IMG/VR virus record: IMGVR_UViG_3300043024_000042
From: a virus
Lineage: Duplodnaviria; Heunggongvirae; Uroviricota; Caudoviricetes
Strand: one strand, 5' to 3'
Length of the DNA: 64,000 nucleotides
Part shown: piece after piece, positions 1-64,000 of the stretch
How the letters are laid out: the number at the start of each line of letters is the position of its first letter
Position numbering within the stretch: position 1 is the first letter of the stretch
Position numbers and translations under genes: made by a program
The notes under the pieces: model-generated
What the model was told of the DNA's origin: nothing
Database searches by the model: none
Seen by the model: only the letters and a program-made list of their open reading frames with translations

Positions 1-1
1 T

Positions 2-215
2 CAATCCTTAGGGGATGCTACGCGCGAGACTTGGATTGTTGAGAGACCCGGTAGAGAGGAAATGTTTAAAGCTGGAGTTGAATGGGCGGACGCTCATCCG
101 CATTGGATAAGTGTAGATGAGCAGAAGTCTCCAGTCGATGAGCCACTTTTGCTCGCAGTTAACGGCTTTGGCAATGCGCAGTTTGGTCAGTACTATCGTG
201 ACGGAATTTTTTAGG
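2..215 (+). CDS. 3'-terminal fragment of an upstream gene, product unknown
   Basis: Frame 2 is open from the window edge to a stop at 213-215 with a protein-like translation (..WISVDEQKSPVDEPLLLAVNGFGNAQFGQYYRDGIF). There is no start codon inside the window. Confidence 0.3.
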
Positions 216-288
216 AACTTAGAGACCTATGAATATGCCAATAAGGTCACGCATTGGATGTTGTTCCCTGAATTACCGAAAGGAGGTA

Positions 289-759
289 ATGATGAGTGTT
301 AATTGCCCGTACCTTTATATGTACGAATGGTGTACGTATGAAACGAATGGATTTCTCGAGGTAAGAAAGCGTTTTCATGGCCGCGATTGCGTGGGCGTGT
401 TCCCTGAACTTCCTAAATGTGATAATTGCGTGCATATCGAGATTCAGCAAAAGAGGAAAGACTTCGTTTCGAGGTTTAAGAAATACGCTTTAAATCTGTG
501 CCGCTTTCATTCTACGGCTCTTCAACTCGTGGAAATATACGAAAAAGGGCTTGACGATGCTCGCTACTATCTTGTAGAGAATCGTGCTGATGCGTCGGCA
601 GACTACTTGGTGTCCGAATTTAAAATGAGTATGAAGTATTACGATAGTGATTTACGGAATGAACGTACCATAGATGCGTACAAGCAAGGGCTTGATGATG
701 GACGTTTCTATGTTTATTGTAAGAAAGGAGGTAGTAATGGGAAAGAAACAGAATCCTGA
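289..759 (+). CDS. hypothetical protein with a duplicated Y-x-x-G-L-D-D-x-R-x-Y motif, paralog of 20273..20641
   Basis: ATGATG at 289 is preceded by GGAGG (282-286). The ORF-track start at 229 is probably an upstream over-extension. Motifs EIYEKGLDDARYY and DAYKQGLDDGRFY recur in the 20273..20641 product (YEEGLDDAKQY). Confidence 0.5.
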   Translation: MMSVNCPYLYMYEWCTYETNGFLEVRKRFHGRDCVGVFPELPKCDNCVHIEIQQKRKDFVSRFKKYALNLCRFHSTALQLVEIYEKGLDDARYYLVENRADASADYLVSEFKMSMKYYDSDLRNERTIDAYKQGLDDGRFYVYCKKGGSNGKETES

Positions 760-913
760 ATTAAGACGAGACTTATATCGGGATGGAAGCGATGATGTTT
801 ACGTGCTCGAATGTCTACCCGACATACCTTTCCCTGCAAAGGTGCCGAAAATTACAAGACCGAATGAATACGGTCAGATGTTGTTGAATAAAAGAAAGAG
901 AGGCAAGCGATGA
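737..913 (+). CDS. small basic hypothetical protein
   Basis: ATG at 737 preceded by GGAGG (727-731). Translation MGKKQNPELRRDLYRDGSDDVYVLE... Confidence 0.4.
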   Translation: MGKKQNPELRRDLYRDGSDDVYVLECLPDIPFPAKVPKITRPNEYGQMLLNKRKRGKR

Positions 914-1185
914 ACGTAATCGTATTTGACGAACTGACTACCATAGGAAATGCCAGTGGTGTTAAGATAGAGCCAAGAAAGCCTATCATAGGCGGTAATT
1001 GCCCCTCTCTTGCGCCCACAATGTCTGCCAAGTGCAGCCGTTCCCTATTGCGTACCCTATGCGGTGGCAGGATTGTGAATAGAATGAGATATATGAAGTT
1101 GTATTTCAGTGCGACCTCACTCCGCAAGAGAAAGAAATATGGGAAAATATTAGGGATTAGAATGTGTAAATTAAAAATAAAATGA
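910..1185 (+). CDS. hypothetical protein, 91 aa
   Basis: ORF with ATGA overlap to the preceding gene. No recognisable motif. Confidence 0.3.
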   Translation: MNVIVFDELTTIGNASGVKIEPRKPIIGGNCPSLAPTMSAKCSRSLLRTLCGGRIVNRMRYMKLYFSATSLRKRKKYGKILGIRMCKLKIK

Positions 1186-1220
1186 TAGAATGGATATTAA
1201 GTTTACGTTAGAAGAGGCAC

Positions 1221-2331
1221 TTGCCAAATGTCCCCCCCCTACGCGAAAAATTATTACATAGCGTAGACCTTCTTAGAAAGGCGGAGAAATTGGCGTTGAT
1301 GTATGACAGCGAGAATGGCTTTTGGACTGGCTTTAGTGGAGGTAAGGATAGTCAGGCTTTGTTTCACGTCACGCAACTCGCGGGTGTGAAGTTCAAGGGA
1401 TATTTCTCGCCTACAAGTGTAGACCCTCCCGAAGTGATTCGGTTTATACGGCACAACTATCCCGAAGTGGAGTTTTCTCCCATCAAGGAGTCCATCTACC
1501 GAAAATTTGTGGAGTTCAAATGCCTGCCGAGCATGAAAATCCGCTGGTGCTGTGCAGAGTTTAAGGAAAAGGGAGGTGAAGGTAAGGTGGTTCTTGTCGG
1601 AATACGTAATGAAGAAAGTCTGAAACGCTCCAAACGAAGGGAGGTTGAAGTATCAGGCAAGAAATACAAAGGCGATTTGGACGGCTTCAAGACATGGAGC
1701 CAAAAGCGCAGGGAGAAACTGACCAAGGATAAGAACTTTGACCAATTCTCCGAACATAAGGAGCAGATGGTAACTTGCATAAACGGCCATGACAAAATCA
1801 TCGTTTCGCCCATTATCCATTGGACGCAGCGTGATGTTTGGGAGTTTCTGAACAACGTGGTTGAGGTACCGCATTGCAGTCTGTATGATGAAGGGTATCA
1901 CAGAATTGGCTGTATTTGCTGCCCGATGGCGAGCATAAAGAACACGCTGCGCGACATCAAGCGTTACCCGCACGTCAAGGAGAACTGGATAAAGGCCATT
2001 ATGGAAGTTAGGAAAGAGGGATTGGGTGAAAATACCCCCCCCGAAAACCGAATATATACCAACTGCCGAAGCGATGGATGCCGATTCCTACCGCCATTGG
2101 ACGGACGGAAATGGGGGGGGGGAGATACCTCCCTCCGACCGAACAAGACAACTTACCGGAATGTGGGCAGGGTTTTCGGACAGCACTAACGAAGGTTGCG
2201 CGAGCGTTAGTGCGGAGAATATTGAGCGCGAGATTGCGGAGAACATCTTTGATTGGTGGATATCCAAGAAGTCGTACAAGAAATGGTACGCGGAGAAGTT
2301 TCTGCAACAACATATAGATTTTAAAGAATAA
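1221..2331 (+). CDS. PAPS-reductase-like PP-loop ATPase (DndC/DUF3440-like), frame broken at the C8 tract 2035-2042
   Basis: PP-loop motif FSGGKDSQ plus a C-terminal Cys cluster (HRIGCICCP). Frame 0 (1221..2189) degenerates after the C tract into low-complexity sequence. Frame +1 (2026..2331) continues protein-like (KTEYIPTAEAMDADSYRHWTDG..WWISKKSYKKWYAEKF). Seven C instead of eight would fuse the two frames. The start codon is uncertain: the ORF track uses TTG at 1221, and a C8 tract lies at 1232-1239. Confidence 0.65.
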
Positions 2332-2334
2332 ATT

Positions 2335-2637
2335 ATGACAGAGGATGAATATAATAAGGGGTTGTGCGCGATAAAAGACGAATACCAGCAGAAGAGAGAG
2401 GATTTGTCTAACAGATTTATCCAGCAAAACCATCGTTTTGAAATAGAAGATATTATCGAAGATAAATTTTCTCATCTGCGTATAAAAATCGAAAGTATAT
2501 ACGTAGAGCACCACCCTTTCAGTGGCTGGGTAGATATTAAATACTACGGATATGCGGTATCCAATGATAACGAGGTTGATGTAGGTAAGTGGGGCAATAT
2601 TTTTCAGAAAGATGCAGAACTTATAAAAAGAGGATGA
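2335..2637 (+). CDS. hypothetical protein, 100 aa
   Basis: ORF ending 21 nt before CRISPR leader copy 1. Confidence 0.4.
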   Translation: MTEDEYNKGLCAIKDEYQQKREDLSNRFIQQNHRFEIEDIIEDKFSHLRIKIESIYVEHHPFSGWVDIKYYGYAVSNDNEVDVGKWGNIFQKDAELIKRG

Positions 2638-2658
2638 TTATTAGGTGAAGAACAAAAT

Positions 2659-2762
2659 TGATAAAACGATATTCGGGCTGGCTGTACAGCCTTAGCGAGA
2701 GGGATTTTTCCACTCTTGAAATCATCTTTATATATTGATACATAACATATAACGTAAGACGT
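2659..2762 (+). promoter_or_regulatory. CRISPR leader, copy 1 (104 nt, 100% identical to 5599..5702)
   Basis: TGATAAAACGATATTCGGGCTGGCTGTACAGCC...TATATATTGATACATAACATATAACGTAAGACGT lies immediately upstream of the first repeat. It has an AT-rich 3' half and is exactly duplicated at array 2. Confidence 0.6.
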
Positions 2763-3123
2763 GTTGTATGTTATCTGATTTTTCAGACGATATACAGCTA
2801 AAGATAGCTGCGAGAAATACCCATGTAGTTGTATGTTATCTGACTTTTCAGACGATATACAGCCATTTAGATGTTTGGCAAAGATTTATTTGGTTGTATG
2901 TTATCTGACTTTTCAGACGATATACAGCGTGTGGTACACAGAAATCCTCTTTTTTGGTTGTATGTTATCTGATTTTTCAGACGATATACAGCATGAATAA
3001 GATTATGGTTGAATTAGATAAGGTTGTATGTTATCTGATTTCTCGGATGATATACAGCGTCGCCCATTCGCTATCTTTAATCTGAAAGTTGTATGTTATT
3101 TGATTTCTTGGATGATATGCAGC
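2763..3123 (+). CRISPR. CRISPR array 1: 6 repeats of 36 bp (GTTGTATGTTATCTGATTTTTCAGACGATATACAGC), 5 unique spacers of 28-30 bp, repeats degenerate toward the 3' end
   Basis: Repeats at 2763, 2828, 2893, 2957, 3023 (2 mismatches) and 3088 (4 mismatches). Spacers at 2799-2827, 2864-2892, 2929-2956, 2993-3022 and 3059-3087. A further decayed unit ends near 3170. The repeat is an almost full-length hairpin with a TTTT loop. Confidence 0.85.
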
Positions 3124-3247
3124 GAATACTGCATCATAATGATACTATTCATTTTTAGATGATATACATCCGAAGTATCTCTACATAAATGTTAATAATT
3201 TAGTTACAAGATTTAGAATATGTGGAATATTAAAAGGAATTGGTTAG

Positions 3248-3616
3248 ATGATCGTTATACAGAAACAACCTTGGCATGATTTCACCCGTGTAATCATCAT
3301 GCAGGTTCACGAGAGCAAACCCGTAGCCGTTGCATCCGTTCAGATTGACCTTTACGAGAAAGAGCAGTGCTGGGGCGGTACGGCTTACATCTATGGCTTG
3401 TGGGTGGACAAGGATATTCGCAGAAGGGGCATCGCAAAAACGCTGCTTATGCTTGTCGAGAAATACGCAAAGCAAAACGGACACAAGTCAGTGATATTGG
3501 AATGGAACTTGAACGATACCCCGGTTGAAGTCCTGCATTGGTATATAAGGTGCGGATATGAGGGTATCGAGTTTAAGGATAATAGCAAACGGATTAAATT
3601 GGAAAAGAAATTTTAG
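3248..3616 (+). CDS. GNAT-family N-acetyltransferase
   Basis: Acetyl-CoA motif A, GLWVDKDIRRRGIAKTLL (R-x-x-G-x-A). About 120 aa, typical of minimal GNATs. Confidence 0.6.
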   Translation: MIVIQKQPWHDFTRVIIMQVHESKPVAVASVQIDLYEKEQCWGGTAYIYGLWVDKDIRRRGIAKTLLMLVEKYAKQNGHKSVILEWNLNDTPVEVLHWYIRCGYEGIEFKDNSKRIKLEKKF

Positions 3617-3619
3617 CCT

Positions 3620-3811
3620 ATGAAGATTAAAGCGTTTATATACACACTCGGTTTCTGCTCCATCCTGCTTGTTGCTGTATTGACACTCTATAATTTCATT
3701 CAGTTATGCGGAGCGGTGGACGGAATCATCTTGTTTGCGCTTATACTGCTGTTCATTTACAGCACTTACAGACTGATACTATATTATATAAGCCATGAAC
3801 AAGGAAAATAA
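3620..3811 (+). CDS. small membrane protein, two predicted TM helices
   Basis: Hydrophobic translation FCSILLVAVLTLYNF...IILFALILLFIYSTY. Confidence 0.4.
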   Translation: MKIKAFIYTLGFCSILLVAVLTLYNFIQLCGAVDGIILFALILLFIYSTYRLILYYISHEQGK

Positions 3812-3942
3812 AATGGGGCACATCCAATTTGGCATACTCCAAGAGTTTGACGGTATGGATATTGGTACCGTAATAAAGGTGCTTGCCAGCGTGTATGCGG
3901 AGATAGAGATATGCAGCGCGGAACACGGAGGGATAGAGGAAT

Positions 3943-4485
3943 ATGACCTATTCTCTTACTTCGTGGATTGCGTGGAGGATTACAAACAAATTAAAAAACA
4001 GTGCGAAAATGGTGATTAAGAGTGACAAAAGTCCTGGAGACAGATATTATCAATTTAGAGGATGGGAACAGTGCTGGGGCATGAGAGAAAGCCGCGGATG
4101 GGTATATGGGAGCCTTATCAATTATGATGGAGGAATTGCCATACGCGAATGTGCCGAAATTAACTACGACACTTCCATCGTTGAGGGTACAGCCTGCCAA
4201 TGGGTCAATGATTTTGACAGTAATAACCGATGGCTTTACGAGGGTGATTACGTGAAGTTCAGTTATCATTACCAAACCTACATAGGCATGGTGATGTTTG
4301 ACGACAAGACCAAGAGTTACGCTATCCAGTTTGATGATGGCTATCCCAAGAAGAGGCACATCAAATCCCTGCTTCCCCTGCATATTTTCAGCAGGGAGGA
4401 ATTGACGGTGGTGGGCGACTTTAAGACCACACCTAACCTGTTGCTTTGTGATGATGAACTTGACGGACGGGAGAGAGAATTATGA
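3943..4485 (+). CDS. hypothetical protein, 180 aa, Trp/Tyr-rich
   Basis: ORF overlaps the shorter 3795..4019 ORF, which is in another frame. No recognisable motif. Confidence 0.4.
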   Translation: MTYSLTSWIAWRITNKLKNSAKMVIKSDKSPGDRYYQFRGWEQCWGMRESRGWVYGSLINYDGGIAIRECAEINYDTSIVEGTACQWVNDFDSNNRWLYEGDYVKFSYHYQTYIGMVMFDDKTKSYAIQFDDGYPKKRHIKSLLPLHIFSREELTVVGDFKTTPNLLLCDDELDGREREL

Positions 4486-4751
4486 ACGGGGAATTACATC
4501 TGACGGTACAGAACAAAACATGGAATGAAGTTGTTAATGGTAGACAGAAATTCATCTATCGGGACACAACGAAGTATTTCCGTGACCGAATACAGAAACA
4601 GATACCCTACAAGGTGACGTTTCGCAAGGAGTACACCAACATTAGAATAAGTTACGAGGTGTTGGGTGTCACTGTCGGATATGGAGACCCGAAATACGGA
4701 AGTGACGAAAAGAAGAAGTATTATATTATTCAAATAGGTAAAAGAGTATAA
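4482..4751 (+). CDS. hypothetical protein, 89 aa
   Basis: ATGA overlap with the previous gene. Confidence 0.4.
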   Translation: MNGELHLTVQNKTWNEVVNGRQKFIYRDTTKYFRDRIQKQIPYKVTFRKEYTNIRISYEVLGVTVGYGDPKYGSDEKKKYYIIQIGKRV

Positions 4752-4752
4752 A

Positions 4753-5031
4753 ATGAAAACTATATATAAGTATTTGATTGGGAAACCCGGTGTACCGGTT
4801 GTGCTGCCGATGCCCAAGGGTGCGCAGTTCTGCGATGTGCAGATGCAGGGCGATAGCTTTGCGATGTGGTTCCTCGTTGATCCCGATATGGAGAAAGAGG
4901 ATAGAGTGTTTGAGTTGGTGGGTACCGGCTATAAAGTATACCCCAACATGGAATACAGAGGCACCGTTCAGATAATGGATGGTCGTGTTGTACTTCATTT
5001 GTTTGAACGTCTTAGACAGATTCCGGTATGA
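4753..5031 (+). CDS. hypothetical protein, 92 aa
   Basis: Tightly packed ORF. Confidence 0.4.
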   Translation: MKTIYKYLIGKPGVPVVLPMPKGAQFCDVQMQGDSFAMWFLVDPDMEKEDRVFELVGTGYKVYPNMEYRGTVQIMDGRVVLHLFERLRQIPV

Positions 5032-5291
5032 CAGAAAAGAGCATTAAGGTAATTGTGCTAATACTCTTTTCGGTCTTTTTCTGCCATACCTTATACGTCA
5101 AACACCTTCTGTATGAGGGTTATGAACGGCAGATGAGATTGATAGATAAGTATGAGCAGGCATTGTTTGAGTGTGACAGCCTTTTAAGGGATAAAATGAT
5201 GGAGACAATTTACCGTCAACAAAACATAAGTTATGAAGAGCAAGAAGATACGGAAAATATACCACAGACTGATAGCGGCGGTGCCTTATAA
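5028..5291 (+). CDS. hypothetical protein with an N-terminal TM helix
   Basis: ATGA overlap. Translation VIVLILFSVFFCHTLY. Confidence 0.35.
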   Translation: MTEKSIKVIVLILFSVFFCHTLYVKHLLYEGYERQMRLIDKYEQALFECDSLLRDKMMETIYRQQNISYEEQEDTENIPQTDSGGAL

Positions 5292-5601
5292 TATATACAC
5301 TGCCTTTCAGGAACAATATCCCGAACTGTTGGGCGAGCTAAAAAGTGAGAAAGACCTTTATATGGTTTGGTGTATCGAGACCCGGCAAATCGGTGTATCT
5401 TATCGGATACGTGAGGATTTCCCATCCAAAATAATGCACGAGGCTTCTTGCGATCGTCTTGACGATGGTCGTTGGTTCAGAAGCGAGTATCTGATAGACG
5501 AGCATACCAACACTTATAATGTATATGTCTATTTCCCTGAAAACATTTGGACCATTATGAACATTGTAAAAATGTGGAATAAGAAAAGAATTTATGACTG
5601 A
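5233..5601 (+). CDS. hypothetical protein; stop codon abuts leader copy 2
   Basis: ORF runs to a TGA at 5599-5601. The 5' end overlaps the previous gene, so the true start is probably internal. Confidence 0.35.
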   Translation: MKSKKIRKIYHRLIAAVPYNIYTAFQEQYPELLGELKSEKDLYMVWCIETRQIGVSYRIREDFPSKIMHEASCDRLDDGRWFRSEYLIDEHTNTYNVYVYFPENIWTIMNIVKMWNKKRIYD

Positions 5602-5702
5602 TAAAACGATATTCGGGCTGGCTGTACAGCCTTAGCGAGAGGGATTTTTCCACTCTTGAAATCATCTTTATATATTGATACATAACATATAACGTAAGAC
5701 GT
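5599..5702 (+). promoter_or_regulatory. CRISPR leader, copy 2 (identical to 2659..2762)
   Basis: Exact 104-nt duplicate of the array-1 leader, starting at the stop codon of the upstream gene. Confidence 0.6.
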
Positions 5703-6181
5703 GTTGTATGTTATCTGATTTTTCAGACGATATACAGCTCTAAGTCATAGTGATAGTTTATAGTAATGTTGTATGTTATCTGATTTTTCAGACGATATAC
5801 AGCCAGAAATTAGTAAGTATTCAAATTGGCTTGTTGTATGTTATCTGATTTTTCAGACGATATACAGCGAGGTACTCTTTTTATGGATTCCTTTCCTGTT
5901 GTATGTTATCTGATTTTTCAGACGATATACAGCAAGAGGAAAATCAGTGCATCACTGGTGCCTGTTGTATGGTATCTGATTTTTCAGATGATATACAGCG
6001 AAATAGATAAGAGTTCGCATAGGTTGTATGTTATCTGATTTTTAGATGATATACAGCCAAAGATAATAAAATCTATGACAGAGCGAGTTGTATGTTATTT
6101 GATTTCTCGGATGATATACAGCGCCAACGACGTTGGACTTTTAGAGTTGTATGCAGTTTGTAAAGCCGAATGATATACAGC
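5703..6181 (+). CRISPR. CRISPR array 2: 8 repeats with the same 36-bp consensus, 7 unique spacers of 23-30 bp, 3' repeats progressively degenerate
   Basis: Repeats at 5703, 5768, 5833, 5898, 5964 (2 mismatches), 6023 (35 bp), 6087 and 6146 (heavily decayed). Spacers at 5739-5767, 5804-5832, 5869-5897, 5934-5963, 6000-6022, 6058-6086 and 6123-6145. Confidence 0.85.
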
Positions 6182-6218
6182 GAACTGCCATTAGCATTAT
6201 TAACCAAAGCGATAATTT

Positions 6219-7319
6219 ATGATAATAACAAGAAAGATTCAGGTCTATGTCTCGGACGAGGATAAAGACCAAAGAAAGGAAATGGTTCACACCGTTTACA
6301 CATGGCGAGACCTTGTTAGGCGCACGGCAAACATGATTGTGGCGCACAAGTTCGTTCAGCAACAAGTCCGTGATTTCGTCTACTTGAAGGACGAGATTCA
6401 GGAGAAGTTCTACGTCAAGGATATCTTGAAGGAGGGCAAGGGTATGAGCGAGCAGAACACCACCTACCGCATCGCAGCGGATATGTTGAAGGGCAAAGTT
6501 CCTGCCGACATCTATTCCTGCCTTAATCAGGCGGTGGCGAACACCTTCAAAGAGACCATCAAGGATGTGAACACGGGTAAGGCGAGCGTGAGAAGTTACA
6601 AGAACAACATTCCCATGCCGTTCAGTGCGAAAGCCCTTTCCAATATCCATTGGTCGGAAGAGGATAACCGTTTCTACTTCACTCTGTTCGGTATTCCCTT
6701 TGCAACATCCCTCGGTCGTGACAGAAGTAACAACAAGGTGATCATCGAAAGAACCATCAGCAAGGAGTACAAACTTTGCTCGAGTTCCTTGCAGATTGAT
6801 GATAAGAAAAAGAAGATGTTTCTCTTGCTCTGCGTGGATATACCCAAGAAGGAGGTCGAGTTGGAGAAAGGCAAGCAACTGCTCGCCACCCTCGATGTAA
6901 TGGCACCCATTGTCGCTGTTATCGGCAGCAAGCGGTATGAGATAGGAACCAAGGAAGAGTTTACCTACCGCAGGGTGCAACTGCAAGAGGCGGTAAGACG
7001 CTGCCAGATTGAGAATAGATACAATAATGGCGGGAAGGGTCGCAAGCGCAAGACGCAGGCGATAGAGCGGTTTCATGAGAAGGAGAATAACTACGTAGAT
7101 ACGAAACTGCACACCTACTCCCGTATGCTGGTCGATTTGGCGGTCAAGAACAAATGCTCCGAGATTGTCCTGCTTGACCAAAAGCGCAGGGAGGACGAGG
7201 CGAAGGAGGATAATCAGAACGGAGAGCCTTTCGTTTTGCGTAACTGGTCTTACTTCGGGTTGGAGAGTAAGATTGATTACAAGGCCAAGACGGTTGGGAT
7301 TGCGTTAATTAAAAAATAA
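6219..7319 (+). CDS. Cas12f/TnpB-like RuvC-fold protein, C-terminally truncated (no Zn finger or RuvC-III), RuvC-II Glu replaced; TldR-like dead mini-Cas12 architecture
   Basis: Recalled from memory, not by search: similarity to Un1Cas12f1/TnpB. TnpB-type N-terminus RKIQVYVSDEDKDQRKEMVHTVYTWRDLVRRTANMIV. WED/RuvC-I block MFLLLCVDIPKKE..LLATLDVMAPIVAVIG, cf LNLSIDVPKID..IIGGIDVGVKSPLVCAI. Block GGKGRKRKTQAIERFHEKENNYVDTKLHTYSRMLVDLAVKNKCSEIVLLDQKRRED, cf HGAKNKLKPITILTEKSERFRKKLIERWACEIADFFIKNKVGTVQMENLESMKRKED. C-terminus NWSYFGLESKIDYKAKTVGIALIKK, cf FWPYAEMQNKIEFKLKQYGIEIRKV. The ORF stops where the Cas12f Zn finger would begin. The start is preceded by the variant element GCATTATTAACCAAAGCGATAATTTATG. 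Confidence 0.6.
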   Translation: MIITRKIQVYVSDEDKDQRKEMVHTVYTWRDLVRRTANMIVAHKFVQQQVRDFVYLKDEIQEKFYVKDILKEGKGMSEQNTTYRIAADMLKGKVPADIYSCLNQAVANTFKETIKDVNTGKASVRSYKNNIPMPFSAKALSNIHWSEEDNRFYFTLFGIPFATSLGRDRSNNKVIIERTISKEYKLCSSSLQIDDKKKKMFLLLCVDIPKKEVELEKGKQLLATLDVMAPIVAVIGSKRYEIGTKEEFTYRRVQLQEAVRRCQIENRYNNGGKGRKRKTQAIERFHEKENNYVDTKLHTYSRMLVDLAVKNKCSEIVLLDQKRREDEAKEDNQNGEPFVLRNWSYFGLESKIDYKAKTVGIALIKK

Positions 7320-7330
7320 TTCAGATAAAG

Positions 7331-7909
7331 ATGGGAGAAGAAGAGAAGATACTGGATGTGGACGGGAAGCCCGTAGGATTTGGTAAATGCAACCTTGAAG
7401 GAATACAAGGTTTGGGAGAGGATTTTAATGCGTTGGCCGACGATATGGCCAATGATGTTAAGCAAATATTAGGTCACTACCTTGTGCAGAAATGTATAGA
7501 TGAATTTGTCAATATCGAAGAGAAGGAGCCTGATCATACCGAACCCGAAAAAGAATCCCTTACTTATGGTAAAGCGCAGATTAATTATGAAACTGGCGAA
7601 CTTGTAAAGACGAGTATAGGCTCGTATATTTGTTCCAGTGCAACGCTCCCCGTGTCCGCCCCATTTTATAGCCGCTCTATATGGGAATATTGGGTGTATT
7701 TCTGTTTGAGAGGCCAAGTCCCAGCTGATCCTGACTTTAAGGACTACGCTTACTCCAATTTCTGGCGCATCGTCAAAGAGATGATATACCACAAGAAGAG
7801 AATGGGGCTTGCAAAGTCGGAAGGATTCAGGAGACACCACGAGAAACGATTGAAGAGTTTGGAAAATACTTATAAATTTAGTTTGACTTGGAATGGAAAC
7901 GGAAATTAA
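7331..7909 (+). CDS. hypothetical protein; N-terminus (GKCNLEGIQGLGEDFNALADD) may be a decayed RuvC-III remnant in a different frame from 6219..7319
   Basis: KCN...EDFNALADD loosely resembles Cas12f KCNFKENADYNAALNI. Only one Cys, so no Zn finger. About 150 further residues are unlike Cas12f. Confidence 0.3.
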   Translation: MGEEEKILDVDGKPVGFGKCNLEGIQGLGEDFNALADDMANDVKQILGHYLVQKCIDEFVNIEEKEPDHTEPEKESLTYGKAQINYETGELVKTSIGSYICSSATLPVSAPFYSRSIWEYWVYFCLRGQVPADPDFKDYAYSNFWRIVKEMIYHKKRMGLAKSEGFRRHHEKRLKSLENTYKFSLTWNGNGN

Positions 7910-8534
7910 AATGAATGACCATGTAATCCTCAAACCAAGCTACTCGCATTGGCAGGTCAAGAACGTGGATTACAACTATGACACGGATGGGAAATATTTC
8001 ATCTGTAACGGATTTGGTTTAACCAGGTGGGTTAAGCCCAGTGAGATTGAGGTTAAGAATCCAAAATTTTCATTTGGCGAGGAAGTTATTTTTCGAGAGC
8101 AGCGCGATGGTGATGATTTTGCGATGGTCTGTGTATTCGTTTTGGGCTTTCATTGGAATATTAATGAAAGATGTTATATGTACTTTATGTCTAATAACAA
8201 GTGGTATTCGGAGGATAAAATACTGGACGTCTGTTCTTTCGGCGAGTGCCAAAAGGATAAGGAACCCAATCTCGCCTCCAATCCCGACAAGTCCGACAAA
8301 CTTGCTGGTGAGTTGGATAAGATAAATGCTCCTATGACCATGCTGTTCCGTCTCTTGTTTACCGACTTGCAGCACGTCCTTTCAAAATACAACGCTCGCA
8401 TTGAGGTCGGAAAGGATTGCAAGCTGCGGCTCCGCATCCGTGTCAATGACTATGACCGGTGCTTTAAGGGACCGAAGGCCATCAGGGATGTTACGGATTA
8501 TACTTCTTTCAGAGAGGATTTGCCGTTTGAATAA
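7893..8534 (+). CDS. hypothetical protein, 213 aa
   Basis: ORF only. No recognisable motif. Confidence 0.4.
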   Translation: METEIKMNDHVILKPSYSHWQVKNVDYNYDTDGKYFICNGFGLTRWVKPSEIEVKNPKFSFGEEVIFREQRDGDDFAMVCVFVLGFHWNINERCYMYFMSNNKWYSEDKILDVCSFGECQKDKEPNLASNPDKSDKLAGELDKINAPMTMLFRLLFTDLQHVLSKYNARIEVGKDCKLRLRIRVNDYDRCFKGPKAIRDVTDYTSFREDLPFE

Positions 8535-8543
8535 AAATAGGAA

Positions 8544-8795
8544 ATGGAACAAGAACAAAACAAGACCTTTCAGGAGGCGGTATTCGTTATCCTTTGCGTT
8601 ATCGCCTCCCCTATTCTGGTATTGTGCATTATCATCGACACGATACGCTCCTTTGTTAGCCTCGGTTCGAGGTTATCCTTCTATGAAGCCACGGAAACGA
8701 CACTTGACTTCGTTTTCTTTCTTGCAACCGAAATCGACGATTTAAGAAAAGTGATATGGAAAGCATTGAAAAATATAGTGCGGAGCGAGCCTTGA
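8544..8795 (+). CDS. small membrane protein
   Basis: Hydrophobic core AVFVILCVIASPILVLCIIIDTI. Confidence 0.4.
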   Translation: MEQEQNKTFQEAVFVILCVIASPILVLCIIIDTIRSFVSLGSRLSFYEATETTLDFVFFLATEIDDLRKVIWKALKNIVRSEP

Positions 8796-9136
8796 TACAG
8801 ACCGCATCGCCCGACAAGTTGAAGTCACTCTACGAGATGTGCTGCGAGACGTATGCGCAGCGTTTCTGCGAGATGTATGACTTTGATAGATTCTACTGCT
8901 ATTGGGTAAGTGATGAGCCTGGCGGTGTATTCATCATCAATGATGTGGAATATTCGCTGGGCATGGAGGAAATCAAACTCTGCGTGGACCGGTCAGTACC
9001 CTTTGAAGAGTTCAAGGCATGGTGGGACCGCGAAATGGATAACCTGGATGATAATACCCTGGAGTTTAAGGATGAGAAAATCAACCTGCGCTCGTGGCTT
9101 AACGGCTATCATGGAAAGGAGGCGGCAAATGCCTAA
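8756..9136 (+). CDS. hypothetical acidic protein, 126 aa
   Basis: ORF. Translation YCYWVSDEPGGVFIINDVEYSLGMEEIK. Confidence 0.4.
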   Translation: MESIEKYSAERALIQTASPDKLKSLYEMCCETYAQRFCEMYDFDRFYCYWVSDEPGGVFIINDVEYSLGMEEIKLCVDRSVPFEEFKAWWDREMDNLDDNTLEFKDEKINLRSWLNGYHGKEAANA

Positions 9137-9467
9137 CGTGATTGTATGTCTTATCGCTTGCATCGCCTCTTTCCTTGCCGGGAAAATGACTGCGGAGAAG
9201 AGGCAGGACACCGTGGAGGGTGTGCTTTATAATGTCCTTCTGAATTTCAAGTATTTTGTCCTACATCATATCGAGACGTGCAAGGATTGCATCGGCAATG
9301 CCAAGGACGAGAAACAGAAGGACTATCTGAATGAAAGCATCGGCAAGAGCCATGATATTGTCGGTGCGGTGGAACGATTGATTAAAGAGTTGGAAGATGA
9401 TGGAACTGACGATGGAACCGAGCCGCCCGCAGAGACGGAGGATGGAAGATGGTCGCTTGGTCTTTAA
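9131..9467 (+). CDS. hypothetical protein with an N-terminal TM anchor and an acidic C-terminus
   Basis: ATG at 9131 (MPNVIVCLIACIASFLAG...). The ORF-track 8910 start lies inside the previous gene. Confidence 0.35.
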
Positions 9468-9798
9468 TAAGGGCTATACCCCTTGGAATAAGGGAAAGAC
9501 ATACAAGGAACTATTTACCCCGGAGAGGATAAAGTCCATCCACGACAAGATGGATCCCATCAGGCGAAGGACGAAACATGGAGGTCCTAACCCCAAGAAG
9601 TCCAAGCCTATTGTGGCCATCAGCGACGGGAAGCTTATCGCCCGTTTCAGAACTGCGAGGGAGGCGGCTGCGAAGGTCGGCTCCAACAAGACGAGCATAA
9701 ACAGGTATTGTACCAAGAAGTACAATGATAGGAAGAGGGGCTGGCAATGGTTCTTCGAGAGCGAAATCGAGAAGTGGGCCTGCCTCGTAAATTGTTAA
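9397..9798 (+). CDS. NUMOD-type DNA-binding protein; homing-endonuclease-like DNA-binding module with no recognisable nuclease domain
   Basis: GYTPWNKGK (NUMOD3-like) and IVAISDGKLIARFRTAREAAAKVGSNKTSINRYCTKKY (NUMOD1/HTH-like). Confidence 0.4.
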   Translation: MMELTMEPSRPQRRRMEDGRLVFNKGYTPWNKGKTYKELFTPERIKSIHDKMDPIRRRTKHGGPNPKKSKPIVAISDGKLIARFRTAREAAAKVGSNKTSINRYCTKKYNDRKRGWQWFFESEIEKWACLVNC

Positions 9799-9820
9799 TC
9801 GAATCAAAAACCTTAGAGAT

Positions 9821-10312
9821 ATGAAAGTAAAAATCAAGAAACTGAACGCGAAGGCCATCCTGCCCAAACGTGGGTCGATGGACGCGGCTGGCTATGACAT
9901 CTATGTGGCCGAGGATACCGTGGTACATAATGGCAGGCAGGTGATACCTACCTACCTTTCCGTGGAACTTCCGAAATGGCATTATGCAGGCATCGAGCCG
10001 CGTAGCGGTAACGAGAGCAAGGGTATCGAAGGCATCCCCTACCATATATGGGCCTGCCGTGAGTTGGGTATCGAGAAGCAGCGTTTTGACTGCGATGTGC
10101 TGCGCGGTATCGTAGACGCGGATTACAGAGGTCCCATCGGTGTTATCGTGAACAACCATGGCTGCGAGTTTGTCCTGCCGAGGGGCAGCAAGATTGCGCA
10201 GATGGTGCTGCACGAGTTCAAGACAATGGATTTTGAGGTGGTCGATGAGCTGTCTGACACCGAGCGTGCAGGCGGCGGTTTCGGGAGTACGGATCATGCG
10301 AAAGAAGGTTGA
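9821..10312 (+). CDS. dut: dUTP diphosphatase (dUTPase)
   Basis: All five dUTPase motifs are present: AAGYDIY, PRSGNESKG, GIVDADYRGPIG, SKIAQMVL and RAGGGFGSTD. Confidence 0.85.
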   Translation: MKVKIKKLNAKAILPKRGSMDAAGYDIYVAEDTVVHNGRQVIPTYLSVELPKWHYAGIEPRSGNESKGIEGIPYHIWACRELGIEKQRFDCDVLRGIVDADYRGPIGVIVNNHGCEFVLPRGSKIAQMVLHEFKTMDFEVVDELSDTERAGGGFGSTDHAKEG

Positions 10313-10622
10313 TACATCCGTCAATGGAGAGGTGCTACCCGAGCAGAAGCGGGAGCAGCGTTATCCTCTCCGTCTCAATTCCAACACCGTCATTATGGTC
10401 AGGAAGGAGAATCTGAATGAGGAATATGCCGAGAAGAAGCGTATCCAGTTAGGACTTATAGCCGTTGAGAAGCCCAAGATGAAGGGCAACCAACGTGTTA
10501 CCATTACGGAGAATGAGTTGCGCAGACTGCGTGAAGAGGGTGTGACCGTCAAGGATATCGCCCACGAGTACAACTGCGGACCGAGAACGATAGCAAGACG
10601 AATTAAAGAGTTTGGATTATGA
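10296..10622 (+). CDS. small HTH DNA-binding protein
   Basis: C-terminal helix-turn-helix TVKDIAHEYNCGPRTIARRIKEFG. ATG at 10296 overlaps the dut 3' end. The ORF-track start at 10158 is an over-extension. Confidence 0.45.
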   Translation: MRKKVDTSVNGEVLPEQKREQRYPLRLNSNTVIMVRKENLNEEYAEKKRIQLGLIAVEKPKMKGNQRVTITENELRRLREEGVTVKDIAHEYNCGPRTIARRIKEFGL

Positions 10623-11590
10623 CATTAAGAGTATTCGAGGCTTTTGCAGGATATGGCTCGCAAGCCATTGCATTAAAGCGACTTGCAAGATTTTACCCCC
10701 CCCTAAAATTGGAATTTGTAGGGATTTCGGAAATTGATAAAAACGCTATCATTGCTTATAAAGCCATACATGGAGACATCCGTAACTATGGCGATATATC
10801 GGCTATTGATTGGAGTGAAGTTCCTGATTTCGACCTGTTTACTTACTCTTTTCCCTGCCAGGATATTTCCAACGCTGGCTTGCAGAAAGGCTTTACAGAG
10901 GGCAGCGGGACGCGCAGCTCGTTGCTTTGGGAGTGTAAGAAAGCGATAGAGGTCAAACATCCAAAATACCTGCTGATGGAGAATGTGAAGGCACTTACCC
11001 AAAAGAAGTTCATGCCATATTTCAAGATGTGGGTGGATTGTTTGGAGGGTTATGGATACAAGAACTTTTGGAAAGTGCTTAACAGCAAGCACTACGGGGC
11101 TCCGCAAAACAGAGAGCGGGTGTTCATGGTATCCATCCGTGATGATGGCGACAATCCATCATACACTTTTCCCGAACCGTTCCCCTTGCAGAAACGTCTC
11201 AAAGACATTCTCGAGAAGGAAGTGGATGAGAGTTTCTATCTGCGCCAGGAGCAAGTGCAGCGCATCGTGGCACATTGCGAGAGAAAGGTTGCGGAGGGCT
11301 GCGGGTTCAAGACGAACTTCACTGATGGCAGCAGCGTGAGCGGAGCTATCAAGACCAAGGAGGGTAATCGCGAGTACGATACCTACGTGAAGGAACCTGC
11401 GCCAAAATACGGGAATAGCAGATTGAACAAGATGATCAAGGATGGGAAGATTGATCCGGACAAAACAGAGTGGGTGGATGCTTACAACCAACCCACCAAC
11501 GATGAGATATCCGGCACCATCCTTACCCGAGTGGATGCGAGCAATCATTACTTAATCAACGAGGGGGGTAAAATGCGTGAACCAATATGA
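10619..11590 (+). CDS. C5-cytosine DNA methyltransferase, N-terminal catalytic part (motifs I-VIII)
   Basis: FAGYGSQ (motif I), ISEIDKNAIIAY (motif II), FPCQDIS (motif IV PCQ), LMENV (motif VI), QNRERVF (motif VIII). Contains a C8 tract at 10696-10703. Ends just after a G6 tract at 11563-11568. Confidence 0.85.
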   Translation: MTLRVFEAFAGYGSQAIALKRLARFYPPLKLEFVGISEIDKNAIIAYKAIHGDIRNYGDISAIDWSEVPDFDLFTYSFPCQDISNAGLQKGFTEGSGTRSSLLWECKKAIEVKHPKYLLMENVKALTQKKFMPYFKMWVDCLEGYGYKNFWKVLNSKHYGAPQNRERVFMVSIRDDGDNPSYTFPEPFPLQKRLKDILEKEVDESFYLRQEQVQRIVAHCERKVAEGCGFKTNFTDGSSVSGAIKTKEGNREYDTYVKEPAPKYGNSRLNKMIKDGKIDPDKTEWVDAYNQPTNDEISGTILTRVDASNHYLINEGGKMREPI

Positions 11591-12431
11591 TGAGAATGGT
11601 GTGCAGCGGCATTTGCAGGATAGAATCTTTGATTCAGAAGGCGTGAGTACCGCTGTGACTGTATCCTTCCATCCAAACATAATTGATTATGGAGACAGAA
11701 CAGATGATTCTAAAACCAGTCAGGACGGAGATAGCAAAACAACTCCGCAAGATGGGAATTGAAAAGTTCGGCAATCGGCAACTGATACCTTCCAAAGATG
11801 GAGTGAGTAACACGATTACCACCGTCCTTAAAGACAATCTTTTGCTGGAGCCAATCACTTGCGCATCCCGTAAGCGTGGTAGTGTTCACAAGATTGAATT
11901 GGGGGGGTAATTGCGAACGCTATTACCACTATCAATACAGACAGCATGATTGCAGAACCTATAAAGCAAGTTGAGAGTGAAATTAAAGATTAAGCAGGCA
12001 ACGAAGCAGGGATGGATAGAGGTTCCAGAGGGGGGTATTTGACATTGCCTACCCCAACAGCAAGAACCGAAGGGGTCGCGTTCAGGATGGCGGCATGGTC
12101 TGCCCTGCATTAACCTGCGAGCCGATAATCTGCGTGTATGAAGGATGTGATAATCAAGGCGAGCGTTCACCCGCTCAGCCACAAACTTGAATTTAAGGGA
12201 TGGGGAAGTTTTGGTGACGTTTGTCCTGCTTTAAGGGCGACTGACTATAAAGCCCCCGTTGTGATGATTATGGAACAAGAACCTATTAATACGGATAGCG
12301 AGGGTAACGCTTACACCATTACAGCAAGGTACCCTATACTCAACGCTGCGAATGTCATGGGAGGTAATCACTTCCCTAAGACGGTGGTTAGCGAGCATGA
12401 CGAGAATTACCCCCCCTACCCGATAATTTAG
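11553..12431 (+). other. fragmented target-recognition-domain (TRD) region of a multispecific C5-methyltransferase: at least 4 TRD-like cores spread over three frames, separated by G/C homopolymer tracts
   Basis: TL-type TRD cores appear in different frames: EGVSTAVTVS (frame 0, ~11640), DGVSNTITTV (frame 1, ~11800), NAITTINTDS (frame 0, ~11920) and EGNAYTITARY (frame 0, ~12310). Tracts: G6 at 11563-11568, G7 at 11901-11907, G6 at 12030-12035, C7 at 12410-12416. Confidence 0.5.
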
Positions 12432-12442
12432 ATTTAAGAAAG

Positions 12443-12895
12443 ATGGCGAAGAAAGAAGTTAAGCGTGCCGCGGACGAACTGAAAAAGATTGCCCAAGCGT
12501 CACGGAGTTGTGATGTCGGTGTGACTATCAATCCCGACAATTCGCTCAGACCCTTCAATAAGGGCAGTAAGGCGAAGGATGGAATTAGTGAGTATTGTAC
12601 CGACTACGAGTGCGGTATCGGTTCCACGACCATCGCCGCACGGCCCAACAAGGTCTACGGTGATTCAACCCGTTATCGAATCCGCAAGCTGACCCCGGTT
12701 GAGACGGGTCGCTTGATGGGTATGGATGATGAGGATATACAGAAGATGAAGGATGCGGGATTGAGCAAGTCCGCCATGTACAAGCTGCATGGTAACTCCA
12801 TCGTGGTGGATGTGCTGTTCTATATCTTCCGCAATCTCTTCATTGATGAGTTCAAGAACCCGCAACCGAAAGGGCAGTTGACATTGGATTTTTAA
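12443..12895 (+). CDS. C5-cytosine methyltransferase, C-terminal part (a fifth TRD core plus motifs IX-X)
   Basis: GSTTIAARPNK (TRD core), RKLTPVETGRLMGMDD (motif IX) and KLHGNSIVVDVLFYIF (motif X). One extra C in the 12410-12416 tract would fuse it to the upstream frame-0 TRD. Confidence 0.75.
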   Translation: MAKKEVKRAADELKKIAQASRSCDVGVTINPDNSLRPFNKGSKAKDGISEYCTDYECGIGSTTIAARPNKVYGDSTRYRIRKLTPVETGRLMGMDDEDIQKMKDAGLSKSAMYKLHGNSIVVDVLFYIFRNLFIDEFKNPQPKGQLTLDF

Positions 12896-12904
12896 TTGTA
12901 GTGT

Positions 12905-13264
12905 ATGGATAGATTAGCGTATTACGGAACAAGCAGCGGCCAAAGAGGACATTACTTCACGGCTATCAGGGGCAAGTTCCCCGACGCGGAGAAGGCTCAT
13001 CTTATAGAAGTCGTTGATGATTGCTGGCTGGAGAGCCATCTATACCAGCATAGCGATGGCAAGCCCACATTGGTCTACATCCCCGTGAGCGGTAAATATT
13101 ATGCCGTTTATGCGGTCAATCGCAGCAAGAATGACAATCGCGGTGGGAGTATAACCGCTTTGATAGCGGATTATGTTCCGGAGAAATCCCGAGAGGCTTG
13201 CATTGAGGAATTTAAGAGTGAGATAGCAAATAACGCATTTCTTAAAAATCAGTTCGATATATGA
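12905..13264 (+). CDS. hypothetical protein, 119 aa
   Basis: ORF. No recognisable motif. Confidence 0.4.
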   Translation: MDRLAYYGTSSGQRGHYFTAIRGKFPDAEKAHLIEVVDDCWLESHLYQHSDGKPTLVYIPVSGKYYAVYAVNRSKNDNRGGSITALIADYVPEKSREACIEEFKSEIANNAFLKNQFDI

Positions 13265-14176
13265 AAATAGGATTGGTAGACCTTGATGCAAGGGTTGGAG
13301 GCGGATTCCCCAATCTCGCTCTGATGAAAATATCCGCTTGGCACAAGGCAAGGGGTGACGATGTGGATTGGTTCACTCCGCTCTGGGGGGGGGTACGACA
13401 AGGTATATATAAGCAAGATATTCACCTTCACTCCCGACACGGACGATTACTTTGGCTGCGAGGTAGTCAAAGGTGGTACCGGCTACGACATTGAAGGGAA
13501 ACTTCCCGATGAGATAGAGGCGGTGCAGCAGCCTGACTACTCCATCTACCCCAACGTAAACTTCTCCGTGCAGTTCTACTCGAGAGGTTGTATACGCGCC
13601 TGCCCTTTCTGTTTGGTAAGAAGGAAGGAGGGTTACATCCATCCGGTCGAGCCGTTAGGCTTGAATCCGAAAGGTGATTGGATAGAGGTGCTTGACAATA
13701 ACTTCTTTGCCAATCCCGAATGGAAGTCCGCTATCAATCATCTTATCAGTTGCAAACAGAAGGTGAACCTGCATGGTGTGGATATCCGTATAATGAACGA
13801 GGAACAAGCGTACTGGCTCAACAAGGTCCATTTAAAGAAGAATATCCATATTGCGTGGGATATGCCGCAGATAGACCTCACGGATAAGTTAAGGGAGATG
13901 ATAAAATATATCAAGCCCTACAAACTGACCTGCTACGTGCTTGTCGGTTTCAACTCCACCATTGAGCAGGATTTGTACAGACTGCGCAGGTTAAAGGAAC
14001 TTGGCATTACCCCTTTCGTCATGCCGTTCCGTGACTACGAGAATAAGCATAAGCCCTCCGCTTATGAGCGTGACCTTGCTCGCTGGGCCAACAAGATGTG
14101 GCTGTTCAAGTCCATGGACTTCCCTGACTTTGAGCCGAGGAAAGGATTCAAATGTTCAAATTACTTAAATAAGTAA
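13261..14176 (+). CDS. radical SAM enzyme, frame broken at the G9 tract 13385-13393
   Basis: CxxxCxxC cluster SRGCIRACPFC. The N-terminal segment (MKIGLVDLDARVGGGFPNLALMKISAWHKARGDDVDWFTPLWGG) is in frame 1, and the body is in frame 2 from the tract onward. Eight G would fuse them. Confidence 0.6.
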
Positions 14177-14179
14177 AAG

Positions 14180-14341
14180 ATGAAAACAATAAAACTTCTT
14201 TTAGTGATTATTTTAATTGTTGTTTTGTTCTCATGCGCTCTTAGGTTATTGAGCGCGTCCTCTACTTATGCCAATATTTTAGGCTTTTCGATTATGGTTT
14301 TGGAACTTGGTGGTATTTTTGAGTATTTAACTGGAGAATGA
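14180..14341 (+). CDS. small membrane protein or lipoprotein, 53 aa, not in the ORF track
   Basis: MKTIKLLLVIILIVVLFSCALRL... is hydrophobic with an LFSC lipobox-like motif. Ends with an ATGA overlap to the next gene. Confidence 0.35.
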   Translation: MKTIKLLLVIILIVVLFSCALRLLSASSTYANILGFSIMVLELGGIFEYLTGE

Positions 14342-15129
14342 AAAAGTTAAGTTTCTTAAAGGTGCTTTTTATAGCACTTATTTCAATGATGATGTTCTCA
14401 TCTTGTGCAGAGCGCATTGATGCAGGACATGAAGGAATTCTCGTAAACCTCTATGGTGATGAGAAAGGTGTGGGTGACGTGTCAATGTGTACCGGCATGG
14501 TGTGGTACAACCCTATCACGACCGCGGTATACGAATATCCTACATTCGTGCAGACTGTGGACTACGAACCGTTCACCATCAATGCAAAGGATGGATCCGA
14601 GTTTACTGTGGACCCGACAATCTCCTTGAAGATTATTGACGGGAAATCTCCCGAAGTGTTTAAGAAGTACAGAAAGGAGTTGAAGGATGTAATCAATACT
14701 ACGCTCTACAATTACGTAAAGAACGCTTTCCGTATTCAGCTGAATAACTTCACTACGGATTATATTGTAAGCAATCGTGATAGTATTGAAAACGCGATTG
14801 AAAAGTATCTTTCATCAGACTTAAAGAAAGAGAATTTTCAACTGGAGCAACTTACTTCCGGCTTGAAGTATCCCGAGATTATCGTGAAGTCTGTTAACGA
14901 GAAGAACAAGGCGATACAAGACGCACAACGAGCGGAAAACGAAGTGAAGGTAGCCGAAGCCAACGCAAAGAAGGTGTTGGTGGCAGCGCAAGCGGAAGCG
15001 GAAGCAAACCGATTGAAGCAGCAGGCCCTCACTCCGCAGATTCTCGAAAAGATGTGGATTGACAAGTGGAACGGAGTTTTGCCGGTATACGGACAAGTGC
15101 CTACACTCTTTAAGGATATCAGCAAATGA
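14338..15129 (+). CDS. SPFH/band-7 (prohibitin-like) family lipoprotein
   Basis: Signal peptide with lipobox (MMMFSSCAE). SPFH-type body with a C-terminal Ala/Glu-rich coiled coil (KVAEANAKKVLVAAQAEAEANRLKQQAL). Confidence 0.6.
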   Translation: MKKLSFLKVLFIALISMMMFSSCAERIDAGHEGILVNLYGDEKGVGDVSMCTGMVWYNPITTAVYEYPTFVQTVDYEPFTINAKDGSEFTVDPTISLKIIDGKSPEVFKKYRKELKDVINTTLYNYVKNAFRIQLNNFTTDYIVSNRDSIENAIEKYLSSDLKKENFQLEQLTSGLKYPEIIVKSVNEKNKAIQDAQRAENEVKVAEANAKKVLVAAQAEAEANRLKQQALTPQILEKMWIDKWNGVLPVYGQVPTLFKDISK

Positions 15130-15383
15130 CAGCGTATTATTATGTGATAGTCTTGCTGCTCGACCTTTGGATTTGGAGGTTGAGACGCAAAGCCACAGAC
15201 TTGAAGGCCCCACGATGGATATTGCTGTTTTTCTTTCTTATCTCCTTAATACCTATTGTCGGGATGGGTCTTGAATTGGCTTTGATATACATTCTGCAAC
15301 GATGCCTTTGGGAACAAGGTGTAAGGACGAGGGGGATGATTTTATTGTTTAAGGTATATCAGTATTTCACAAAGGAGGTTTGA
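15126..15383 (+). CDS. small membrane protein, 2 TM helices
   Basis: YYYVIVLLLDLWIW...ILLFFFLISLIPIVGMGL. ATGA overlap with the SPFH gene. Confidence 0.4.
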   Translation: MTAYYYVIVLLLDLWIWRLRRKATDLKAPRWILLFFFLISLIPIVGMGLELALIYILQRCLWEQGVRTRGMILLFKVYQYFTKEV

Positions 15384-15384
15384 T

Positions 15385-15672
15385 ATGGGCTTGTACGAAA
15401 TACTCTATATTGTAGTGTCAGTTATCTCTTTAGGCTCGTTTTTAATCCTTCATTATCTCTATGAGGTAAGTAAAAATAACGTGGCGAAGATAGTATTCCC
15501 GCTTTGGCTGTACCTTATCTATCTGCTTGCTATGCTTATACCCTTCCTCAATTTGGCATTGTCGATAGTCGTTTTCTTTGCGTTGCTAATGTGTGCATCG
15601 GATGATGATGTGGAGTGGCGACCGAGGGGTGTAATTAAGATAATAGCGGATATTCTCTCGAAAGAGTTTTAA
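15385..15672 (+). CDS. small membrane protein, 3 TM helices
   Basis: Very hydrophobic ORF directly downstream. Confidence 0.4.
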   Translation: MGLYEILYIVVSVISLGSFLILHYLYEVSKNNVAKIVFPLWLYLIYLLAMLIPFLNLALSIVVFFALLMCASDDDVEWRPRGVIKIIADILSKEF

Positions 15673-15716
15673 TTGGGATGGGCGGCATTGCCGCTCTCCC
15701 TTAAATTGGAAAACAC

Positions 15717-16034
15717 ATGATATTCAAAGTCTATAATGCCGCAGGCCCGCTTCACGACGCGGACCAATGCGAGGTGAACCCATACGAATCCATCCTGCGA
15801 CCGAGTGATGATCCGCTCATCCTTGGCACGGTTGAGATTCGTTCCCTTGAAGAGTTGCGCGACTTCCAACTCAAATGCGCGGAACTGTCACGCAGCGATG
15901 ATTTGTTAAATAGATGTGGTGAGGATATGTGGATGAGAGGGTTTGTCCCTTGCGCTTTTGTCAGAGTGACTTTCCACCGGGAAAGCGGGGAGAAAAACTA
16001 TGACGGGAGTATCTGCATCCAGGACCACTATTAA
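15717..16034 (+). CDS. hypothetical protein, 105 aa
   Basis: ORF only. Confidence 0.35.
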   Translation: MIFKVYNAAGPLHDADQCEVNPYESILRPSDDPLILGTVEIRSLEELRDFQLKCAELSRSDDLLNRCGEDMWMRGFVPCAFVRVTFHRESGEKNYDGSICIQDHY

Positions 16035-16054
16035 TCTCTAATGCTGGATAAACG

Positions 16055-16426
16055 ATGATGAACGACAAACAACTTAGGCAGACGATTGACTACTCATGGT
16101 CCAATGGCCGTGAGGATGAGAGCGAGACCCCTGCGGAGTACACGCAGGGATTTATTGCAGGTATGCAGTTCGCCGAGCGTGGCGAACCGGTACCCTATGA
16201 TAGGGTGCGGCTATCTCTCGAATGGGAGTTCTCTTTGAGTGACTTGAAGGATTACTACAAGTCTATGGGTATGTCCCTTGTTGGGGTGGAAGAAAAGTTT
16301 GACGAGATTCGCGGACGGATGTACGACGTGCCTTTCTCTATTCTCGGAGAGCCGAGATTGACGAAGTTGCAGCTCATTGGTTATACCCTCCGCAAATTGG
16401 AAGAATTGGTGGAAAAGGATGGGTAG
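16055..16426 (+). CDS. hypothetical protein, 123 aa
   Basis: ORF only. Confidence 0.4.
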   Translation: MMNDKQLRQTIDYSWSNGREDESETPAEYTQGFIAGMQFAERGEPVPYDRVRLSLEWEFSLSDLKDYYKSMGMSLVGVEEKFDEIRGRMYDVPFSILGEPRLTKLQLIGYTLRKLEELVEKDG

Positions 16427-16727
16427 ATTTATTGCACGACAGCCGAACGGACGCATCTGCGTGTTCTCGACTGTACTGGACGATTTAATTGCTTATAACC
16501 TTACGGATAGGCAGTATGTGGCATGGTGTGTCAAGGATGCCATTCGTGAGGCGAATAGGCAGGCCAATGAGGATATCAACCATTTCATGCACGATTTCTC
16601 GGATGTGAAGAATGAGTTCTCTCCTGGAAATGAAGCGGACCTCGCTACATTCAAAAAGAGATTGAAGCAGATGGGTGATAAGGAATGGAAAGATTTTATT
16701 TGTGATATTAATGATGGAAAGGAATGA
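16377..16727 (+). CDS. hypothetical protein, 116 aa
   Basis: ORF. The start probably lies near the stop of the previous gene. Confidence 0.35.
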   Translation: MVIPSANWKNWWKRMGRFIARQPNGRICVFSTVLDDLIAYNLTDRQYVAWCVKDAIREANRQANEDINHFMHDFSDVKNEFSPGNEADLATFKKRLKQMGDKEWKDFICDINDGKE

Positions 16728-17059
16728 AGAAGAAAATAGCAAGATGGCTTTATAATGTGGCGGTGAAACTTAATCCGTCATTGTTTAAGTGTGTGACAAT
16801 CCGTGAACTTGATACGAGGGTGCAGACCGTTTCAGCGGAGGTTTGCTTTGACCCTGAATATCTTTGTGCCATTTATGACAATAACGAGCAAATTCAGAAT
16901 ATGATGCAGGAGGAAGCCGCACATAGACTGACAAAGGATTTGGGTAGTTTTTGCACGTTCGAGAAGAGAGTGGATGATGTTGGCCGTGTTTATATGCGTG
17001 CCTATATCTTAGTTGGCAAACCTGATATTATTCGATATGGGAAAGGATTGGAAGGGTGA
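16724..17059 (+). CDS. hypothetical protein, 111 aa
   Basis: ATGA overlap. Confidence 0.4.
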   Translation: MKKKIARWLYNVAVKLNPSLFKCVTIRELDTRVQTVSAEVCFDPEYLCAIYDNNEQIQNMMQEEAAHRLTKDLGSFCTFEKRVDDVGRVYMRAYILVGKPDIIRYGKGLEG

Positions 17060-17638
17060 TGCCAACGGGGTGTTCAAAACACTCGGGGCATCGAATCATA
17101 ACAAGGACGGAGAGAGGGAGAGTAATGACTACTATGCCACCGACCCGATAGCGATAGACAAACTAAGAAAGGAGATAGATCTTCCCGAAGTGATTTACGA
17201 GCCTGCTTGTGGTAGCGGACATCTTGCCCTGCGGCTTATCGAGTACGGGCATGAGGTTATATCATCGGACTTGGTGGATAGAGGGCATGGAAAGGGTGGT
17301 GTGGATTTCCTGAAAACGGAATCATTGCCGGACGATCGGATAACCTGCATCCTGACGAATCCACCCTACAAGTACGCGACAGAGTTTGTCGTTCATGCCC
17401 TTAAACTGCTCCCCGAAGGAGGGCTGTGTTGTATGTTTCTCAGGACGCTGTTTTTAGAGGGCAAGACGCGGTTTGAACGTATCTTTAGTATTACCCCCCC
17501 TATTGCGTTTTGCAGTCGTCAGAGCGCATCAGATGCGCCAAAAACGGGGAGTTTGACGGGTCGGCTGGCTGTCAGTCTTATGCCTGGTTTGTGTGGAGGA
17601 AAGGTTGGTACGGGGAACCTACTATCAGGTGGATATAA
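17013..17638 (+). CDS. N6-adenine DNA methyltransferase, frame broken at the C7 tract 17494-17500
   Basis: EPACGSGHL (motif I) and TNPPY (motif IV). After the C tract the -1 frame reads YCVLQSSERIRCAKNGEFDGSAGCQSYAWFVWRKGWYGEPTIRWI*, a typical MTase C-terminus ending at 17638. Eight C would restore a single ORF. The current frame runs to 17684 as low-complexity sequence. Confidence 0.7.
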
Positions 17639-17769
17639 TAAAAGGGCGACGCTTCGCCCTCTGTCCTTAATAAACCATTATTAAAACAAATCATACTATG
17701 AAGAAACATGCGTAATTAACGTGAGACAAATATACGAAAGTCTTTCTTATCTCCAAAATTTAGGGAATA

Positions 17770-17800
17770 AAAAGTGGGACGATTTCTCGTCCCACTCTTA
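17770..17800. terminator. bidirectional rho-independent terminator candidate
   Basis: AAAAAGTGGGACGATTTCTCGTCCCACTCTT: a 9-bp perfect stem flanked by an A-run and T-rich sequence. Confidence 0.5.
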
Positions 17801-18033
17801 AACTACCACGAATTGAGAGACTTTTCATCAATTCATGCGCAAAGTTACGCAAAGTTTTGTAAACCACAAACTTTTTGACGGATTTTGTGTATAGTGCGCG
17901 GGAAATCCGCTTTTCTTTAATTCTTTAATTCGCTAACAGAAGTTAAAGTCTATTAAAGAAGTATTCAAGTAGTATCATTATTCGGGATTAATTCATATAT
18001 TTGCTCCCGAAATTTAATCAAACTACTACGAAT

Positions 18034-18405
18034 ATGGAAAGAAAGTCAAAAGAAATGAGCTTCACGCGCTCTGAAAACGTGCAGCAGCCGTTGTTTGACA
18101 ATGGCATCACTCTCGCTGGAACAGACGAGAAAGACCCCATGAAAGCCCAACTGGTTGCGGAAGGGTACAAAATTGTATCGGAAAACAGCTTTGGAGTAAC
18201 GGCCACAAGGATGGGAACAAAGCCCATGTTCCTTGCCAAGACCAAGGATGGCTATATGCCCAGCGACACGAAGGTATCCCTTATGATTCCCGAATCCCTT
18301 TATTCACAGATGCGCATTGTTTGCGTCAAGGAGAAGGCAAGCCTTACGCAGGGCCTTGTGCAGGCAATAATGGAGTATTTGACCAAAAGAGGAATTGAGT
18401 ATTAA
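18034..18405 (+). CDS. small protein upstream of parA, possible partition or DNA-binding partner
   Basis: ATG at 18034. C-terminus VSLMIPESLYSQMRIVCVKEKASLTQGLVQAIMEYL is ribbon-helix-helix-like. Its position next to parA suggests a partner role, but function is not established. Confidence 0.3.
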   Translation: MERKSKEMSFTRSENVQQPLFDNGITLAGTDEKDPMKAQLVAEGYKIVSENSFGVTATRMGTKPMFLAKTKDGYMPSDTKVSLMIPESLYSQMRIVCVKEKASLTQGLVQAIMEYLTKRGIEY

Positions 18406-19204
18406 AAGAGTTATGCTTATGGTTATTTCCATTATTAACAACAAGGGAGGTGTAGGCAAGACTATGACTGCCCAAAACCTCGGTGCTGCGCTTGCCCTTT
18501 GTGGCAAGCAGGTTTGTCTTATCGACCTCGACAGCCAGCACAATCTGACCACTCGATACGAAAACACGGGAAGGGAAGAGGTTAAAGACGGTGAACTGTA
18601 TTCCAATCAGACCATTGAGGATTACATTGACAATCCACGGCTACCCATTCGCCCGTTGAAGGTGAAGGACAATCTCTATATCATCCCATCGACCACAAGG
18701 CTCGCAAGGGTGAGCGCTGCCATGTACAATCTTAGCAAGGGACAGCAACCAAGCTACAAACTTTCCAATATATGCAATGCTATGCGCCAGGGCTTCGACT
18801 ATATTATAGTGGACTGCGCACCGAGCATGAGCGCTTTGATGGTGAACGCTGCGGTAGCCGCAGACATGATCATCATCCCCGTGAGTTGTCAGGATGCCCT
18901 GATGGGAGCAGGTGAGGGTGTATTTGAGTTGATGGACAACAACAAACTCGACACTCCTTATTACTTCCTCCAGACTATCTATGAGGACCGTTTGAAGTCC
19001 AACCGCGACCGCAAGCGTCAGTTACTATCCAAGGCTTTTGACCATACTTTGCACACGGAGATAAAGAGGAATGAGTATCTGAACCTCTCTGCGGAGTGCG
19101 GTCAGGATGTGTACGAGTATGCTCCCAAAAGCAGGGGAGCGGAGGATTACATGACTTTGGCATTAGAAGTAATCGGTATTACCAGCAAAAGAAGAAAGGA
19201 GTAA
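18395..19204 (+). CDS. parA: ParA/Soj-family partition ATPase
   Basis: Deviant Walker A ISIINNKGGVGKTMTAQNLG and Walker B IIVDCAPS. 269 aa. Confidence 0.85.
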   Translation: MSIKRVMLMVISIINNKGGVGKTMTAQNLGAALALCGKQVCLIDLDSQHNLTTRYENTGREEVKDGELYSNQTIEDYIDNPRLPIRPLKVKDNLYIIPSTTRLARVSAAMYNLSKGQQPSYKLSNICNAMRQGFDYIIVDCAPSMSALMVNAAVAADMIIIPVSCQDALMGAGEGVFELMDNNKLDTPYYFLQTIYEDRLKSNRDRKRQLLSKAFDHTLHTEIKRNEYLNLSAECGQDVYEYAPKSRGAEDYMTLALEVIGITSKRRKE

Positions 19205-19206
19205 TT

Positions 19207-19608
19207 ATGGAATTGACGAGTGAGAATGTCTGTAAGGTGTTCAATGATTGCAAGTCCGTTAATATCCCTACCGATGAAACGGATAATGAGAGCGCTATCG
19301 TTGAAGGTGTGCTGCTGATAGCCCGATTCGACAAGAAAGCGCTCGAGCGGCATCGTGACAATATAAGGTCGATGGTAAGACGGCTTCCCATCCCTTTCCG
19401 TCCTACCAAATTCGGTGGTGGCGGTGGATGGAGTTTCCTGAATATGTGCGATGATGAGAAGGGCTGTCAATGGACCGGATTTCATGTGGTCATGGACCAG
19501 CTGCTTTGCCTCGGACTTGCTACCGGACTGATGGGCTACAATATCAGGCAAAGGGATACATGGGATGTTTTCTATGGCGGTATGCCCTATGTGAAAGTAA
19601 ATGTATGA
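19207..19608 (+). CDS. hypothetical protein, 134 aa
   Basis: ATG at 19207 directly after the parA stop. The ORF-track start at 19096 is an over-extension. Confidence 0.4.
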   Translation: MELTSENVCKVFNDCKSVNIPTDETDNESAIVEGVLLIARFDKKALERHRDNIRSMVRRLPIPFRPTKFGGGGGWSFLNMCDDEKGCQWTGFHVVMDQLLCLGLATGLMGYNIRQRDTWDVFYGGMPYVKVNV

Positions 19609-20167
19609 GAGTATGAAAGCGAAAGAAGATAAATACGAGAGCATCTGTGCGAAACTTCACAAGTTGAAGGCTCTTGCCGACCAAGGATATGAGGGTGAAG
19701 CGGAAAACGCTCGTCGTCTTATCCAATCCATCTGCACGAAATACGGCATCATCCAAGATGATTTGTTTAACGCAGATAAGCGAAGGTACTACGTGATCAA
19801 CACGGGCGCGAGCAAGGATATGAAATCCTTGTATTTCCGCTGCCTTGCAAGCGTTACAGATATCTCAAAGATGGAGTATATCAATTACAGAGGGAAGATA
19901 AAGCTGTATCTGACCACCCTGGAGTACGTGGAGAGTGTCGCAATGTTTGACTGGCATAAAGCGAATTACAAGAAGGAATTAAAGCGTGTTATGGATGATT
20001 TTAACTCCGCTTACCTCTTGAAGCACGATCTTCTTTTACCCAAGGAAAGGTCTGGCGAAGAAAAGCCCGAGAAAAATTTCACCCCGGACGATTACCAGCG
20101 GTTGATGCGTATCTGCTCCATGAAAGACGGTATGGAGGATACGCACTACCATAAGAGAATAGAATGA
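19601..20167 (+). CDS. hypothetical protein, 188 aa
   Basis: ORF. Translation KLHKLKALADQGYEGEAENARRLIQ. Confidence 0.4.
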   Translation: MYESMKAKEDKYESICAKLHKLKALADQGYEGEAENARRLIQSICTKYGIIQDDLFNADKRRYYVINTGASKDMKSLYFRCLASVTDISKMEYINYRGKIKLYLTTLEYVESVAMFDWHKANYKKELKRVMDDFNSAYLLKHDLLLPKERSGEEKPEKNFTPDDYQRLMRICSMKDGMEDTHYHKRIE

Positions 20168-20239
20168 TTGTATTAACTGATAAATAGTGGGGTAGGGTAG
20201 TTTCCGCTACCCATCCCCTTGTCTTTTGGGATTGAAAGA

Positions 20240-20267
20240 GCGGTCGCAGTGATGCGACCCTTTTTTA
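20240..20267. terminator. rho-independent terminator between convergent gene blocks
   Basis: GGTCGCA-GTGA-TGCGACC stem-loop followed by TTTTTT. Confidence 0.6.
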
Positions 20268-20272
20268 TTGTG

Positions 20273-20641
20273 CTAACGGGAATGTGGAATGAAGAAGTCT
20301 GTGACAATCTTATCCAATTCCTTTTGCGTGAACGATAGGCAATAGACCTTGCTCTTGCCATCCACCAGGCCCGTTGTATACGATTCAATGAGCAATTCCC
20401 TCGTTTGATGGTCGAACAGATGTGATGGAAGTCTGTCCCGATGCTGCTTGACCAAAATGGCGAGTGGCTGCGGATTATCACCGGTCAGATACTGTTTCGC
20501 GTCGTCAAGTCCTTCCTCGTACTCAATCAGCATCTTCTCCGCAATCTGCTTTGATTCGACATCCTCATGCGCCTTGTTCCTGAAATCGTTGATGAGAGCC
20601 TTTCTTCTCTCTGCTACAACATCCGTTGTCATATCATTCAA
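20273..20641 (-). CDS. hypothetical protein with Y-x-x-G-L-D-D motifs, paralog of 289..759
   Basis: YEEGLDDAKQY and YTTGLVDGKSKVY. Confidence 0.4.
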   Translation of the reverse strand: MNDMTTDVVAERRKALINDFRNKAHEDVESKQIAEKMLIEYEEGLDDAKQYLTGDNPQPLAILVKQHRDRLPSHLFDHQTRELLIESYTTGLVDGKSKVYCLSFTQKELDKIVTDFFIPHSR

Positions 20642-20921
20642 ACTTGATGTTGTGTTCGACTGCGCAGCAGCCCAGCACCCAAGCCTGCTTCTCTGAAATG
20701 AAAGCGACCTGTCTGTGGTTGTTCGGGTCCATGTGGTCGAGAATGGTGTCTGCTACCTGCGCGGCGAATGTCTTGGTCTTTTTTATGGCATCCAAGAAGT
20801 CACCTACATAATAAAATGCAAACTCGAAGTAATCTTCGTTGTTCTCTCTTGTGGCAGTTGAATAACCTTTCAGTCTGTCTGCCACCTTTCTCACGTCATT
20901 GTAGTTCTCTCTTTCAATCAT
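20634..20921 (-). CDS. hypothetical protein, 95 aa
   Basis: ORF overlapping the next gene by 8 nt. Confidence 0.4.
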   Translation of the reverse strand: MIERENYNDVRKVADRLKGYSTATRENNEDYFEFAFYYVGDFLDAIKKTKTFAAQVADTILDHMDPNNHRQVAFISEKQAWVLGCCAVEHNIKFE

Positions 20922-21172
20922 AATCGTTGTTGTTTGGTTTGTTAAATTAATATGCTTCTATGTGTATAGGCCGGTGCAAAACTTGCTTATCCTTTCTATT
21001 TTTGTTTTGTCTCGTACAAAATAGTAAGTTTGTAAGCTTTCATAGAGTGCCGCGTTTCTCTCACTTCATATCGCAGGACATTAAAGCCCTGCGATTTCAA
21101 CCCGTCCACATAATCGGATAGCGTTTTGAAGGAGTTGGCGGTAAGAACCTTGTAGTGTATCATGCCAATTTA

Positions 21173-21466
21173 TTAGAATACGTTTTCGATAGTCTGTTTT
21201 GATACTTCCATCATCAATTCATTCTCGCAATCGTCACCGGTACACAAGTAGTAGAACTCGTATTGATTAGGAAACCCGTCTATCGGTTTCTTTTCATTGC
21301 TAAGCTTTTGCTCAGCTTGGATGAAACCTATCATTTTCTTAACGCTTTCTTCTTTATAGAAAGCAAACGCTCTCTTCGCTGCACGGACATTATCGTACAG
21401 CTTAGATACATACTGAATTTGTCCTCCGTTAATTCTGCGGCAAAGCAACATGTTGTAAACTTCCAT
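21173..21466 (-). CDS. hypothetical protein, 97 aa
   Basis: ORF only. Confidence 0.4.
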   Translation of the reverse strand: MEVYNMLLCRRINGGQIQYVSKLYDNVRAAKRAFAFYKEESVKKMIGFIQAEQKLSNEKKPIDGFPNQYEFYYLCTGDDCENELMMEVSKQTIENVF

Positions 21467-21584
21467 AATCTATAAATTTGGTTTTGCAAAAATACTACAT
21501 CCCAATTGAATACGCAAATATTTTGGACTCAATCTTCGGTAGGTTTGTTCCCGAGTGCCGTTTCACGGGCACAAGGGAAATTTT

Positions 21585-21881
21585 TCAGGAGAAAATGGTG
21601 AATATACTCGCCGCATCGGATAGCCATCCCCAAAAAAAGTCTATCGTATCATCCCATCCGAGCGTCACCCAAAAGAAAGCGAAAGTCAAGATGAAGAACG
21701 GTATCATGGCAGCGGCAAGCCCCTTCCGCCCTTTCTTTGTCCGCAAATCCTCACCTTCTCCCACTATGTAGCAAGTGGCAAGAGGTATGGTTTGCAGCAA
21801 GAGGTATACGATGAATCCCCAAAAGCCAGTCTGCAAGTAGAACAGAATGACGCACAACAATCCAAATAAAATGAACGGCAT
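21585..21881 (-). CDS. small membrane protein, about 3 TM helices
   Basis: Hydrophobic translation directly downstream of the integrase gene. Confidence 0.35.
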   Translation of the reverse strand: MPFILFGLLCVILFYLQTGFWGFIVYLLLQTIPLATCYIVGEGEDLRTKKGRKGLAAAMIPFFILTFAFFWVTLGWDDTIDFFWGWLSDAASIFTIFS

Positions 21882-21882
21882 A

Positions 21883-22860
21883 TCAATAGAAATAATTAAG
21901 GGTTAATGAATTGAATTTCTCTTTCTCTGTGACGAGATACGTCTGCGTGATGGATGTGGACGAGTGACCCATAAACTTGCTTATGGTCAGGATATCCACA
22001 CCGTGCAGATAGAGGTTGCAAGCAAATGAACGTCTTGCAGTGTGCGAACCAATGTATTTGTATTTCTCCCCGATCATGCGTTTCCCGGCGAGGAATACAG
22101 ATACCTTTTGTGTGATGCCAGCCTTCTTGCAAATCTCCCGAACGTAATGGATGAAGGTTGCGAGGGAAACTTCGCGCTCTTTCGCCTGGTTGAAGTAAGT
22201 CAGGAAGTTGCGGTGCAGCGGCACTGCAATGACCGACTTGGACTTCTGCGATACGTAACGGATAATCCTGCTGTCTTCGTCAATCATCTCCTTCTCGATA
22301 AGCATAAGGTCTGACCTTCGTCCGCCAAGATAGAACTCACAGAGCCATTGCGCCTTGCAGATTCTCTCCATTTTGTTCTCCGGCTCATACGCTTCGAGTA
22401 ATGCTATGTCCGCTTCCGAGAGATACACATTCTCTGATGGCTCATCCTTAACGGATAGCACTTCCTTGTAGGATGTGGTCGGAAGTTCAACGTCGTCTCT
22501 CCATAAGTTAAGCACGGCTTTGAGGATCTTCGTGTACGTCCTTACGGTTTTCGCGCAATTCTTATCCTTCATCAGTCGGACGGTTTTAGCCAGATTCTGC
22601 TTTGTGAGGTCCTTCCATTGCGGAAACTTCTTTCCGGTACCTTCTATTACATAAGGGACGATGTTCGTACCATTATTGGGATGCTTTAATAGCAATGCAC
22701 CAACGAATGACTGCGACCACTTCTCAATGTCCTGACCTTTCTTGTAGTAACCAAGGTAGGCAATCCTTCGAGGAATTTTCGGGTCTCCAACACCGTGAAA
22801 AGCGTGTTCGTAGAGATATTTGCCAGCCTCGATTACTGGCACTGAATAACGTACTCCCAT
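21883..22860 (-). CDS. int: tyrosine site-specific recombinase/integrase
   Basis: C-terminal catalytic region HTARRSFACNLYLHGVDILTISKFMGHSSTSITQTYL (R..H..R..Y). The early-gene element and a GC hairpin (GAGCCGC...GCGGCTC) lie upstream at 22861-22920. Confidence 0.85.
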   Translation of the reverse strand: MGVRYSVPVIEAGKYLYEHAFHGVGDPKIPRRIAYLGYYKKGQDIEKWSQSFVGALLLKHPNNGTNIVPYVIEGTGKKFPQWKDLTKQNLAKTVRLMKDKNCAKTVRTYTKILKAVLNLWRDDVELPTTSYKEVLSVKDEPSENVYLSEADIALLEAYEPENKMERICKAQWLCEFYLGGRRSDLMLIEKEMIDEDSRIIRYVSQKSKSVIAVPLHRNFLTYFNQAKEREVSLATFIHYVREICKKAGITQKVSVFLAGKRMIGEKYKYIGSHTARRSFACNLYLHGVDILTISKFMGHSSTSITQTYLVTEKEKFNSLTLNYFY

Positions 22861-23088
22861 ATCGTTTGTTTTTAAGGGTTAATATTAAAGTTAATTGAGA
22901 GCCGCCTGCTTGTCATGGCACTGCGGCTCGACCCCTAAAATGCTGTGTTTTTCTCAACCTCACTTTCTTCCTCACGATTGCAAAGGTAAACAAAATTATT
23001 GATAAACATTTAAATAACAGATAATTATAACAAACTTTATGGTTCCTTGCAATCCTTTTACAGACCGCAAGGATTAAGTTAAAGAGTG

Positions 23089-23328
23089 TTAACCATTATA
23101 ATTCTTTCCGATGTAGTCCAGCAATACCTGCATATAGGAATCCTCCATCTCATAAAACATAGACATGGTGGCATAATCAGGGTGGTTGAAGTTCTCATGC
23201 CTGCTGCACCACTTATTATAGAAGTGCTGGCCCATCACCTTCCCGAAAATCTTCTCGGCTGTTTCATTACTCCATTCATTTGACATGAAGAGAATCACCT
23301 TTCTAAAGTCTTTTGCTTTCATAATCAT
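23089..23328 (-). CDS. small hypothetical protein, about 80 aa
   Basis: First ATG directly downstream of the conserved element is at 23328 (MIMKAKDF..). The ORF-track extension to 23433 runs through the upstream element. Confidence 0.45.
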   Translation of the reverse strand: MIMKAKDFRKVILFMSNEWSNETAEKIFGKVMGQHFYNKWCSRHENFNHPDYATMSMFYEMEDSYMQVLLDYIGKNYNG

Positions 23329-23384
23329 TTGTTTTAAAGGGTTAGTATTCGCAGCAAGCGGGATTGTCACATCCCGCCAGCCAA

Positions 23385-23729
23385 TCATAATTGGTTGAAT
23401 CCGATAATCGTTTCTTCCAGCCGGTCCTTCCAATCATCGTAATCGTCAAGAGCCTTTCGGATTGTGAAACATTCTCGAAATTTCGGGTCATTCCACTGGC
23501 TCATCAGTTCCTCATCGGCATCGAAATCGTTGTAGTATTCTTCAAGATTCTCGATGGTAAATGGGGTAAGCGAGATGATCATGTCAATGTCATGCTCTGT
23601 CCACGATTCAACCTCTGCGCAGATTCCCTCTTTCTGTCGGAACAAATGTACGTTGTAGTCATTGTCACACAGATAATCGTAGAGTCTTTTCTGCTCTTTG
23701 TCTAACATTTCATACGTTACTTCTTCCAT
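23385..23729 (-). CDS. highly acidic small protein, candidate DNA mimic or anti-defense factor
   Basis: Very Asp/Glu/Tyr/Trp-rich (YYNDFDADEELMSQWNDPKF..DDYDDWKD). Conserved upstream element at 23733-23752. Confidence 0.45.
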   Translation of the reverse strand: MEEVTYEMLDKEQKRLYDYLCDNDYNVHLFRQKEGICAEVESWTEHDIDMIISLTPFTIENLEEYYNDFDADEELMSQWNDPKFRECFTIRKALDDYDDWKDRLEETIIGFNQL

Positions 23730-23795
23730 ATTGCTTGTTTTAAAGGGTTAATAATCGCTGGAGGGTAGCGTACTACCGCAAGCCCTCCATAATAC

Positions 23796-24353
23796 CTACT
23801 CACCTTTGTAGACATAATTCCCGTCTACTAACTCATAATCACTCTTGCACTCTTCCCAAAGTTGGAACACGATATCCCAAGCCTCACGAGCATTTGGATC
23901 AGGATGATTACTGTCAGTTTCCTCTCCGTTTTGTATGACAAGGAATCCGCAGTTATATGTGAAATCCTCGTCAACGTATGTCAGTTCAAAGGCAACATCG
24001 GGGAACTTCTTGGAGAGCGCAAGTATGGCGGGCTTCGGCGTGTCCCACGGAGTTGTAAAGAAACACAAATGCCTTTCACGATTAATGAATACTTCGTCGG
24101 TGTTCCATTTGCATCCCCACTTATCCCATCTCCAATCATGCCAGTCAGCATAGCCGTATTTTCTCTTGTTGGATTCTCTACGGTTCTCGCGCTCCTTCTG
24201 ATTTAGACCGGTGATATCCAATCCCTTGGGCATCGGTACAATTTTGTTGAGGTCAAAGTCACTCTCATCGCTACGCACGAAGTCAAACACTGCGTTTACA
24301 GCCTCCATGTCGTCACTTACAATTACCAAACCGTTACGTACTTCATTTGCCAT
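23796..24353 (-). CDS. hypothetical protein, 185 aa, Trp-rich
   Basis: Upstream element at 24357-24372 plus hairpin GGCGG..CCGCC. Confidence 0.45.
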   Translation of the reverse strand: MANEVRNGLVIVSDDMEAVNAVFDFVRSDESDFDLNKIVPMPKGLDITGLNQKERENRRESNKRKYGYADWHDWRWDKWGCKWNTDEVFINRERHLCFFTTPWDTPKPAILALSKKFPDVAFELTYVDEDFTYNCGFLVIQNGEETDSNHPDPNAREAWDIVFQLWEECKSDYELVDGNYVYKGE

Positions 24354-24413
24354 AATCTAATTATTTTAGGGTTAATAATCGCGAGGCGGGCGGCTATCAA
24401 ACCGCCATCCTCT

Positions 24414-24650
24414 TTAGTACCGCTCTATCAGTCTTGACTTTCTCGGCTTACTGTGCAGATAATCTCGCTCTATTGTGGCGAACGTGCCATTATGGAGGAT
24501 GCCGTATCGCCAAAGTTTCACAAACAGCGGTTTCTCACCATACTGCTCGATGTACATCTTGGTACCGGAGTTGCTGGTGAATTCCTCGTAATGATAGATG
24601 CGTGTCATATCACCACATGATTTCAAGGTCGCCACTTCCATCAAACTCAC
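24414..24650 (-). CDS. hypothetical protein, 78 aa
   Basis: Overlaps the upstream gene by about 40 nt. Probably translationally coupled. Confidence 0.35.
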   Translation of the reverse strand: MSLMEVATLKSCGDMTRIYHYEEFTSNSGTKMYIEQYGEKPLFVKLWRYGILHNGTFATIERDYLHSKPRKSRLIERY

Positions 24651-24963
24651 GCTCCAAGACCGACATCATCCAGTCGTATGCCTGGCCGTAAAGTATGGTG
24701 GATGGTTTACGGTCCTCGAAATTCACTTCATCAGGGTAGGATACTTTCAGATATCCCACATGGCCATCAGGCGAAGTTGCAACAAATTCGCTTTTGGCAA
24801 GCCGCACATACAGCCTGACCATACCGAAGATTTTAACCTTGCACAGCTCAAAGGAAATGCTTGTACCGTCACCATTCTTAGTGATGAACACTTTCGCAGT
24901 TACACCATACGGTGTTCTGTTCTGAATCTTAACGAAGTCAGAACGCAGATCATTTTTCTTCAT
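24610..24963 (-). CDS. hypothetical protein, 117 aa
   Basis: Variant of the upstream element at 24967-24985. Confidence 0.4.
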   Translation of the reverse strand: MKKNDLRSDFVKIQNRTPYGVTAKVFITKNGDGTSISFELCKVKIFGMVRLYVRLAKSEFVATSPDGHVGYLKVSYPDEVNFEDRKPSTILYGQAYDWMMSVLEREFDGSGDLEIMW

Positions 24964-25025
24964 ATCTCTAAAATTTATTGGTTACACATCGTATGCACCG
25001 GGCCTGCCAAAGCCCGGCACACAAT

Positions 25026-25409
25026 TCAGGATTCACTAATCTCGTCATTATCATCGGTGCAGACGAACTCCATATCGGGGTATACTTTCCGCATCATGCC
25101 CAGCAGCCTCTCCATATTACCATGAGGTGTGATGTCATGGAACTCCACGGACAGCCTGCGGTCGGGCAGTGTACTCACACCTATGTAGTCAATCACGTGC
25201 CAGCTGAGGTCGTCGAGCAGTGCGCTTGTTGCAAGCTCCTTGATGGAGCCATGCACCTTGTCAATATCGAACTCCTTCACCAAATCATCAGAATCTTCCT
25301 GCGACTTGGTAATGGAGTGGAACCACGCGAAGAATGACTTCGCCATCTTGTCTGTGCCCATGCACTCTACGTACTTTTTGATGTTGTTTGCCATAATCTT
25401 ACCCTTCAT
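25026..25409 (-). CDS. hypothetical acidic protein
   Basis: ATG at 25409, or alternatively 25394. Overlaps or abuts the stop of the upstream gene. Confidence 0.4.
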   Translation of the reverse strand: MKGKIMANNIKKYVECMGTDKMAKSFFAWFHSITKSQEDSDDLVKEFDIDKVHGSIKELATSALLDDLSWHVIDYIGVSTLPDRRLSVEFHDITPHGNMERLLGMMRKVYPDMEFVCTDDNDEISES

Positions 25410-25830
25410 GTAATTCACTGAGATTCGCTTCCACCTCGCTTGTACCATCGGTAAGGAGGATAATCATATCCTCATACCAATAACCCTCGTTCGAGCGGAT
25501 TTTGGATACCTTGTAGTATCCTGACGTTCCTTTCGGGTCGGGGTCATTCCAATACACTTCGTTGCCGACGCGGACGAAAGGATAACGCTCTCTCAATCTC
25601 TCGTTCTCCTTCTTTTCGTTGTCGTACCAAGTATTGATAATCTCGTCGAAACTTTGCAGTTTGTCGTACAGACCTTTCTCTTTGAGAAGTGGGCGAATCT
25701 TGTACATGGCTTCCGCGATAATCTCATTGCACTCAACCTCTATATCCGAATCCTCGAAGTAGGAGGTGTAGATGTGAGCGTTTTGCAGGCTCTGCATCAT
25801 GTTGTACGCAGCATAATCATTTCCTTTCAT
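25399..25830 (-). CDS. acidic protein with an RLRxxYPFxxVG domain shared with 28661..29425
   Basis: ATG at 25830 downstream of the element at 25838-25855. C-terminal ERLRERYPFVRVGNEVYW..YYKV.. is paralogous to RRLRAEYPFLKVGAYVRV..IYKV.. in 28661..29425. Confidence 0.45.
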   Translation of the reverse strand: MKGNDYAAYNMMQSLQNAHIYTSYFEDSDIEVECNEIIAEAMYKIRPLLKEKGLYDKLQSFDEIINTWYDNEKKENERLRERYPFVRVGNEVYWNDPDPKGTSGYYKVSKIRSNEGYWYEDMIILLTDGTSEVEANLSELHEG

Positions 25831-25898
25831 ATCAATTCTTCTTTTAGGGTTAATGAATAATTGCGGAATAGCGGACTTGTTCAGCCCGCTAAACCATG

Positions 25899-26267
25899 TC
25901 ACTTGCTCATCTCCTTAATGGCTTTTCGCAACATCTCAATATCGCCAATGCACGGATCACCATCCTCGAGCGGCCAGTAGTACGCTCCATTCGGGATGTA
26001 GATGCGGTCAGAGAACTCGGTCTTATCAACATCCGTAATGAAGAGGAACTTTACCTTGTCCTTGATATACCAGAACCAATATTCAGTCCATTCCCAATCT
26101 TCTATCTGATGGTGGCTTATCTCACAGAACTTGTGGACGTTCTTGATGTCGTCGCCACAAAGTTTGAATAACTTGTCGATGCCTTCCCAGGCCTTGGCGA
26201 TGTTCTTAGCCTTTTCTACGGTCATGCGTTCACGCTTTGCATCTTGCAATGAATCTTCTCTTGTCAT
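25899..26267 (-). CDS. hypothetical acidic protein, 122 aa
   Basis: Upstream element at 26272-26290. Confidence 0.4.
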   Translation of the reverse strand: MTREDSLQDAKRERMTVEKAKNIAKAWEGIDKLFKLCGDDIKNVHKFCEISHHQIEDWEWTEYWFWYIKDKVKFLFITDVDKTEFSDRIYIPNGAYYWPLEDGDPCIGDIEMLRKAIKEMSK

Positions 26268-26332
26268 AATCTAATAATTTAAATGGTTAAACAATAGCCA
26301 GCCGGTATGATGCCACTCATACCGACCCTTCC

Positions 26333-26545
26333 TTAATGCAGAAGTTTCTCAATCTCGAATCGCAACAAGTTTTTAGTGAGAGCCTTGCCTCCACATAACA
26401 CACCATTCAGAATACATGAGAACTCATAACCGGGGATTGGAGCCATGTGGCTTGTAAACGCAATGGCAATGCTGCGCTTATACTTTCCAACCTGCTCATC
26501 GTTGAGGATAATCCTTCCGTCATGTGATAATGTCAAATGATTCAT
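26333..26545 (-). CDS. small hypothetical protein, 71 aa
   Basis: ATG at 26545 (MNHLTLSHDG) downstream of the element at 26553-26570. Confidence 0.4.
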   Translation of the reverse strand: MNHLTLSHDGRIILNDEQVGKYKRSIAIAFTSHMAPIPGYEFSCILNGVLCGGKALTKNLLRFEIEKLLH

Positions 26546-26609
26546 AATACAATGTTTAAATGGGTTAATATCGCAGCCGATGCGGTTACTGCACCGCAAG
26601 GGCTTTCAA

Positions 26610-27005
26610 TCAACATCCGTACTCGCTGATTGCCGTGAGAATCAGGCTGCCGATTTGATTGTACTCTGCTTTAAAGGCTATCTGCTTTAACGAGCCGAAC
26701 GAGCCAAGCAACTTCAAGCAGTAGTCCTTCAAGAACTCGTACTCTTCCACGTACTGAGTCTTATCGCTTACGGAGTGGAGAATCTGCAAGTCGATTACGT
26801 TATCCAACTCGCTTTCAAAGAATCGGTCAAACGTGATGTAGTCATTCAGGTAAACCAAGTAGAGGTTGGTACACCAATTCCCATCGCAATAACTGCGCTC
26901 ACTGCCGTACCTTTCCTGATTTTCCTTGCTGAACTTCTCGCTGCATTGCTTTATGAACTCTGCAACCAGCTGCCCTCTTCTTTTCTTCTTGATGATGAAT
27001 TGCAT
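26610..27005 (-). CDS. hypothetical protein, 132 aa
   Basis: ATG at 27005 (MQFIIKKKRRGQ). Confidence 0.4.
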   Translation of the reverse strand: MQFIIKKKRRGQLVAEFIKQCSEKFSKENQERYGSERSYCDGNWCTNLYLVYLNDYITFDRFFESELDNVIDLQILHSVSDKTQYVEEYEFLKDYCLKLLGSFGSLKQIAFKAEYNQIGSLILTAISEYGC

Positions 27006-27064
27006 ATCTATTAATTTTGGTGAAACATCGTACCCGTCCGCAGTGTCACCCACGGACGGACTTT

Positions 27065-27388
27065 CTACAACTTCGATAGGTTCACTTCATCGAATCTTTT
27101 AAAGAGGGCCTTGATGATGTCGTAGAGGGCAAGTATAGCACCCAGCGTGCATTTCTCATCCTCCGCACTGAACCAAGGTTTCTTTCTCGCGTAACCGTAG
27201 AAACTTTTCAGACATCGCTGCCCAATCTCCGAATCGGCTACCTCCTTCATGGTTATCACATTACCTCCGCTCGTCAGGTACACCCTTAACGCTTTCTCCC
27301 GCAAGTCAAGATGGAGGTTTCCTTTGAACCAAGCGTCCTTGATGAAGTACAAGTACGCTGCCTTTCTTGTTTTTCGTGAGTATATCAT
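27065..27388 (-). CDS. hypothetical protein, 108 aa
   Basis: ATG at 27388 (MIYSRKTRK). Confidence 0.4.
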   Translation of the reverse strand: MIYSRKTRKAAYLYFIKDAWFKGNLHLDLREKALRVYLTSGGNVITMKEVADSEIGQRCLKSFYGYARKKPWFSAEDEKCTLGAILALYDIIKALFKRFDEVNLSKL

Positions 27389-27543
27389 GTCTTTCACTAA
27401 TAATGGTTTACTAATCTTGTAGCCGGGATAGGTATTACCCACATCCCGACCGATGGGATTTATAATCCCGAATCATGCGACAAATGTAGGCGATTAAATT
27501 TGAATCACCAAACAATTAACGCACTTTTAACACGCTTTTATAA

Positions 27544-28212
27544 TTAAGCGACAAAATCATACGGATCACCATTCTCTCGAAATTCAAGATCGCGCTCCTT
27601 TAGTTCTTCCTCCACAAACTCGTCGGTGCTACCGTATTCAATATCACGATTCCATGCTTTAATAAACCCGGAAACCGCCTTTTTAACTAAACTCTCATAG
27701 GTAGTTGTATTATCCGGATGTTTCATCCATTCGACGAACGGTTGTACAAGAGGGTAATCGCAATACAAACCAGTTAACCCACATTCATCATCTTCGTAGT
27801 ATGTGATTCGGCTTGTACGTGTCTTAGTCCTCCCGTCTTTGGCCTGATGCGGCCATAAATAATATTCCTTCATCCCAGATAGCGGGAAGATATTATTCTG
27901 CAAATACCTCCACAGTAACTTGCCATGAAGTTCTCGCAGATATATCGGGGTGTCCGTTCTCTCATCGAAAGAGAATATAAACTCATCGGCATACAGACCA
28001 CTCCACAAGATATTAAAACCGTCATACTCGTCGATTTCCACTCTGTAAAGTCCGAATATTTTTTCAAACTCTTTAAGTGATTCTCTGTAATCGCATCCAA
28101 CAGAGTCGTTGTTAAGTTCAGAAATCTGCTCACGGCTCTTCTTGATGGCTACTTTCTTTGATTTCTCACTCAATTCATTGAAATGGTACACGTTAAATTC
28201 AATCTTTCTCAT
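27544..28212 (-). CDS. hypothetical protein, 222 aa, Tyr/Trp-rich and acidic
   Basis: Upstream element at 28222-28240 plus hairpin. Confidence 0.45.
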   Translation of the reverse strand: MRKIEFNVYHFNELSEKSKKVAIKKSREQISELNNDSVGCDYRESLKEFEKIFGLYRVEIDEYDGFNILWSGLYADEFIFSFDERTDTPIYLRELHGKLLWRYLQNNIFPLSGMKEYYLWPHQAKDGRTKTRTSRITYYEDDECGLTGLYCDYPLVQPFVEWMKHPDNTTTYESLVKKAVSGFIKAWNRDIEYGSTDEFVEEELKERDLEFRENGDPYDFVA

Positions 28213-28286
28213 ATCAATAATTTTTAGGGGTTAAACATTGTCGTGCAGTCAGATTTTATTCTGGCCGCACATTAGGATGCAATCTA

Positions 28287-28598
28287 TCAGTGGCTGAAAT
28301 TAGGGTTATCCTTAATAAACACTAAGGCTACCCAAACATTTTCGGGCTGTACCTTGTTATTTAAGGAAACTACCAATCCATCAAGTTCCATTATGCCTAA
28401 GTTGTGCCCTCTGTTAATATATTCGGCTTCCACTTTGAAAGACTTTTTAAGCCGATTATATAAGTCACTCAAATTGTCGAAACGCTTATCAAAGAACGCA
28501 TCGTCAAAACCTTGCCTGTCGATATCCGCTTGCCCGATTCGCATAGGACATTCAAAGAAATACGGTCTGTAACCGTCTTTTGTCAATAATGTACTCAT
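28287..28598 (-). CDS. hypothetical protein, 103 aa
   Basis: Variant upstream element at 28608-28625. Confidence 0.4.
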   Translation of the reverse strand: MSTLLTKDGYRPYFFECPMRIGQADIDRQGFDDAFFDKRFDNLSDLYNRLKKSFKVEAEYINRGHNLGIMELDGLVVSLNNKVQPENVWVALVFIKDNPNFSH

Positions 28599-28660
28599 GA
28601 TCTAAATGCTTAATTGGTTAATATTGTTACCCGACACGCTGCCACACGTGCCGGATAATG

Positions 28661-29425
28661 TTAGGCTGCGATGCTCATGTACTCATAAGCCGCGTCATAC
28701 ACCTCTTTACACTCTTTCTCTCCGTACTCACTGACAAACCCATCATTCTCTTTAATCCATCCCCAATAGTAGCCGTAGTTTAAGTCGTCGCAGCAATTAG
28801 CGAAGAAGTCGCGCTGCCAAGAATTGCGCTCGTACTTATTGATTAACTCATCCATACGCTCCATACGCTTGACCTCTTCATTATCGCCTGCACGAAGTTC
28901 CTCTATATCCTCGATGAATACGGTGGCATCCTTGCAGTTGTCGTTCTTGACGTGTACCAGGGTAAGATTTTCCCATAACTCATCCTCGATTCCGATTACT
29001 TTGTAGATTCCGTCATAAACATCCTCGGCACCAAATACTCGGACGTAAGCACCAACTTTCAAGAACGGATATTCCGCTCTCAGTCGTCTGTCCTCTTTTA
29101 CCTCTTCGGGGTCGTCCTTGACAAACGGATCCTCGTCGATGTAGTTCCACCAGTAGTCAATCAGGTGGCTATCGTCGTCGTAGTCGTACCAATCTGCCCT
29201 TGCAAAGTCCCCGTCATTCTTGTGGGTATCGTTATACTCATCCGCAATCTTTTGCAGGTAGTCGGTGTACCCTTCAAAGAAGTCAAGAACCGATTCAGTT
29301 GTAAGTTGCAGATTGTTGCGGTAGTCACTGTAATCCATACTGCCAATGCGGACCTGCTTTCTCAACTCAATCAAACCTTTGTCAGTTAAGCAACCATTCT
29401 CGTCAAAATACTCTTTCTTTTCCAT
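28661..29425 (-). CDS. large acidic Trp/Tyr-rich protein, paralogous C-terminal domain to 25399..25830
   Basis: Net charge strongly negative (YDDDSHLIDYWWNYIDEDPF). Upstream element at 29438-29455. Confidence 0.45.
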   Translation of the reverse strand: MEKKEYFDENGCLTDKGLIELRKQVRIGSMDYSDYRNNLQLTTESVLDFFEGYTDYLQKIADEYNDTHKNDGDFARADWYDYDDDSHLIDYWWNYIDEDPFVKDDPEEVKEDRRLRAEYPFLKVGAYVRVFGAEDVYDGIYKVIGIEDELWENLTLVHVKNDNCKDATVFIEDIEELRAGDNEEVKRMERMDELINKYERNSWQRDFFANCCDDLNYGYYWGWIKENDGFVSEYGEKECKEVYDAAYEYMSIAA

Positions 29426-29496
29426 GTCTATAATGTTTTAGGGGTTAATAATCGCTGAGCGGACACTTATTAGAGCAATCCGCCCAAAATTGTAGT

Positions 29497-29850
29497 TTAA
29501 GCTGAGTGATACCTTTTAACATTATTCCATACTAAGTTGGCCCATGTGCTATTCCAGGTAGAGTTTGCATCCTGCTCGGTGAGGAAATTGAAGATGCCCT
29601 CGGCACCATCTATTCCTCGCACGAATGTTTTTCTAACCTGAATCGTAAACTCACGTTTCTCGTCCACTTTTACATCATACGTCCTTGTCTCTCCGTCCTT
29701 GGTGATGGACAGTAGGTTGGGATTTCCGTTGTAGATGGAGATTTGCCAATTCACGTCATGGTAGCCGATGCACTTATGTTGTACTTGGCCATTCTCCATG
29801 GGAATCACTTCAAACTCGTGTTTACGCTCTACAAAATTCATACTTGCCAT
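29497..29850 (-). CDS. hypothetical protein, 118 aa
   Basis: ATG at 29850 (MASMNFVERKH). Upstream element at 29862-29880. Confidence 0.4.
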   Translation of the reverse strand: MASMNFVERKHEFEVIPMENGQVQHKCIGYHDVNWQISIYNGNPNLLSITKDGETRTYDVKVDEKREFTIQVRKTFVRGIDGAEGIFNFLTEQDANSTWNSTWANLVWNNVKRYHSA

Positions 29851-29913
29851 AACTAAATGTATTAGGGTTAATAATTGCTGAGCGCCCACCCGCCAAGGTA
29901 GCCGCCCATAAGT

Positions 29914-30201
29914 TCAGCGTGTTGCCAAGTCAATATTCAACCACGACCTTCTAACATCCGCTTGAATATCCACGTTCCCGTCCAGTGTTCTAAGGTAGAA
30001 GTGCTTTGTGTCCTTGTTAAACCATGTGTCGAATGTGCCACCATTATTCTTCAAACAATGATGAAAAAACTCGTACCGGTTATTCAGGCACTCCATCGCT
30101 TGCTGTTCGTTGTCGAATGTTGTCACTTCGGGTTTGTTAGTCACTCCAAGATAGGTGGAGATAATGACTACACTGAATAATGCTTTTGGATTCATATTCA
30201 T
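29914..30201 (-). CDS. small secreted protein with an N-terminal signal peptide
   Basis: MNMNPKALFSVVIISTYLGVTNKPEV. Upstream element at 30206-30224. Confidence 0.4.
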   Translation of the reverse strand: MNMNPKALFSVVIISTYLGVTNKPEVTTFDNEQQAMECLNNRYEFFHHCLKNNGGTFDTWFNKDTKHFYLRTLDGNVDIQADVRRSWLNIDLATR

Positions 30202-30259
30202 TTTAATTAGGGGTTAATAATCGCAGGCGGAACGTCTGCTAAAACGAACCGCCCATCCA

Positions 30260-30871
30260 TCATTCTTCTTGCCTGCTCTTTGCGATGCACATAGCACAGA
30301 AGTCACGTCCGACCCAGTTCTCGCTCTGATAGTCATAACCGCCCTGAAACTTGATTACGTTGCCAAGGAGGAACGTGTAATACACAACCTTTGGCGATTT
30401 CACGACTTTCATGCGCTCCTCATCGACTTTAAGGGGTTTCTCGCTTTCACGATACGTCTGCGTGAAGAACTGGGCGAAATCGCCATCATCCATGAATTCA
30501 TCAATTCGCAACACCACGTTCACTTCGTACCAACCGCTGTTCCATCTCATTTTCAACTCGCTGTAATCAACAAACTCATGGCGGTGTGCGGTCATAACGT
30601 AGTCTACGGTCTGCAAGACACCTCTCGCACTGCTTATGTCACTCTGCTCTGTCATTGGAAAGGCTTGCATGATTATGCCCAACTTCTTCGGTGTGAGTAT
30701 GTCCGTATCACTTTCACCACCGTAGAACTTAACATAGTACCTGCCGTCCTTAACCATGAAGATTGATGCGCGTACACCTTTCGGCTCGAGGTCGCGATTC
30801 AACTCATTTTCGAGTTTGGCGATTTTCAACTTTCGCTCGAACTCCGCTTTCATTTTCTCAATATCATTCAT
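30260..30871 (-). CDS. hypothetical protein, 203 aa
   Basis: Upstream element at 30880-30897. Confidence 0.45.
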   Translation of the reverse strand: MNDIEKMKAEFERKLKIAKLENELNRDLEPKGVRASIFMVKDGRYYVKFYGGESDTDILTPKKLGIIMQAFPMTEQSDISSARGVLQTVDYVMTAHRHEFVDYSELKMRWNSGWYEVNVVLRIDEFMDDGDFAQFFTQTYRESEKPLKVDEERMKVVKSPKVVYYTFLLGNVIKFQGGYDYQSENWVGRDFCAMCIAKSRQEE

Positions 30872-30935
30872 ACGTTCAATATTAAAGGGTTAAACAATGC
30901 AGGCGACCCGCTTATCAAAGCAAGTCGCCATTCTT

Positions 30936-31277
30936 TTACGAGAATTGGTGAATGTGCTGGCGCAACCATTTTGTTTCATCGGGCCAACTTTGCCCTGCAC
31001 AATAGGTTGCTCTACCATCTAAATCAATCCACAATCGCTCGCATAGTCCACACGATCTATACAAAGTGTATAAGTCGTCTTTCTTTCGCAAATCAATAGT
31101 CTTAGCGAAGAGATTAACAATTTGCGTGCGCGCCTCGTCGGATAGTTGGAAACGCACCCATTTACGCTTTTTTGTGTAAATTGCACCAGCAATAAAGTTA
31201 TGCAGCGTAAGTCTGCCATCTCTCGTTTGTGCGATTAAGCCTTTCAATGTCTTGTAATTCCTTGTAATCATACTCAT
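30936..31277 (-). CDS. hypothetical basic protein, 113 aa
   Basis: Variant upstream element at 31295-31310. Confidence 0.4.
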   Translation of the reverse strand: MSMITRNYKTLKGLIAQTRDGRLTLHNFIAGAIYTKKRKWVRFQLSDEARTQIVNLFAKTIDLRKKDDLYTLYRSCGLCERLWIDLDGRATYCAGQSWPDETKWLRQHIHQFS

Positions 31278-31355
31278 TTGAATTTAGTGAAACATAGGGT
31301 TAATATAGTAGCCGTGCAGATAGTTAAACCTGCATGGCCTAAGTCTGAATACAAA

Positions 31356-31784
31356 TTAGAGGTAATCCGGAATAAATTCAAGAAGTTCCTTGATAGACGT
31401 GGAATCATCGTTTAAATCATGTTCCAAATCCTCTCTGTACTTATTAATTTCGGAAGGTTGGAGGTTGCGTAAAATATCCCAAAGGAATTTGCGCTTTTCC
31501 TTTCGTTCGGTCGGCATCAGGTCGTTCTCCCACATATCGGGATTGCAATCCATGCCCCAATCTTCAAAAAGTCTGCGTTTCGCTCCAAAGCTTAAAAGTC
31601 GCGCGGAGTGTACCTTGCAGTACAAACTTACGATTTTAAAGACTTTATTTAAGCGCCCGTTCTCATTTTGTGTCCGAAAATTGAGACACCCGTAATCACG
31701 CAGTGCCAAATCATAATGTAATTCCTTAATGCGCTTTTCCTGCTCCAGCAGTTCGCGCGGAGTTCTTTTCCTTATCATACTCAT
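31356..31784 (-). CDS. hypothetical protein, 142 aa
   Basis: Upstream element at 31790-31808. Confidence 0.4.
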   Translation of the reverse strand: MSMIRKRTPRELLEQEKRIKELHYDLALRDYGCLNFRTQNENGRLNKVFKIVSLYCKVHSARLLSFGAKRRLFEDWGMDCNPDMWENDLMPTERKEKRKFLWDILRNLQPSEINKYREDLEHDLNDDSTSIKELLEFIPDYL

Positions 31785-31842
31785 TCATTTTAGGGTTAAT
31801 AATGCAGGCCCGCGGGTTGTCACACCACGTCGGGCCGTTCGC

Positions 31843-32103
31843 TCATCGAACGTGAAGGTTAACTTCCTGGATCGTATACAAGTTCTCGATACCATCCTTG
31901 AACTTAAAGGTGGCGCACCACGTTTCTTTATCGTAGTGGCCTACACCGTCGTTAAAGTCGTGACCGAGTTGCTCCAGCAAGTTCCGGATATACTCTTCGG
32001 CAAGTTCCAATTCACCAAAGCGTTCGCGCCAACATTCATCCCATGTACGGGAATCGGGGTCGTAGGTTTCCTCTATCACCTCGTAGATTTTCTTAATAGT
32101 CAT
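31843..32103 (-). CDS. small acidic protein, 87 aa
   Basis: ATG at 32103 (MTIKKIYEVIEETYDPD). Upstream element at 32112-32130. Confidence 0.4.
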   Translation of the reverse strand: MTIKKIYEVIEETYDPDSRTWDECWRERFGELELAEEYIRNLLEQLGHDFNDGVGHYDKETWCATFKFKDGIENLYTIQEVNLHVR

Positions 32104-32167
32104 AATGTTTGCTTTTAAAGGGTTAATAGTCGATGCCGCCCACCAAAGGGCAGGCACCGGAGGTCGT

Positions 32168-32497
32168 TCAGGCGAAATAAATCTGGCACATATTGTTCGC
32201 ATTACGGAAATAGTGCAGTGAATCACGGAACGGATCCATGATTCGTTTCACCCGCTCGCTGTCCTGCTTGCAGATTTTCACGATGATATTGCTCAGGGAA
32301 CGCACCCTGAATTCGAGAATGGCGGAACGCTTGTGCAGTTGACGGTAGTCGTTCAGCGTTTTCTTACACACGCTCGCTCTGCGCAAATTGTTCAGTGAAT
32401 TGGTCACGCTCTCAATCTCATCATACATTCTGTCCATCACAGCCAGGGCACGGCGCTCGTTGAACGTCATACCCGATTCGTCAATCTTTCTATTCAT
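32168..32497 (-). CDS. hypothetical protein, 109 aa
   Basis: Variant upstream element at 32505-32525. Confidence 0.4.
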   Translation of the reverse strand: MNRKIDESGMTFNERRALAVMDRMYDEIESVTNSLNNLRRASVCKKTLNDYRQLHKRSAILEFRVRSLSNIIVKICKQDSERVKRIMDPFRDSLHYFRNANNMCQIYFA

Positions 32498-32664
32498 ATC
32501 TATAAATTTTATTGGTTAATTATCGTACTCCGTGATTGTTTTACCAATAACACGGAGCTGGGGTTAATCAGAGGTCGAAAATCGGACTCCACTCAAAACT
32601 ATCTTCCAGTTCGGGAAGGTACACCAAATTACCGTTCATTACCATTTCCGCGTTCATAATCCGT

Positions 32665-32817
32665 TCACTTTAAAGATTCCACATAACACATTACACTCAC
32701 ACTGCCAAAGAAACACAGCAGGAATACGGCCGCGCTTACATAGGAATTACCGAATAAGGGTGTTGCGAGAATACCCAGGGCGAGCAGATAACGCACGCAG
32801 TTCATAAACTTCTTCAT
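32665..32817 (-). CDS. small membrane protein, 50 aa, not in the ORF track
   Basis: ATG at 32817 six nt downstream of the element at 32823-32842. MKKFMNCVRYLLALGILATPLFGNSYVSAAVFLLCFFGSV. Confidence 0.4.
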   Translation of the reverse strand: MKKFMNCVRYLLALGILATPLFGNSYVSAAVFLLCFFGSVSVMCYVESLK

Positions 32818-32881
32818 ATCATTTGTTTTTAGGGGTTAATAATCGCACCGCGGGGAATTGTCGTACTCACCCGCGGCCATC

Positions 32882-33160
32882 TTAGCAAGGGCGCCAGCCG
32901 TTTCTCGTCTGCCAGTAGGCCGATTCAATCAAATATTCAGCCAGATTGTTCGCCGCCTCTTTCATCTCGCCCTCATCGGGTCGCTCATCGCACATGGGCA
33001 CGGCATCTGCAATCATCTGGCGAACTTTCAACATTCGCGCCACGGCTCGTTTTACCGGATTCTCGCCTCTTACAATCTGTTTTGCCAAGAGGAATATCAC
33101 ACGGTCCATCCGGGCCTCAAACTTACGGTCGTTCGTGACCACTACACTCAGTACTTCCAT
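32882..33160 (-). CDS. hypothetical protein, 92 aa
   Basis: Upstream element at 33168-33188. Confidence 0.4.
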   Translation of the reverse strand: MEVLSVVVTNDRKFEARMDRVIFLLAKQIVRGENPVKRAVARMLKVRQMIADAVPMCDERPDEGEMKEAANNLAEYLIESAYWQTRNGWRPC

Positions 33161-33226
33161 ATCATTTAATTTTAGGGGTTAATAATGTATCCGTGTGAAT
33201 TATCGTACTCACACGGAATTCTCGTA

Positions 33227-33448
33227 CTACGGAGGCAGGCCTATCAAGTCGGTTTCCCTGAACTTGTAGGCCGCAAGCAATTCCCGTACATCTTTACTCA
33301 GTTCAACCCGTGGAATCATAATGAATTCGTTCGGCTGAACACGCAGCTCAACCACCTTAATAAGGTAGTGCAGGACAAAAGCCAGATCACTCGTGGAAAT
33401 CTGACTTGCTTTTACTCTGTACGCTTTTCTCGTACTCATTCGTATCAC
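33227..33448 (-). CDS. hypothetical protein, about 71 aa
   Basis: GTG at 33448, or ATG at 33439. Variant upstream element at 33455-33475. Confidence 0.35.
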   Translation of the reverse strand: MIRMSTRKAYRVKASQISTSDLAFVLHYLIKVVELRVQPNEFIMIPRVELSKDVRELLAAYKFRETDLIGLPP

Positions 33449-33533
33449 ATCTATTTTAAGGGTATTTTAAGGCCCGCCAGTGAGTTTTCACACTCAAAGG
33501 CGGTAAAGTGTACGCGCGGGGAATAAAACGCGC

Positions 33534-33830
33534 TTAAATCGCAGTTTTCAGCCGTGCGTAATTACGTTTCGCCTCGTTCAGGCCGTTTGCCAGTTCGCAG
33601 ATTCTTCTTGCAAGGTTCTTGCAAGCGTTCTCCACCTCGTAGGGCGCAACCTGTTCGGGTATCCGTTCGATGAAATCATCTACAATCGCATGAAGTTGGT
33701 TGAATCGTGAAACGGTGCGCGCGTTCATTACGCTGCCGCCCTCTTCGATTTTGATCGCTACGTACTCAATGATTCTCATAATGCGGCCCATGTAGTTACC
33801 GCTCTTCCAGATTCTTTCTTCGATTTTCAT
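33534..33830 (-). CDS. hypothetical protein, 98 aa
   Basis: Upstream element at 33838-33858. Confidence 0.4.
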   Translation of the reverse strand: MKIEERIWKSGNYMGRIMRIIEYVAIKIEEGGSVMNARTVSRFNQLHAIVDDFIERIPEQVAPYEVENACKNLARRICELANGLNEAKRNYARLKTAI

Positions 33831-33899
33831 ATCATTTAATTTTAGGGGTTAATAGTGCAGCCCTGCCGGTTGTCACACCATGCAGGGCCGAAGAAAGAT

Positions 33900-34025
33900 T
33901 TACGCTATCTTTGCAACCGTCCAGTTCAAAGATTCTGCATACTCACTCAACACGTTTTTATCCGTGTCAATCATTCTCACTTGATTCTGTTCGTCCAGGA
34001 GTCCGAATAATTCATTTTGTTTCAT
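33900..34025 (-). CDS. small protein, 41 aa, not in the ORF track
   Basis: ATG at 34025 directly downstream of the element at 34030-34048. MKQNELFGLLDEQNQVRMIDTDKNVLSEYAESLNWTVAKIA. Confidence 0.35.
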   Translation of the reverse strand: MKQNELFGLLDEQNQVRMIDTDKNVLSEYAESLNWTVAKIA

Positions 34026-34093
34026 ATCACAAATTTTTAGGGGTTAAACAATAAGTAAGCGAACCACCGGTAAGAGTGATTCGCTTTAATCGT

Positions 34094-34405
34094 TCAGGCG
34101 ATTTTTACTTTGATTCCATGCGCCTGGAGTTGTTCGGCTGTAAAACCGTATCGAATGATTTTCTTTTTAAGTGATTCGATAAAACACTTCTTTTGATAGT
34201 CAAACTCTTCTTGATCCAGTTGCCCGTTCAAAAATCGTTCGCGCGCACCTTTCAGCGTATCGTAGTCAATAACCGCTGAAAGCAGATTAATTTCAGGCGA
34301 GCCGAATTCAAGGTGTTTTCGTTCGCCCCGCTCGTTCGGCTCGTTTGCGGCACGGCGCAAATTCATCTTTGCTTTTCGCTCGTACCAGTCCATCATTCCT
34401 AACAT
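34094..34405 (-). CDS. hypothetical protein, 103 aa; first gene of the minus-strand block next to the candidate origin
   Basis: Upstream element at 34412-34432. Confidence 0.4.
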   Translation of the reverse strand: MLGMMDWYERKAKMNLRRAANEPNERGERKHLEFGSPEINLLSAVIDYDTLKGARERFLNGQLDQEEFDYQKKCFIESLKKKIIRYGFTAEQLQAHGIKVKIA

Positions 34406-34435
34406 ATCATTTAATTTTAGGGGTTAATACTAAAT

Positions 34436-35456
34436 CGTTCGGCCGGATCGTTCATTTAACAAAACCGTTCATCAACCGTTCGGCCACAATGAACCCGCCG
34501 CCGGTGCAAACCAGTAGCGGGCAAACCTATTTCATTTTCACAAAATCGTAGGGGCAAAATGTTTGATAGCGCCGTTAACCCTACGGCAAAACACCTTGCA
34601 GGGCGCCCCTGTTTTCGCAAATTAGAGCGCCTAATTAGATATGATATATACCGCGGTGTAGCCTGAGCCACACCACGGCGGGGATTATACGGGCCACGGG
34701 CGCGCGTGCCCAAATAAAAAGTTATCATAATAAAATGCACATATATCAACCGCACATATATCAACCACACGGGCACGAACTACCCGGCCGTATATTTCAG
34801 CCCCCCGCTCCGCTACATAATAACCCGGTACCGATACACCACGTTTCCACCTTTCGATCATCCAGCACATTCACCACCGCACCCCCATCTAAATCGACTT
34901 GTATACGGCCGCACGTTGTGCGCGCCCTTGTATATAGTATCTCTTTATCCGGTGCCCACCACCACCGAAGTGGCGGAGGGTTAAGCAAATAGCGCTTATC
35001 CCGTCACCTTGTCAGTACGTGGGGCACGCTATTTGTCAAGTGTTTAAGTGGGTAGCACCTGGGGCAGCACGGACTCCCCGGGGACTTTTAGTTATTATTA
35101 CACTTTGTTTTTCAGGCCGACCCCATCAAGTGGGGCCCCTTTGATGTCAGTCCGACGGGCAAACCACGGCGCCCAACTCGTGGGCAGTTGTGGGCTACTT
35201 AGCAACCAGCAACCAGCTCCGGGCACGTCTAAGCGGGTAGCTAGGCCGCCCCACGTTGTGGGCGCGGCACCCCGCAAGGAAGTACCAGGACATGAGCAAC
35301 CCCGCACGTTGTGCGGCAGTATGCAACCGGAGGCGGTGACCTTTGGCCATCCGTCAGTAATAGAGCGCTTTTTTTTTGATAGTTGGCGGGCGGGGAGTCG
35401 GACCCCGCAGAAGAGCACCGGCACCGCCAGAGCCGCACGAGGCGGCAGGGCCTATA
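34436..35456. promoter_or_regulatory. repeat-rich non-coding region: candidate replication origin or regulatory hub
   Basis: CGTTC repeated 4 times at roughly 11-bp spacing (34440-34495). A 13-bp tandem repeat GCACATATATCAACC occurs twice (34737-34764) beside an AT-rich stretch. CACGTTGTG occurs 3 times (34912, 35246, 35306). GGGCACG occurs 3 times. Several GC hairpins and a T9 run at 35369-35377. The only ORFs here are overlapping ones typical of GC-rich non-coding DNA. Confidence 0.35.
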
Positions 35457-36380
35457 TTAGGCCACGAGTTTAGCGGCGAGCACGGCCGCAAGCTCAGGCT
35501 CTACACCGCCATCGACGAGCACGGCCGCAGCGTCAGCCAGAGCGCGGGCACGCTTTTCGGCGGCTTCCTTTTCGGCGGCCTCCTTGTTAGCCATGTCAGA
35601 GGTTGCAGCCCGATAGTCCCTGTTAACCTTTTCGGCCGCGCGGATACCACGTTTTTCGGCACGCTCTAGACGCTTTTCTGCTGCGACCTTAGCGCGGATA
35701 GAGGCGAGCACGCCACGGACGCCGTAGACGGCCACACCGCGAGCGTCAACCACGCGCCCGTAATAGTCTAGCAGGCAGTCAGACAGTACCAGCTTATTAT
35801 AAGGCACGAGGCGCAGCACGTCGAGCACGTGTTTTTCATCATCCGTCAGATCCTGGCAGGCTGCAACCTTAGCGCGGGCGGTCTTAGCAATCTTGTTAAC
35901 CAAGTTGATAGATTTGGCCGGGCTTAGTTGATCCGCATCCACCACGGCCGCGCGACGCTCAGCGCACTTTGCTAAGTAGGACGAGTAAGCCGCATCCGAC
36001 AGAGCCGCGAGGCGGGAGGACTGCAGGGTGATAGCGTCAGCGGCAGCAGCATCCGCCAGAGCCGCGGGCACCTCATCCGCCATACAGTCAGTAACCGCGA
36101 TATATTCGCGGACAGCGGCGGCGGCCGAAGTATCGGCAGCGACGGCGTCAGCGTCAGCCAGAGCGAGGGCACGCAGAGCGTAGAGGCGCGGGGATACTTG
36201 CAGCGACGCGGGTACGGAGTCGGCCGCACGTTTGACGACGAGCTCCGGAGATTGTGACGAGATAGCCACGTATACACGAGCATTAGAGGACGCAGACGCG
36301 GGAGCTACAGACTCAGAGGTCGCAGGGGCAGCGACTCCTAATACATTCACTGATTGATTGTTTCTTTCTTCAGTTTTCAT
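35457..36380 (-). CDS. alanine-rich (about 30% Ala) coiled-coil protein, function unknown
   Basis: Gene-strand upstream sequence ATTATTAACATTTAAATACAAAAGATTATG is a variant of the early-gene element. Very GC-rich coding sequence, so the ORF could be partly an artefact of GC richness. Confidence 0.4.
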   Translation of the reverse strand: MKTEERNNQSVNVLGVAAPATSESVAPASASSNARVYVAISSQSPELVVKRAADSVPASLQVSPRLYALRALALADADAVAADTSAAAAVREYIAVTDCMADEVPAALADAAAADAITLQSSRLAALSDAAYSSYLAKCAERRAAVVDADQLSPAKSINLVNKIAKTARAKVAACQDLTDDEKHVLDVLRLVPYNKLVLSDCLLDYYGRVVDARGVAVYGVRGVLASIRAKVAAEKRLERAEKRGIRAAEKVNRDYRAATSDMANKEAAEKEAAEKRARALADAAAVLVDGGVEPELAAVLAAKLVA

Positions 36381-36971
36381 AATCTTTTGTATTTAAATGT
36401 TAATAATAAATTGACTTCTATTACAAATTTACCACTTTATTTTAATACCTCAATCATATACGCAAAGAATTTGGGGAGTATTTTAGTTAAAATCCGAAAA
36501 AAGTTATAAAACGCTGAAAATAAGGTAGTTATAATAGTCGATATGCTACACTTGTAATATTTAAAAATAGCCGGTACCCCCCCCAATTATAGATATAAAA
36601 AATTTGACCCTTGACCTCCAAAATATTTTTCCCATCTTAAATTTTCCCCAATCCAATTTTTTCCATTTCCCCAAATATCCATTTCCCCAGCTCTAAATTC
36701 CCGCTCAAAGATTTTTTCTCAAATCTTGACACGTTTACATTCCTTAACACTATTTTAACATTACGAAGGTATGTTTAAATATTGCTAATATGTTTGCGAT
36801 ATTGTATGACATTGCTATCTTTGGCACATCGTAACATGGTTGCGTAACCATTTGGGTTATATGGAAATTACGCAGATTACGTATTTATACCCTATCCCCC
36901 TTATCTCCCGCGTTTGTGGATTTGTATATGGGCCAGAATAGAAGTATTAATTTTATATAGCCCGAAAAATT

Positions 36972-38498
36972 TTGACAAAATTGTTTTTCGACATGGCATA
37001 CAAGGCAAAGACGAACTTCAACTACACTCCCAAGTGCGCGGAGATGACAGAACTGGCGGTAGGCAACCTGCGGGATGTCTACTCGCGTGACGTATTCCGC
37101 ATGGTGGAAGGGGTAAGGGGTTACTCCGAGCAGGCCAATGCCCTGTGCAAGTTTATCAAGGGTGCTTTCCGTGCGGCTGCTTTCGGGGTCTACAAGGGTC
37201 AGATACATTTCTTCACGGGTAAGATCTACGAACCGGTGCCTGCCTTTGTGATGAGGGACATCGTGAGCCAGTTCCTTGACGGGCTAGGTATCTCCCCGCG
37301 TCTGTTGTTGAAGTACGGGGACAACAAGTTCTTCTGGGAGGCGCAGCGCGCCTGCTACTACAATCCCTTGCAGCCCTCGTTCCATCTCATGTCGTTCAGG
37401 AACTGTGTGGTGGATATGTCCACCGTGACGCAGTACCCGCATGACCCGAGATACCACTGCGTGTACCTGCATGACTATGACTTTGACATGACCGCGGAGT
37501 GTCCCACGTGGAAGGCTTTCCTAAAGAGGATGCTTCCCGACAAGGCATCCCGCCAGATATTGCAGATGTACCTCTCGCTGGCCCTCGTCGACAGAAGTTC
37601 CATGACGATGAAGGTGGAGAGCTGCCTCTGCTGCTACGGCTCCGGCTCCAACGGCAAGTCCGTTGTGTTCGAGACCGTGTGCGGGCTGTTCGGGCGGGAG
37701 AACATAGGCATGTCGGGTGTCGAGGCCATCATCTGCGGACGGGGCGACGAGCAGCTCCGGGCCGCCGCCGCCATCGACGGGATGAGATTGCTGTACTGCT
37801 CCGAGGTGAACAAGAAACTGGCGGTGGGGGACTCATCCTCGCTTTTCAAGAAATTCGTGTCGGGCGAGCCGATACAGGGCAGACTGATAGGGCAGGACGA
37901 GTATACCATATACAACATACCCTATCTCGTGATGAACCTGAACGACAGGATAGACACCGGGGACAACTCGTATGCGATAACCAGGCGGTTCATAGAGCTT
38001 GACTTCCCGGTGAGGATCACGGAGGAAGAGAAGGACATGGGACTGGCTGGGAAGATAGCGAAGGAATACACGGGGGTGATGGCATGGCTCGTCCGCGGGA
38101 TGAGGAATTTCAAGGCCAACGGGTACCGGTTCCCGCAGTCGCAGGCTACCGAGATGGCCAAGTTCAAGAACCTGGCATACTCCGACCCGTTCTACGCATG
38201 GACCACCCTCTCGCTCATGCGCGACAAGCCGCTGAAACGGAACGAGGAAGCGCAGAAATACGCGGTGGCCGACCTCTTCGCCAGCTACGTCGCCTTCTGC
38301 GAGCTGAACGGGCTTGACTACGTGAACCTGCTGATGTTCGGACGCAAGATGGTCAAGGCGGGGTTCACCTCGCGGAGGGAGAACAAGACCACCAACTATA
38401 TCATCTACGGTGACTTCGACATACAGAGGGTGCCGGAGCTGGCCGACAAGGAGGTTTACGACATACCCGCCGTGGAGGAAGAGGAAGAGTTGTACTAA
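36972..38498 (+). CDS. phage/plasmid primase-helicase (P4/D5-type SF3 NTPase)
   Basis: Walker A YGSGSNGKSV, a Walker B-like LLYCSEVNK and an acidic C-terminal tail. 508 aa at about 60% GC. Confidence 0.7.
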   Translation: MTKLFFDMAYKAKTNFNYTPKCAEMTELAVGNLRDVYSRDVFRMVEGVRGYSEQANALCKFIKGAFRAAAFGVYKGQIHFFTGKIYEPVPAFVMRDIVSQFLDGLGISPRLLLKYGDNKFFWEAQRACYYNPLQPSFHLMSFRNCVVDMSTVTQYPHDPRYHCVYLHDYDFDMTAECPTWKAFLKRMLPDKASRQILQMYLSLALVDRSSMTMKVESCLCCYGSGSNGKSVVFETVCGLFGRENIGMSGVEAIICGRGDEQLRAAAAIDGMRLLYCSEVNKKLAVGDSSSLFKKFVSGEPIQGRLIGQDEYTIYNIPYLVMNLNDRIDTGDNSYAITRRFIELDFPVRITEEEKDMGLAGKIAKEYTGVMAWLVRGMRNFKANGYRFPQSQATEMAKFKNLAYSDPFYAWTTLSLMRDKPLKRNEEAQKYAVADLFASYVAFCELNGLDYVNLLMFGRKMVKAGFTSRRENKTTNYIIYGDFDIQRVPELADKEVYDIPAVEEEEELY

Positions 38499-38514
38499 TT
38501 AAAGACATAATGAT

Positions 38515-38874
38515 ATGGCACTGAAAGAATGGAAGAATGAGAGAAGCTTCACCTCCTGCGAGGATTGCGGGAGCTGGGGCGAGAACGGATGCAGGATGGG
38601 CCTGCAACCCGTGCGCGCGGGGTTCAACGCTGCGGGCGATTTCTATGACTGCAAGAACTTCCACCTCGCCCCCAAGAAGGAGGTGAAGGTTAGAGAAGAG
38701 ACACCCGCACCCGCTGTCGCACCTGCCGCCATAAAGAAGGAGGCGGAAGTATCTGCACCCGTACCCGCGGAGAGCGAGCCGGAGGCTGCTACTGTGGAAG
38801 GACCTGCTGCGGAGAAAGAGACCCCCAAGAAGGAGGTGAAGGCTAAGGCAAAGAAAACATCTAAAAAGAAATAG
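38515..38874 (+). CDS. zinc-ribbon protein with a Lys/Ala/Pro-rich histone-H1-like tail
   Basis: CEDCGSWGENGC..C and a C-terminal KKEVKAKAKKTSKKK. Confidence 0.45.
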   Translation: MALKEWKNERSFTSCEDCGSWGENGCRMGLQPVRAGFNAAGDFYDCKNFHLAPKKEVKVREETPAPAVAPAAIKKEAEVSAPVPAESEPEAATVEGPAAEKETPKKEVKAKAKKTSKKK

Positions 38875-38875
38875 G

Positions 38876-39403
38876 ATGGACGAGAAAGGAATTGTATGGG
38901 AGAAGAGAGTGGGGAACCTCATTCTCCGCAATATAGAGGGCCAGACATTCAACGTCACTGTGACGCGGCCTGACGGAAGCAAGGAGGATAAGGGTGAGGC
39001 AACCTTGCATTACATCACCCTTACGAATGTCGATAACAGCTTCTCCGTGGCATGGAGGGAGGATACCCTCGTATACCAGCTGCTGGAGAAATGCCACGAG
39101 CAGCCTGACGAGAATACCGACCTCATCACGGAGATCATCGCCCTCACCACGTTCTGCGTGGGCAGTTCCGCAGACGTGTGCCGCCCCTTCAAGAAAAAGG
39201 ACGGAGGGGATGTAGTGGACGGGCTGCGCCTGTCCGTGCAGCGGGCCGTATCCGACTACTTCAAGAGAGTGGGCGAGTACGCTGCCGAGGACGGGGATGA
39301 GCCGGAGGAAAAGATAATCGAGGATATGAAGGCCTATACGGAAGCCCAGTCCGCGCTTGACGGGATGAAGGCAGACGAGGCCGAAGGGAATGACCAGCGA
39401 TAG
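38876..39403 (+). CDS. hypothetical acidic protein, 175 aa
   Basis: ATGG overlap with the previous gene. Confidence 0.4.
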   Translation: MDEKGIVWEKRVGNLILRNIEGQTFNVTVTRPDGSKEDKGEATLHYITLTNVDNSFSVAWREDTLVYQLLEKCHEQPDENTDLITEIIALTTFCVGSSADVCRPFKKKDGGDVVDGLRLSVQRAVSDYFKRVGEYAAEDGDEPEEKIIEDMKAYTEAQSALDGMKADEAEGNDQR

Positions 39404-39479
39404 CAGCATGTTTTTTTCATAGTATGATGTCCCACAGCGGTGGGTAGTGTGTTTTTCATAGTAGATTGATTTAAGTTAA

Positions 39480-39995
39480 ACATTCCCCTCCTTGTCTGTG
39501 AAGATAGGGAGGTTTTGATAGGCAGTTCACATTATTACTATATACTATCTGCGCAAGTCGGATGCCGAAGCCCGGTGAGTGCATAGCTGTTACTTAAGTC
39601 TTATTTTTGTTTTGTCTAATTTTACCGCCGGACCCCGTGAGGGCAATGGCGGTTTTTGACAGAGAATTACGTACACCACATATTATTTCTATTGGATATT
39701 TCATATTGTTTCCCGTCCCGTCCGTGAGGATAGGGCGGTTTTGGAGAAGTCAAGGATATTTGGTCCTTTTAGGACCCCTGAGCCTTAACTGAGTGGTACT
39801 CATTATCTGATTAAAGTTAGTTGTTTATTTTCCCTTCCGGTCCGCGAGGATAGGGAGGCTTTTTGACGATCACTTTTTCCATATATATTATCAACCCTCT
39901 TACTACGGGAGGTTTTTTCTTTTCATAATTTGTAATTTGGTTAAATGTTAGTGTTAGGTGCGTCTGTCCGCGAGGATGGGCGCATTTTGCATAAA
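39480..39995 (+). repeat. tandem array of 5-6 conserved 40-nt hairpin-U elements (consensus CCGTCCGYGAGGATAGGGMGGTTTTTGA) spaced about 90-130 nt apart
   Basis: Copies at about 39484-39525, 39624-39662, 39707-39745, 39830-39870, 39899-39925 (partial) and 39957-39995. Each has a short GC stem, a GAGGATAGGG loop/3' arm, then a T run. Confidence 0.5.
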
Positions 39996-40211
39996 AGAAG
40001 GGCACACCCAAAACAGGATGTGCCCCGCTCCTTGCCATGGAGACCTCAGTCGCTGTCCGACTCATGGTCAACGGTGCGCCTCGGCTTATTGCAGAGATTA
40101 TGGATGGCACGGTACCATTCCACGTCCGCAGAGAGCCTGCGCACCCGCTCGCGGTGCCGGAGTTGGATATCCTTCCACTCCTTCCCGCTCATTACCACTA
40201 AACCAAATACC

Positions 40212-40754
40212 CTAATCATCGTTTGAAGAATTATTGTCTTGCTCTTTTTCTTGTTTGATGTAAAGGCTGCAATCGCGGCAGGTCAGGGGAAGGTAAAAAT
40301 GCACAAGATGTTCCTCGTCCTTCACCTCGTCCTTCTTCATCTGGAGAAGGTCCGCGTACTTCATCATCACCTCCGCTCTCTCCTTGGAACCCGGCTTCAT
40401 GGACTTGGCCGTTTTCAGCAGTTCGCGCGCCACATCGTCCTTCGTCAGCAGTCCATCCGTGGTCTGCATATCATCCTGCTCTTCCTGCTCCTGCCTGTTG
40501 CGCTTGGTGATTTTCTTATACTGCTTCTCCAGTTCGTTGACGAGATAGCAGTACGCATTGTCCGAGAGGATGCGCCTGAGCTGCCCCATGTCGTAATCCT
40601 CCGTGCTCTGCGAGTTCTTGTTGATAACCGAGTAGTAGGCATCCCTTTCCGACATGCCCACGGCCACGAGGGTGGCCATGACATACACGTCCCACTCCAC
40701 CCCGTTCTTCTTGGCCAGCTTTTGCAATTTGTCCGATACTCCTTTCATAATCAT
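40212..40754 (-). CDS. hypothetical protein, 180 aa; small-terminase candidate by position only
   Basis: Last gene of the minus-strand morphogenesis operon, next to the tandem repeat elements. Has a Cys-rich C-terminus. Confidence 0.25.
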   Translation of the reverse strand: MIMKGVSDKLQKLAKKNGVEWDVYVMATLVAVGMSERDAYYSVINKNSQSTEDYDMGQLRRILSDNAYCYLVNELEKQYKKITKRNRQEQEEQDDMQTTDGLLTKDDVARELLKTAKSMKPGSKERAEVMMKYADLLQMKKDEVKDEEHLVHFYLPLTCRDCSLYIKQEKEQDNNSSNDD

Positions 40755-41560
40755 TCCTCCAATTCATAAGCCGGTACACGATAACACTTGCAGTGCGAGT
40801 GGGGATAGCCGTTGTCCGCATCCTCCATAGGATGGAACCCGGCCTCCATGTCGCACAGCTCGCAGGGATAGTTACTGCCTCTTAACTGGTAGTAGCCTAT
40901 CGCGCCCTTCTCCTTCATATCCCATATTCCCAACTGCCACCATGCAAGGTCCAGCGACCCCACCGTGATGCGGTCTATCTGTGTCGCGCTCACATTGCTA
41001 CGACCAGTGCCGAACGTAGCACCGCGCGAGCGCAGGCGGTCCGCCCTCGGGAACGGCATGGCAAACGCTTTGGTGATGAGCGCGTCGGTCCATGGCGACT
41101 TCATGTTGGCGAGATAGTCATTGGCCGTGCGCAGGTAGTTATAGCCAGCGAGAAGCCCCGCGGCTATAAAAGCCTCCATCTCTCCCTTGTAGTTCGAGAG
41201 ATAGTTTCCTATCTGCGCGTACACGTCCTGACCGTTACCGAGGGAGGCGAGATAGGTAAGGATGCTGTCGCGTGTTTCCTCATCATTTGTCAGATTGCTT
41301 ACCGCATCCTCCAGGAGCGCGTAAATCTCCTCCAGGAGCTGCGCAATAAGCGCGTCCACCTCCCTTTGCAACTCATCGTTGTTAGAGAAGGCGAAGTCGG
41401 ATGGAGCGGTGCGGTACTTGTACCCGAGCTGGATAATCTTCACGGCATAGGCATAGAGCAGGGAATGGATACCCGAGAGCAACCCATTCTCCAGCTTTAT
41501 GCGCAGCGCGAGGAAATCCTTCGCGTCCTGCAAATCGTCCTGTGTGTATCCGGCACTCAT
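40751..41560 (-). CDS. putative head morphogenesis/minor capsid protein (Mu F / SPP1 gp7-like), Cys/His-rich C-terminus
   Basis: Position directly downstream of the portal gene. C-terminal CELCD..HSHCKC cluster. Confidence 0.35.
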   Translation of the reverse strand: MSAGYTQDDLQDAKDFLALRIKLENGLLSGIHSLLYAYAVKIIQLGYKYRTAPSDFAFSNNDELQREVDALIAQLLEEIYALLEDAVSNLTNDEETRDSILTYLASLGNGQDVYAQIGNYLSNYKGEMEAFIAAGLLAGYNYLRTANDYLANMKSPWTDALITKAFAMPFPRADRLRSRGATFGTGRSNVSATQIDRITVGSLDLAWWQLGIWDMKEKGAIGYYQLRGSNYPCELCDMEAGFHPMEDADNGYPHSHCKCYRVPAYELEE

Positions 41561-43318
41561 TTATTGTCGCTTTTTATCAAAATCATCCCAGTTATTCTCT
41601 CCTAAGAAATTGCCGTTCTTGTCCCACGTCTTTCCGCTCTTGTTGGGTCTGCCAGGCCTGCGTCCGCGACCGCCCGTATTGACATTACCCTGGTATCCCT
41701 GCGTCTTTCTCTGCGGGGTGTCATTGGCCTTTGTTGGGTCGATATCGTTCTGTAACTGGGCCATAGTGGTCTGCACCTGACCGGTGGTGTTCACATCCCC
41801 GTTGAGGATCTGCGCGCCCATTGTCTGCTGGAGGTTGGCCAGCACATCCTGCTGCTGCTCTTCCTCGATCTCCGACTTGATGCGCTCAATCTCGTCATTG
41901 GTGGTGTATACACCCGCGCGCATGGATGCCGTGCGCTTCGACATGAACTTGTTCTGCACACCGAGCGCGAGGTTCTGCATGAGTTCGGCCACATTCTGCG
42001 GAACATAAGGCTCGATCCACACATTCATCTTCAACGCTGCGAAGTCAAGGGTATGTTCCGTCTCCACTCCGTATCCATATCTGAATATCTCAACAACCCC
42101 GTCGATGAACTGCGCGAAGTCGTTGCTGTCTACCGTAGCCTGCTCGATGGCCACATGGAAGAGCAGACGGATGGATGATGAGGGTGTATCACCTGATTTC
42201 AACTCCACGTTCTTCACGCACTTGCTCTGCTGGTAGATGGCATCCTCGAGCATATCCAGCTCGGACTTGTAGGACGAGGATGCGTCCTGACGCTGCAAGA
42301 AGCCCGCCTCGCCGTCCTCGGGGATAGTCACCACCTTTACCGCGTTGTTCATGTCTCCCACAACATCGACACCCTCCCCTTTGAGATACATGATAGGTGT
42401 GCCGAAGGCATGGTTGCTCTGCGCGAGCCGTGAGAAGGCAATCTCGTAATTGTCGATGCTGTCCTGCGACTGCGACCAGCACGCACCCATATCGTTTCGG
42501 TGGTACACTACCGGGATGCGGGGGAACATGTGCTTCTTTCTCTCCACAATCTCATATCCGCTCTGTCCGTAGATGCTCTTGATGGAGTTGAGTAAGCGGT
42601 CTATCCTTGTCGCCTCTCCGCGTTTTAGACGGTAGTAATACTCATTATCCCACACCTCTATCCACGAGGTCACTGTGATGCCATCCTTATCCACATCTGT
42701 ATACTCGCGCGCGAGGCAGTTCAGGTCTCCCGTCTCCGGGTCAAAGTGGGGATAAATCTTGTCACCCTTCTCGTAGGAGAAAACGCGCCAGCCGAACTTG
42801 CCGTTCTTAAGATAGCCGACAAAGGCGGTATCTCCGGTCGCCTTGACAGCTCGAGCAGCCTCGTACCATGCCACCTCCATGCCTTTGTTGAGCCACCCGA
42901 GTCGGAAGGTTTGGAACATCTGCTCCTGATTCTCATTCTCTTTCGTGGATAGCAGCTCGAACTGAACATCATTCGCGCAGAGGTGTGTGAGTTGCTTGGT
43001 GAGGATGTCGTACTGGAAGCCGAAGGCATAGCGCGGCACTTCCTCCACGAACCACTTCCCACTCTCCGGGTCCTGCCGCCAAATGTCGGGATAGTACTGC
43101 TTGTTCCAAATCATGTGGCCGTTCTTGTCAAGCTCGCGCAGGAAGTCGGCCTGCGTCACGATGTCGAACAGCGGCTGGTCGCCCTGATAGGTGTTCAGGC
43201 TCTTTTCCCGGTCCCTCGTGAAGCCACCGCTATGATACCCTTCCGGACGGATGCGCACGAAGGGCGGCTTCAACAGCAGGTCTTGTATGCCCTGCTTAGT
43301 CAAACTTAAATTCTCCAT
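41561..43318 (-). CDS. putative portal protein
   Basis: 585 aa, immediately downstream of the terminase large subunit. Gly/Arg-rich basic C-terminal tail. Confidence 0.5.
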   Translation of the reverse strand: MENLSLTKQGIQDLLLKPPFVRIRPEGYHSGGFTRDREKSLNTYQGDQPLFDIVTQADFLRELDKNGHMIWNKQYYPDIWRQDPESGKWFVEEVPRYAFGFQYDILTKQLTHLCANDVQFELLSTKENENQEQMFQTFRLGWLNKGMEVAWYEAARAVKATGDTAFVGYLKNGKFGWRVFSYEKGDKIYPHFDPETGDLNCLAREYTDVDKDGITVTSWIEVWDNEYYYRLKRGEATRIDRLLNSIKSIYGQSGYEIVERKKHMFPRIPVVYHRNDMGACWSQSQDSIDNYEIAFSRLAQSNHAFGTPIMYLKGEGVDVVGDMNNAVKVVTIPEDGEAGFLQRQDASSSYKSELDMLEDAIYQQSKCVKNVELKSGDTPSSSIRLLFHVAIEQATVDSNDFAQFIDGVVEIFRYGYGVETEHTLDFAALKMNVWIEPYVPQNVAELMQNLALGVQNKFMSKRTASMRAGVYTTNDEIERIKSEIEEEQQQDVLANLQQTMGAQILNGDVNTTGQVQTTMAQLQNDIDPTKANDTPQRKTQGYQGNVNTGGRGRRPGRPNKSGKTWDKNGNFLGENNWDDFDKKRQ

Positions 43319-46011
43319 ATTCCTTTTGGTTTAGTGATTTTCTTTGCTTTAACGTCGAATATCATACGCATGATAAGAGCCTCGAAGAAGTCCGGCGAGT
43401 GTCCCACGAACTTTTTCATCTTATCCTTGCCGATGATGTAGAATCCCTTATCCACCTTGGACTCATCCTTGCGGACGCATTTTCGCTCCTTCATCAGGAC
43501 TTGTCTTAGCGGCATCTTCTCAAAACCCTTGCCCGAGAATTTCAGGTCGAGCAGCCTTGGGTTGATGGATATCTCCCTCTCGTAAATCTTCTTGGTAAAG
43601 AGATACGCGCACTGCGATTTTAGGTTGCCGTACAAGTTCTTCTCTTTCTCGTCGACAGCCTCTTGGTTGTTGAAGGGCACGGCTTTCTGAAACCATCCTT
43701 TAAGCGTCTGCCCCACACCCTGCAAGTCGTATGTGAAATGCTCGTCAGTGACACCCCACTCGGTGAGCTGCGCGCGTACCGCATTAACCGTATTCTTCGG
43801 GTCGAGTTTGAACACAGCGATGTCGGTTATATGCCAGCCGGTCCACAGCCACATGACGAGTGAGTCGCCTCCGTCGAAGGCTACGTCACACGACACCCGT
43901 TTTATCCCGTCGCCTATCATCTGCGCTTGTTCATACATCGCCTCGAGGTCGGTCATTTTAATCATATCGTCTCCAATGGCCTTGTAGTTCCAGTTACCCT
44001 CGAGGTCTCGCGCGCGCTGTTCCTCTCCCTGCTGGGCAAGGTTGGCCACATAGGACGGGTCGGAGGTAATGAGTTTTATATTCTCTTCCACGTTACCCTT
44101 GATGAACGTAGCGGACTTGATGAACATCTTCAACTTGTCAAAGCCGAGTTCACCATACGCAGGCTTCCAAAGTCTGTCGATGGTGTCCTTGCATTGCAGG
44201 TAAACCTCTTCCCGTGTGTTGCCCCAATAAATGCCGGATGGCGAATCTCCGTCCATGAAGCAATAGCGCACCACACCGCTCCGCTCTGGGATAGGCAGTC
44301 CGTCCTCTCCGATCCACCATGCGATGAAGCCTCTGACCCATGAGTCGGGGTCTGGGTTGCAGGTCCCGTATATTCTGTTACGGATGCCGTAAGCATTTCG
44401 GGAGTCCGTGATGATGTACTTGAACTTGTTATAGGGCATGTGTGTAATCTCGTCAATGCCGATATAGGGGTATTGCTTGCCCTGGAATCGCTTTTTGAAA
44501 TCCTCGTAGTCACCTTCATAGAACGTAAAGCGCAGGGAACCTCCTTTATAGAAGTTCCACGTCATATCATTCAGTGACTTGTTGTATGTGCCGAACTGCG
44601 AGTAAAGCAGGGGAGCATCTTTTGTCAGACTCTCCAAGTCACCCTTCTCGTTACGGAGGATGATAGCGTTGAAACGGGGATTGTAGATGTCTTTAAGCGT
44701 TTCCATGAGTAAGGAGAAGGAGTTATGCGTCACAATGAAATCATCAGTAATGTAAAGTGCATTAGGGTTGCTGACCGCTATACAACGACACTTCTCGTAA
44801 CCGACAAATTCATATCCAACAATTCTACGGCAAGGTATTGAAACATCACCGTTATACTCCTTGCATAGTTCCCTTTTCCGGCTCAGCCTGAACAGACGTT
44901 CTTTATTAGCAATTTTAATACATAGAGTATAGGCATCTTGACAGCGAATATATTCACCGTCCTTTTTATATCCAGCCTCATGCTTTATGATTGTTACAGA
45001 ACTTCCAATAGATTCAAGCATATATCGCATGTCATAAGCGAGCGTTTCGCTTACTGTCGTATATGTCAATCTTCCTTTAGATGAGCAACAACCATCCGTA
45101 TCCATCATACCTTGAATAAGAGCAATTCTTTCATCCAATGGAGCTGTTTTATAGTATGATGGGATAAATTTTGAATTGGAAACACATCCAATCAGTCCCA
45201 TTTCATATAGCTGATTATAAAGATCAGCACATTTAATGCGATAATCTTTTGCTTCACTTGCCTGCTTCTTATAAGACGAGTCCATAGATATCCCTGCTGA
45301 TACAAATTGGTTTACTATTTCTTCGTCAGCGGACGTGAATATGATTACACCATGTTCAGTAGCAATTTCAGAAACGCATCCATCACCTATTATAGCCCCA
45401 ATGACGTAAGGATTGATGGTTGGCGCCCATCCATTTACAGCGCGTGTAAACTTGATTGGCTCAGAAAGAGGAATGAGTAGATGTGAGTCATACTGCGACT
45501 TTTTTGCGTTTCCCTGATTGTCAAGAAAATCTTTAATCATTGAAAACGTCCAAGTTCGCCAATCCATTTCTTGGCCACCTCCATTATTCTTTCTCTTTTT
45601 CGTAATCAAATTGGTTCTTTTGATATTCCACAAGTGGTCCTCTGTGCAGTCTGTGAACGTGCCATCGGAGAATTTGAGCCGATAAATCGGCTTAACACCC
45701 CATTCGGTAATACAGATTACATTTTGAATACTACCCATTGTGTCGTTTATCATATCTCCGACACGCAAATCACCAATAGGCTTAAACCCGAAAGGTGTGC
45801 AGACCTTTGAGTAATAAGGTTGTGCTTTCGAGCAGCCCCGGGATCCGCCTACGATTACGATATCTGCGGACGACGACAAGAAAATTTCCTGACAGCCCCT
45901 TTGAGCGTAGTAAGCCGAAGGGGTTGCCTTGTTCATGTCCGCTTGGCGCATCTTATCCATGCACTCATAGGAAATCACTTTGTTTCCGTCTTTGTCTCTA
46001 ATGTCTATCAT
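43306..46011 (-). CDS. terL: terminase large subunit interrupted by an intein with a LAGLIDADG homing endonuclease
   Basis: Walker-A-like VIVGGSRG before the insert. After the insert: Walker B IGIDEITH and nuclease Asp motifs (CDVAFDGGDSLVMWLW). Insert carries GAIIGDGCV and IQGMMDTDGC (2x LAGLIDADG) and ends ..FIVTHN|S. Confidence 0.8.
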   Translation of the reverse strand: MIDIRDKDGNKVISYECMDKMRQADMNKATPSAYYAQRGCQEIFLSSSADIVIVGGSRGCSKAQPYYSKVCTPFGFKPIGDLRVGDMINDTMGSIQNVICITEWGVKPIYRLKFSDGTFTDCTEDHLWNIKRTNLITKKRKNNGGGQEMDWRTWTFSMIKDFLDNQGNAKKSQYDSHLLIPLSEPIKFTRAVNGWAPTINPYVIGAIIGDGCVSEIATEHGVIIFTSADEEIVNQFVSAGISMDSSYKKQASEAKDYRIKCADLYNQLYEMGLIGCVSNSKFIPSYYKTAPLDERIALIQGMMDTDGCCSSKGRLTYTTVSETLAYDMRYMLESIGSSVTIIKHEAGYKKDGEYIRCQDAYTLCIKIANKERLFRLSRKRELCKEYNGDVSIPCRRIVGYEFVGYEKCRCIAVSNPNALYITDDFIVTHNSFSLLMETLKDIYNPRFNAIILRNEKGDLESLTKDAPLLYSQFGTYNKSLNDMTWNFYKGGSLRFTFYEGDYEDFKKRFQGKQYPYIGIDEITHMPYNKFKYIITDSRNAYGIRNRIYGTCNPDPDSWVRGFIAWWIGEDGLPIPERSGVVRYCFMDGDSPSGIYWGNTREEVYLQCKDTIDRLWKPAYGELGFDKLKMFIKSATFIKGNVEENIKLITSDPSYVANLAQQGEEQRARDLEGNWNYKAIGDDMIKMTDLEAMYEQAQMIGDGIKRVSCDVAFDGGDSLVMWLWTGWHITDIAVFKLDPKNTVNAVRAQLTEWGVTDEHFTYDLQGVGQTLKGWFQKAVPFNNQEAVDEKEKNLYGNLKSQCAYLFTKKIYEREISINPRLLDLKFSGKGFEKMPLRQVLMKERKCVRKDESKVDKGFYIIGKDKMKKFVGHSPDFFEALIMRMIFDVKAKKITKPKGIWRI
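44722..45834 (-). mobile_element. intein, about 360-370 aa, with a LAGLIDADG homing-endonuclease domain
   Basis: N-terminal Cys (aa 60 or 71 of TerL), two LAGLIDADG motifs about 95 aa apart, C-terminal His-Asn followed by Ser. Exact N-junction uncertain. Confidence 0.55.
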
Positions 46012-46209
46012 AACAAACAGAGGCCCGCCTGCAAGCCATATACGACCTGCACGCGAGCCTCTTGGACTTCTTGATGATTAATGTACCCTGCAAATATAGC
46101 AATGTCTTAGTATTTAGCGAATAAAAATCAAATTATATCGAAATTTTTTCCGAAAATATTTGCCAATGTGCCATGACATTTATATGTTTGCCCTCGTAAT
46201 AATAACCTT

Positions 46210-46458
46210 ATGGCATACAGAGTAAAAGAAACCTTAACTACTCCTGAGTATATCAGGAAATACGGCCGGGAGCCGAAAACAGTACGATGCCCCTATTGCA
46301 GCCACAAACTCTTGGAGTTTGAGGAACCGATAAGGGGTATTGTGAGATTGAAGTGCAGACGATGCAGCCGTTCCTTGGAACTGACGTTTTACAACCCGCC
46401 TGCCTCATTCAATCCTCCCAAGGCCGTTGAGGATATCGGTCTTTCAACATCGGTATGA
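46210..46458 (+). CDS. small zinc-ribbon protein
   Basis: CPYCSH..(17)..CRRCSR: four Cys in two CxxC pairs. Confidence 0.4.
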   Translation: MAYRVKETLTTPEYIRKYGREPKTVRCPYCSHKLLEFEEPIRGIVRLKCRRCSRSLELTFYNPPASFNPPKAVEDIGLSTSV

Positions 46459-46526
46459 TGATATATTAAATCCAATTCGAGGAACTTCGCAGGAAGAGTG
46501 ACTGGGACGATTCAATCCTGCAACAT

Positions 46527-46599
46527 CGCGGAGTGGAGCAAATGGTAGCTCGTCGGTCTCATAAACCGAAGGTTATAGGTCCGAGTCCTATCCCCGCAA
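46527..46599 (+). tRNA. tRNA-Met (anticodon CAU), initiator-like with a C1-A72 mismatch; no encoded CCA
   Basis: Manual cloverleaf: U8; D arm GAGC/GCUC; anticodon stem UCGGU/ACCGA with loop CUCAUAA; 5-nt variable loop; T arm AUAGG-UCCGAGU-CCUAU. Acceptor stem has 5 of 7 pairs, with C1-A72 unpaired as in bacterial tRNA-fMet. Confidence 0.55.
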
Positions 46600-46695
46600 C
46601 TATATGGTGAAATTTTGAGACATCGAGAGGTCCGACAAGGTGAAACCCACCTTTGCCGGACTTCTCCTTTTTTGTTTAATCTAAACCCCTTTTCA

Positions 46696-47460
46696 ATGGA
46701 AAAAGAAACCCTTATTTCCGAATTAAAGACAAGACTGGGAGAAACCCCCTTGTCAGAGCGCACGATTACCGAGTATGCGGGTGCGATTTTAACGACGGTA
46801 CCCGATGGGGATGTCCCTGACACGTTTTGGGACATGCACAAGACGATTCTCGCCTCGATGGGAGGCCAGCTTAGAGCCGATAACAAGGCTGGAATCGACA
46901 GATTCAAGGCGGATTGGGACAAGAATCATCCTGCTCCCACTCCTACGGAACCCCCTACACCGCCCGCACCAACAACCCCTCCAACCCTCCCGAAGGGCGA
47001 TAATCTTGACGAGATCCGCAAGATGCTGGAGGAACAGAGTAAGGCGCACGCGAAACAGATGGAAGAGCTTCGCAAGCTCTATGACGACGGTCAGACCAAG
47101 TTCAACGACCTGCAAAAGCGTTACAACGAAGAGAAGCTTGCAGCGCAGCAGGCTGCCACCAAAAAAGCCATTACCGAGGCATTGCAGAAGAATGGCGAGG
47201 TGAACAACAGAGTGCTTGAACTTGCGCTCTCGCAGGTTGAACTGAAAGATGGAGAGACCATTGAGAAACTGACCGAAGCCACCAAAGCCATCTACGAAAA
47301 GGAGTTCAAGGCTTTCTACGGCGAAGGCGCGACTCCATTCAACGGACAAGGCGGCAGCGACCCCGATAACAGTGAAACGAAGAAGTACCTCGAAGCACTG
47401 AAAAAGAGGAATGAGGAAGAAGCCGCCAAGCGTGAAGCCCAAAGAAAGGCATTAAAGTAA
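46696..47460 (+). CDS. putative scaffolding protein
   Basis: ATG at 46696 (MEKETLISELK). Coiled-coil, Pro-rich linker, acidic and Lys-rich C-terminus. Located upstream of the capsid genes. Confidence 0.4.
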   Translation: MEKETLISELKTRLGETPLSERTITEYAGAILTTVPDGDVPDTFWDMHKTILASMGGQLRADNKAGIDRFKADWDKNHPAPTPTEPPTPPAPTTPPTLPKGDNLDEIRKMLEEQSKAHAKQMEELRKLYDDGQTKFNDLQKRYNEEKLAAQQAATKKAITEALQKNGEVNNRVLELALSQVELKDGETIEKLTEATKAIYEKEFKAFYGEGATPFNGQGGSDPDNSETKKYLEALKKRNEEEAAKREAQRKALK

Positions 47461-47490
47461 AAAGATTGTTTAATTCTAAAACTGACGCAA

Positions 47491-48141
47491 ATGTTAGCAT
47501 CTATGAATCAGAATACTTCCAGCGAGGCTAAGTTCGGTGGTAGTATCAAGGTGTTTGAGGGTCATACCAATGTCCTGACCGGCGGTTTTGAGTTCATCCT
47601 CGATGAACTGCCGGACAAGGGTAATGTACTGCCCATCGCCACCCCCGTTTATGCTGACGAGGAAACGCGCGTCATTCGTCCCACTTACACCTTCGCACTC
47701 GCAGAAGCAGCCGAAGAGACTGCTGTCGAGTACAAGATTAAGAAGGGTCCGGAAGGCTCGCGCATCAAGGTCGGTACTATCCTGATGGTAGCACCTGCAA
47801 GCGTGTCCGACAAGGGCACGGGTGTCAAGGTGTCTGCTGTGGATACGACCAACGCAGCATACGATGTGATTACTGTATCTGCCACTCTCGGTGTCAAGGA
47901 GGTTGGCGCAGTGTTAATTGAGGCCGATCAGGAAGGTGCGGAGGCAACTGTCAAGGTTGTCCCCAACGCTCTGTTGGATCGTGACGTTCGCAAGTTGCCC
48001 GATGCAACCCAGGTGAACGCTACCGCAGTGTTCTTCTCTGATATGCCCGTTTTGGAAAGACGCATCCCACCCATCCCCGACTGCTTGAAGAAGGCTTTGT
48101 TGGAGAGCGGCTGTTACCTGCGTTTCTCGAAGCGTAAATAA
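47491..48141 (+). CDS. structural protein, possibly capsid-associated or decoration
   Basis: Position between scaffold and major capsid. Gly/Val/Ala/Thr-rich beta-type composition. Confidence 0.35.
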   Translation: MLASMNQNTSSEAKFGGSIKVFEGHTNVLTGGFEFILDELPDKGNVLPIATPVYADEETRVIRPTYTFALAEAAEETAVEYKIKKGPEGSRIKVGTILMVAPASVSDKGTGVKVSAVDTTNAAYDVITVSATLGVKEVGAVLIEADQEGAEATVKVVPNALLDRDVRKLPDATQVNATAVFFSDMPVLERRIPPIPDCLKKALLESGCYLRFSKRK

Positions 48142-48158
48142 AGTAGGAGGACAGAATC

Positions 48159-49286
48159 ATGTTAAGAGATAAGTCTTTGTATTCGGACCTTGACCTCCGC
48201 AAGTATATTGATGCCGAACAGCTCGGTATCATTTCGGAGACAGCCAACGCGAAGTACAACAACACTGGTTGGCAAAACTACGCTGCATGGGGCGCACCGA
48301 GTAATTCGACCACATGGGCGCAGATTGTGAAGAATGAGGAAATCCTGGTTACAGCATCCTTGCTGGCCGTAGGCGCAAACAAGCCGCAGCGCTCTGCTTC
48401 GGGCTGGAGCACCTACACTGGCTCAATCCCCAAGATTGGTCACGGTATGTCACTGGAGGAAGCTGGCTTGATGGATATCCGTCAGGTGCAGGCCCTTACC
48501 GGTCAGCCCTACACCCAGCTGTTCCTCGAATCGTTGAACACCACGGTTGGCAACCTGCTCGGTGGTGTACACAACAAGTTGAACCGTTTCACTTACCAGG
48601 CACTCTCCACCGGTATCATCGACGAGACCGATAACGACGGTGTATCGTTCAAGATTGACTACCGCGTAAAGAACCATCAGGGTGTGCAGGAGAAGTGGTT
48701 TAACGAGGATGGCACTCCCAACGAGAAGGCCACTCCCGTTCAGGACCTGCTGGATTTTCAGCGGTGGGCCAAGAAAGCGCGTAACGCTATCTTTGACCAC
48801 TGGGAGGCCAGCGAGGAAGCGTATGATGCGTTCCTTACCCACCCCGATGTCATTGCCAAGACCGCTGTAAGAGTTAACGCTTACACTCCGGGCAACTACG
48901 TAATGACAGAGGCTGAGAAGCTGACAGCCCTGCACGAAATGGGTATCCTGCCCATCCGTGTGGTTGATGAGAAGTCCGCTCACGAAGAGGACGGTGTACC
49001 TGTTATTGATGAACCGTCGTTCAACAAGAACAACTGGGTACTGAGTTCACTGGGTAACATCTTCGAGATGAAGTGTGCCAACTCTCTGTATAAGGACCGT
49101 ATCGCCTACGGCTCTACCGGAGAGAACAACATCTACTCATTCGTTGATGGCCGCATCGCGGTACTCTCCACTTGGCAGGAGCGTCCTATCAAGAATATCA
49201 TTGACGTGGAACTTTGGGCATTGCCGGTTCTTAAGAACCCGAACAATATCTCAATCCTCCACACCAACACTTCGGAGATAGGATAG
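48159..49286 (+). CDS. putative major capsid protein (HK97-like)
   Basis: 375 aa, preceded by an AGGAGG site. Position and composition are typical of an MCP. No search was done. Confidence 0.5.
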   Translation: MLRDKSLYSDLDLRKYIDAEQLGIISETANAKYNNTGWQNYAAWGAPSNSTTWAQIVKNEEILVTASLLAVGANKPQRSASGWSTYTGSIPKIGHGMSLEEAGLMDIRQVQALTGQPYTQLFLESLNTTVGNLLGGVHNKLNRFTYQALSTGIIDETDNDGVSFKIDYRVKNHQGVQEKWFNEDGTPNEKATPVQDLLDFQRWAKKARNAIFDHWEASEEAYDAFLTHPDVIAKTAVRVNAYTPGNYVMTEAEKLTALHEMGILPIRVVDEKSAHEEDGVPVIDEPSFNKNNWVLSSLGNIFEMKCANSLYKDRIAYGSTGENNIYSFVDGRIAVLSTWQERPIKNIIDVELWALPVLKNPNNISILHTNTSEIG

Positions 49287-49292
49287 TAAGTC

Positions 49293-49700
49293 ATGGAAGC
49301 AACTGAGAAAGATACAAGCGAGGTACGCACGGCAGCTGATTACTGCCGTAGCGTAACCGCTGTGGAGGTCAAGGATGAAGCCATTCTCGATATCCTGCAT
49401 AATCGCGGTGTGGAGAAGGATGCGGACGCTACCGAACTGGATAAGAAAACGCGCGATTTGCTAAAGGCTGACGTATTCGTTTGGTGTCTGACCCTGCCGA
49501 CAACTTCTGCGCAGGTGAAGGATTCGGACGGAAACTGGAGCCATAGCGAGGGCGCGGTACACTTCTCCACGGAGGATAAAAAGATGCTCCGCAAGCTTGC
49601 CAACGAGATATATGCAATGTATGGAGAGAGCAAGGCTGCGACAAGCACCTTCCGTATCTACTCAGGCGGCTTCGGTAACATCAAACGACCACTGCGATGA
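49293..49700 (+). CDS. head-tail connector or completion protein, putative
   Basis: Gene order only. Confidence 0.35.
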   Translation: MEATEKDTSEVRTAADYCRSVTAVEVKDEAILDILHNRGVEKDADATELDKKTRDLLKADVFVWCLTLPTTSAQVKDSDGNWSHSEGAVHFSTEDKKMLRKLANEIYAMYGESKAATSTFRIYSGGFGNIKRPLR

Positions 49701-50062
49701 AGAACCCGAGATTTCCACATTGGATAGTGATCACCCGTGGGGTGGGAGACGAAGAGAATCCCAATCCCTTTGGCGGTGAACCCGAGAGAGAGACGATATA
49801 CGATGGCCCAGGCCGTTGTTATACCCGCAGCAATCTCGGCTCTGCCGGAGCGGTGCTTTCCAATGAGCAGGTGGTAGCCCTGCCGGTCCGATTGCAGGAC
49901 TGGACGGAGAAAGAGGTTGAGGATGGCGAGGCCAGACTGATACCTATCACGGGCGACTTGATTGAAGCAACTATGGGTGCGATGAAGGTGAGCGGTAGCC
50001 TGACCGATGTCAGACCGAACAATTTGGGAACTGATTTGATTTTCGATTATGTCCGAAACTGA
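49697..50062 (+). CDS. head-tail joining protein, putative
   Basis: Gene order only. Confidence 0.35.
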   Translation: MKNPRFPHWIVITRGVGDEENPNPFGGEPERETIYDGPGRCYTRSNLGSAGAVLSNEQVVALPVRLQDWTEKEVEDGEARLIPITGDLIEATMGAMKVSGSLTDVRPNNLGTDLIFDYVRN

Positions 50063-50663
50063 TATCAGAAGGGCCAATGAAGAGACATTGAAGCGTGCAT
50101 CGAGGCTTATCCAGCAGAAGTTGGATAATGCGATGTGCAAGTCAATACTCCCTAAAGCCGCAGAGTTCTTTGTACAAGGTTTTGCTTCCCTATGGGAAGA
50201 AAATGGCAATCCGTCATTGACGGGTAGCACCTTTACAAGTTTCTGTGTTGGCCTTTACCGCGACAGCACCCTTATCGGGTTTTATGGGATTTTGGATTTG
50301 GCTGGTGTAAACGAGCCGACCAACAATCCGGTAGATGTCGGAGAATATGGATTCTTTGATTATGATACCGGTGAGTTTATCGGTGATGAAGATGATCCTT
50401 CTGTTATGGATTACAACGCATCGGGGTTTGAATGGCAGAATCATAGTTACGAGAAGGGCCGAAACCAATCTCGTGCTTTCCTTAGTCAGTACAAGCCAAC
50501 CACGAAAGGTTATTCCTTGGTAGCGTGCGTGGGTACTGACTACTCCGCATGGCTTGAAAAGGTAAGAGGACTTGATATCCTGACAAGCGTCAGAACCTAT
50601 GCCGCGTCCAACGTCACTACCGCAGTGGTACAATATAAGAATCTGAACAATGGCAAGCTTTAA
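50049..50663 (+). CDS. structural protein, putative
   Basis: Gene order only. Confidence 0.35.
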   Translation: MSETDIRRANEETLKRASRLIQQKLDNAMCKSILPKAAEFFVQGFASLWEENGNPSLTGSTFTSFCVGLYRDSTLIGFYGILDLAGVNEPTNNPVDVGEYGFFDYDTGEFIGDEDDPSVMDYNASGFEWQNHSYEKGRNQSRAFLSQYKPTTKGYSLVACVGTDYSAWLEKVRGLDILTSVRTYAASNVTTAVVQYKNLNNGKL

Positions 50664-51045
50664 CATCCAAAAACCGTTGGAGTTCTTGTACAATCAGGCG
50701 AAAGCCATCAGCAAGAACGTGTTCGTGACAAACCGACCATCGAGCGTAAGCACTTCGATGAACGAGTTTGTAGTAGTATCCGTTCCGACGAGGATTCAGG
50801 AGCGTACCATCGGTTACGATGATTACGCACAGCAAACCACCGGGAGGATAATGATATTCGTGAGGGATTTGTCTAACAGCACGCAGAACGTCGCCAAGAC
50901 GCAGGAACTGCTTAATGCCGCCAAGACATTGTTCCCGATGAGTAACGAGGAAGTGAAATGTTACCGACCCACCGTTATCAACACGGGCAGTGATGATAAT
51001 GGGTTCCATACAATCACATTGCAATTCGATATTTTAATTGTCTGA
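50650..51045 (+). CDS. tail-completion or neck protein, putative
   Basis: Gene order only. Confidence 0.35.
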   Translation: MASFNIQKPLEFLYNQAKAISKNVFVTNRPSSVSTSMNEFVVVSVPTRIQERTIGYDDYAQQTTGRIMIFVRDLSNSTQNVAKTQELLNAAKTLFPMSNEEVKCYRPTVINTGSDDNGFHTITLQFDILIV

Positions 51046-51063
51046 TTTTAAATTCATACGACT

Positions 51064-51645
51064 ATGGCATTTTTGAAAAAGACAGACTTGAAGGACGTAT
51101 TCAACGGCCTCTCGTCTATTTACTTGAAGAAGGGTCCGTTAACCGATTTCAGCTCGGTATCTTTTGACATGGACCTGCCGGTCACAGTGGATACCTTGCA
51201 GATTTCTGCGTCTGACCCGACCTTGAACCGCACCAAAGTTCACGGTTTGTCCGCAGACTGGACTGTATCGTCCACCCCTGGCGAAATCACCTTCGCTGCC
51301 ACCATTCCTTCGGTCAGCAAGGAAATCGTATCGTATTTCCTTGGCGAGGCCAACGAGGTGTCGGCAAGTGTCACTGCCGATGGCGCTGCACAGACCTACA
51401 AGGGTGTCGCAGCCACTCTGAACAACGTCAAGCTGACTATCGGCTTGGGTCTGCTGTCAGAGGATAAGGAAAAGTTGATCCTCGTGAAGAAGTTGGTAGC
51501 CTACGCTTCTCCGCAGTACGAGAATGGTTCGACCACTCCGTTTGCGTTCAAGCTGACCGGTACCATCGAGGCAAGCGATGGCGACAGTACTGCTGACGAC
51601 GATATCGCTTTCCTGACCAAATCCACTGGCGAGGATAACGCATAA
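51064..51645 (+). CDS. putative major tail (tube) protein
   Basis: 193 aa, Ser/Thr/Ala-rich. Immediately upstream of the chaperone pair and tape-measure gene. Confidence 0.45.
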   Translation: MAFLKKTDLKDVFNGLSSIYLKKGPLTDFSSVSFDMDLPVTVDTLQISASDPTLNRTKVHGLSADWTVSSTPGEITFAATIPSVSKEIVSYFLGEANEVSASVTADGAAQTYKGVAATLNNVKLTIGLGLLSEDKEKLILVKKLVAYASPQYENGSTTPFAFKLTGTIEASDGDSTADDDIAFLTKSTGEDNA

Positions 51646-51727
51646 GCGATAAGGTAAGAACGATTGTTTTCTCTTTAGGGGCGGTGGTTTCGATAGGGCC
51701 GCTGCCCCTTCTTCTTTAATAAATTCT

Positions 51728-52198
51728 ATGGCAAAAGTAAAGAAACTCGAGCAACCTGACAATGATGCGCAGAAGTTGCTCAATGATATCGTGGAGGATA
51801 GTGTGGACGAGGTGATTATCCCCGGCACGAAGAAATCCTACTATATCTCGTGGCTAAAGCGTGGCACTATCCGCAAGATTACGGATATTACAAGCAAAGA
51901 CACCACGGGTGAGGATGATAAGATATCCTGCAAGGTGTCCGCAGCCATCATCCTTAACGGATATTGGCGGTTGAAGATGTGGTACTGGCTGCTTTGGCGA
52001 TGGCTGTATTACATCAAGCAGTACAACGATGAGCAGCTTGCTCCGCTCATTGAGACGGGTAAAAAAAAAGTTCCTGTGGACGCATTTTATCTGACTACCA
52101 TATCAGTGATAGGGATGAGGGACACGATGATGGCAATGACGAAAGCGGAAGTAGAGCGTATCCTTCAAGAACATCATACGGAGCAGCCCACGCGCTAA
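51728..52198 (+). CDS. tail assembly chaperone (G-like)
   Basis: Position between the major tail and tape-measure genes. Contains the A9 slippery run at 52061-52069. Confidence 0.5.
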   Translation: MAKVKKLEQPDNDAQKLLNDIVEDSVDEVIIPGTKKSYYISWLKRGTIRKITDITSKDTTGEDDKISCKVSAAIILNGYWRLKMWYWLLWRWLYYIKQYNDEQLAPLIETGKKKVPVDAFYLTTISVIGMRDTMMAMTKAEVERILQEHHTEQPTR

Positions 52199-52491
52199 GT
52201 AAGGAACACCCTTATTTAACAAGCCCTCTAATCCTTTTTTGCGGACTCCTTCAAATACCCATGTATGCCTATTACTGGGTTTATACAGCGGCTCAGATAG
52301 ACCTTATTTCCTGCGATGTGCCCTGCGTGGTTTACGACAAGGATAAGGCCGACAAGAAGCATACGAAGCGCGAGATGGACGATTTGACGAAGCGGTGGAA
52401 GGAGAAGAAGGAGCAGGAAAAGAAAGAGGGCAAGGAGATTGATTTTTCAAAGTTTGTCAACGCACCCGCAGGTGCTTTTCAAAATAGTTAA
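52058..52491 (+). other. candidate -1 programmed frameshift site (GGGTAAAAAAAAAG) and GT-like C-terminal extension, joining 51728.. to the 52261..52491 frame
   Basis: The -1 frame is open without any stop from 52069 to 52491 (64 codons before the annotated 52261 ATG). A classic A-AAA-AAG slippery heptamer. Confidence 0.45.
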
Positions 52492-52493
52492 AA

Positions 52494-55400
52494 ATGGAAG
52501 GAACAAGTTTGGGTAATCTTTATTTCGAGCTGGGGATAAAGGATACCGCCACGCAGAACATTGACGGGGTTATCAAATCCCTGCAAGAGAAGCTGAAAGT
52601 CCTGGAGGTAGGAGGCTTGAAGTTCAAGGAAGGCTCTGTGAATGGACTAAAGAAGATGATTGAAGGAGGTCTGTACGGCCTCGAAGTTGCCGTTTCGCAG
52701 GACAGCATCGTATCAAGCATCAATAAGGCCATCAAGACAGGAGCGTTTTCATCCATCAACCTTAGAGCGTTCATCGCCGAGGATGAGTTCAATAAAATCA
52801 GCTCGCAAATCGAGGCTTTGAAAACAAAGGCTCAGGGTGTCGTTATCTCCGTCAAGAATGTGGGTGGTGGTGACGTAAACCTCAATCCTATCATCAACAG
52901 CGGAAAGCCGATAGAGTTGAAGGGTACGGCAAGTATTGTCGCTAACCTTGACGTAGAGGCCACCCGCGCGTCTCTGCAAGCGCAGCTCGCTAAAATAACC
53001 GGGTTGAAGGTTGATGTACAAGTCAATCCTATCACCCCTGCTGGTACTACTCCTTCCGCACCGGCTCGTCAGCGCACGCGCACCGCCGACAGTAATCAAC
53101 TCAATTTAAACTTCTCGGAGAAGGTAGTCACTTCATCTAAGAAGGCCGAACAAGCTTTCAGGCAGGAAGGTTCTGCCATAGAAATGCTTATCAGTGAGTA
53201 CGAACGATTGGAGGCGAGAAGAAAAGACCTCGACTCCTTATCGGAGGGGACCATCGAACCAAAGATGGATGAGACGGCTGCGAGGATTGAAGCCATCCGC
53301 AAGAAGATAAACGAGAATGTCAACGCTATCGGTCATGCGAACCAGCAAACCAAGAAGAGTCTCAAACCAAGCGTAAATATATCCGACCTAAAGAAGCAAA
53401 TTGAGCTTGACCGGGTTGAACTTGGAAAGGCTGAAATGGAGGCTGGCAAACTTGATAGACAGAATACTGACATCGAGCGGCAATTTAAGGTGATTGGGGA
53501 TCGAATAGCACAAATCCGCAAGATACTATATCCCGATGAAACGCTAAATTGGAACGCTAAATCAGCTGGCAATAGAGTTGCAAGTCTTGAAAAGAGTATA
53601 ATAACAGAAACTACGCTTTTGGATAAGGTGACAAAGGATATAGCCGAGTCACAGTCCAAACTTGACGCTCTGAAACAGAAAGGCTCGGGTAGCCGGGCAG
53701 AAGAAGCCAAACTCGAAGCTCTAATCAAGAAATCAGAGCGATACAAACAACAGCTCGAAAGGTACAAACTGTCGCTCGAAGAAGCGAAGCGCAAGAAAGC
53801 GGAAGCAGACAGCGCACTCGCGGACTTCGAGTACACCCGTTATGCTCCTACATCAGCAACCCCCTCTACTCCTACGCAAACCGCTCAGGTCTCCACCACC
53901 GTAGCGCAAAAGGAGAAGGAGGCAGCGAATGTTCAGAAAGAGGCTGCTCAGGCGAAAAAGGAAGCCGCGCAAAAGGAGAAGGAGGCGACATCTGAAAGCA
54001 CGAAGTCCGCTAAGGCAAAGTCTGATGCAGAGAAGGCGAACGAAGCAGCCATTAAATCCCGCATTGCCACCATCAAGAAGTATGATTCCACAATGGATAC
54101 CATGCGTCTGTCTATCGCACGCAAGGGTAAGAAACTCAATGACGAGTTGCGAGACTTTGCACGCGAGCGCTCGCGTATCTATCAGGAAACACTCAAACTC
54201 AATGGCGGGCGCGAGGCGATCAACGATTACTTGGTCGGCAGAAAGGAATCCATCGGGCTTGTTACATTGAAATCAAAATACGCTTACGATGCGAAAACCG
54301 CGGATGTGAGCGAGAAGTCCGCTGCAAAGGAGGAAGCGGCAGCAAGCAGACTTTCCGCCAAACTTATCGAGATAAAGGGCCGGATGTATGACCGTATGGC
54401 CAAGCTGGACGAAGCGGCAGCGGCAAAGACAGTAGCCATTCAGACCAGCCTTTTCATGCGTGCCGAGCGTATGCAGTGGCAGCAGTCAAACAAGTCGAGC
54501 GATATATCCGCTCGTGGCGGAAAGGTGTCTGTCTACGAGAGGAATGTGGCCCTGCTGGAAGAATTTCAAAAGAAATTGCTTGCCATCGAGTCTCTTGAAG
54601 ATGCGATGGCCGCAAAGAACACGTTTGCGCAGCTCTCGTCCAACATCCAGTCTACCACGAGCAATGCGGATAAGTTGAATCAGTCGTATATCCGCAACAA
54701 GGAGGCCATCGAAAAACTCGCTGTTGCTGCCCAATCCAGTTATGCGATAGCCGATGCAAGTGGCAAAACCGGTCTGAGCGCAGGCATAACGGCGGCATAC
54801 GAAGAGTTGAAGAAATTCAATGACAAGCTTGCAGACCCCTCCAAGTGGACCTCGATAGATACTCTCGGAAAGGAGTTTAACGATATTAAGCTGAAGATTG
54901 TCGCTGCGGAAGCCGAGTACGCCAAATTCAACAAGGGATTTATCTCCACCGACAAGGCTGTCGAGAAGGTGGATTCCGCACTTGTCAAACTTGCTAACAA
55001 GAAACGCGAGCTGGATAATTATAAAGGTACTCGTGGCGCGGAGTGGCAGAACGCGCTCAATGCCCTTAATGCTTATATCGCCAAACTTCAATCGTTGAGA
55101 TCGAGCGGAGATATTAACAGCAAGAGTATTGTCGGAAAAGCTACCGGTGTAGAATTACAGCAGGCCATCCTGAGAGTTAACCAATATCTTGATGCTCAGA
55201 AGCGCGCGGATACTGCCACGAGAGCATCTGCAAGTTCTCACGGAGTAGCGGAGAAGGCCATTAGAAAACATGCGGATGCAAATGCGAAGCTTAGCGCGAG
55301 CCTTAGCAAATCAGGTGGATTGTTACACCTTAACATCAATCTCATGCAGCAACTCGGCTCTATGATTGGTATGTACTTCTCTATATACACCTTGCAGCGT

Positions 55401-58400
55401 TTTGTTTCCGGCATCGCCCAAATCTATGGTGAGTTTGAGAAAACGAAGATTGCGTTAGGCTCCATCCTCAATGATACGGCAAGAGCAAATGAACTTTTCA
55501 ACGAACTAAAATCACTGGCGGTCCAGTCTCCCTATCAGTTTAAGGATTTGACCGGATTCGTTAAGCAGTTGTCGGCTTTCTCGTTCCCCGTGGATGAACT
55601 TTACGACACCACAAAGCGCCTCGCAGATATTTCTGCGGGTCTCGGTGTGGATATGGGCCGAGTCATTTTGGCCGTAGGCCAGGTCCGCAGCGCCGCGTAC
55701 CTCAGGGGTCAGGAATTGAGGCAATTTACAGAAGCTGGCATCCCAATGTTGGACGAACTTGCCAAAAAACTGACCGAGGTTAAAGGCCGTGTAGTAGAGA
55801 CCGGAGAAGTGTTTGATATGATTTCCAAGCGTCAGGTTCCCTACGAAATGGTGAAGGAAGTTGTTGACGACCTTACCAACGAGGGCGGTAAGTTCTACAA
55901 GATGCAGGAAGTATTGGCTGATTCTCTTGCCGGTAAAATCTCGAACCTTACCGATGCCTATAATATCATGCAGAATGAGATTGGCGAGATGGGCGCAGGC
56001 GGTTTCATGGGCAAGGGAGTGGATGCGTTGAAGCAAGTCATGCAGAATTGGAAAATGCTTGGCAATATCCTCTCGTCCGTCCTTGTCGGATATACTGCGA
56101 TTAAGATTGCTCAAATGTCCTACCACAAGAGTGCTGCCAGCGGTCTTGCCGAAGAGATAACCGCGAGAAATAAGATAATCCGTCTTGGAAATCTCGAGAA
56201 ACTTAATGTTTTAGGCCTTAAAGGAATTCATGGTGAGCGAGTTGTATTGCAACGCCAGGCTGTCAATGAAAAACTGAAAGAACTGATAAGTCAGGATAAG
56301 CTAACGGTCGGGGACCTTACGAGACTGCGCATCCAAAAGTTAATTACCAAAGAGCAGTACGAGCAAAACTTAGTTCTTCTTGGAGTGGGCAAGAGTTTAG
56401 CCAATCAAACCGCTGCTCTTTCCACAATGAAGTTGCGGTGGAGATTGATTGGCGCAAGCGTTGTGAATGGGTTTAAGAGCATGGTTAGCGGATTCGTGTC
56501 TTTATTCTCGTCTCCTGCGTTGTGGATTGGCGCAGGAATAACGCTTATTACCTCGTTATTGGAAAAATATGAGGCAATACAGCAAAAGAAAGAGCAACTT
56601 GTCAGTGACGCACGCGACATGGGTTCCGAAGCCATCAAGGATACTCGCAATGTGTTGGCGAGATCATTGACCGAAAAGGGCGGTGGAATTGAGTATGATG
56701 ATATTGTGAAGATTGACGAGAAGCAACTTAGCACCGAGATGAAAGGCAAAATCCTCAAAGCAGTTCAAGACCTCGAGGAAACCATCAAGAAACACTCCCC
56801 GATTGCAGCACAGCAGATATTCGATATCGAATCCATCGACAATGTAATCGAGCGTCTTGAAAAGGCGAAGGGTGTTGTAGAGGAAATCCAAAACCAAGCA
56901 AGATACTCGGAATATTATGGTGCAATCATAGCCGACCATTATAAGTTGGATGATAAGTTTAAGTCTGCTGCCGACTCGCGTACGGCCTTCCAAAAGGCCG
57001 CATTGAGTGTATCCGAGCAGGAAGTTGACAGATTCGTTAAGGCACTGAATGAGAAATTTGGCTCCTACGACAAGCGTGCGAAAGACGTCAGCGAAATTTG
57101 GAGTAATGGCGGCTCCATCCAGGACATCATTAAATATATCGCGGAAAACAGACAGCGTATCCCAAGCAGCCTGATGAGCGGTAATATGTTTTATGCAAGC
57201 AACATCTATGCGAGCATGGAGGCTATGCAGAAAGCGGCTCAAAAAGAATGGGGAAAGCTTTCTGACACCGCAATCCTGGCTGCGAACCGCGAGGGTCTTA
57301 CTGACGATGAGCGCAGGATGTGGCTGGAGAATTTCAAGAAGGCAGCGTTCACTGCGTTCCCGAATGTCGCACGTGACCCCGAGTTCGAGCGGCAACTTAC
57401 TTCTGTGTTCCAACAGAAGGCATTTGGTGTGTCCGATTCTTACATCAGCGATATTGCGACCGAGTATCTTAGTACTCTCACAACCACCGAGCAGCAAGTT
57501 CTTGATGTTCATAGCGAGCAGTTCAAGAAGCAATTCGCGTCATGGCTGGCAAAGACCAAGGGTATTGTTGTAACATCTGACGGGAAGGCTGTATCCGCCC
57601 CGTATAACTACGGAGAGCAGGCTGCATCCATTCAGTCCTTCTTTGATGGTAATATCCAAGCGATGTTTGACGCTCAGGAAGAAAAGGTTAAAGAGGTGCA
57701 GGATGAGATAAAGCAGGATTCCGCTCAATCACAGCCCGATTCAATCTGGGGGAAGAGCGGTTCTTTCAAGTCGAGCGTTGATGCCATCCTCGATAAAATC
57801 AACGATGGTACGACCGCTGCCGTTGAGGGTAAGACGGAGACAAACGCGCAGGCTGTTGCTGATGAAGTCAAGCGAGAATCTGAAAGTGCCGGTAGGAAGA
57901 ACCCGGATGAGATGCGCAAGGCTATTGCGAAGAGGATTGTAAGCCTTATCAACTCAGGTGATGAATCACTCCGCGTCATGCTTCGCAAATCCGGTATGTA
58001 TGATGATATTATGAGCCTTGGCAAGTCTGATATCGAGAAATTTATGGAAAACCAATGGAGGGAATATGCCGATAACGAGGATTTCTTCTCTTGGATACCT
58101 TTCTCGCAGCGCACCAACAAGCAGGTTGGTAGTGATGCAAAGGAGAAGATTCACACGGAGATAGGTGACTTCATCGAGAATATGTGGAATGATTATGCCG
58201 ATTGGGAGGAATTTTCCGCTTGGATACCTTTTGAGCAGCGTATTGATCCTGACAAGAGACAACCTAAGACCGCTAAAGAGCATATCCAAACTGAAATCGA
58301 GAATTATCTCGACAGCTCTTGGAAGTCCTATGCCAATAATATGGCTATCGGCGCTTGGCTGAAACCGTCTGATAGCGATGCGGCAAATAAGACATCTAAG

Positions 58401-61400
58401 GCCAAGCAGCGTGTAAAGTCTGATATAGAGACCTTCATTGAGAATATGTGGGCGGAATACGAGGATACTGAATACTTCAATAGCTTCCTCCCGTTTAGTC
58501 AGCGATTCTCGAACAATAGCCAGGTACAGAAGTTCAAGGAGAAGATTGCCGACAATGTGTCTAATTTTGTAGAGAATGTATGGGATACGTATGCCAAGGA
58601 TGCCACTGCTGGTGCATGGCTTTCTTACTATACCCCCAAGCCCGAGAAATCTCCCTACGAGACGATGCGTGACAAGGCCATCTCTGAATCCGTTAAGGTG
58701 TACAGGAACGGCAACAAGGATATTCTTGATATCATAAAGGGTGCTGATAATGGTATATACGAGGAAGTACGCAGTCAGGTCGAGGAAAAGGTTACTACCT
58801 ATGCGGAAAATGTTTGGGACGCTTACGCTACCACTCTCGCAAGCGGATGGGAGAGATATGCGGAGCAGGAAGCATCGAAGTCTAAGGCTCCAAAATCCAC
58901 CACCGTAGACAAGGTGAAGGATGAGATTGTTATGCAGGCAGACGAGTTTGTGGAGAATGTTTGGCAGTCGTACACGCAGCAAGCCTTTCAGTCCACTTTT
59001 GAAGTCGAGCCTAAGAAGGAGAAGCAAGTTACGGACCAAGTTGCGGAAACCGCGACAGAAAGTGTTGTTAATATCACCAATGCGGTGGTCGACACACTCG
59101 CCGGTGCAGAGCAGATTGCGGAGGATGTGGCTACCGATGGTCTGAATGAATATCTCCGTGCGATAGACGAAAAGCGTTCAAAGGATGCCTTGAAGGGTTG
59201 GAGGCGCGAGTTCATCGGCAACCTTGATCTGCGCAGCAATGACGATTTGTACGATGTTCTGAAAGCCGAAAATAGCGATATGGAATCAGTTATCAGTGGC
59301 TTGCAAAAGACATACGACAAAGGTAAGGCCACTATGGAGGCAATCAAGCCGGTCCTTGTAAAACTTAATGTGGACGTAGAAGCAAATTGGGGCGCGTACT
59401 CGGATGGCAACGGGCACTTTGACGTGGATAAGTTCATGCAGGATAACATACCCTTGCCAAGTCAGACGGACGATATGCGTGAGGCTATTACGGTTTACGC
59501 TGGTGGTAAGAAAAATGTCGAGCAAGCGCAGAGGGTTGCAAACGAAAACGGCATCACTCTTACAGACAAGGGCAAGTCCGGCTCTACTGCCGACAAGCAG
59601 CTCCAGGCATGGAAGAAACAATTCGATGCCTTGAAGAAAATCTACAACGATTACAAGTCGTGGCAGAAAGACCTTGGCAGACAGAGGGCGACAGAGTTGT
59701 TGCAGCAGAGCGGCATGACGAGCGAGGATATCGGTAATATCGCCACGTTTGACCCGGAGAAGATGCAGCAATACTTTGCCAAGATGAAGGAGCGCATCTT
59801 GAAGAACAAGATGAGTTCAGAGGAAAGAAAGTCCTTCTCCAACTCCCTTAACGAGTACGAGATTCAGTTGAAGGTAGAAGTGGAGCGCAACAGTTTGCAG
59901 GATGCTTTGAGCACCATCCGTATGGAACTTGAAAAATCCAGCAAGGAGTGGGGTATATACAAGACATGGTTCAATGCTACCGGTGACAAGAAGTTAGCCC
60001 AACAGATTGCTTTCGGTGGCTTTGTAGGCAACGACAGTTATGCCGATGCCTTGCGCGAGAAACTGAAATCCGAGTATGACAAGATTCAGAACCCGGAAAT
60101 AGCCTACGACCAACTTCTCACCACCAACGAAAAGACATTGAAGGAGAAGTTCGGTGAGTACACCACCCTGCTTGAAATCATCAAGAAGATTCAGGATGAG
60201 GATAATAAGTTGAAGGAGGAAAATGCCAACACCTTGCTTGAAATCATCAAGAATAACAAGAACTTCGAGCAGCAGCTTGCCGAAATCGAGCGTAATCGCG
60301 ACAAGGATTTGGGTCTGATTCAGAATGATGCGAACCTTACCCCGGGGGTAAAGAAGCAGTACGAGGAAGGTACAAACAAGAAGTATGACGAGCAGAGATC
60401 TAAGGTGCTCTTCGAGCAGTTCAAGGCTACTGAGAACTGGGCGGAGATATTCGACGATCTCGATAGAGTTTCGACATCCACCCTTGATTCCATGTATAAT
60501 AAGATAAAGGCGTTTGCAACTACCCAGGGTCTAACGGTGCAGGAAACCAAGGAACTTGTGTCTGCGATGTCTAAACTCCGTACAGAGGCCACCGACCGCA
60601 ATCCGTTCAAGGGATTTGCCAACGGCCTGCGCGATATCCGTGAATCCAAGGAGAATTTGCAGAGCCTGGATACCATTCTTCGCCAAATGAAGGCTGTGGG
60701 TACTGATAAATGGGTTCTTTCGTCCAATGTCGGAAGATTGAAGGCTGGTAGGACTTATACAAAGAAGGATATAGAACAAGAACAGCAGAACCAGCAGAAT
60801 GGCAATGCAGCAGGCAATGCAGAACTTGATGAAGCGACCACCAAGTTGATTAATAAGTTCCAAGCCCTCGCGGATGTATCCAATCAGCTTGCATCTCTCT
60901 TTGATTCGATGGGATTCGGCAGTGGATTCGGTGATGTGATGAGCGCGGCGGGTTCCGCTTTCAGTGCGGCAGGATCAACGGCAAGTAGTGCAACGGCTAT
61001 ATTCGGCCAAGGCGCGGGCATCTATGGCGCGGCTGCTGGCGCGGCTATCTCCATTGCAAGCACGCTGTTTAGCCTGCACGACAAGGCGCTCGACAAGGCC
61101 ATCAATGCCAGCAAGCAGAGAGTGGAAGAACTTCAATCCGCATACGACAAGCTGGAGGATTCCATCGGCCGTGCGTTTGGCGGTGGCAGCAGCTCTTTCG
61201 AGCGGGCCATCCAGTCCTACACGCAACTGCTCAACCAAACGTCCGCAATGAACGTGGAAATCTCCGACAGCTATAAGCGCGTGTACACGGCTATGACTGA
61301 CGGAGGCAAATCCTATATGGCCGAGCTTGTCAAGAATATCGCGACAAAGAATGGCTGGGAGGTCACTATCAGTCAGGAAGCCCTTAAAGCGTTGAAGTCC

Positions 61401-62300
61401 ATCGGCTCGGGTGAAATCAAGAACAAGGCTGGCGAGGTATACCGCGCAGAGTACGCAAGTCTTGTAGCCCAGCGTGCGGAGCTTGAATCGCAGATGCGCA
61501 ACGAGCAGGCGAAGAAGAAATCGGACAGTTCCGTTATCGAGGATTATGCCGACCAGATTGCCGACCTGAACGACCAGATTACCTACTTCGTCCAGGATCT
61601 TGCCGAAGAACTGTACGGCATCAACTTCGAGGATTGGTCCAGCCAGTTTAGCGACAGCCTTGTAAACGCTTTCCGTAACGGAAAAAACGCAGCGGAAGCC
61701 TTCAAGGAGACCGCCAACGATATCCTTGCAAGCGTGGCCAACGAGATGGTGAAGTTCAATATCATCGAGCCTATGTTTGAGGAACTGGAGGAAACGCTGT
61801 TCGGAACCATCGACGCAAACGGAAACCGCTCGGGCGGTGTGGCTACCATGGAGAATCTGTTTGACGCTCCCGAGAAGGTGGCAAAGGTTATCTCCGATTG
61901 GTTCAACACCAAGGGCACGGCAATGCTTGAAGAGGTTGATTCATTCCTGAATGTCTTTAACGACGCTACGGGCGGTGCGCTTACCGAGACGAGCAAGAGC
62001 GGTCTGTCAGCAAGCATAACGGGCATAACGGAAGATACCGCAGACCTGCTTGCATCTTATGTGAACGCTATCCGCGCCGATGTAAGCGTATTGCGCGCCA
62101 TGGCGACCGACTTCTATTACAAGACGATGCCCGATGTGACATCCTTGCTCGGCTCGCAGCTCGCCAGCCTGAAAGCGATAGAAGCGAACACTCTGCGCAC
62201 GGCAAATGGAGTAGAGGATATATTCGAGGTGATGAAGAGTACGAATGATACAATTCAGAAACTCACGAAGTCAGGAAGTGGAGTAAAACTTAATATCTGA
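52494..62300 (+). CDS. tape measure protein, 3268 aa
   Basis: Extreme length, pervasive coiled-coil (Ala/Glu/Lys-rich). C-terminal Gly/Ala-rich hydrophobic segment (GFGSGFGDVMSAAGSAFSAAGSTASSATAIFGQGAGIYGAAAGAAISIASTLF) typical of a TMP membrane region. Sits between the chaperone pair and distal tail genes. Confidence 0.7.
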   Translation: MEGTSLGNLYFELGIKDTATQNIDGVIKSLQEKLKVLEVGGLKFKEGSVNGLKKMIEGGLYGLEVAVSQDSIVSSINKAIKTGAFSSINLRAFIAEDEFNKISSQIEALKTKAQGVVISVKNVGGGDVNLNPIINSGKPIELKGTASIVANLDVEATRASLQAQLAKITGLKVDVQVNPITPAGTTPSAPARQRTRTADSNQLNLNFSEKVVTSSKKAEQAFRQEGSAIEMLISEYERLEARRKDLDSLSEGTIEPKMDETAARIEAIRKKINENVNAIGHANQQTKKSLKPSVNISDLKKQIELDRVELGKAEMEAGKLDRQNTDIERQFKVIGDRIAQIRKILYPDETLNWNAKSAGNRVASLEKSIITETTLLDKVTKDIAESQSKLDALKQKGSGSRAEEAKLEALIKKSERYKQQLERYKLSLEEAKRKKAEADSALADFEYTRYAPTSATPSTPTQTAQVSTTVAQKEKEAANVQKEAAQAKKEAAQKEKEATSESTKSAKAKSDAEKANEAAIKSRIATIKKYDSTMDTMRLSIARKGKKLNDELRDFARERSRIYQETLKLNGGREAINDYLVGRKESIGLVTLKSKYAYDAKTADVSEKSAAKEEAAASRLSAKLIEIKGRMYDRMAKLDEAAAAKTVAIQTSLFMRAERMQWQQSNKSSDISARGGKVSVYERNVALLEEFQKKLLAIESLEDAMAAKNTFAQLSSNIQSTTSNADKLNQSYIRNKEAIEKLAVAAQSSYAIADASGKTGLSAGITAAYEELKKFNDKLADPSKWTSIDTLGKEFNDIKLKIVAAEAEYAKFNKGFISTDKAVEKVDSALVKLANKKRELDNYKGTRGAEWQNALNALNAYIAKLQSLRSSGDINSKSIVGKATGVELQQAILRVNQYLDAQKRADTATRASASSHGVAEKAIRKHADANAKLSASLSKSGGLLHLNINLMQQLGSMIGMYFSIYTLQRFVSGIAQIYGEFEKTKIALGSILNDTARANELFNELKSLAVQSPYQFKDLTGFVKQLSAFSFPVDELYDTTKRLADISAGLGVDMGRVILAVGQVRSAAYLRGQELRQFTEAGIPMLDELAKKLTEVKGRVVETGEVFDMISKRQVPYEMVKEVVDDLTNEGGKFYKMQEVLADSLAGKISNLTDAYNIMQNEIGEMGAGGFMGKGVDALKQVMQNWKMLGNILSSVLVGYTAIKIAQMSYHKSAASGLAEEITARNKIIRLGNLEKLNVLGLKGIHGERVVLQRQAVNEKLKELISQDKLTVGDLTRLRIQKLITKEQYEQNLVLLGVGKSLANQTAALSTMKLRWRLIGASVVNGFKSMVSGFVSLFSSPALWIGAGITLITSLLEKYEAIQQKKEQLVSDARDMGSEAIKDTRNVLARSLTEKGGGIEYDDIVKIDEKQLSTEMKGKILKAVQDLEETIKKHSPIAAQQIFDIESIDNVIERLEKAKGVVEEIQNQARYSEYYGAIIADHYKLDDKFKSAADSRTAFQKAALSVSEQEVDRFVKALNEKFGSYDKRAKDVSEIWSNGGSIQDIIKYIAENRQRIPSSLMSGNMFYASNIYASMEAMQKAAQKEWGKLSDTAILAANREGLTDDERRMWLENFKKAAFTAFPNVARDPEFERQLTSVFQQKAFGVSDSYISDIATEYLSTLTTTEQQVLDVHSEQFKKQFASWLAKTKGIVVTSDGKAVSAPYNYGEQAASIQSFFDGNIQAMFDAQEEKVKEVQDEIKQDSAQSQPDSIWGKSGSFKSSVDAILDKINDGTTAAVEGKTETNAQAVADEVKRESESAGRKNPDEMRKAIAKRIVSLINSGDESLRVMLRKSGMYDDIMSLGKSDIEKFMENQWREYADNEDFFSWIPFSQRTNKQVGSDAKEKIHTEIGDFIENMWNDYADWEEFSAWIPFEQRIDPDKRQPKTAKEHIQTEIENYLDSSWKSYANNMAIGAWLKPSDSDAANKTSKAKQRVKSDIETFIENMWAEYEDTEYFNSFLPFSQRFSNNSQVQKFKEKIADNVSNFVENVWDTYAKDATAGAWLSYYTPKPEKSPYETMRDKAISESVKVYRNGNKDILDIIKGADNGIYEEVRSQVEEKVTTYAENVWDAYATTLASGWERYAEQEASKSKAPKSTTVDKVKDEIVMQADEFVENVWQSYTQQAFQSTFEVEPKKEKQVTDQVAETATESVVNITNAVVDTLAGAEQIAEDVATDGLNEYLRAIDEKRSKDALKGWRREFIGNLDLRSNDDLYDVLKAENSDMESVISGLQKTYDKGKATMEAIKPVLVKLNVDVEANWGAYSDGNGHFDVDKFMQDNIPLPSQTDDMREAITVYAGGKKNVEQAQRVANENGITLTDKGKSGSTADKQLQAWKKQFDALKKIYNDYKSWQKDLGRQRATELLQQSGMTSEDIGNIATFDPEKMQQYFAKMKERILKNKMSSEERKSFSNSLNEYEIQLKVEVERNSLQDALSTIRMELEKSSKEWGIYKTWFNATGDKKLAQQIAFGGFVGNDSYADALREKLKSEYDKIQNPEIAYDQLLTTNEKTLKEKFGEYTTLLEIIKKIQDEDNKLKEENANTLLEIIKNNKNFEQQLAEIERNRDKDLGLIQNDANLTPGVKKQYEEGTNKKYDEQRSKVLFEQFKATENWAEIFDDLDRVSTSTLDSMYNKIKAFATTQGLTVQETKELVSAMSKLRTEATDRNPFKGFANGLRDIRESKENLQSLDTILRQMKAVGTDKWVLSSNVGRLKAGRTYTKKDIEQEQQNQQNGNAAGNAELDEATTKLINKFQALADVSNQLASLFDSMGFGSGFGDVMSAAGSAFSAAGSTASSATAIFGQGAGIYGAAAGAAISIASTLFSLHDKALDKAINASKQRVEELQSAYDKLEDSIGRAFGGGSSSFERAIQSYTQLLNQTSAMNVEISDSYKRVYTAMTDGGKSYMAELVKNIATKNGWEVTISQEALKALKSIGSGEIKNKAGEVYRAEYASLVAQRAELESQMRNEQAKKKSDSSVIEDYADQIADLNDQITYFVQDLAEELYGINFEDWSSQFSDSLVNAFRNGKNAAEAFKETANDILASVANEMVKFNIIEPMFEELEETLFGTIDANGNRSGGVATMENLFDAPEKVAKVISDWFNTKGTAMLEEVDSFLNVFNDATGGALTETSKSGLSASITGITEDTADLLASYVNAIRADVSVLRAMATDFYYKTMPDVTSLLGSQLASLKAIEANTLRTANGVEDIFEVMKSTNDTIQKLTKSGSGVKLNI
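58040..59000 (+). repeat. about 7 degenerate tandem 45-aa repeats inside the tape-measure protein (F-[IV]-EN-[MV]-W-x-x-Y-A ... W-[IL]-P-F-x-QR)
   Basis: ENQWREYADNEDFFSWIPFSQR / ENMWNDYADWEEFSAWIPFEQR / ENMWAEYEDTEYFNSFLPFSQR / ENVWDTYAKD..GAWLSYY / ENVWDAYATT / ENVWQSYTQQAF. Confidence 0.55.
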
Positions 62301-62304
62301 TAAG

Positions 62305-62787
62305 ATGAATACTTTAAATAAAGAACTAAAGAATAAGGCTGTGTCCCTTGGCTTATGTGCCAAGTGGACCGGCGAATGGAATGAGAAGAACAAGGATGAG
62401 CTGTGTGAGATGTATGTCAGAGGCCTTGACTTCTGCATCGAGCATGACTATCCATCCTGCGAGTATATGCGCGAAAATTTCTCCGGGGTAATGGAGAAAC
62501 ACGGCATCTATGTGGATAAGGACTTTGATGAAGCGTTTGTTAATGGGATTGTGGTGCTTAACGGAAAGTGCAGTGGTGACATTATTGTAAAGGATTACGA
62601 TGTGGCCACCATCCACGTCCGGCACGATTCGTTTGTACGCATCACTGCTGCTGGCCATTCCAAGGTTTTTGTCAAGGTTTATAACGATGCTGTTGTGCAG
62701 GTTACGCAGGAGGGTAAGGCCAAGGCATATCTTTACACCAAGGGAGGTCAGTTCAAGACGGTTGGCGATGTGCTTGTAAGACAATGA
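62305..62787 (+). CDS. hypothetical tail-associated protein, 160 aa
   Basis: Directly downstream of the tape-measure gene. Confidence 0.35.
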   Translation: MNTLNKELKNKAVSLGLCAKWTGEWNEKNKDELCEMYVRGLDFCIEHDYPSCEYMRENFSGVMEKHGIYVDKDFDEAFVNGIVVLNGKCSGDIIVKDYDVATIHVRHDSFVRITAAGHSKVFVKVYNDAVVQVTQEGKAKAYLYTKGGQFKTVGDVLVRQ

Positions 62788-62919
62788 ACAACTCTTTGCC
62801 ATAGAGTTTCTATAAAGTAGAAGGGCGCGGTTCCATAATCGGTTCCGTGCCCTTTGAATATATAGGTACAAGAGTAGCCTAAATGAAAATCGCCTGCCTC
62901 ACGGCAAGCGACTTCCTGC

Positions 62920-62944
62920 TTAACCCTAAATTCAATGATATGAA
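62920..62944 (+). promoter_or_regulatory. plus-strand copy of the early-gene element (TTAACCCTAAATTCAATGATATG), followed only by a 3-codon ORF
   Basis: Matches the consensus TTAACCCCTAAAATTAAATGATATG. The ATG at 62942 reads ATG AAT TTA TAA. Confidence 0.4.
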
Positions 62945-63168
62945 TTTATAATAGTATCCTGACTGGGTGCTGCCCCAGGAAAGGCATACGGGTTAAACAA
63001 CGCTACAAAGGTAAGTAAAGTTTTCGACATATCCAAATTTTTCCGTATGTTGTATAACATAATATTTCCCACAAAAATATCCCATAAGTATGTGTAAGTG
63101 ACAAACTTTTGTTTATCTTTGCCAATGCAATAATACTTTTTCTATACTTATTGGTGAGGCATCAAGAG

Positions 63169-63206
63169 GCCCGTAGACGTGCAGCCACGTTTGCGGGCTT
63201 TTCTTT
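63169..63206 (+). terminator. rho-independent terminator candidate
   Basis: GCCCGTAGACGTGCAGCCACGTTTGCGGGC stem-loop followed by TTTTCTTTTT. Confidence 0.4.
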
Positions 63207-63231
63207 TTGTCCTGCCTAAACCTAAAAAGAG

Positions 63232-63753
63232 ATGCCGTACAAACCTTTTCTTATCCGAAAGCAAGCCGACGGAGCCAAGACATACAACTCTGCGGTACGT
63301 TGGGGAATCTATTGCATTAGCTTCCCATTCCAGACTGTGGGCGAAGCGAAGGACCTGCCTTCCCGCTCATGGTATGACGAGCATGGCGATGATGAGTATA
63401 TTCCTGACACTCTTTACATCAAATCATACGAGCTTGAAGTGGAGTTCGCCGTTAAGGGCACTCCTGCGGAAGCGAAATCCAAGATAGATGATTTCTTCGC
63501 TTACCTGACGGGTCGTGACATGGACCGCACGGATGGCAAGGCGAATACATACGGCTCCCGTCTGCAAATCTACGACACGTTTACTTTGATAGGTCGGCAG
63601 AGCTGTCGGTATGTGAGCTACGATAATAAGGCCCACGAGACACAGAAGGTCTTTGACACCTCGTTGAAAGAGGAAGCGTGTATTACATTTTCAGTCAAGT
63701 TCAAGGTCAATGACCCGAACACGGACATTATTTTGAAGGAGGAAACGACATGA
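63232..63753 (+). CDS. hypothetical tail protein, 173 aa
   Basis: Position in the tail module. Confidence 0.4.
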   Translation: MPYKPFLIRKQADGAKTYNSAVRWGIYCISFPFQTVGEAKDLPSRSWYDEHGDDEYIPDTLYIKSYELEVEFAVKGTPAEAKSKIDDFFAYLTGRDMDRTDGKANTYGSRLQIYDTFTLIGRQSCRYVSYDNKAHETQKVFDTSLKEEACITFSVKFKVNDPNTDIILKEETT

Positions 63754-64000
63754 GCGTGAAGTTATATTCCAAAGATGGCAAGATAGAAAGATGCACCATT
63801 CATCAGTTTGAAATGACAGGTGTGTTTATGGGCGAGAGATACATTACTGCGACTATCTCGTCCGAGATTCCCATCGACTTTTCCATCGGAGATTACCTTA
63901 CATATAGAGGTGAGGATTATGTACTGAACTACGTACCGCCAAAAGAGAAGAAGGCGCGGAAGGGGCAGTACGGGGAATCGTTTGTCTACGACAGTGTGAA
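63750..64000 (+). CDS. 5' part of a tail gene that continues beyond the window
   Basis: ATG at 63750 preceded by GAAGGAGG. ATGA overlap with the previous gene. Open to the window end. Confidence 0.4.
   Translation, partial: MSVKLYSKDGKIERCTIHQFEMTGVFMGERYITATISSEIPIDFSIGDYLTYRGEDYVLNYVPPKEKKARKGQYGESFVYDSV

Follow-up and report, generated by a model that had tools for sequence, protein, structure and literature searches.

The gene at 10619-12895 of the window (the whole 64,000-nt stretch of phage DNA analysed here) is a C5-cytosine methyltransferase with intact N-terminal (motifs I-VIII) and C-terminal (motifs IX-X) parts, and we consider, with modest confidence, that it specifies a split, hyper-multispecific enzyme whose ORF content is toggled by contingency tracts of G or C. 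The earlier note had claimed that both ends of the gene are intact, and this was borne out: each lies in an ORF with its own start codon, ATG 10619 for the N-terminal half and ATG 12443 for the C-terminal half (or ATG 12138 if the last tract, E, is C8), and both match PF00145.

10619-11590, plus strand: N ORF, 323 aa, motifs I-VIII and modules M1a (SVSGAIKTKEG) and M1b (ISGTILTRVD)
12443-12895, plus strand: C ORF, 150 aa, module M8 (GIGSTTIAARPN) and motifs IX (RKLTPVE) and X (GNSIVV)
12393-12445, plus strand: block of 53 nt, near-invariant between the window and L002 lineages, covering tract E and ATG 12443

The N ORF (PF00145 positions 2-234, E 4.6e-53 in Pfam) contains FAGYGS (motif I, FxGxG), FPCQDIS (IV, PCQ), MENVKAL (VI, ENV) and PQNRERVF (VIII, QxRxR), and its nearest solved structures in a PDB sequence search were M.MpeI (4dkj) and M.HhaI. 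The C ORF (PF00145 positions 258-322, E 1.8e-8 in Pfam) contains RIRKLTPVETGRLMG and HGNSIVVDV, motifs IX and X downstream of the variable region, and aligned with residues 312-388 of 4dkj, with the M8 core opposite GIGPTLTAS of M.MpeI. Proteins identical to the two products are recorded on 8 contigs (P0241, N ORF) and 7 contigs (P0252, C ORF). The 853 nt between the two ORFs are read in three frames, and with seven frame changes in the gene, motifs I-X do not lie on one polypeptide in the window; nor do they in M.AquI and M.EcoHK31I, accepted members of the C5 family. In the alignment of the window and L002 lineages, the DNA flanking the 12393-12445 block is coding and has a dS of 0.7-1.7, and the block itself may be an internal start region or a stretch under dual-frame constraint.

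Between motifs VIII and IX we counted 8-9 TRD modules, each a separable unit, so that the multi-TRD architecture proposed in the earlier note stands while its count of up to five does not. The six TRD cores that it had listed are all present, in frames f0, f1, f2, f1, f1 and f0, and three further TRD-like cores were found (SVSGAIKTKEG, GGMVCPALTC and GDVCPALRATDYK). The modules that lie between the N ORF and C ORF are distributed as follows.

11577-11762, plus strand: M2 fragment (VNQYDENGVQRHLQDRIFDSEGVSTAVTVSFHPN...), in the +1 frame relative to the N ORF
11704-11910, plus strand: M3 ORF, 68 aa from ATG 11704 (MILKPVRTE...DGVSNTITTV...ELGG)
11907-11993, plus strand: M4 fragment (VIANAITTINTDSMIAEPIKQVESEIKD, then a stop), with a homolog in the intact enzymes P0007 and P0009 (their ...IANALTSVQKDSMIADP module)
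11977-12042, plus strand: start of M5 at GTG 11977 (VKLKIKQATKQGWIEVPEGG)
12036-12190, plus strand: remainder of M5 (VFDIAYPNSKNRRGRVQDGGMVCPALTCEPIICVYEG...)
12138-12431, plus strand: M6-M7 ORF, 97 aa from ATG 12138, with M6 (SVHPLSHKLEFKG..CPALRATDYK) and M7 (EQEPINTDSEGNAYTITARY)

All eight modules recur in frame, in varied order and number, in intact or C-type multi-TRD proteins; those sharing modules with the window are P0122, P0125, P0129, P0137, P0138 and P0176, with an in-frame homolog of M2 in P0129 and of both M3 and the M5 remainder in P0122, P0125 and P0137. The intact multi-TRD enzymes with in-frame module homologs are metagenomic. Modules have been gained and lost among the relatives: L002 is without M3-M4 and M6, L027 is without M6, and L001 and L010 carry a different module at the site of the ORF from ATG 12138, with the same +1 offset. 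In L002 and L003 an ATG stands where M5 of the window has GTG 11977, and their C-type ORF starts further upstream, its start overlapping the preceding stop as ATGA. The isolated middle fragments had no Pfam match, and because only the core and M8 aligned in the PDB sequence search, no specificity can be assigned to any module; that each TRD confers a distinct methylation specificity is a prediction from the module architecture.

Four of the seven frame changes fall at G/C tracts, and the remaining three (~11700, ~11977 and ~12138) are without a homopolymer. The earlier note had placed homopolymers at several module junctions, and the last four of the five tracts do coincide with frame changes; the three changes without homopolymers were absent from it. 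The tracts sit in Gly-Gly or Pro-Pro linkers, inside or between modules, and are in frame at a length of 8, with 5 as a second in-frame length for tracts B and D.

10696-10703, plus strand: tract A, C8, in frame, encoding YPPL between motifs I and II; C8 in L001 and L003, C7 (out of frame) in L002
11563-11568, plus strand: tract B, G6, out of frame, 7 codons before the stop of the N ORF; at G5 or G8 in frame, extending the N ORF to 381 aa and adding M2; G10 in L001 (out of frame), G8 in L010 and G5 in L013 (both in frame)
11901-11907, plus strand: tract C, G7, out of frame; at G8, M3 and M4 join in a 96-aa ORF; A followed by G7 in L001 and L010 (in frame), G7 as in the window in L025 and L027
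12030-12035, plus strand: tract D, G6, out of frame; in frame at G5 (L001, L010) or G8 (L002, L003)
12410-12416, plus strand: tract E, C7, out of frame; at C8, M6-M7 are fused with M8 and motifs IX-X in a 252-aa C-type ORF; C6 in L027, C7 in the window and L025, C8 in L001, L010, L002 and L003
~11700, plus strand: junction shift (i), +1, no homopolymer, common to the window, L001 and L010
~11977, plus strand: junction shift (ii), +1, no homopolymer, with an imperfect duplication of linker sequence
~12138, plus strand: junction shift (iii), +1, no homopolymer; L002 is in frame here (CVYEG, then MEQEPINTD)

A C9 allele of tract E is also predicted from the sequence of protein P0253. The gene holds five G/C runs of at least 6 nt in 2.3 kb, against 0.55 expected in first-order Markov simulations (maximum 2 in 100). 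When the five tracts were each varied from -2 to +2, none of the 3125 combinations gave a continuous I-X ORF and the longest ORF was 381 aa; the three +1 shifts without homopolymers persist in every combination. The model of the earlier note, in which tract lengths select the TRDs present in a single ORF, therefore fails and was rejected on the basis of this exhaustive enumeration. The earlier note had itself named the lack of any full-length ORF as the outcome that would tell against that model.

Recoding might in principle yield an enzyme of ~765 aa from the gene as it stands, if ribosomes shifted to the +1 frame at the three junctions or transcription slipped on the G/C runs. The three shifts are all +1 and conserved in the window, L001 and L010, and every downstream frame is open across its overlap with the upstream ORF. 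However, inspection of the three junctions by eye revealed no slippery or shifty-stop motif common to them (they share only [A/G]TGA, which we do not take as evidence of recoding), and seven consecutive events would leave a negligible yield. Because in-frame relatives exist at each tract, recoding is not needed for function, and we regard it as very improbable.

G/C tracts are also found in three other putative DNA modification genes of the phage.

13385-13393, plus strand: G9, which frameshifts the radical-SAM gene (13261-14176), a neighbor of the methyltransferase gene
17494-17500, plus strand: C7, which frameshifts the N6-adenine methyltransferase gene (17013 to ~17635, NPPY motif)
1232-2122, plus strand: three tracts in a PAPS-reductase-like gene (~1190-2331), C8 at 1232-1239, C8 at 2035-2042 and G10 at 2113-2122

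The radical-SAM tract is G8, in frame, in L001 and L010, and the protein repaired to G8 matches phrog_9298 from end to end (E 2.8e-126). The N6-adenine methyltransferase matches phrog_799 at positions 187-336 up to its tract and at 338-379 directly after it, in another frame. The PAPS-reductase-like gene (PF01507, E 1.1e-19; phrog_424) has N-terminal and C-terminal continuations in other frames, the latter with no family match. Across the window there are 6 G/C runs of at least 8 nt, against 0.62 expected in simulations, and 8 of the 9 runs of at least 7 nt lie in the four modification genes (C5-methyltransferase, N6-adenine methyltransferase, radical-SAM and PAPS-reductase-like). Codon choice follows the same pattern: of the PP and GG dipeptides, 9 of 26 in modification genes are written as CCCCCC or GGGGGG, vs 1 of 79 elsewhere (Fisher p = 9e-6).

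The suggestion in the earlier note that changes in tract length alter the reading frames is upheld to the extent that length is polymorphic among close relatives, with consequences for the frame. L002 and L003 differ over 7,174 nt by 3 SNPs and a sole indel, in tract A; L001 and L010 differ over 2,828 nt by 3 SNPs and 2 indels, in tract B and in a G tract designated D′. In well-aligned DNA between the window and L001/L010, indels that change the net frame fall without exception at G/C tracts, among them the G9 vs G8 difference of the radical-SAM gene, and the window and L027 differ in the length of tract E (C7 vs C6). The tracts are retained at matching sites in lineages with dS >1. The locus thereby displays the sequence characteristics of contingency loci, i.e. 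frame-shifting repeats within coding sequences, length polymorphism, an excess over composition and association with one functional class, and the variation between near-identical phages suggests that the phage varies which DNA marks are made.

Four of the seven shifts fall at homopolymers, the classic site of sequencing or assembly errors, which could mimic frameshifts in an intact gene. We find this scarcely credible, because tract lengths agreed between the window and both of the other window-type assemblies examined, which come from two samples, and 7-8 contigs are recorded as carrying the window ORFs. Over window positions 3119-19090, all seven tracts of that stretch included, L025 is 100% identical, and L026 agrees with the window at tracts A and B. 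Moreover, at least 24 contigs of a distant lineage are recorded with the same out-of-frame G6 allele (confirmed in 6 of the 6 examined), tract lengths differ by as much as 4 nt (G6 vs G10), no homopolymer lies at three of the shifts, and A9 and T9 runs stand within open frames and a 3268-aa ORF (9.8 kb) is intact. Nor can error explain the presence of the tracts or their confinement to modification genes.

The earlier note had offered decay of a once multispecific enzyme as an alternative, which is disfavored by purifying selection on each module in its own frame and by retention of the tracts across lineages. Per-module dN/dS was 0.03-0.20 in the module's own frame (e.g. 0.20 for M3 and 0.045 for the M5 remainder, both against L001) and mostly >1 in the wrong frames, with binomial p values of 7e-4 to 6e-10; differences between M2 and its L002 counterpart numbered 5, 2 and 24 at the three codon positions. 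No stop codon occurs within any module's frame. In a decaying pseudogene the tracts would be merely the first sites of frameshifting and the window strain would no longer make the enzyme. Consistent with decay, the gene has seven frame changes, of which three are fixed and common to L001 and L010, and cannot be restored by any combination of tract lengths; in the window strain the frame is also lost at four of the five tracts and in two further modification genes, and the tracts have contracted to 6-7 nt, with the same lengths in the two other window-type assemblies. Yet dN/dS is well below 1 even in modules downstream of the shared shifts, the homopolymeric codon pairs are specific to modification genes, the tracts persist at the same sites across lineages with dS >1, and the N and C ORFs that could rebuild the enzyme are intact, both with a start codon. 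Decay is a doubtful explanation in our view, though one that retains some weight. Against the reading that we favor, dS between adjacent modules is mosaic (0.045 to 2.0), a sign of recombination, and the low dN/dS values could therefore stem from selection on intact genes elsewhere, from which modules were then imported.

This mosaic divergence also bears on the idea that the out-of-frame modules are an untranslated archive of TRDs, serving as recombination donors for the expressed ends of the gene or for co-infecting relatives. Such silent cassettes would account for the different modules held at one site, with equal frame offset, by the window and L001, for the gain and loss of modules (M3-M4 and M6 missing in L002, M6 in L027) and for the linker duplication at junction (ii). 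Nevertheless, short of a locus-wide repeat search, neither a recombinase nor an inverted repeat nor a conserved crossover site came to light, and the modules sit between the halves of an expressed gene, unlike those of known cassette systems; we judge a silent archive to be unlikely.

In the split, tract-toggled enzyme that we favor, one catalytic core would serve a string of interchangeable TRD modules, as in a large, mostly metagenomic family. Tracts would lengthen and shorten by replication slippage, and each would set whether the downstream modules stay joined to their ORF. In the window state only tract A, of the five, is in frame; the catalytic motifs are therefore carried by the 323-aa N fragment and the 150-aa C fragment (M8 plus motifs IX-X). 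A C fragment of 252 aa with three modules would result if E expanded to C8, and M2 would join the N fragment if B expanded to G8. The three fixed +1 shifts keep M3-M4 and M5 apart as small ORFs, each starting at an ATG or GTG of its own. The N and C fragments would presumably assemble non-covalently. Because of the fixed shifts M3-M5 are attached to neither catalytic fragment, and any role of these orphan ORFs is conjectural, as we know of no mechanism that uses free TRD peptides.

The C5-methyltransferase and the three other modification genes may together form a set of contingency loci that diversifies the DNA marks of the phage, a hedge between restriction-modification and methylation-dependent restriction. 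In a bolder and more tentative version of this proposal, approximately a dozen G/C tracts in the four genes would act as a combinatorial switchboard that generates virion sub-populations with differing modification patterns. Individual tracts of the C5-methyltransferase gene would set which TRD modules the N or C subunit carries, so that its recognition repertoire, rather than simple on/off expression, would be phase-variable, and the population would hedge its bets between two kinds of host, one using classical restriction-modification and the other methylation-dependent restriction. Slippage itself, rapid and reversible switching and a benefit to the phage are what we infer from the tracts; the polymorphism could also be slow and evolutionary. 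The contracted tracts of the window (G6, G7, C7) should slip less, and their identical lengths in two other window-type assemblies argue for low rates at tracts of 6-7 nt, so that this strain is possibly locked off. The out-of-frame state of four of the five tracts and of the radical-SAM and N6-adenine methyltransferase genes also fits relaxed selection.

Splitting is frequent in the wider family, in which an N ORF with motifs I-VIII is often followed by a C ORF with the TRDs and motifs IX-X; in L004-L009 and L018 these are N ORFs of 253-265 aa and separate C ORFs of 256-363 aa. A tblastn search of 50,697 GenBank phage records with the 374-aa TRD region gave one weak match, Dulem virus 40 (a lemur-gut virus; 34% over 29% of the query), with Bacillus phages absent, so that the kinship with the SPR, phi3T and rho11s enzymes raised in the earlier note was not seen and the likeness is architectural only. 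When the locus was compared with GenBank phages by blastn, the only matches were short ones within the conserved catalytic core, and from these weak or short matches it appears that no annotated close relative is present there. A protein-based scan of viral contigs with the C ORF found no relative, and an exact 22-mer scan had no match among metagenome contigs and detected only L003 among viral contigs. A scan of genome contigs gave two distant matches (uncultured Clostridium, 50%; Prevotellaceae MAG, 29%), which do not settle the host. The locus also brings to light a large metagenomic family of C5-methyltransferases with multiple TRDs (up to ~8 modules) and often an N/C split, which is essentially undescribed; new specificities might be drawn from it, and it may serve as a natural experiment on how split enzymes assemble.

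The multispecific C5-methyltransferases of Bacillus phages (M.SPRI, M.Phi3TI, M.Rho11sI, M.SPBetaI and M.H2I) are single intact ORFs with ~3-5 TRDs and are presumed to protect against restriction, as we presume for the window enzyme. Like them, the window gene is phage-borne and has one core (I-VIII, IX-X) with tandem independent TRDs in the variable region; unlike them, it has 8-9 modules, is in pieces, contains G/C tracts and is multispecific by prediction. The subunit genes of M.AquI and M.EcoHK31I occupy overlapping or alternative frames. These natural two-subunit enzymes, and the complementation of fragments divided in the variable region of M.SssI and others (PMC3404938), provide a precedent for the split. 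As in the window, their core is divided in the variable region, the larger part holding motifs I-VIII and the smaller one the distal variable region and motifs IX-X, and the N/C pairs of L004-L009 and L018 are exactly of this type. However, M.AquI and M.EcoHK31I have one specificity, two parts and no homopolymer tracts, and are chromosomal restriction-modification components, whereas the window locus comprises as many as five ORFs, including two without either catalytic half.

In phasevarions (Type III mod, Type I hsdS), slippage in repeat tracts alters the expression or specificity of a methyltransferase (PMC12707154). Those are host genes with regulatory roles, in which specificity changes through shuffling of Type I hsdS or allelic TRDs of mod, and among the phase-variable methyltransferases that we found in the literature none is a phage-borne tandem-TRD C5 enzyme. 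Phage contingency loci have been recognized only recently, chiefly in receptor-binding genes. Examples are the polyG tracts in receptor-binding genes of Campylobacter Fletchervirus phages (Sorensen 2021, as cited in PMC12633550 and PMC12823448) and homopolymer loci in T2/T4 (bioRxiv 10.1101/2025.10.21.683753), and the latter source states that the methylase gene of Bordetella phage BPP-1 has a polyG tract. The window shares with these loci homopolymers within coding sequences, a shift of frame upon length change and, as we would predict, sub-populations. While the studied loci are receptor-binding genes and assorted T-even genes, those of the window are four DNA modification genes, and if our reading holds, this near confinement would mean that anti-restriction marks are themselves under bet-hedging. 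It would also be relevant to an old conflict, in which methylation shields DNA from classical restriction and exposes it to methylation-dependent nucleases. The window also differs in having up to five to seven tracts in one gene, where they partition TRD modules instead of turning a gene plainly on or off.

The catalytic parts of the C5-cytosine methyltransferase are encoded by two separate ORFs. In a profile search, the N ORF (10619–11590, 323 aa), which carries motifs I, IV, VI and VIII, matched positions 2–234 of PF00145 (E 4.6e-53), and the C ORF (12443–12895, 150 aa), which carries motifs IX and X, matched positions 258–322 (E 1.8e-8). The nearest solved structures are M.MpeI and M.HhaI, and directly before motif IX the window sequence GIGSTTIAA aligned with GIGPTLTAS of M.MpeI. 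A gap of 853 nt separates the two ORFs. The gene changes frame seven times, four times at G/C tracts and three times without any homopolymer, and holds 8–9 TRD-like modules, two of them within the N ORF. On re-reading of the frames, the coordinates, quoted peptides and tracts of the earlier note all proved correct; its identification of a multi-TRD C5-methyltransferase stands, and its count of "up to five" modules was too low.

Reading frames and TRD modules (M) of the gene
Frame 0, up to the G6 tract at 11563: N ORF
Frame 1, after the G6 tract at 11563: M2, EGVSTAVTV
Frame 2, from ~11700: M3, GVSNTITTV
Frame 1, after the G7 tract at 11901: M4, NAITTINTDS
Frame 2, from GTG 11977: start of M5, KQATKQGWIEVPEGG
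Frame 0, after the G6 tract at 12030: remainder of M5, RRGRVQDGGMVCPALT
Frame 1, from ATG 12138: M6, CPALRATDYK, and M7, EGNAYTITARY
Frame 0, after the C7 tract at 12410: M8 and motifs IX–X

With the stitched variable region as query, 301 proteins were retrieved. The same modules are found in frame in intact single-chain enzymes (P0137, 636 aa; P0007, P0019 and P0053, 554–564 aa), among which their order and number vary, and in many proteins made up of nothing but TRD modules and motifs IX–X (P0122, P0125, P0129, P0138 and P0176, 363–461 aa). The modules of the window thus read as genuine TRD modules. In one relative's locus (L016, 3001–4344), a 447-aa ORF of TRD modules and motifs IX–X has no adjoining ORF for motifs I–VIII; either the catalytic half lies elsewhere in that phage or the 447-aa protein partners another enzyme.

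The earlier note had proposed that tract-length changes switch TRDs in and out of a single polypeptide, and had staked this on some combination of tract lengths restoring a continuous ORF from motif I to X. When five tracts were each varied from −2 to +2, 0 of the 3125 combinations did so, because the three shifts without a homopolymer (~11700, 11977 and 12138) block each one; the longest ORF from ATG 10619 was 381 aa. These shifts are all +1 and are common to the window and the relatives L001 and L010. Single-polypeptide switching is ruled out by this result.

The tracts vary in length between genomes that are almost identical. Over 7,174 nt, L002 and L003, from sibling samples, differ by 3 SNPs and a single indel, located in tract A (C7 vs C8); over 2,828 nt, L001 and L010 differ by 3 SNPs and 2 indels, both in G tracts, namely B (G10 vs G8) and D′ (G9 vs G8). 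Within well-aligned DNA, all net frame-changing indels that separate the window from L001 or L010 lie at G/C tracts. All tracts are in frame at a length of 8, and B and D at 5 as well.

Tract lengths in the window and in relatives
A (10696–10703): C8 in window, L001 and L003 (in frame); C7 in L002 (out)
B (11563–11568): G6 in window and G10 in L001 (out); G8 in L010 and G5 in L013 (in frame)
C (11901–11907): G7 in window (out); A+G7 in L001 and L010 (in frame)
D (12030–12035): G6 in window (out); G5 in L001 and L010, G8 in L002 and L003 (in frame)
E (12410–12416): C6 in L027, C7 in window and C9, inferred from P0253 (out); C8 in L001, L010, L002 and L003 (in frame)

In a distant lineage, the tract that corresponds to D′ is G6 and out of frame; the protein concerned occurs on at least 24 contigs, G6 was confirmed in 6 of 6 loci examined, and its intact relatives are in frame there. 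The frame changes are not sequencing error, because the 323-, 61- and 150-aa ORFs of the window are on record in 7–8 contigs, L025 (JGI 3300043107, Ga0484778_000068) reproduces window 3119–19090 at 100% identity with all seven tracts there included, L026 has the same tracts A and B, and, as assembly controls, A9 (52061) and T9 (35369) runs lie within open frames and a 3268-aa ORF (52494–62300) is single and intact. A 110-kb contig also has the same ORFs as the window. Coordinates of L025 and the window are the same across 3119–19090, so the window and the 34-kb L025 contig appear to share their starting point in the genome, possibly a defined end of the phage. Among the relatives, L002 also carries a gene for a 5675-aa polyvalent protein (ParB, ResIII and LPD domains).

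Decay of a once multi-specific enzyme, the alternative raised in the earlier note, is not favoured, since substitutions in the out-of-frame modules, relative to L001 or L002, cluster at the third position of each module's own frame (5, 2 and 24 differences by codon position for M2 vs L002) and no own-frame stop was found within any module. In its own frame, dN/dS is 0.20 for M3 and 0.045 for M5b against L001, and 0.027 for M7 against L002; in the wrong frames it is mostly above 1 (binomial p 7e-4 to 6e-10). Adjacent modules differ widely in dS (0.045–2.0), a sign of frequent recombination, and part of the low-dN/dS signal could have been acquired elsewhere and then imported. That the gene is being lost in the window strain itself seems unlikely in view of these own-frame substitutions, low ratios and open frames, although this strain, with its contracted tracts and many off states, may be quasi-locked off, which keeps such a loss in play.

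The family to which the enzyme belongs is often split. In seven relatives (L004–L009 and L018), an N ORF of 253–265 aa with motifs I–VIII precedes a distinct C ORF of 256–363 aa, and an identical N-ORF protein with the same split occurs on contigs of three different samples. Natural two-subunit C5-methyltransferases exist (M.AquI, M.EcoHK31I), and complementation by fragments cut in the variable region has been documented (PMC3404938). In L004 and L007 the N and C ORFs share one frame with an in-frame stop between them; the ~120-nt spacer of L004 (4796–4918) includes a C8 run (4889–4896), and L007, with its stop region at 4799–4804, has C8 at an FTPP site (4701–4708) where L011 and L012 have C7, out of frame. 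Upstream of the L003 methyltransferase (reverse complement, 1–480) lies a 27-nt-periodic array, seen as staggered self-similar blastn matches to L002 1–144.

The consequences of tract states for the ORFs were derived from the sequence.

Predicted ORFs by tract state
B at G6: N fragment of 323 aa; at G8: 381 aa, M2 included
C at G7: 68 aa from ATG 11704; at G8: 96 aa (M3 and M4)
D at G6: 21 aa from GTG 11977; at G5: 70 aa (M5)
E at C7: 97 aa (M6 and M7) and a separate 150-aa ORF from ATG 12443; at C8: a single C fragment of 252 aa (M6, M7, M8 and IX–X)

Tract E and ATG 12443 lie in a 53-nt block that hardly differs between lineages, with flanking DNA at dS 0.7–1.7; an internal start region, or use of the block in two frames, would fit this.

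G/C tracts appear to be selected for, and beyond the C5-methyltransferase gene as well. Inside that gene, 5 G/C runs of at least 6 were observed vs 0.55 expected; across the whole window, runs of at least 8 number 6 vs 0.62 expected, and A/T runs of at least 7 are depleted (4 vs 14.8). Of the PP and GG dipeptides in modification genes, 9 of 26 are encoded as CCCCCC or GGGGGG, vs 1 of 79 elsewhere (p = 9e-6), and 8 of the 9 G/C runs of at least 7 lie inside four DNA-modification genes in the first 18 kb.

Tract-bearing modification genes
1190–2331: PAPS-reductase-like gene (PF01507, phrog_424); C8 at 1232, C8 at 2035, G10 at 2113
10619–12895: C5-methyltransferase
13261–14176: radical-SAM gene, frameshifted, G9 at 13385–13393 (G8, in frame, in L001 and L010)
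17013–17684: N6-adenine methyltransferase (NPPY motif), frameshifted by C7 at 17494–17500

Repaired to G8, the radical-SAM protein matched phrog_9298 end to end (E 2.8e-126), and the phrog_799 match of the N6-adenine methyltransferase resumes in another frame (17501–17635) right behind the C7 tract. For the PAPS-reductase-like gene, the probable N-terminus (MDIKFTLEEALAKCPPP) and a C-terminal continuation of 95 aa lie in other frames; the latter piece had no family match. The sole G/C run of at least 7 outside these genes, C8 at 36577–36584, is in AT-rich intergenic DNA between divergent genes (35457–36380, minus strand; 36972–38498, plus strand) and could be a promoter-spacing tract. Elsewhere in the window, two stretches of ~400 nt (2659–3059 and 5599–6000), 83% alike, contain GGTTGTATGTT-type repeats ~65 nt apart, which could be iterons, an origin or repeated promoters, and one tRNA-Met (anticodon CAT, 46527–46600) lies within the structural region.

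The best-supported reading of the locus is a split, many-module phage C5-methyltransferase in which contingency tracts determine the content of the ORFs; the phage would have four modification genes of this design, this one included. We propose that slippage is the mutational mechanism by which tract lengths change, that switching may be rapid and reversible, that the N and C fragments may assemble, that the orphan M3–M5 ORFs may have some role, and that the phage may draw a selective benefit from the tract states. Among GenBank phages, nothing similar to the TRD region was found save one weak match, to a lemur-gut virus, so the resemblance to the multispecific enzymes of Bacillus phages, to which the earlier note had pointed, is one of architecture only, with kinship not demonstrated. 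We found no description in the literature of a split enzyme's TRD modules partitioned by multiple tracts together with tracts over a phage's whole modification gene set, a combination whose elements are already known singly: multispecific phage C5-methyltransferases, two-subunit C5-methyltransferases, phase-variable methyltransferases of bacteria, and contingency loci in phages.

Follow-up and report, generated by a model that had tools for sequence, protein, structure and literature searches.

In Bacteroidota, the lack of a Shine-Dalgarno (SD) sequence is the norm and is no peculiarity of the genes described here. For Bacteroidia, A-3, A-6, A-12 and A-13 have been published as determinants of translation initiation; a G at -3 stacks on G693 of the 16S rRNA (PMC6847099; PMC13000457). 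With GeneMarkS-2, a TAAAAA core was described that lies ~7-9 nt before the start of first as well as internal operon genes, and it was stated that this core 'cannot be a promoter' (PMC6028130).

Here, we analysed a 64,000-nt stretch of DNA (the window) from a LoVEphage-like temperate phage of Bacteroidales, in which a block of small minus-strand genes carries a conserved element 5' of the ATG. From its sequence, we consider it fairly probable that this element is an mRNA leader, i.e. an SD-independent Bacteroidota translation-initiation region, with an extra upstream box.

A leader cassette repeated along a block of small genes

The initial annotation described a conserved ~28-nt element in at least 25 clean copies. 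A 24-nt position weight matrix (PWM) anchored on TTAACC gave 25 sites at a threshold of >=10 bits, all on the minus strand at 21,916-36,413, while neither the plus strand nor the rest of the window contained any; because 22 of these 25 sites served to build the matrix, only three (36413, 24995 and 23355) are independent finds. Moreover, all 17 example coordinates of the annotation coincide with motif-bearing ATG positions. The 25 cassette copies span 21,879-36,413, with no copy elsewhere in the window, and follow the consensus ATTATTAACCC(C)TAAAA-N9/10-ATG, with TTAACC starting 21-23 nt (~22) 5' of the ATG in most copies. When up to three mismatches were allowed, the 19-mer CGATTATTAACCCCTAAAA had 11 matches, exclusively on the minus strand, and none in 100 shuffles. 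Three degenerate copies (27388, TAAACC; 27005, TTCACC; and 33448) come in addition to the 25. The few block genes lacking a cassette are instead coupled by stop/start overlap, and the last four block genes (21466-20273) have no PWM-level motif. The block and its leader copies are listed below with strand, PWM score and the dG (kcal/mol) of the upstream structure.

21585..36413, minus, block of ~30 small genes with hairpin and leader cassettes, from the ORF chain and upstream regions; contains every PWM match
36378..36413, minus, gene 36380, variant TTAACA, no hairpin; 13.0; -0.5
34403..34437, minus, gene 34405, weak hairpin; 22.7; -6.4
34023..34057, minus, gene 34025, 5' stem-loop; 21.4; -16.6
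33828..33862, minus, gene 33830, 5' stem-loop; 25.5; -22.9
33158..33192, minus, gene 33160, 5' stem-loop; 27.5; -16.5
32815..32849, minus, gene 32817, 5' stem-loop; 30.0; -19.9
32495..32529, minus, gene 32497, 5' stem-loop; 18.6; -15.4
32101..32136, minus, gene 32103, 5' stem-loop; 26.9; -20.9
31776..31809, minus, gene 31778, 5' stem-loop; 23.2; -21.4
31275..31313, minus, gene 31277, core to ATG 26 nt, 5' stem-loop; 15.3; -16.2
30869..30903, minus, gene 30871, 5' stem-loop; 22.4; -20.6
30193..30227, minus, gene 30195, 5' stem-loop; 25.9; -16.3
29848..29881, minus, gene 29850, 5' stem-loop; 21.1; -19.6
29423..29458, minus, gene 29425, 5' stem-loop; 26.7; -14.7
28596..28631, minus, gene 28598, 5' stem-loop; 15.4; -19.6
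28210..28244, minus, gene 28212, 5' stem-loop, cassette kept in relatives' homologues; 22.3; -13.7
26543..26578, minus, gene 26545, 5' stem-loop; 18.4; -17.8
26265..26300, minus, gene 26267, 5' stem-loop; 15.0; -17.4
25828..25863, minus, gene 25830, 5' stem-loop; 19.4; -19.2
24961..24995, minus, gene 24963, variant GTAACC, 5' stem-loop; 11.1; -22.3
24351..24385, minus, gene 24353 (DUF1281_C protein, Pfam), 5' stem-loop; 25.3; -19.4
23727..23761, minus, gene 23729, 5' stem-loop; 28.7; -17.4
23320..23355, minus, variant CTAACC, 5' stem-loop, redefines the gene start to 23322 (in-frame ATG present); 21.8; -18.8
22858..22892, minus, tyrosine integrase gene (22860-21883); 22.9; -17.5
21879..21916, minus, gene 21881, no hairpin, embedded in the integrase ORF at its 3' end, gap 1 nt; 16.1; -4.5
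27386..27420, minus, gene 27388 (first one 3' of promoter box 27488), degenerate leader TAAACCATTATTAG; 18-bp complementarity to small-RNA candidate B
27003..27035, minus, degenerate leader of gene 27005, variant TTCACC, 5' stem-loop; dG -19.0

When 24 copies were aligned on the ATG, A was present at -12 in 23, at -13 in 19 and at -6 in 17; 22 copies had a purine at -3. G makes up 4.5% of the leaders at -26..-4 vs 19.5% in the other genes of the window, and the unpaired probability at -22..+9 is 0.58 in the leaders vs 0.50 (p=0.0005). We conclude that the leaders are built for lack of structure. Consistent with the initial annotation, the element has no SD complementarity and leaves no room for a -35/-10 promoter. 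The variant copy reported at 6219 is present but weak (TTAACC at -19; PWM <10), and the gene there, called Cas12f-like, is TnpB-like with a score below the curated cut-off.

The block genes are, as described, many and small (ORFans), and roughly fit the description as mostly acidic, 21 of 33 proteins having a pI <7 by a tally of the pI list. Almost no Pfam matches were obtained among the block proteins, which the initial annotation took for a typical early anti-defence arsenal, and a PHROGs scan of a subset was equally uninformative.

In homologues of the 222-aa gene with 32-66% identity, the hairpin, AACC, TAAAA and ATG are kept; thus, the motif is not absent from homologous genes of related phages but retained with them. 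The upstream neighbours are non-homologous, and similarity begins at the leader. Since the cassette is kept while its upstream neighbours differ, the array is mosaic. Because the cassettes travel with genes and are near-identical, they would also mark joints of gene swapping between related phages.

Stem-loops, promoter boxes and small-RNA candidates

A GC stem-loop without a U-tract precedes 22 of the 25 copies and sits 4-8 nt upstream of the leader; in these 22, structure in the 45 nt 5' of the motif reaches dG <= -13.7 kcal/mol, while a value of -12 kcal/mol is attained in just 12% of control windows. The hairpins had been regarded as private to each gene, but several share loop motifs such as GTGACAA and GTACGAYAAT. 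Hairpins with a T-run behind them show no enrichment (16 observed vs 16.3 expected), and in both the integrase gene and gene 27388 a promoter box belonging to the gene precedes the stem-loop, which in turn precedes the leader; the integrase stem-loop and leader are both 3' of that gene's box. The missing U tracts noted previously were confirmed. Based on the lack of T-run enrichment and on this order of elements, we conclude that the hairpins are not terminators. In-silico disruption of the hairpin left leader accessibility unchanged (0.584 vs 0.570, p=0.14); thus, a role of the hairpin in insulation is unsupported. The GC stem-loop would be a separate RNA-level part of the 5' module of each cistron, most likely protective or processing-defining, in that it would cap the upstream segment and head the downstream one.

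The block contains four ordinary host-type promoter boxes:

36424..36431, minus, host-type sigma-A -7 box TAAATTTG at the block head, without a well-spaced -33 TTTG
27481..27512, minus, host-type promoter TTTG-N20-TACATTTG inside the block, box 27488
22981..22988, minus, host-type -7 box TACCTTTG 5' of the integrase gene
21487..21518, minus, host-type promoter TTTG-N20-TATTTTTG, box 21494, predicted mRNA start near AACCAAATTTATAGATTATG

Transcription of the 15-kb block of ORFan accessory genes seems to yield a small number of polycistronic mRNAs, which would start at the ordinary host sigma-A boxes 36431, 27488, 22988 and 21494.

Two putative minus-strand small RNAs (candidates B and C) contain complements of leader-like sequences:

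62886..63001, minus, candidate C, contains a leader-copy complement; canonical promoter TTTG-N20-TACCTTTG with -7 box 63006-63013; hairpin and U-run terminator
62915..62945, plus, orphan copy CCTGCTTAACCCTAAATTCAATGATATG resembling a leader, with a 3-codon ORF behind it; template of the complement in candidate C
17634..17722, minus, candidate B; canonical promoter TTTG-N19-TATATTTG with box at 17734; terminator

Candidate C is predicted to fold at -53.6 kcal/mol (z -7.4) vs -40.0 for the plus strand, and its promoter and helix are conserved in a relative (L317). The complementarity of candidate B to the leader of gene 27388 extends over 18 bp, including two G.U pairs.

Occurrence in host genes and rival explanations

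The 18-mer GATTATTAACCCCTAAAA had 41 matches in one-genome-per-species GTDB, ~16 of them in Bacteroidota as tallied from record titles; in ~10 matches an ATG follows at 8-14 nt, and several precede ordinary genes, identified by eye as those for GreA, rubredoxin, alanine dehydrogenase and an SPFH protein. In IMG/VR, a 16-mer occurs 82 times, and 30 of these instances have an ATG 8-13 nt downstream, most often at 10 nt, together with an ORF of >=40 aa; the same 16-18-mer occurs at the same ATG distance in many unrelated viral contigs. By contrast, only 2 of 20 instances of a box-scrambled 16-mer and 1 of 63 of a reversed 16-mer were start-associated. Therefore, the start association of the upstream TTAACCCC box is sequence-dependent. 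Among the other genes in motif-bearing phage loci, TTAAC (8x) and TAACC (5x) show the strongest enrichment of all 5-mers at -27..-14; in Bacteroidota genome loci TAACC is enriched 4.3x, as estimated from a small host-gene sample (~10 seeded genes, 122-211 crude ORF starts) with the first ATG per ORF taken as the start. The box is apparently general, in that part of the host and phage genes throughout the phylum have it.

TAnnTTTG boxes lie 1-51 nt 5' of the element at four host loci (L088, L090, L113 and L116) and three viral loci (L022, L032 and L043), and likewise in the window at 36431 and 22988; the leader copy of gene 36380 lies 18-20 nt 3' of the box TAAATTTG. Because the element is 3' of these boxes, it is inside 5'UTRs, and its position follows the ATG rather than the transcription start.

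We found no support for the lead reading of the initial annotation, in which a phage-specific promoter would give rise to leaderless mRNAs. The element is not private to phages, it lies at a variable distance from the canonical TAnnTTTG boxes upstream of it but at a fixed distance from the ATG, and its 3' half agrees with the known non-SD ribosome-binding region of Bacteroidota. Moreover, the block has its four host-type boxes, and scans of 20 larger ORFs outside the block and of the window's nine largest ORFs revealed neither an RNA polymerase nor a sigma factor. On the other side, a promoter ~10 nt 5' of the ATG would also be expected to keep a fixed distance to the ATG. The occurrence before host housekeeping genes similarly weakens the second option, an operator for a phage regulator. 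The third option, an RNA-level control element, comes close to the translation leader that the evidence favours.

The element as a probable translation-initiation region

As a translation leader, the element would read 5'-AUUAUUAACCC(C)UAAAA-N9/10-AUG, be nearly devoid of G and have a purine at -3. This would be a version of unusual completeness and uniformity, and each cistron would carry its own standard ribosome entry site. The part comprising TAAAA, A-6 and the purine at -3 would correspond to the already described Bacteroidia initiation signal, and UUAACCC(C) at -22..-15 would be an additional sequence-specific upstream box, possibly read at the level of the ribosome or bS1 in an enhancer-like manner. 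No convincing accessible complement of the TTAACCCC box was found in 23 Bacteroidota-type 16S rRNAs, and our literature search found no description of a "UUAACCCC" box. The uniformity of the block goes far beyond the needs of translation and points to an added layer, i.e. common regulation, gene conversion or recombination. Altogether, the 3' half of the element, in which TAAAA near -14..-10 is combined with A-6 and a -3 purine, matches the published SD-less signal of Bacteroidia; the element in the window differs from that signal in that it adds the upstream "UUAACCCC" box.

Probable host, gene content and the repeated cassette

The window is the first 64 kb of the 99-kb metagenome contig JGI 3300035521 Ga0376476_0000007, the remaining 35 kb of which lie outside it. 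It encodes structural proteins (terminase, portal, major head protein and a 3,268-aa tape measure) as well as a D5-type primase, a tyrosine integrase, ParA and a TnpB-like protein. Because the portal (40-44% identity) and the primase (25-30% identity) have their nearest relatives in LoVEphage-type phages of Bacteroides and Phocaeicola, and because canonical Bacteroidota promoters of the form TTTG-N19/20-TAnnTTTG are present in the window, the host is almost certainly a member of the Bacteroidales; we infer its place in the Bacteroidota from portal identity and promoter type, not from a direct assignment.

The 17-kb block of about 30 small minus-strand genes, which we name by the coordinate of their ATG, had no match in a nucleotide search against GenBank phages. 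Rfam returned nothing for the block, the sole match having E=0.96, and apart from DUF1281_C and the integrase, neither Pfam (block proteins) nor PHROGs (a subset of these) gave informative matches; by these searches the block genes are ORFans. In an exact protein look-up, the close relatives of the block were 100% identical to the window.

The window also holds features apart from the cassettes. Its only tRNA gene (46527-46600, plus strand) is a tRNA-Met with a CAT anticodon that reads like an initiator tRNA; the acceptor ends are CGCGGAG...CCCCGCAA, giving a C1xA72 mismatch, the anticodon stem has only two of three G:C pairs, and we take the arms to be close to those of E. coli tRNA-fMet. A phage-borne initiator tRNA would suit a genome with standardised start sites. 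The large terminase ORF (43306-46011, minus strand) is 901 aa long; its terminase match begins near residue 430, while the first 340 residues have matches to P-loop families of primases, helicases and helicase loaders. Two plus-strand ORFs, 10619-11590 and 12443-12895, are apparently the halves of a split C5 cytosine DNA methylase; one matches the profile over positions 2-234, the other over 258-322, and the stretch of about 850 nt that separates them holds two small ORFs. Relatives found through ParA have at least eight copies of TATGATTATAAATG upstream of the parA operon (L321 2100-2260 and L322 2150-2300), which probably serve as sites for partition or as operators.

At the head of the block, the first gene (35457-36380, minus strand) encodes a 307-aa alanine-rich protein without a family match, and its DNA has repeats at 57-nt spacing. 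The otherwise tightly packed block is broken at 34450-35450 by about 1 kb without a credible ORF or family match, around which GC is raised (0.533 in the 34,001-36,000 profile window) and within which the palindrome GCCGCACGTTGTGCG occurs three times. The divergent region between the block head and the primase gene contains four or five TGGGGAAAAT-like repeat copies (36600-36710) and may be a replication origin.

The initial annotation had described an element, preceded by a hairpin, that is shared by the genes of the block. The 19-mer reported there, allowing up to three mismatches, gave 11 matches, all on the minus strand, compared with 0 in shuffles. Moreover, a 24-nt position weight matrix anchored on TTAACC detected 25 sites that score 10 bits or more; every one of them is a minus-strand site within 21,916-36,413, and the rest of the window has none. 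Three of these 25 sites were not used in building the matrix, and one of the three redefines the gene start at 23322; the motif corrects gene starts elsewhere as well, e.g. at 31778. In total, the repeated hairpin-plus-leader is confirmed.

The intergenic gaps are uniform, mostly 59-78 nt, and follow the order stop codon, 0-10 nt, a stem-loop of 28-33 nt, 4-8 nt, TTAACC, about 22 nt and ATG, with TTAACC starting 21-23 nt before the ATG in most copies. Degenerate versions of the leader precede genes 27388, 27005 and 33448, and a few block genes are joined by a stop/start overlap in place of a cassette. The near-identity of 25 leader copies in one genome is unusual.

One leader copy (21879-21916, minus strand) lies wholly within the 3' end of the integrase coding region, without a hairpin, and serves the next gene, the ATG of which falls 1 nt after the integrase stop codon. 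A lineage-specific, weakly conserved sequence, (G/A)CGAT(T/A)A, recurs immediately 5' to the box as well as within some loops of the hairpins. In the related viral contig L075 (1320-1470), six or seven AGTACGATAA copies occur within 150 nt upstream of a leader copy, and the GTACGAYAAT of these repeats is also found in two hairpin loops and beside one box in the window; this repeat may be a lineage-specific protein-binding site.

Position and sequence of the proposed leader

It had been proposed that the element is a promoter for leaderless or very short-leader mRNAs. Where canonical -7 boxes (TAnnTTTG) lie nearby, they are upstream of the element and at variable distance, i.e. 5, 21, 31 and 51 nt in four host loci, 1, 19 and 30 nt in viral loci and, in the window, about 20 nt (first block gene) and about 100 nt (integrase). 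In two host cases the element directly follows the upstream coding region, and it precedes internal operon genes of hosts, as in L103 and L107. Thus, the element is transcribed and is positioned by the ATG and not by the transcription start; as it lies inside 5' untranslated regions in host and phage, the proposal is not supported. Within the block, intergenic canonical -7 boxes on the minus strand were found in four places only.

Canonical promoter elements in intergenic regions of the block
36431, minus strand: -7 box at the head of the block
27488, minus strand: perfect promoter TTTG-N20-TACATTTG inside the block
22988, minus strand: -7 box before the integrase
21494, minus strand: -7 box in the block

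This distribution suggests that the block is transcribed as a few multi-gene mRNAs in which each cistron would have its own ribosome entry site.

In an alignment of 24 leader copies on the ATG, the conserved positions are T-14 (20/24), A-13 (19/24), A-12 (23/24), A-11 (18/24) and A-10, followed by A-6 (17/24) and a purine at -3 (22/24; G in 13 and A in 9). G is nearly absent from -26 to -6, and the leaders therefore have no Shine-Dalgarno (SD) complementarity; over -26 to -4, the G fraction is 4.5% compared with 19.5% for other genes in the window. The predicted unpaired probability over -22 to +9 is 0.58 for the leaders and 0.50 for other window genes (p=0.0005). In Flavobacterium johnsoniae, A-3, A-6, A-12 and A-13 were measured as determinants of initiation (PMC6847099), and G-3 was seen stacked on G693 of 16S rRNA (PMC13000457). 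The 'group B' non-SD motif of GeneMarkS-2 is A-rich with the core TAAAAA about 7-9 nt from the start, precedes first as well as internal operon genes in Bacteroides and Flavobacterium and, as its authors state, cannot be a promoter (PMC6028130).

The leader extends the published A-run by UUAUUAACCC(C) at -26 to -15. In the literature searched, we found no description of this box, and searches with the motif sequence returned only unrelated matches and papers on the T3 promoter. An exact scan of IMG/VR for TTATTAACCCCTAAAA gave 82 instances, 30 of which are followed 8-13 nt later, most commonly after 10 nt, by the ATG of an ORF that is 40 aa or longer. By contrast, only 1 of 63 instances of the reversed 16-mer and 2 of 20 instances of a 16-mer in which only the AACCCC box was scrambled were start-associated; start association thus depends on the order of bases in the box. 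Several unrelated contigs contain whole arrays of leaders (L060, with ten copies, L003, L020, L021 and L075). A short-query BLAST of the motif against phages gave mostly AT-rich noise.

The 18-mer GATTATTAACCCCTAAAA had 41 matches in GTDB with one genome per species. About 16 of them, counted from record titles, are in Bacteroidota, including Bacteroidaceae, Muribaculaceae, Prevotella, Chryseobacterium and Labilibaculum, and about 10 matches sit 8-14 nt ahead of the ATG of ordinary genes. We take the host genes behind the 18-mer, named by eye, to encode GreA, rubredoxin, a desulfoferrodoxin-like protein, alanine dehydrogenase and an SPFH protein. The idea that the element is specific to this phage must therefore be given up, as the same motif occurs in host genomes and in unrelated viral contigs.

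The box recurs beyond the copies used as seeds. When the seeded copy is left out and the remaining genes of motif-bearing phage loci are considered, AACC has its peak at -22 to -19, and the most enriched 5-mers at -27 to -14 are TTAAC (8-fold) and TAACC (5-fold). TAACC is enriched 4.3-fold in Bacteroidota genome loci, and non-Bacteroidota genome loci have no AACC peak at -22 to -19. Pairing of the motif with rRNA found no support: among 54 small-subunit rRNAs, 23 of them of Bacteroidota type, the best motif/16S duplex averaged -13.3 compared with -10.9 for shuffled motifs, with an equal margin in non-Bacteroidota, and we found no convincing accessible 16S complement. The recurrent pairing site, UAGGGGUU, near position 290, lies in our own reading inside a 16S helix, paired with the downstream GGUCCCC.

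Altogether, the element is best read from these alignments and scans as a translation leader of the SD-less Bacteroidota type in an extended, sequence-specific form, and leader and stem-loop as a cassette that would accompany each accessory gene. Promoter and operator readings of the element are unlikely.

Stem-loops, probable gene exchange and candidate small RNAs

Upstream of 22 of the 25 copies, the adjoining 45 nt fold with -13.7 kcal/mol or stronger, whereas only 12% of control windows get to -12 kcal/mol. As initially remarked, the hairpins lack U tracts: hairpins with a T-run number 16 in the window compared with 16.3 expected from shuffles, and only 3 cassette hairpins pass the combined hairpin and T-run scan. 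A terminator reading of the stem-loops was rejected on the same comparison with shuffles, and a role of the hairpin as insulator found no support, since in-silico shuffling of the hairpin region left leader accessibility unchanged. For the integrase and gene 27388, the stem-loop is located between the gene's own promoter box and the leader and, therefore, belongs to the downstream 5' untranslated region. In other phages, a strong hairpin is present at about 40% of the start-associated copies compared with 0% of the non-start copies, and the distance from hairpin to box varies from 3 to 12 nt. Because only this fraction has it and because this distance varies, the hairpin is a separable element. 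It may protect the mRNA or define its processing, acting as a 3' cap for the upstream segment and as a 5' stem for the downstream one.

Absence of the motif from homologous genes in relatives had been named as an observation that would speak against the element. The 222-aa protein encoded at 28212-27544 has homologues on three short contigs (66%, 53% and 32% identity), and each of the three is preceded by a hairpin, (TT)AACC, TAAAA and ATG; the cassette is therefore kept. The upstream neighbours of these homologues (L129, L130 and L131) are not homologous to those in the window, the downstream neighbour in L131 matches a window gene six genes away, and L130 is similar in nucleotide sequence from the leader onward, starting 27 nt ahead of the ATG. 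Block genes thus appear to be shuffled between relatives while the cassette is conserved.

Outside the block, two minus-strand loci, candidates B and C, combine a canonical promoter and a hairpin/U-run terminator with the complement of a leader-like sequence, and a third candidate is without a leader complement.

Candidate small RNAs outside the block
About 63,001 to 62,886, minus strand: candidate C, promoter TTTG-N20-TACCTTTG and terminator
About 17,722 to 17,634, minus strand: candidate B, promoter and terminator
17762-17834, minus strand: third candidate, canonical promoter and hairpin/U-run terminator, z -6.4

Candidate C contains the complement of CCTGCTTAACCCTAAATTCAATGATATG, after which the plus-strand 'gene' is only 3 codons long. 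Its predicted fold is -53.6 kcal/mol (z -7.4) as minus-strand RNA compared with -40.0 kcal/mol as plus-strand RNA, and a relative with 77% identity keeps the promoter architecture and the long helix, with two compensatory changes in the inner hairpin. Candidate B pairs through 18 contiguous bp (two G.U) with -26 to -9 of gene 27388, the first gene after the internal promoter; no other start region offers it a helix better than 13 bp. When other loci were searched systematically for orphan antisense copies, the output was swamped by noise. Close to candidate C, on the plus strand at 63114-63231, a canonical hairpin and T-run terminator lies about 60 nt downstream of a -7 box (TATCTTTG) and just ahead of the leader TAAACCTAAAAAGAGATG that belongs to gene 63232; box and terminator could form an attenuator or delimit a short plus-strand RNA.

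Four other explanations of the cassettes were weighed against a translation leader. It is quite unlikely that the element belongs to an unrecognised promoter class, which host RNA polymerase would read with alternative or phage-modified specificity, starting transcription a few nt before the ATG, so that each gene would be a near-leaderless unit closed by the next hairpin. Since 24 of the 25 cassettes are without a host-type promoter box, something else might drive them, and by direct reading TAAAAT is a possible -10-like hexamer ending about 9 nt before the ATG. We also presume that ATTAACCC resembles the T3 RNA polymerase promoter. The order of stem-loop, conserved block and ATG moreover mirrors that of the promoter early stem-loops (PeSLs) of T4-like phages (PMC4122927). 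However, the motif lies downstream of canonical boxes in hosts, other phages and the window alike and precedes internal host operon genes, the hairpins are without U tracts, the 3' half of the leader reads position by position as a translation signal, and in Bacteroides and Flavobacterium only about 4-5% of mRNAs are leaderless (PMC7366714; PMC9723704). No RNA polymerase, which a promoter of the single-subunit (T3/T7-like) class would call for, and no sigma factor was found among the window ORFs scanned, 35 kb of the contig being outside the window. Somewhat more credible, though still unlikely, is that the uniform leader is the common target of a phage-encoded trans-acting factor that switches the block together, either an antisense small RNA (B or C) or an RNA- or DNA-binding, stoperator-like repressor; this would be compatible with the leader also serving as a ribosome entry site. 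The uniformity of the leaders exceeds what a translation signal needs, and the promoters, terminators and leader-like complements of B and C, the 18-bp helix of B, the 13.6 kcal/mol strand difference in the folding of C and its compensatory changes all point in this direction. In RNAduplex, C pairs better with array leaders than with other start regions (-20.6 compared with -17.3; p=0.002); by contrast, its contiguous helices with array leaders are not significantly better than those with other AT-rich start regions (p=0.09). Moreover, part of the complement in C is paired with the 5' end of C itself in the predicted fold, the structure of C rests on two distinct sequences only, the B region is not recognisable in the relatives found through ParA (62% ParA identity), and the occurrence of the motif in hosts and unrelated phages speaks against a phage-specific operator. 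Common regulation of the block by antisense RNAs would be a minority possibility.

In a further explanation, the cassettes would mainly be recombination joints, i.e. near-identical modules of 30-60 nt for inserting, deleting or swapping single genes, as proposed for PeSLs, the module sequence being whichever expression signal got duplicated. The unrelated upstream neighbours of the 222-aa homologues, the displaced neighbour in L131 and the onset of similarity to L130 at the leader fit this explanation, as do cassettes that look paralogous with compensated stems (33852 and 31799) and an orphan cassette at 62.9 kb. Nevertheless, this evidence comes from three short contigs only, and recombination alone explains neither the fixed distance to the ATG, nor the identical 16-mer in unrelated phages and before host genes, nor the dependence on box sequence; we regard it as very unlikely. 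An integron-like array, in which the hairpins would be attC-type sites for the tyrosine recombinase at 21883-22860, would account for promoterless genes in one orientation with an imperfect palindrome after each, for a recombinase encoded in the block and for mosaic gene content, and by direct reading a few copies contain GTTTAAC, which fits RYYYAAC. However, the recombinase scores 29 bits against the cut-off of 265 of the integron-integrase model TIGR02249, and stem and loop span about 28-33 nt, whereas attC sites are 57 nt or longer. Moreover, no paired R''/R' boxes flank the hairpins, no conserved complementary box lies 5' of them, and the box keeps its spacing from the ATG and not from the hairpin. 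The integron reading was rejected on the model score and the hairpin sizes, and we consider it extremely improbable.

A combined model brings the leader and the small RNAs together, and we hold it to be doubtful: UUAUUAACCCCUAAAA would be a ribosome-recruiting enhancer of the Bacteroidota that substitutes for the SD sequence, and B and C would switch translation of the block. In this model, UUAUUAACCCCUAAAA would act sequence-specifically, with bS1 or some other component of the 30S platform as its reader; some of the strongly expressed host genes would use it, their phages would have copied it, and B and C, complementary to the uniform leader, would turn the accessory arsenal on or off together.

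Significance and comparison with known systems

As determinants by which ribosomes of Bacteroidia choose a start codon without SD pairing, the literature consulted names only scattered adenines and low structure. To these, the present analysis adds a putative leader, long, highly conserved and sequence-dependent, that many phages share with host genes. Reporter, toeprint and cryo-EM experiments thereby gain a defined target, and the leader could be a ready-made strong 'RBS' part for Bacteroides engineering. For phage biology, the cassettes illustrate how a temperate phage of the gut can carry dozens of uncharacterised accessory genes in interchangeable units that would be expressed uniformly, and the uniformity of these suggests a route to co-regulation. 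An A-rich non-SD signal is known already; the extension by the TTAACCC(C) box would be new.

With the non-SD initiation region of Bacteroidota, the leader shares an A-run at -14 to -10, about 9 nt from the ATG, a purine at -3, A-6, the lack of an SD sequence, low structure and a position before first as well as internal cistrons; the published signal is a short A-rich core, whereas the leader here is extended by the UUAUUAACCC(C) box. We take this box to resemble the epsilon enhancer of T7 gene 10, UUAACUUUA, about 25 nt upstream of the AUG, and TTAAC is the most enriched 5-mer at -27 to -14 here. However, epsilon works together with an SD sequence in E. coli, whereas the leaders here have none.

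PeSLs of T4-like phages (PMC4122927) likewise consist of a stem-loop, a conserved expression block and a start codon, and are repeated between small ORFans in a plastic region in which relatives swap genes. Here, a stem-loop lies directly upstream of the conserved block in 22 of the 25 copies. PeSLs coincide with indels or replacements between relatives; on this point, the block has ORFan genes, the neighbours of which differ in three short related contigs. By contrast, a PeSL contains a host sigma-70 promoter with -35 and -10 elements, whereas the cassettes here are without a host-type TTTG/TAnnTTTG promoter: no TAnnTTTG box was found inside them, and a sigma-70-type scan gave 39 sites compared with 28.6 expected, none recurring in cassettes. 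The conserved block here is best read as a translation leader.

The nearest conceptual relatives of the cassette are the SAS/ESAS elements of Cluster K mycobacteriophages, for which a translation role was proposed (PMC3203893). Like them, the element is an asymmetric repeat a few nt upstream of many gene starts, in one orientation and in the non-structural half of the genome; in both systems, an inverted repeat often precedes it, and it is conserved across relatives before different genes. However, SAS hardly occurs in the host genome or in other phage groups and has an SD core, whereas the motif here is common to host genes, is found in host genomes and unrelated viral contigs, and is without SD. 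Similarly, ESAS repeats have a conserved sequence and no RNA pairing, whereas the stems here vary in sequence and keep their pairing. Finally, the stoperators of Cluster A mycobacteriophages resemble the element in being many short asymmetric sites in short gaps, oriented with transcription. Stoperators are repressor sites specific to a phage cluster and are not tied to a start codon, a contrast also drawn in the SAS paper; by contrast, the element described here is phylum-wide and anchored to the ATG.

Follow-up and report, generated by a model that had tools for sequence, protein, structure and literature searches.

The window analysed here, a 64,000-nt stretch of viral DNA, encodes a terminase, an SPP1-type portal, a D5 primase-helicase, an integrase and ParA and displays weak DNA similarity to the Bacteroides LoVEphage; it is predicted to represent a temperate, LoVEphage-like Bacteroidales siphophage. 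Between 20.3 and 34.4 kb, the minus strand carries a hyperplastic accessory region of ~27 small genes, with the integrase gene (21883..22860) located inside this block. A first-pass annotation had singled out five ORFs of the region, 23385..23729, 25399..25830, 25899..26267, 27544..28212 and 28661..29425, as families of very acidic, aromatic-rich proteins with a possible role in DNA mimicry or anti-defence. All five were recovered by an ORF check on the minus strand at these coordinates, and the position of the box described below favours the ATG at 25830 over a longer GTG-initiated ORF as the start of 25399..25830.

Nearly every small minus-strand gene of the region is preceded by a repeated unit, in which a GC-rich hairpin is followed by a ATTATTAACCC(Y)TAAAA box lying some 15 nt upstream of the ATG. 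The hairpin-plus-box array (21900..34428, minus strand) comprises 23 units with the pattern (A/T)T(T/A)AACC(A/C/T); exact matches to ATTAACCC, 18 in number, are found on the minus strand only, all inside these 12.5 kb. The mean hairpin dG at the 23 sites is -16.6 kcal/mol, compared with -7.3 +/- 4.4 for controls, and strong hairpins are present at about 20 of the 23 box sites (counted from the table). In the intergenic unit at 23730..23795 (minus strand), for example, a GC-rich hairpin is followed by AGCGATTATTAACCCTTTAAAAC and an ATG about 15 nt after AACCC. The same unit stands before a different gene in L146, a close relative, and the variant box ATTAACCAWTTAAAAC is used in another relative, L001. 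The consensus of Bacteroides promoters is TAnnTTTG. Sigma-70-like promoters are not enriched in the window (32 sites vs 27.7 expected), and a canonical terminator scan of the window revealed no enrichment either. The promoter-like element initially ascribed to each gene thus exists as a repeated hairpin with a ATTATTAACCC box but is not sigma-70-like. We infer that the unit combines a terminator or insulator with a phage-specific promoter or short leader.

Comparison with L146, which shares the integrase gene and the gene for the 254-aa protein (28661..29425) with the window at 95% identity, revealed extensive differences in gene content. L146 lacks 23385..23729, 27544..28212 and 28287..28598; the difference at 23385..23729 is a clean indel with its breakpoint at the box, and the place of 29497..31784 is occupied by unrelated genes, conservation in that segment being confined to the ~50-nt units. 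In close relatives, individual genes have been inserted, deleted or exchanged by recombination at the hairpin-box units. L001 and the block have three gene families in common and no more. The earlier idea of a diversifying arsenal is borne out in so far as this is a variable accessory array, with single-gene cassettes gained, lost or replaced between the window and L146; the anti-defence role is a candidate one.

When 80 non-overlapping ORFs of the window were ranked by acidity, the four most acidic were 23385..23729 (pI 4.12, net -20, 114 aa), 28661..29425 (pI 4.27, net -34, 254 aa), 25399..25830 (pI 4.58, net -12, 143 aa) and, absent from the first-pass list, 23796..24353 (pI 4.59, net -15, 185 aa). 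All four fall within the 12 ORFs of 23-29.5 kb (hypergeometric chance ~3e-4). The description of the five listed proteins as strongly acidic applies to the three in ranks 1-3, but the 27544..28212 product (222 aa, pI 4.88) is moderate, ranking ninth in net charge per residue, and the 25899..26267 product (122 aa) is mildly acidic and, given its pI of 5.24, net charge of -5 and rank of 14, cannot be called very acidic. The aromatic richness of the five proteins is real but modest, with Trp+Tyr at 8.8-11.4%, compared with 6.7% on average across the window (sd 2.6; Mann-Whitney p = 0.002 for the block vs the rest). The arrays of the relatives are likewise rich in acidic genes, a pI below 4.7 being found for about 13 of 28 genes in L146 and for 9 of 28 array genes in L001 (both counted from the pI tables).

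Relatedness among the listed proteins, which had been presented as paralogous families, is limited to a single domain common to 25399..25830 and 28661..29425; comparison of the remaining pairs detected nothing further. BLASTP aligned these two proteins over an 18-aa motif only (E 4e-5), and a profile of the 254-aa family aligned residues 69-141 of the 25399..25830 product (nt 25408..25626; 30.5 bits, E 4e-10), giving a common domain of about 72 aa. This domain had been described as a shared C-terminal domain with a DNA-mimic signature. It is indeed shared but occupies the middle of the 254-aa protein (28892..29104, minus strand, RLRxxYPFxKVG motif), and it is modelled as a five-stranded barrel resembling Tudor/SH3-like domains rather than as a DNA-mimic module. 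A second pair, 229..759 (plus strand, pI 8.3) and 20273..20641 (minus strand, pI 5.7), consists of true paralogs with the common motif YExGLDDA (31% identity over 95 aa, E 4e-10), which are, however, not acidic. Sequence comparison suggests that the acidic proteins of 23.4-29.4 kb are mostly unrelated cassettes.

The 114-aa hyper-acidic protein of the single-gene cassette 23385..23729 is predicted to consist of a helix, three strands and further helices (model built on 3 sequences, pLDDT 78). Its neighbour 23796..24353 (minus strand) encodes a DUF1281_C (Api92-like, ferredoxin-like) domain that scores 57.8 bits against Pfam PF18406, above the gathering threshold of 22.8, and matches phrog_12644 (1e-28); homologs from Enterobacteria and Bacteroidales are carried by plasmids and phage-like elements, beside LPD11, DUF4313 and SSB genes. 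The 27544..28212 product is a member of phrog_10310, of unknown function (E 4.5e-25, residues 4-218 on profile positions 6-211 of 212). Its homologs, without exception annotated as hypothetical, are encoded by Chi-like phages of Salmonella and E. coli and by Brevibacillus phages (28-32% identity). Orthologs of 25399..25830 and of 25899..26267, the latter without a family match, are present in L146 at 71% and 55% identity, respectively.

The N-terminal domain of the 254-aa protein (29105..29395, minus strand) is a hyper-acidic helical domain (net -17 over 105 aa; predicted model with pLDDT about 90) belonging to a large unannotated family, with residues 11-107 scoring 88.8 bits against the family profile, which matches no other protein of the window. 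The family is defined here by alignment A2, that is, by the motifs LR..(I/V), S..(D)Y.N, (D)FF(D/E)GY and YD...L..(W/Y) together with net negative charge. Its consensus reads LR.QI.LGS.Y.SDY.N...V.DFFDGY..YL.EL.EE...YDN.ENL..WY., with A2 columns R22, F50 and D83 invariant and L21, S29, D34, Y35, N37, F49 and L88 nearly so. The profile search yielded 226 representatives at E<=1e-3; at E<=1e-5, the family comprises 351 clusters, none of which carries a Pfam domain or a name other than 'hypothetical protein'. Most members are stand-alone proteins (median 98 aa, net -16, pI 4.05, about -0.165 per residue) from mobile elements, both phages and integrated elements, of gut Clostridia and Bacteroidales. 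In fusion proteins, the domain is combined with the Tudor-like barrel, the 23385-type domain, zinc ribbons and, with a weak match, a DpnD/PcfM-like domain. One such fusion, P0009, has a homolog of the 23385..23729 product as the partner and so links this product to the N-terminal domain. The C-terminal domain (28664..28891, minus strand; WQRDFF..C.DDL.YG..WGWIKENDGFV) is predicted to form helices at residues 179-253 with pLDDT above 90. Proteins of about 55 aa that consist of this domain alone exist as well, P0107 and P0143 matching profile positions 201-250. Fold searches with the helical N- and C-terminal domains matched no solved fold. Members of the acidic family reside in small-gene arrays, with DUF2958, DUF932, Bro-N/ANT, DpnD-PcfM, RhuM and Sequestin as neighbours; one member lies ~6 kb from the gene for Sequestin, a validated anti-Thoeris sponge (bioRxiv 10.1101/2025.07.12.664507), in the same array. 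Arrays related to the block elsewhere contain RadC, DUF4121, DpnD/PcfM and, in one case, Sequestin.

Searches of the five proteins against Pfam (E<=0.1) yielded no Ocr, ArdA (PF07275), ArdB/KlcA or Acr model, those against NCBIfam models and PDB sequences no match, and those against the defence-system library PADLOC no significant match. Neither Ocr nor ArdA was among the matches of fold searches with the predicted models, which were generic (Tudor barrel, KA1-like). Membership in the Ocr, ArdA or known Acr families is improbable on these searches; two of the proteins have an ArdA-like charge density.

The acidic proteins are nevertheless reasonable candidates for disarming the host. The interpretation we tentatively favour, at somewhat short of an even chance, is that of a cassette block with acidic host-directed effectors, shuffled at hairpin-box units that resemble the promoter-early stem-loop (PeSL) cassettes of T4-type phages. 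As in T4, each gene would possess its own terminator or insulator and phage-specific promoter or leader. The acidic modules would be made after entry and may inhibit host proteins that are basic and bind nucleic acids, for example those of restriction, CRISPR and BREX systems or the nucleoid, through electrostatic, nucleic-acid-like competition. Extra target contacts would come from partner domains, among them the Tudor/SH3-like barrel of 25399..25830 and 28661..29425. Counting against an effector role, acidic small ORFans are frequent in phage accessory regions regardless of function. The bolder possibility that the ~98-aa hyper-acidic, aromatic-rich domain could represent a widespread and hitherto undescribed type of anti-defence module that mimics nucleic acids, alone or fused and shuffled as cassettes in Bacteroidales phages, we consider unlikely.

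The block might instead consist of unremarkable phage ORFans whose varied functions lie outside defence (replication or lysogeny tuning, host metabolism, transcription takeover), their acidity and aromatic content being incidental, as in small soluble phage proteins generally, and involving no mimicry. The lack of a match to any anti-defence family, the generic fold matches, the mild or moderate acidity of two of the five proteins and their being counted as mutually unrelated are all consistent with such an assortment, to which we assign an appreciable, if clearly minor, probability. However, the ORFs ranked 1-4 in acidity lie together within 6 kb, the turnover of cassettes between near-identical phages is high, as is typical of conflict genes, and the N-terminal domain family has kept its hyper-acidity in hundreds of diverged members (median net -16, 98 aa), which suggests selection on charge.

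One gene, one promoter and one hairpin per cassette is the classic architecture of lambdoid morons. The putative promoters and hairpins of the block follow this layout in a temperate phage with the integrase inside the array, so that the genes could serve lysogenic conversion or superinfection exclusion, being expressed from the prophage and protecting the lysogen against other phages and elements rather than the phage against its host. This appears improbable, given that PADLOC returned no significant defence match, that the genes encode small, soluble, acidic proteins without enzymatic or membrane domains, and that the box, being neither a host-type sigma-70 nor a Bacteroides-type promoter, does not imply that the genes are expressed in the lysogen. 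Even less probable are immunity or antitoxin-like proteins that neutralise basic nuclease or toxin domains, the phage's own or those of competitors, by acidic-basic binding. Charge complementarity would suit this role, and the neighbouring gene 25026..25448, among the few that L001 and L146 both retain, weakly matches Imm2 (E 2.7e-4), but the match is below the Pfam cut-off, no recognisable toxin partner lies beside any acidic gene, and the cassettes hold single genes, not pairs. Sponges for nucleotide immune signals, such as Tad1/2, Acb2 and Sequestin, are very improbable despite the small size of the proteins and the Sequestin gene near one family member, because a strongly negative protein would bind anionic nucleotides poorly and known sponges were matched neither by sequence nor by fold.

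To our knowledge, the anti-defence genes of phages of gut Bacteroidales and Clostridia are almost unknown, and culturing such phages is difficult. Cassette genes that differ between near-identical phages amount to natural gain and loss experiments, and a large, uniformly hyper-acidic, unannotated domain family provides a candidate set for screens against panels of defence systems. The conserved hairpin-box unit marks accessory cassettes and could be used for finding such arrays in metagenomes and for engineering these phages. If the acidic domain is a nucleic-acid mimic, a widespread new inhibitor class is gained; if it is not, the region is still a clear case of PeSL-like modular shuffling outside T4-type phages.

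Among the closest known systems, ArdA and Ocr are, similar to the proteins described here, small, cytoplasmic and strongly acidic, and their genes lie in the variable part of a mobile element, in its establishment or early region. Per residue, ArdA carries a net charge of about -0.17, much like 23385..23729 (-0.175) and the N-terminal domain family (about -0.165), a likeness of composition only that is not ArdA-specific. Both ArdA and Ocr are elongated helical dimers, with the surface carboxylates of Ocr mimicking bent B-DNA, whereas an alpha-beta3-alpha domain and a compact helical domain are predicted here. AcrIIA4, an anti-CRISPR PAM-DNA mimic with an alpha-beta3-alpha-alpha fold, is also counted among these systems. 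The polyvalent-protein domains of phages and conjugative elements, including their stand-alone versions (Iyer et al. 2017, PMC5512222), are likewise small modular domains recombined into varied fusions, with RadC, LPD11, DUF4313 and DUF1281_C as common neighbours, but the proteins of the present arrays have at most three domains, and comparison of the acidic domain with Pfam gave no match, either to LPD models or to any others. As in the PeSL cassettes of the hyperplastic regions of T4-type phages (PMC2839356, PMC4122927), a stem-loop and a conserved promoter-like box flank each small ORFan, and where genes have been swapped between close relatives, only the ~50-nt units are conserved. The box of the present array is ATTATTAACCC(Y)TAAAA, its promoter role is putative, and its carrier is a temperate Bacteroidales siphophage rather than a T4-like myovirus.

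The sequence is a phage genome, encoding a large terminase (43306..46011, minus strand), an SPP1-type portal (41561..43318), a D5-type primase-helicase (36993..38498), ParA (18413..19204), and a tyrosine integrase (21883..22860). The terminase carries a LAGLIDADG insert: its LAGLIDADG_3 domain (residues 294-354) precedes the Terminase_6N domain, which suggests an intein or homing-endonuclease insertion. A tRNA-Met (CAT) gene (46527..46600, plus strand) lies directly upstream of the structural gene block, and the structural arm includes a single plus-strand ORF of 3268 aa (52494..62300) that may encode a giant tail, tape-measure, or polyvalent protein. On the plus strand of the left arm, genes for a PAPS-reductase-domain protein (1299..2189), a C5 cytosine methylase (10619..11590), and a protein with a weak radical-SAM match (13361..14176) could together form a DNA-modification (self-protection) module. 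At the DNA level, deposited phages show only one weak resemblance, a 70% stretch in common with Bacteroides LoVEphage and BI-TP1, and megablast of the small-gene block against GenBank phages yielded zero matches.

All five ORFs that the first-pass annotation had described as strongly acidic and rich in aromatic residues were found in the window, within a run of ~27 small minus-strand genes spanning 20.3 to 34.4 kb. When 80 non-overlapping window ORFs were ranked by net charge per residue, the products of 23385..23729 (114 aa, pI 4.12, net charge -20), 28661..29425 (254 aa, pI 4.27, -34), and 25399..25830 (143 aa, pI 4.58, -12) occupied ranks 1, 2, and 3, followed at rank 4 by that of 23796..24353 (185 aa, pI 4.59, -15), which was absent from the original list; the products of 27544..28212 (222 aa, pI 4.88, -13) and 25899..26267 (122 aa, pI 5.24, -5) ranked 9 and 14, respectively. 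The compositional signal is real, because the top four ranks all fall among the 12 ORFs of the 23-29.5 kb segment (chance ~3e-4, hypergeometric, our own arithmetic on the ranks) and the listed proteins contain 8.8-11.4% Trp+Tyr compared with a window mean of 6.7% (sd 2.6; block versus rest, p = 0.002). Hyper-acidic proteins are thus over-represented in the block, although the strength of the acidic, aromatic-rich signature varies: two listed proteins show it strongly, two or three moderately, and 25899..26267 weakly. In related arrays, a pI below 4.7 was computed for ~13 of 28 genes in L146, a close relative, and for 9 of 28 array genes in L001, a more distant related metagenomic phage (our own count from pI tables). 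Hyper-acidic products lacking a family match are encoded at 6657..7304 of L146 (215 aa, net -31) and at 9619..9948 (109 aa, net -25) and 14601..15311 (236 aa, net -32) of L001.

Only two related pairs emerged from the all-against-all comparison. The remaining listed proteins are mutually unrelated, and the description of the set as paralogous families was therefore overstated. The first pair, 229..759 (given as 289..759 in the first-pass annotation) and 20273..20641, consists of true paralogs (31% identity over 95 aa, E 4e-10), but neither protein is acidic. In the second, 25399..25830 and 28661..29425, BLASTP detects just an 18-aa motif, and the proposed common domain was borne out by a profile match extending beyond it: positions 104-175 of the 254-aa family profile align with residues 69-141 of the 143-aa protein (30.5 bits, E 4e-10). 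The AlphaFold2 model of the 254-aa protein, based on a 69-sequence alignment (pLDDT 86.5), is helical in its N domain, forms a beta barrel at residues 127-170, and has a bundle of helices at the C terminus, and the two proteins have this Tudor-like barrel in common. The N half of 25399..25830 was also considered as a degenerate copy of the acidic N domain and ruled out (E 0.98).

One block domain, the N-terminal region of the 254-aa protein, belongs to a large unannotated acidic family. A word-index search with this protein recovered only 2 close homologs, and an exhaustive profile search retrieved 226 representatives, nearly all of which match just residues 13-105. Repeating the search with a 55-sequence alignment of this segment expanded the family to 351 clusters at E<=1e-5, none of which has a Pfam domain or a name past "hypothetical protein"; comparison of the profile with PDB and of family members with PHROGs yielded nothing usable. 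The members are mostly stand-alone proteins (medians of 123: 98 aa, net charge -16, pI 4.05, 17% Phe+Trp+Tyr) with the conserved motif LR.QI.LGS.Y.SDY.N...V.DFFDGY..YL.EL.EE...YDN.ENL..WY. Other architectures include tandem duplicates and fusions to numerous partners, namely a recurrent ~105-aa domain, zinc-ribbon-like segments, or a weak DpnD/PcfM-like domain. In P0009, a 243-aa metagenomic fusion protein, the N half aligns over 105 residues with its homolog, the 23385..23729 product (72 bits), and the C half is a member of the N-domain family; a domain fusion elsewhere thus connects the two window proteins that rank highest in acidity. Homology of the C-terminal partner domain of the 201-207-aa fusions to 23385..23729 was unsupported (hhalign probability 2.6%). 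A genome scan with a 10-sequence subset of the alignment placed members in rumen and gut Clostridia MAGs, Prevotella, and Muribaculaceae. The genes reside in prophages or integrated elements, within arrays of small unknown genes, and their neighbors include DUF2958, DUF932, Bro-N/ANT, DpnD-PcfM, RhuM, and integrases. In a 157-kb metagenomic contig (L145), a gene for Sequestin (PF21825, 1537..1842), a validated anti-Thoeris sponge (bioRxiv 10.1101/2025.07.12.664507), is located ~6 kb upstream of a 202-aa N-domain fusion (8001..8609), within one co-oriented small-gene array.

The annotation had further assigned each of these genes its own promoter-like element. An individual element is indeed present ahead of all five, and nearly every block gene is preceded by a GC-rich, sequence-variable hairpin followed by (G)CGATTATTAACCC(Y)TAAAA, with the ATG ~15 nt past the AACCC of this box. 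The exact 8-mer ATTAACCC occurs in 18 copies in the window, all on the minus strand, from 21900 to 34428, and the ATTATTAACCC(Y)TAAAA box with a hairpin was identified at 23 minus-strand sites in 21900..34428, where the upstream hairpins average -16.6 kcal/mol versus -7.3 +/- 4.4 at randomly chosen positions of that region. The element is not promoter-like in the sigma-70 sense, with a generic sigma-70 promoter scan showing no enrichment; a generic intrinsic-terminator scan likewise showed none, and Rfam returned nothing on 19-36 kb. The Bacteroides promoter consensus is TAnnTTTG, and the box resembles neither this nor the E. coli sigma-70 promoter. It may mark a phage-specific promoter or leader: the box itself would be the promoter or a short leader, and the hairpin would act as a terminator. 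A scan of viral contigs for GCGATTATTAACCC produced just scattered single chance matches, and the 6 matches in one viral contig (L120) are coding-sequence coincidences. The unit also bears on gene starts. The ORF listed as 23089..23433 (minus strand) has its own hairpin and ACTAACCC box ahead of an ATG at 23322..23320 (MKAKDFRKV...), which agrees with where the orthologs in L146 and L001 begin and is most likely the true start; the gene therefore does not overlap 23385..23729.

Comparison with the relatives shows that the block is a phage accessory region of single-gene cassettes with fast turnover among close relatives. In L001, the layout is the same but the box is a variant, ATTAACCAWTTAAAAC, and just three gene families are in common with the window block. 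L146 is much closer, its integrase and 254-aa protein being 95% identical to those of the window. Across the compared spans (L146 1..14092 versus window 21427..32238), the differences are whole-cassette indels and replacements with breakpoints in the hairpin-box units. L146 lacks 23385..23729 through a clean indel with its ends within the box. Neither 27544..28212 nor 28287..28598 is present in L146, where the 254-aa gene is separated from the next shared genes by genes for the 215-aa, net -31 protein and RadC. Unrelated genes, including one for a DUF4121 protein, replace 29497..31784, where only the ~50-nt hairpin-box units are kept. Among the shared genes, identity ranges from 95% down to 40% within this one genome pair.

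An anti-defence or host-takeover role is a possibility that we advance tentatively for the acidic proteins. Because their charge density is conserved within the ArdA range, their turnover is conflict-like, and they combine suggestive gene company with a weak AcrIIA4-like topology, they might act on host nucleic-acid-binding proteins through electrostatic competition. That topology is a lead rather than evidence of membership; the 114-aa model, built from 3 sequences (pLDDT 78, pTM 0.72), consists of a helix, three strands, and three helices. The anti-defence arsenal envisaged by the first-pass annotation is consistent with accessory cassettes and fast turnover. By sequence, none of the listed proteins belongs to the Ocr, ArdA, or known Acr families, and neither Ocr nor ArdA was returned in fold searches, which for the three-domain 254-aa protein were whole-model searches dominated by the barrel.

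Acidic ORFans are common in phages, which counts against the anti-defence inference, and generic ORFan functions are a somewhat doubtful but serious alternative. The listed proteins have no significant match in NCBIfam, PDB sequences, or PADLOC, and 25899..26267 and the N half of 25399..25830 are matchless in family searches. The word-index search found 1 close relative of the 114-aa protein, and no matches came from scanning viral contigs for the 254-aa and 222-aa proteins. The product of 27544..28212 belongs to phrog_10310 over its full length (E 4.5e-25); Chi-like phages of Salmonella and E. coli and Brevibacillus phages encode homologs, all annotated as hypothetical and located in small-gene arrays. 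The product of 23796..24353 contains a DUF1281_C (Api92-like) domain (57.8 bits, Pfam) and also matches phrog_12644; its homologs, from enterobacterial plasmids and Bacteroidales circular elements, adjoin LPD11, DUF4313, and SSB genes, and a literature search turned up no functional data for DUF1281. That the block encodes prophage-expressed morons or exclusion genes appears improbable. Immunity or antitoxin-like roles and nucleotide sponges are weaker candidates; the 140-aa product of 25026..25448 (minus strand), from one of the few block genes retained in the two relatives (33% identity in L001, 78% in L146), matches the Imm2 immunity protein family weakly, at a score under the Pfam cut-off.

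Overall, the compositional observation is partly confirmed, and its anti-defence interpretation has partial support. The block is a hyperplastic accessory region of the phage, of a kind already known, whose acidic proteins are candidates for acting on the host. Two features merit follow-up: the large family of hyper-acidic domains that lacks annotation and, for a Bacteroidales phage, the cassette system of PeSL-like hairpin-box units. Promoter-early stem-loop (PeSL) promoter-terminator cassettes are known from hyperplastic regions of T4-type phages (PMC2839356, PMC4122927), and the turnover between the window and L146 behaves as described for them, with PeSL-like modular shuffling.
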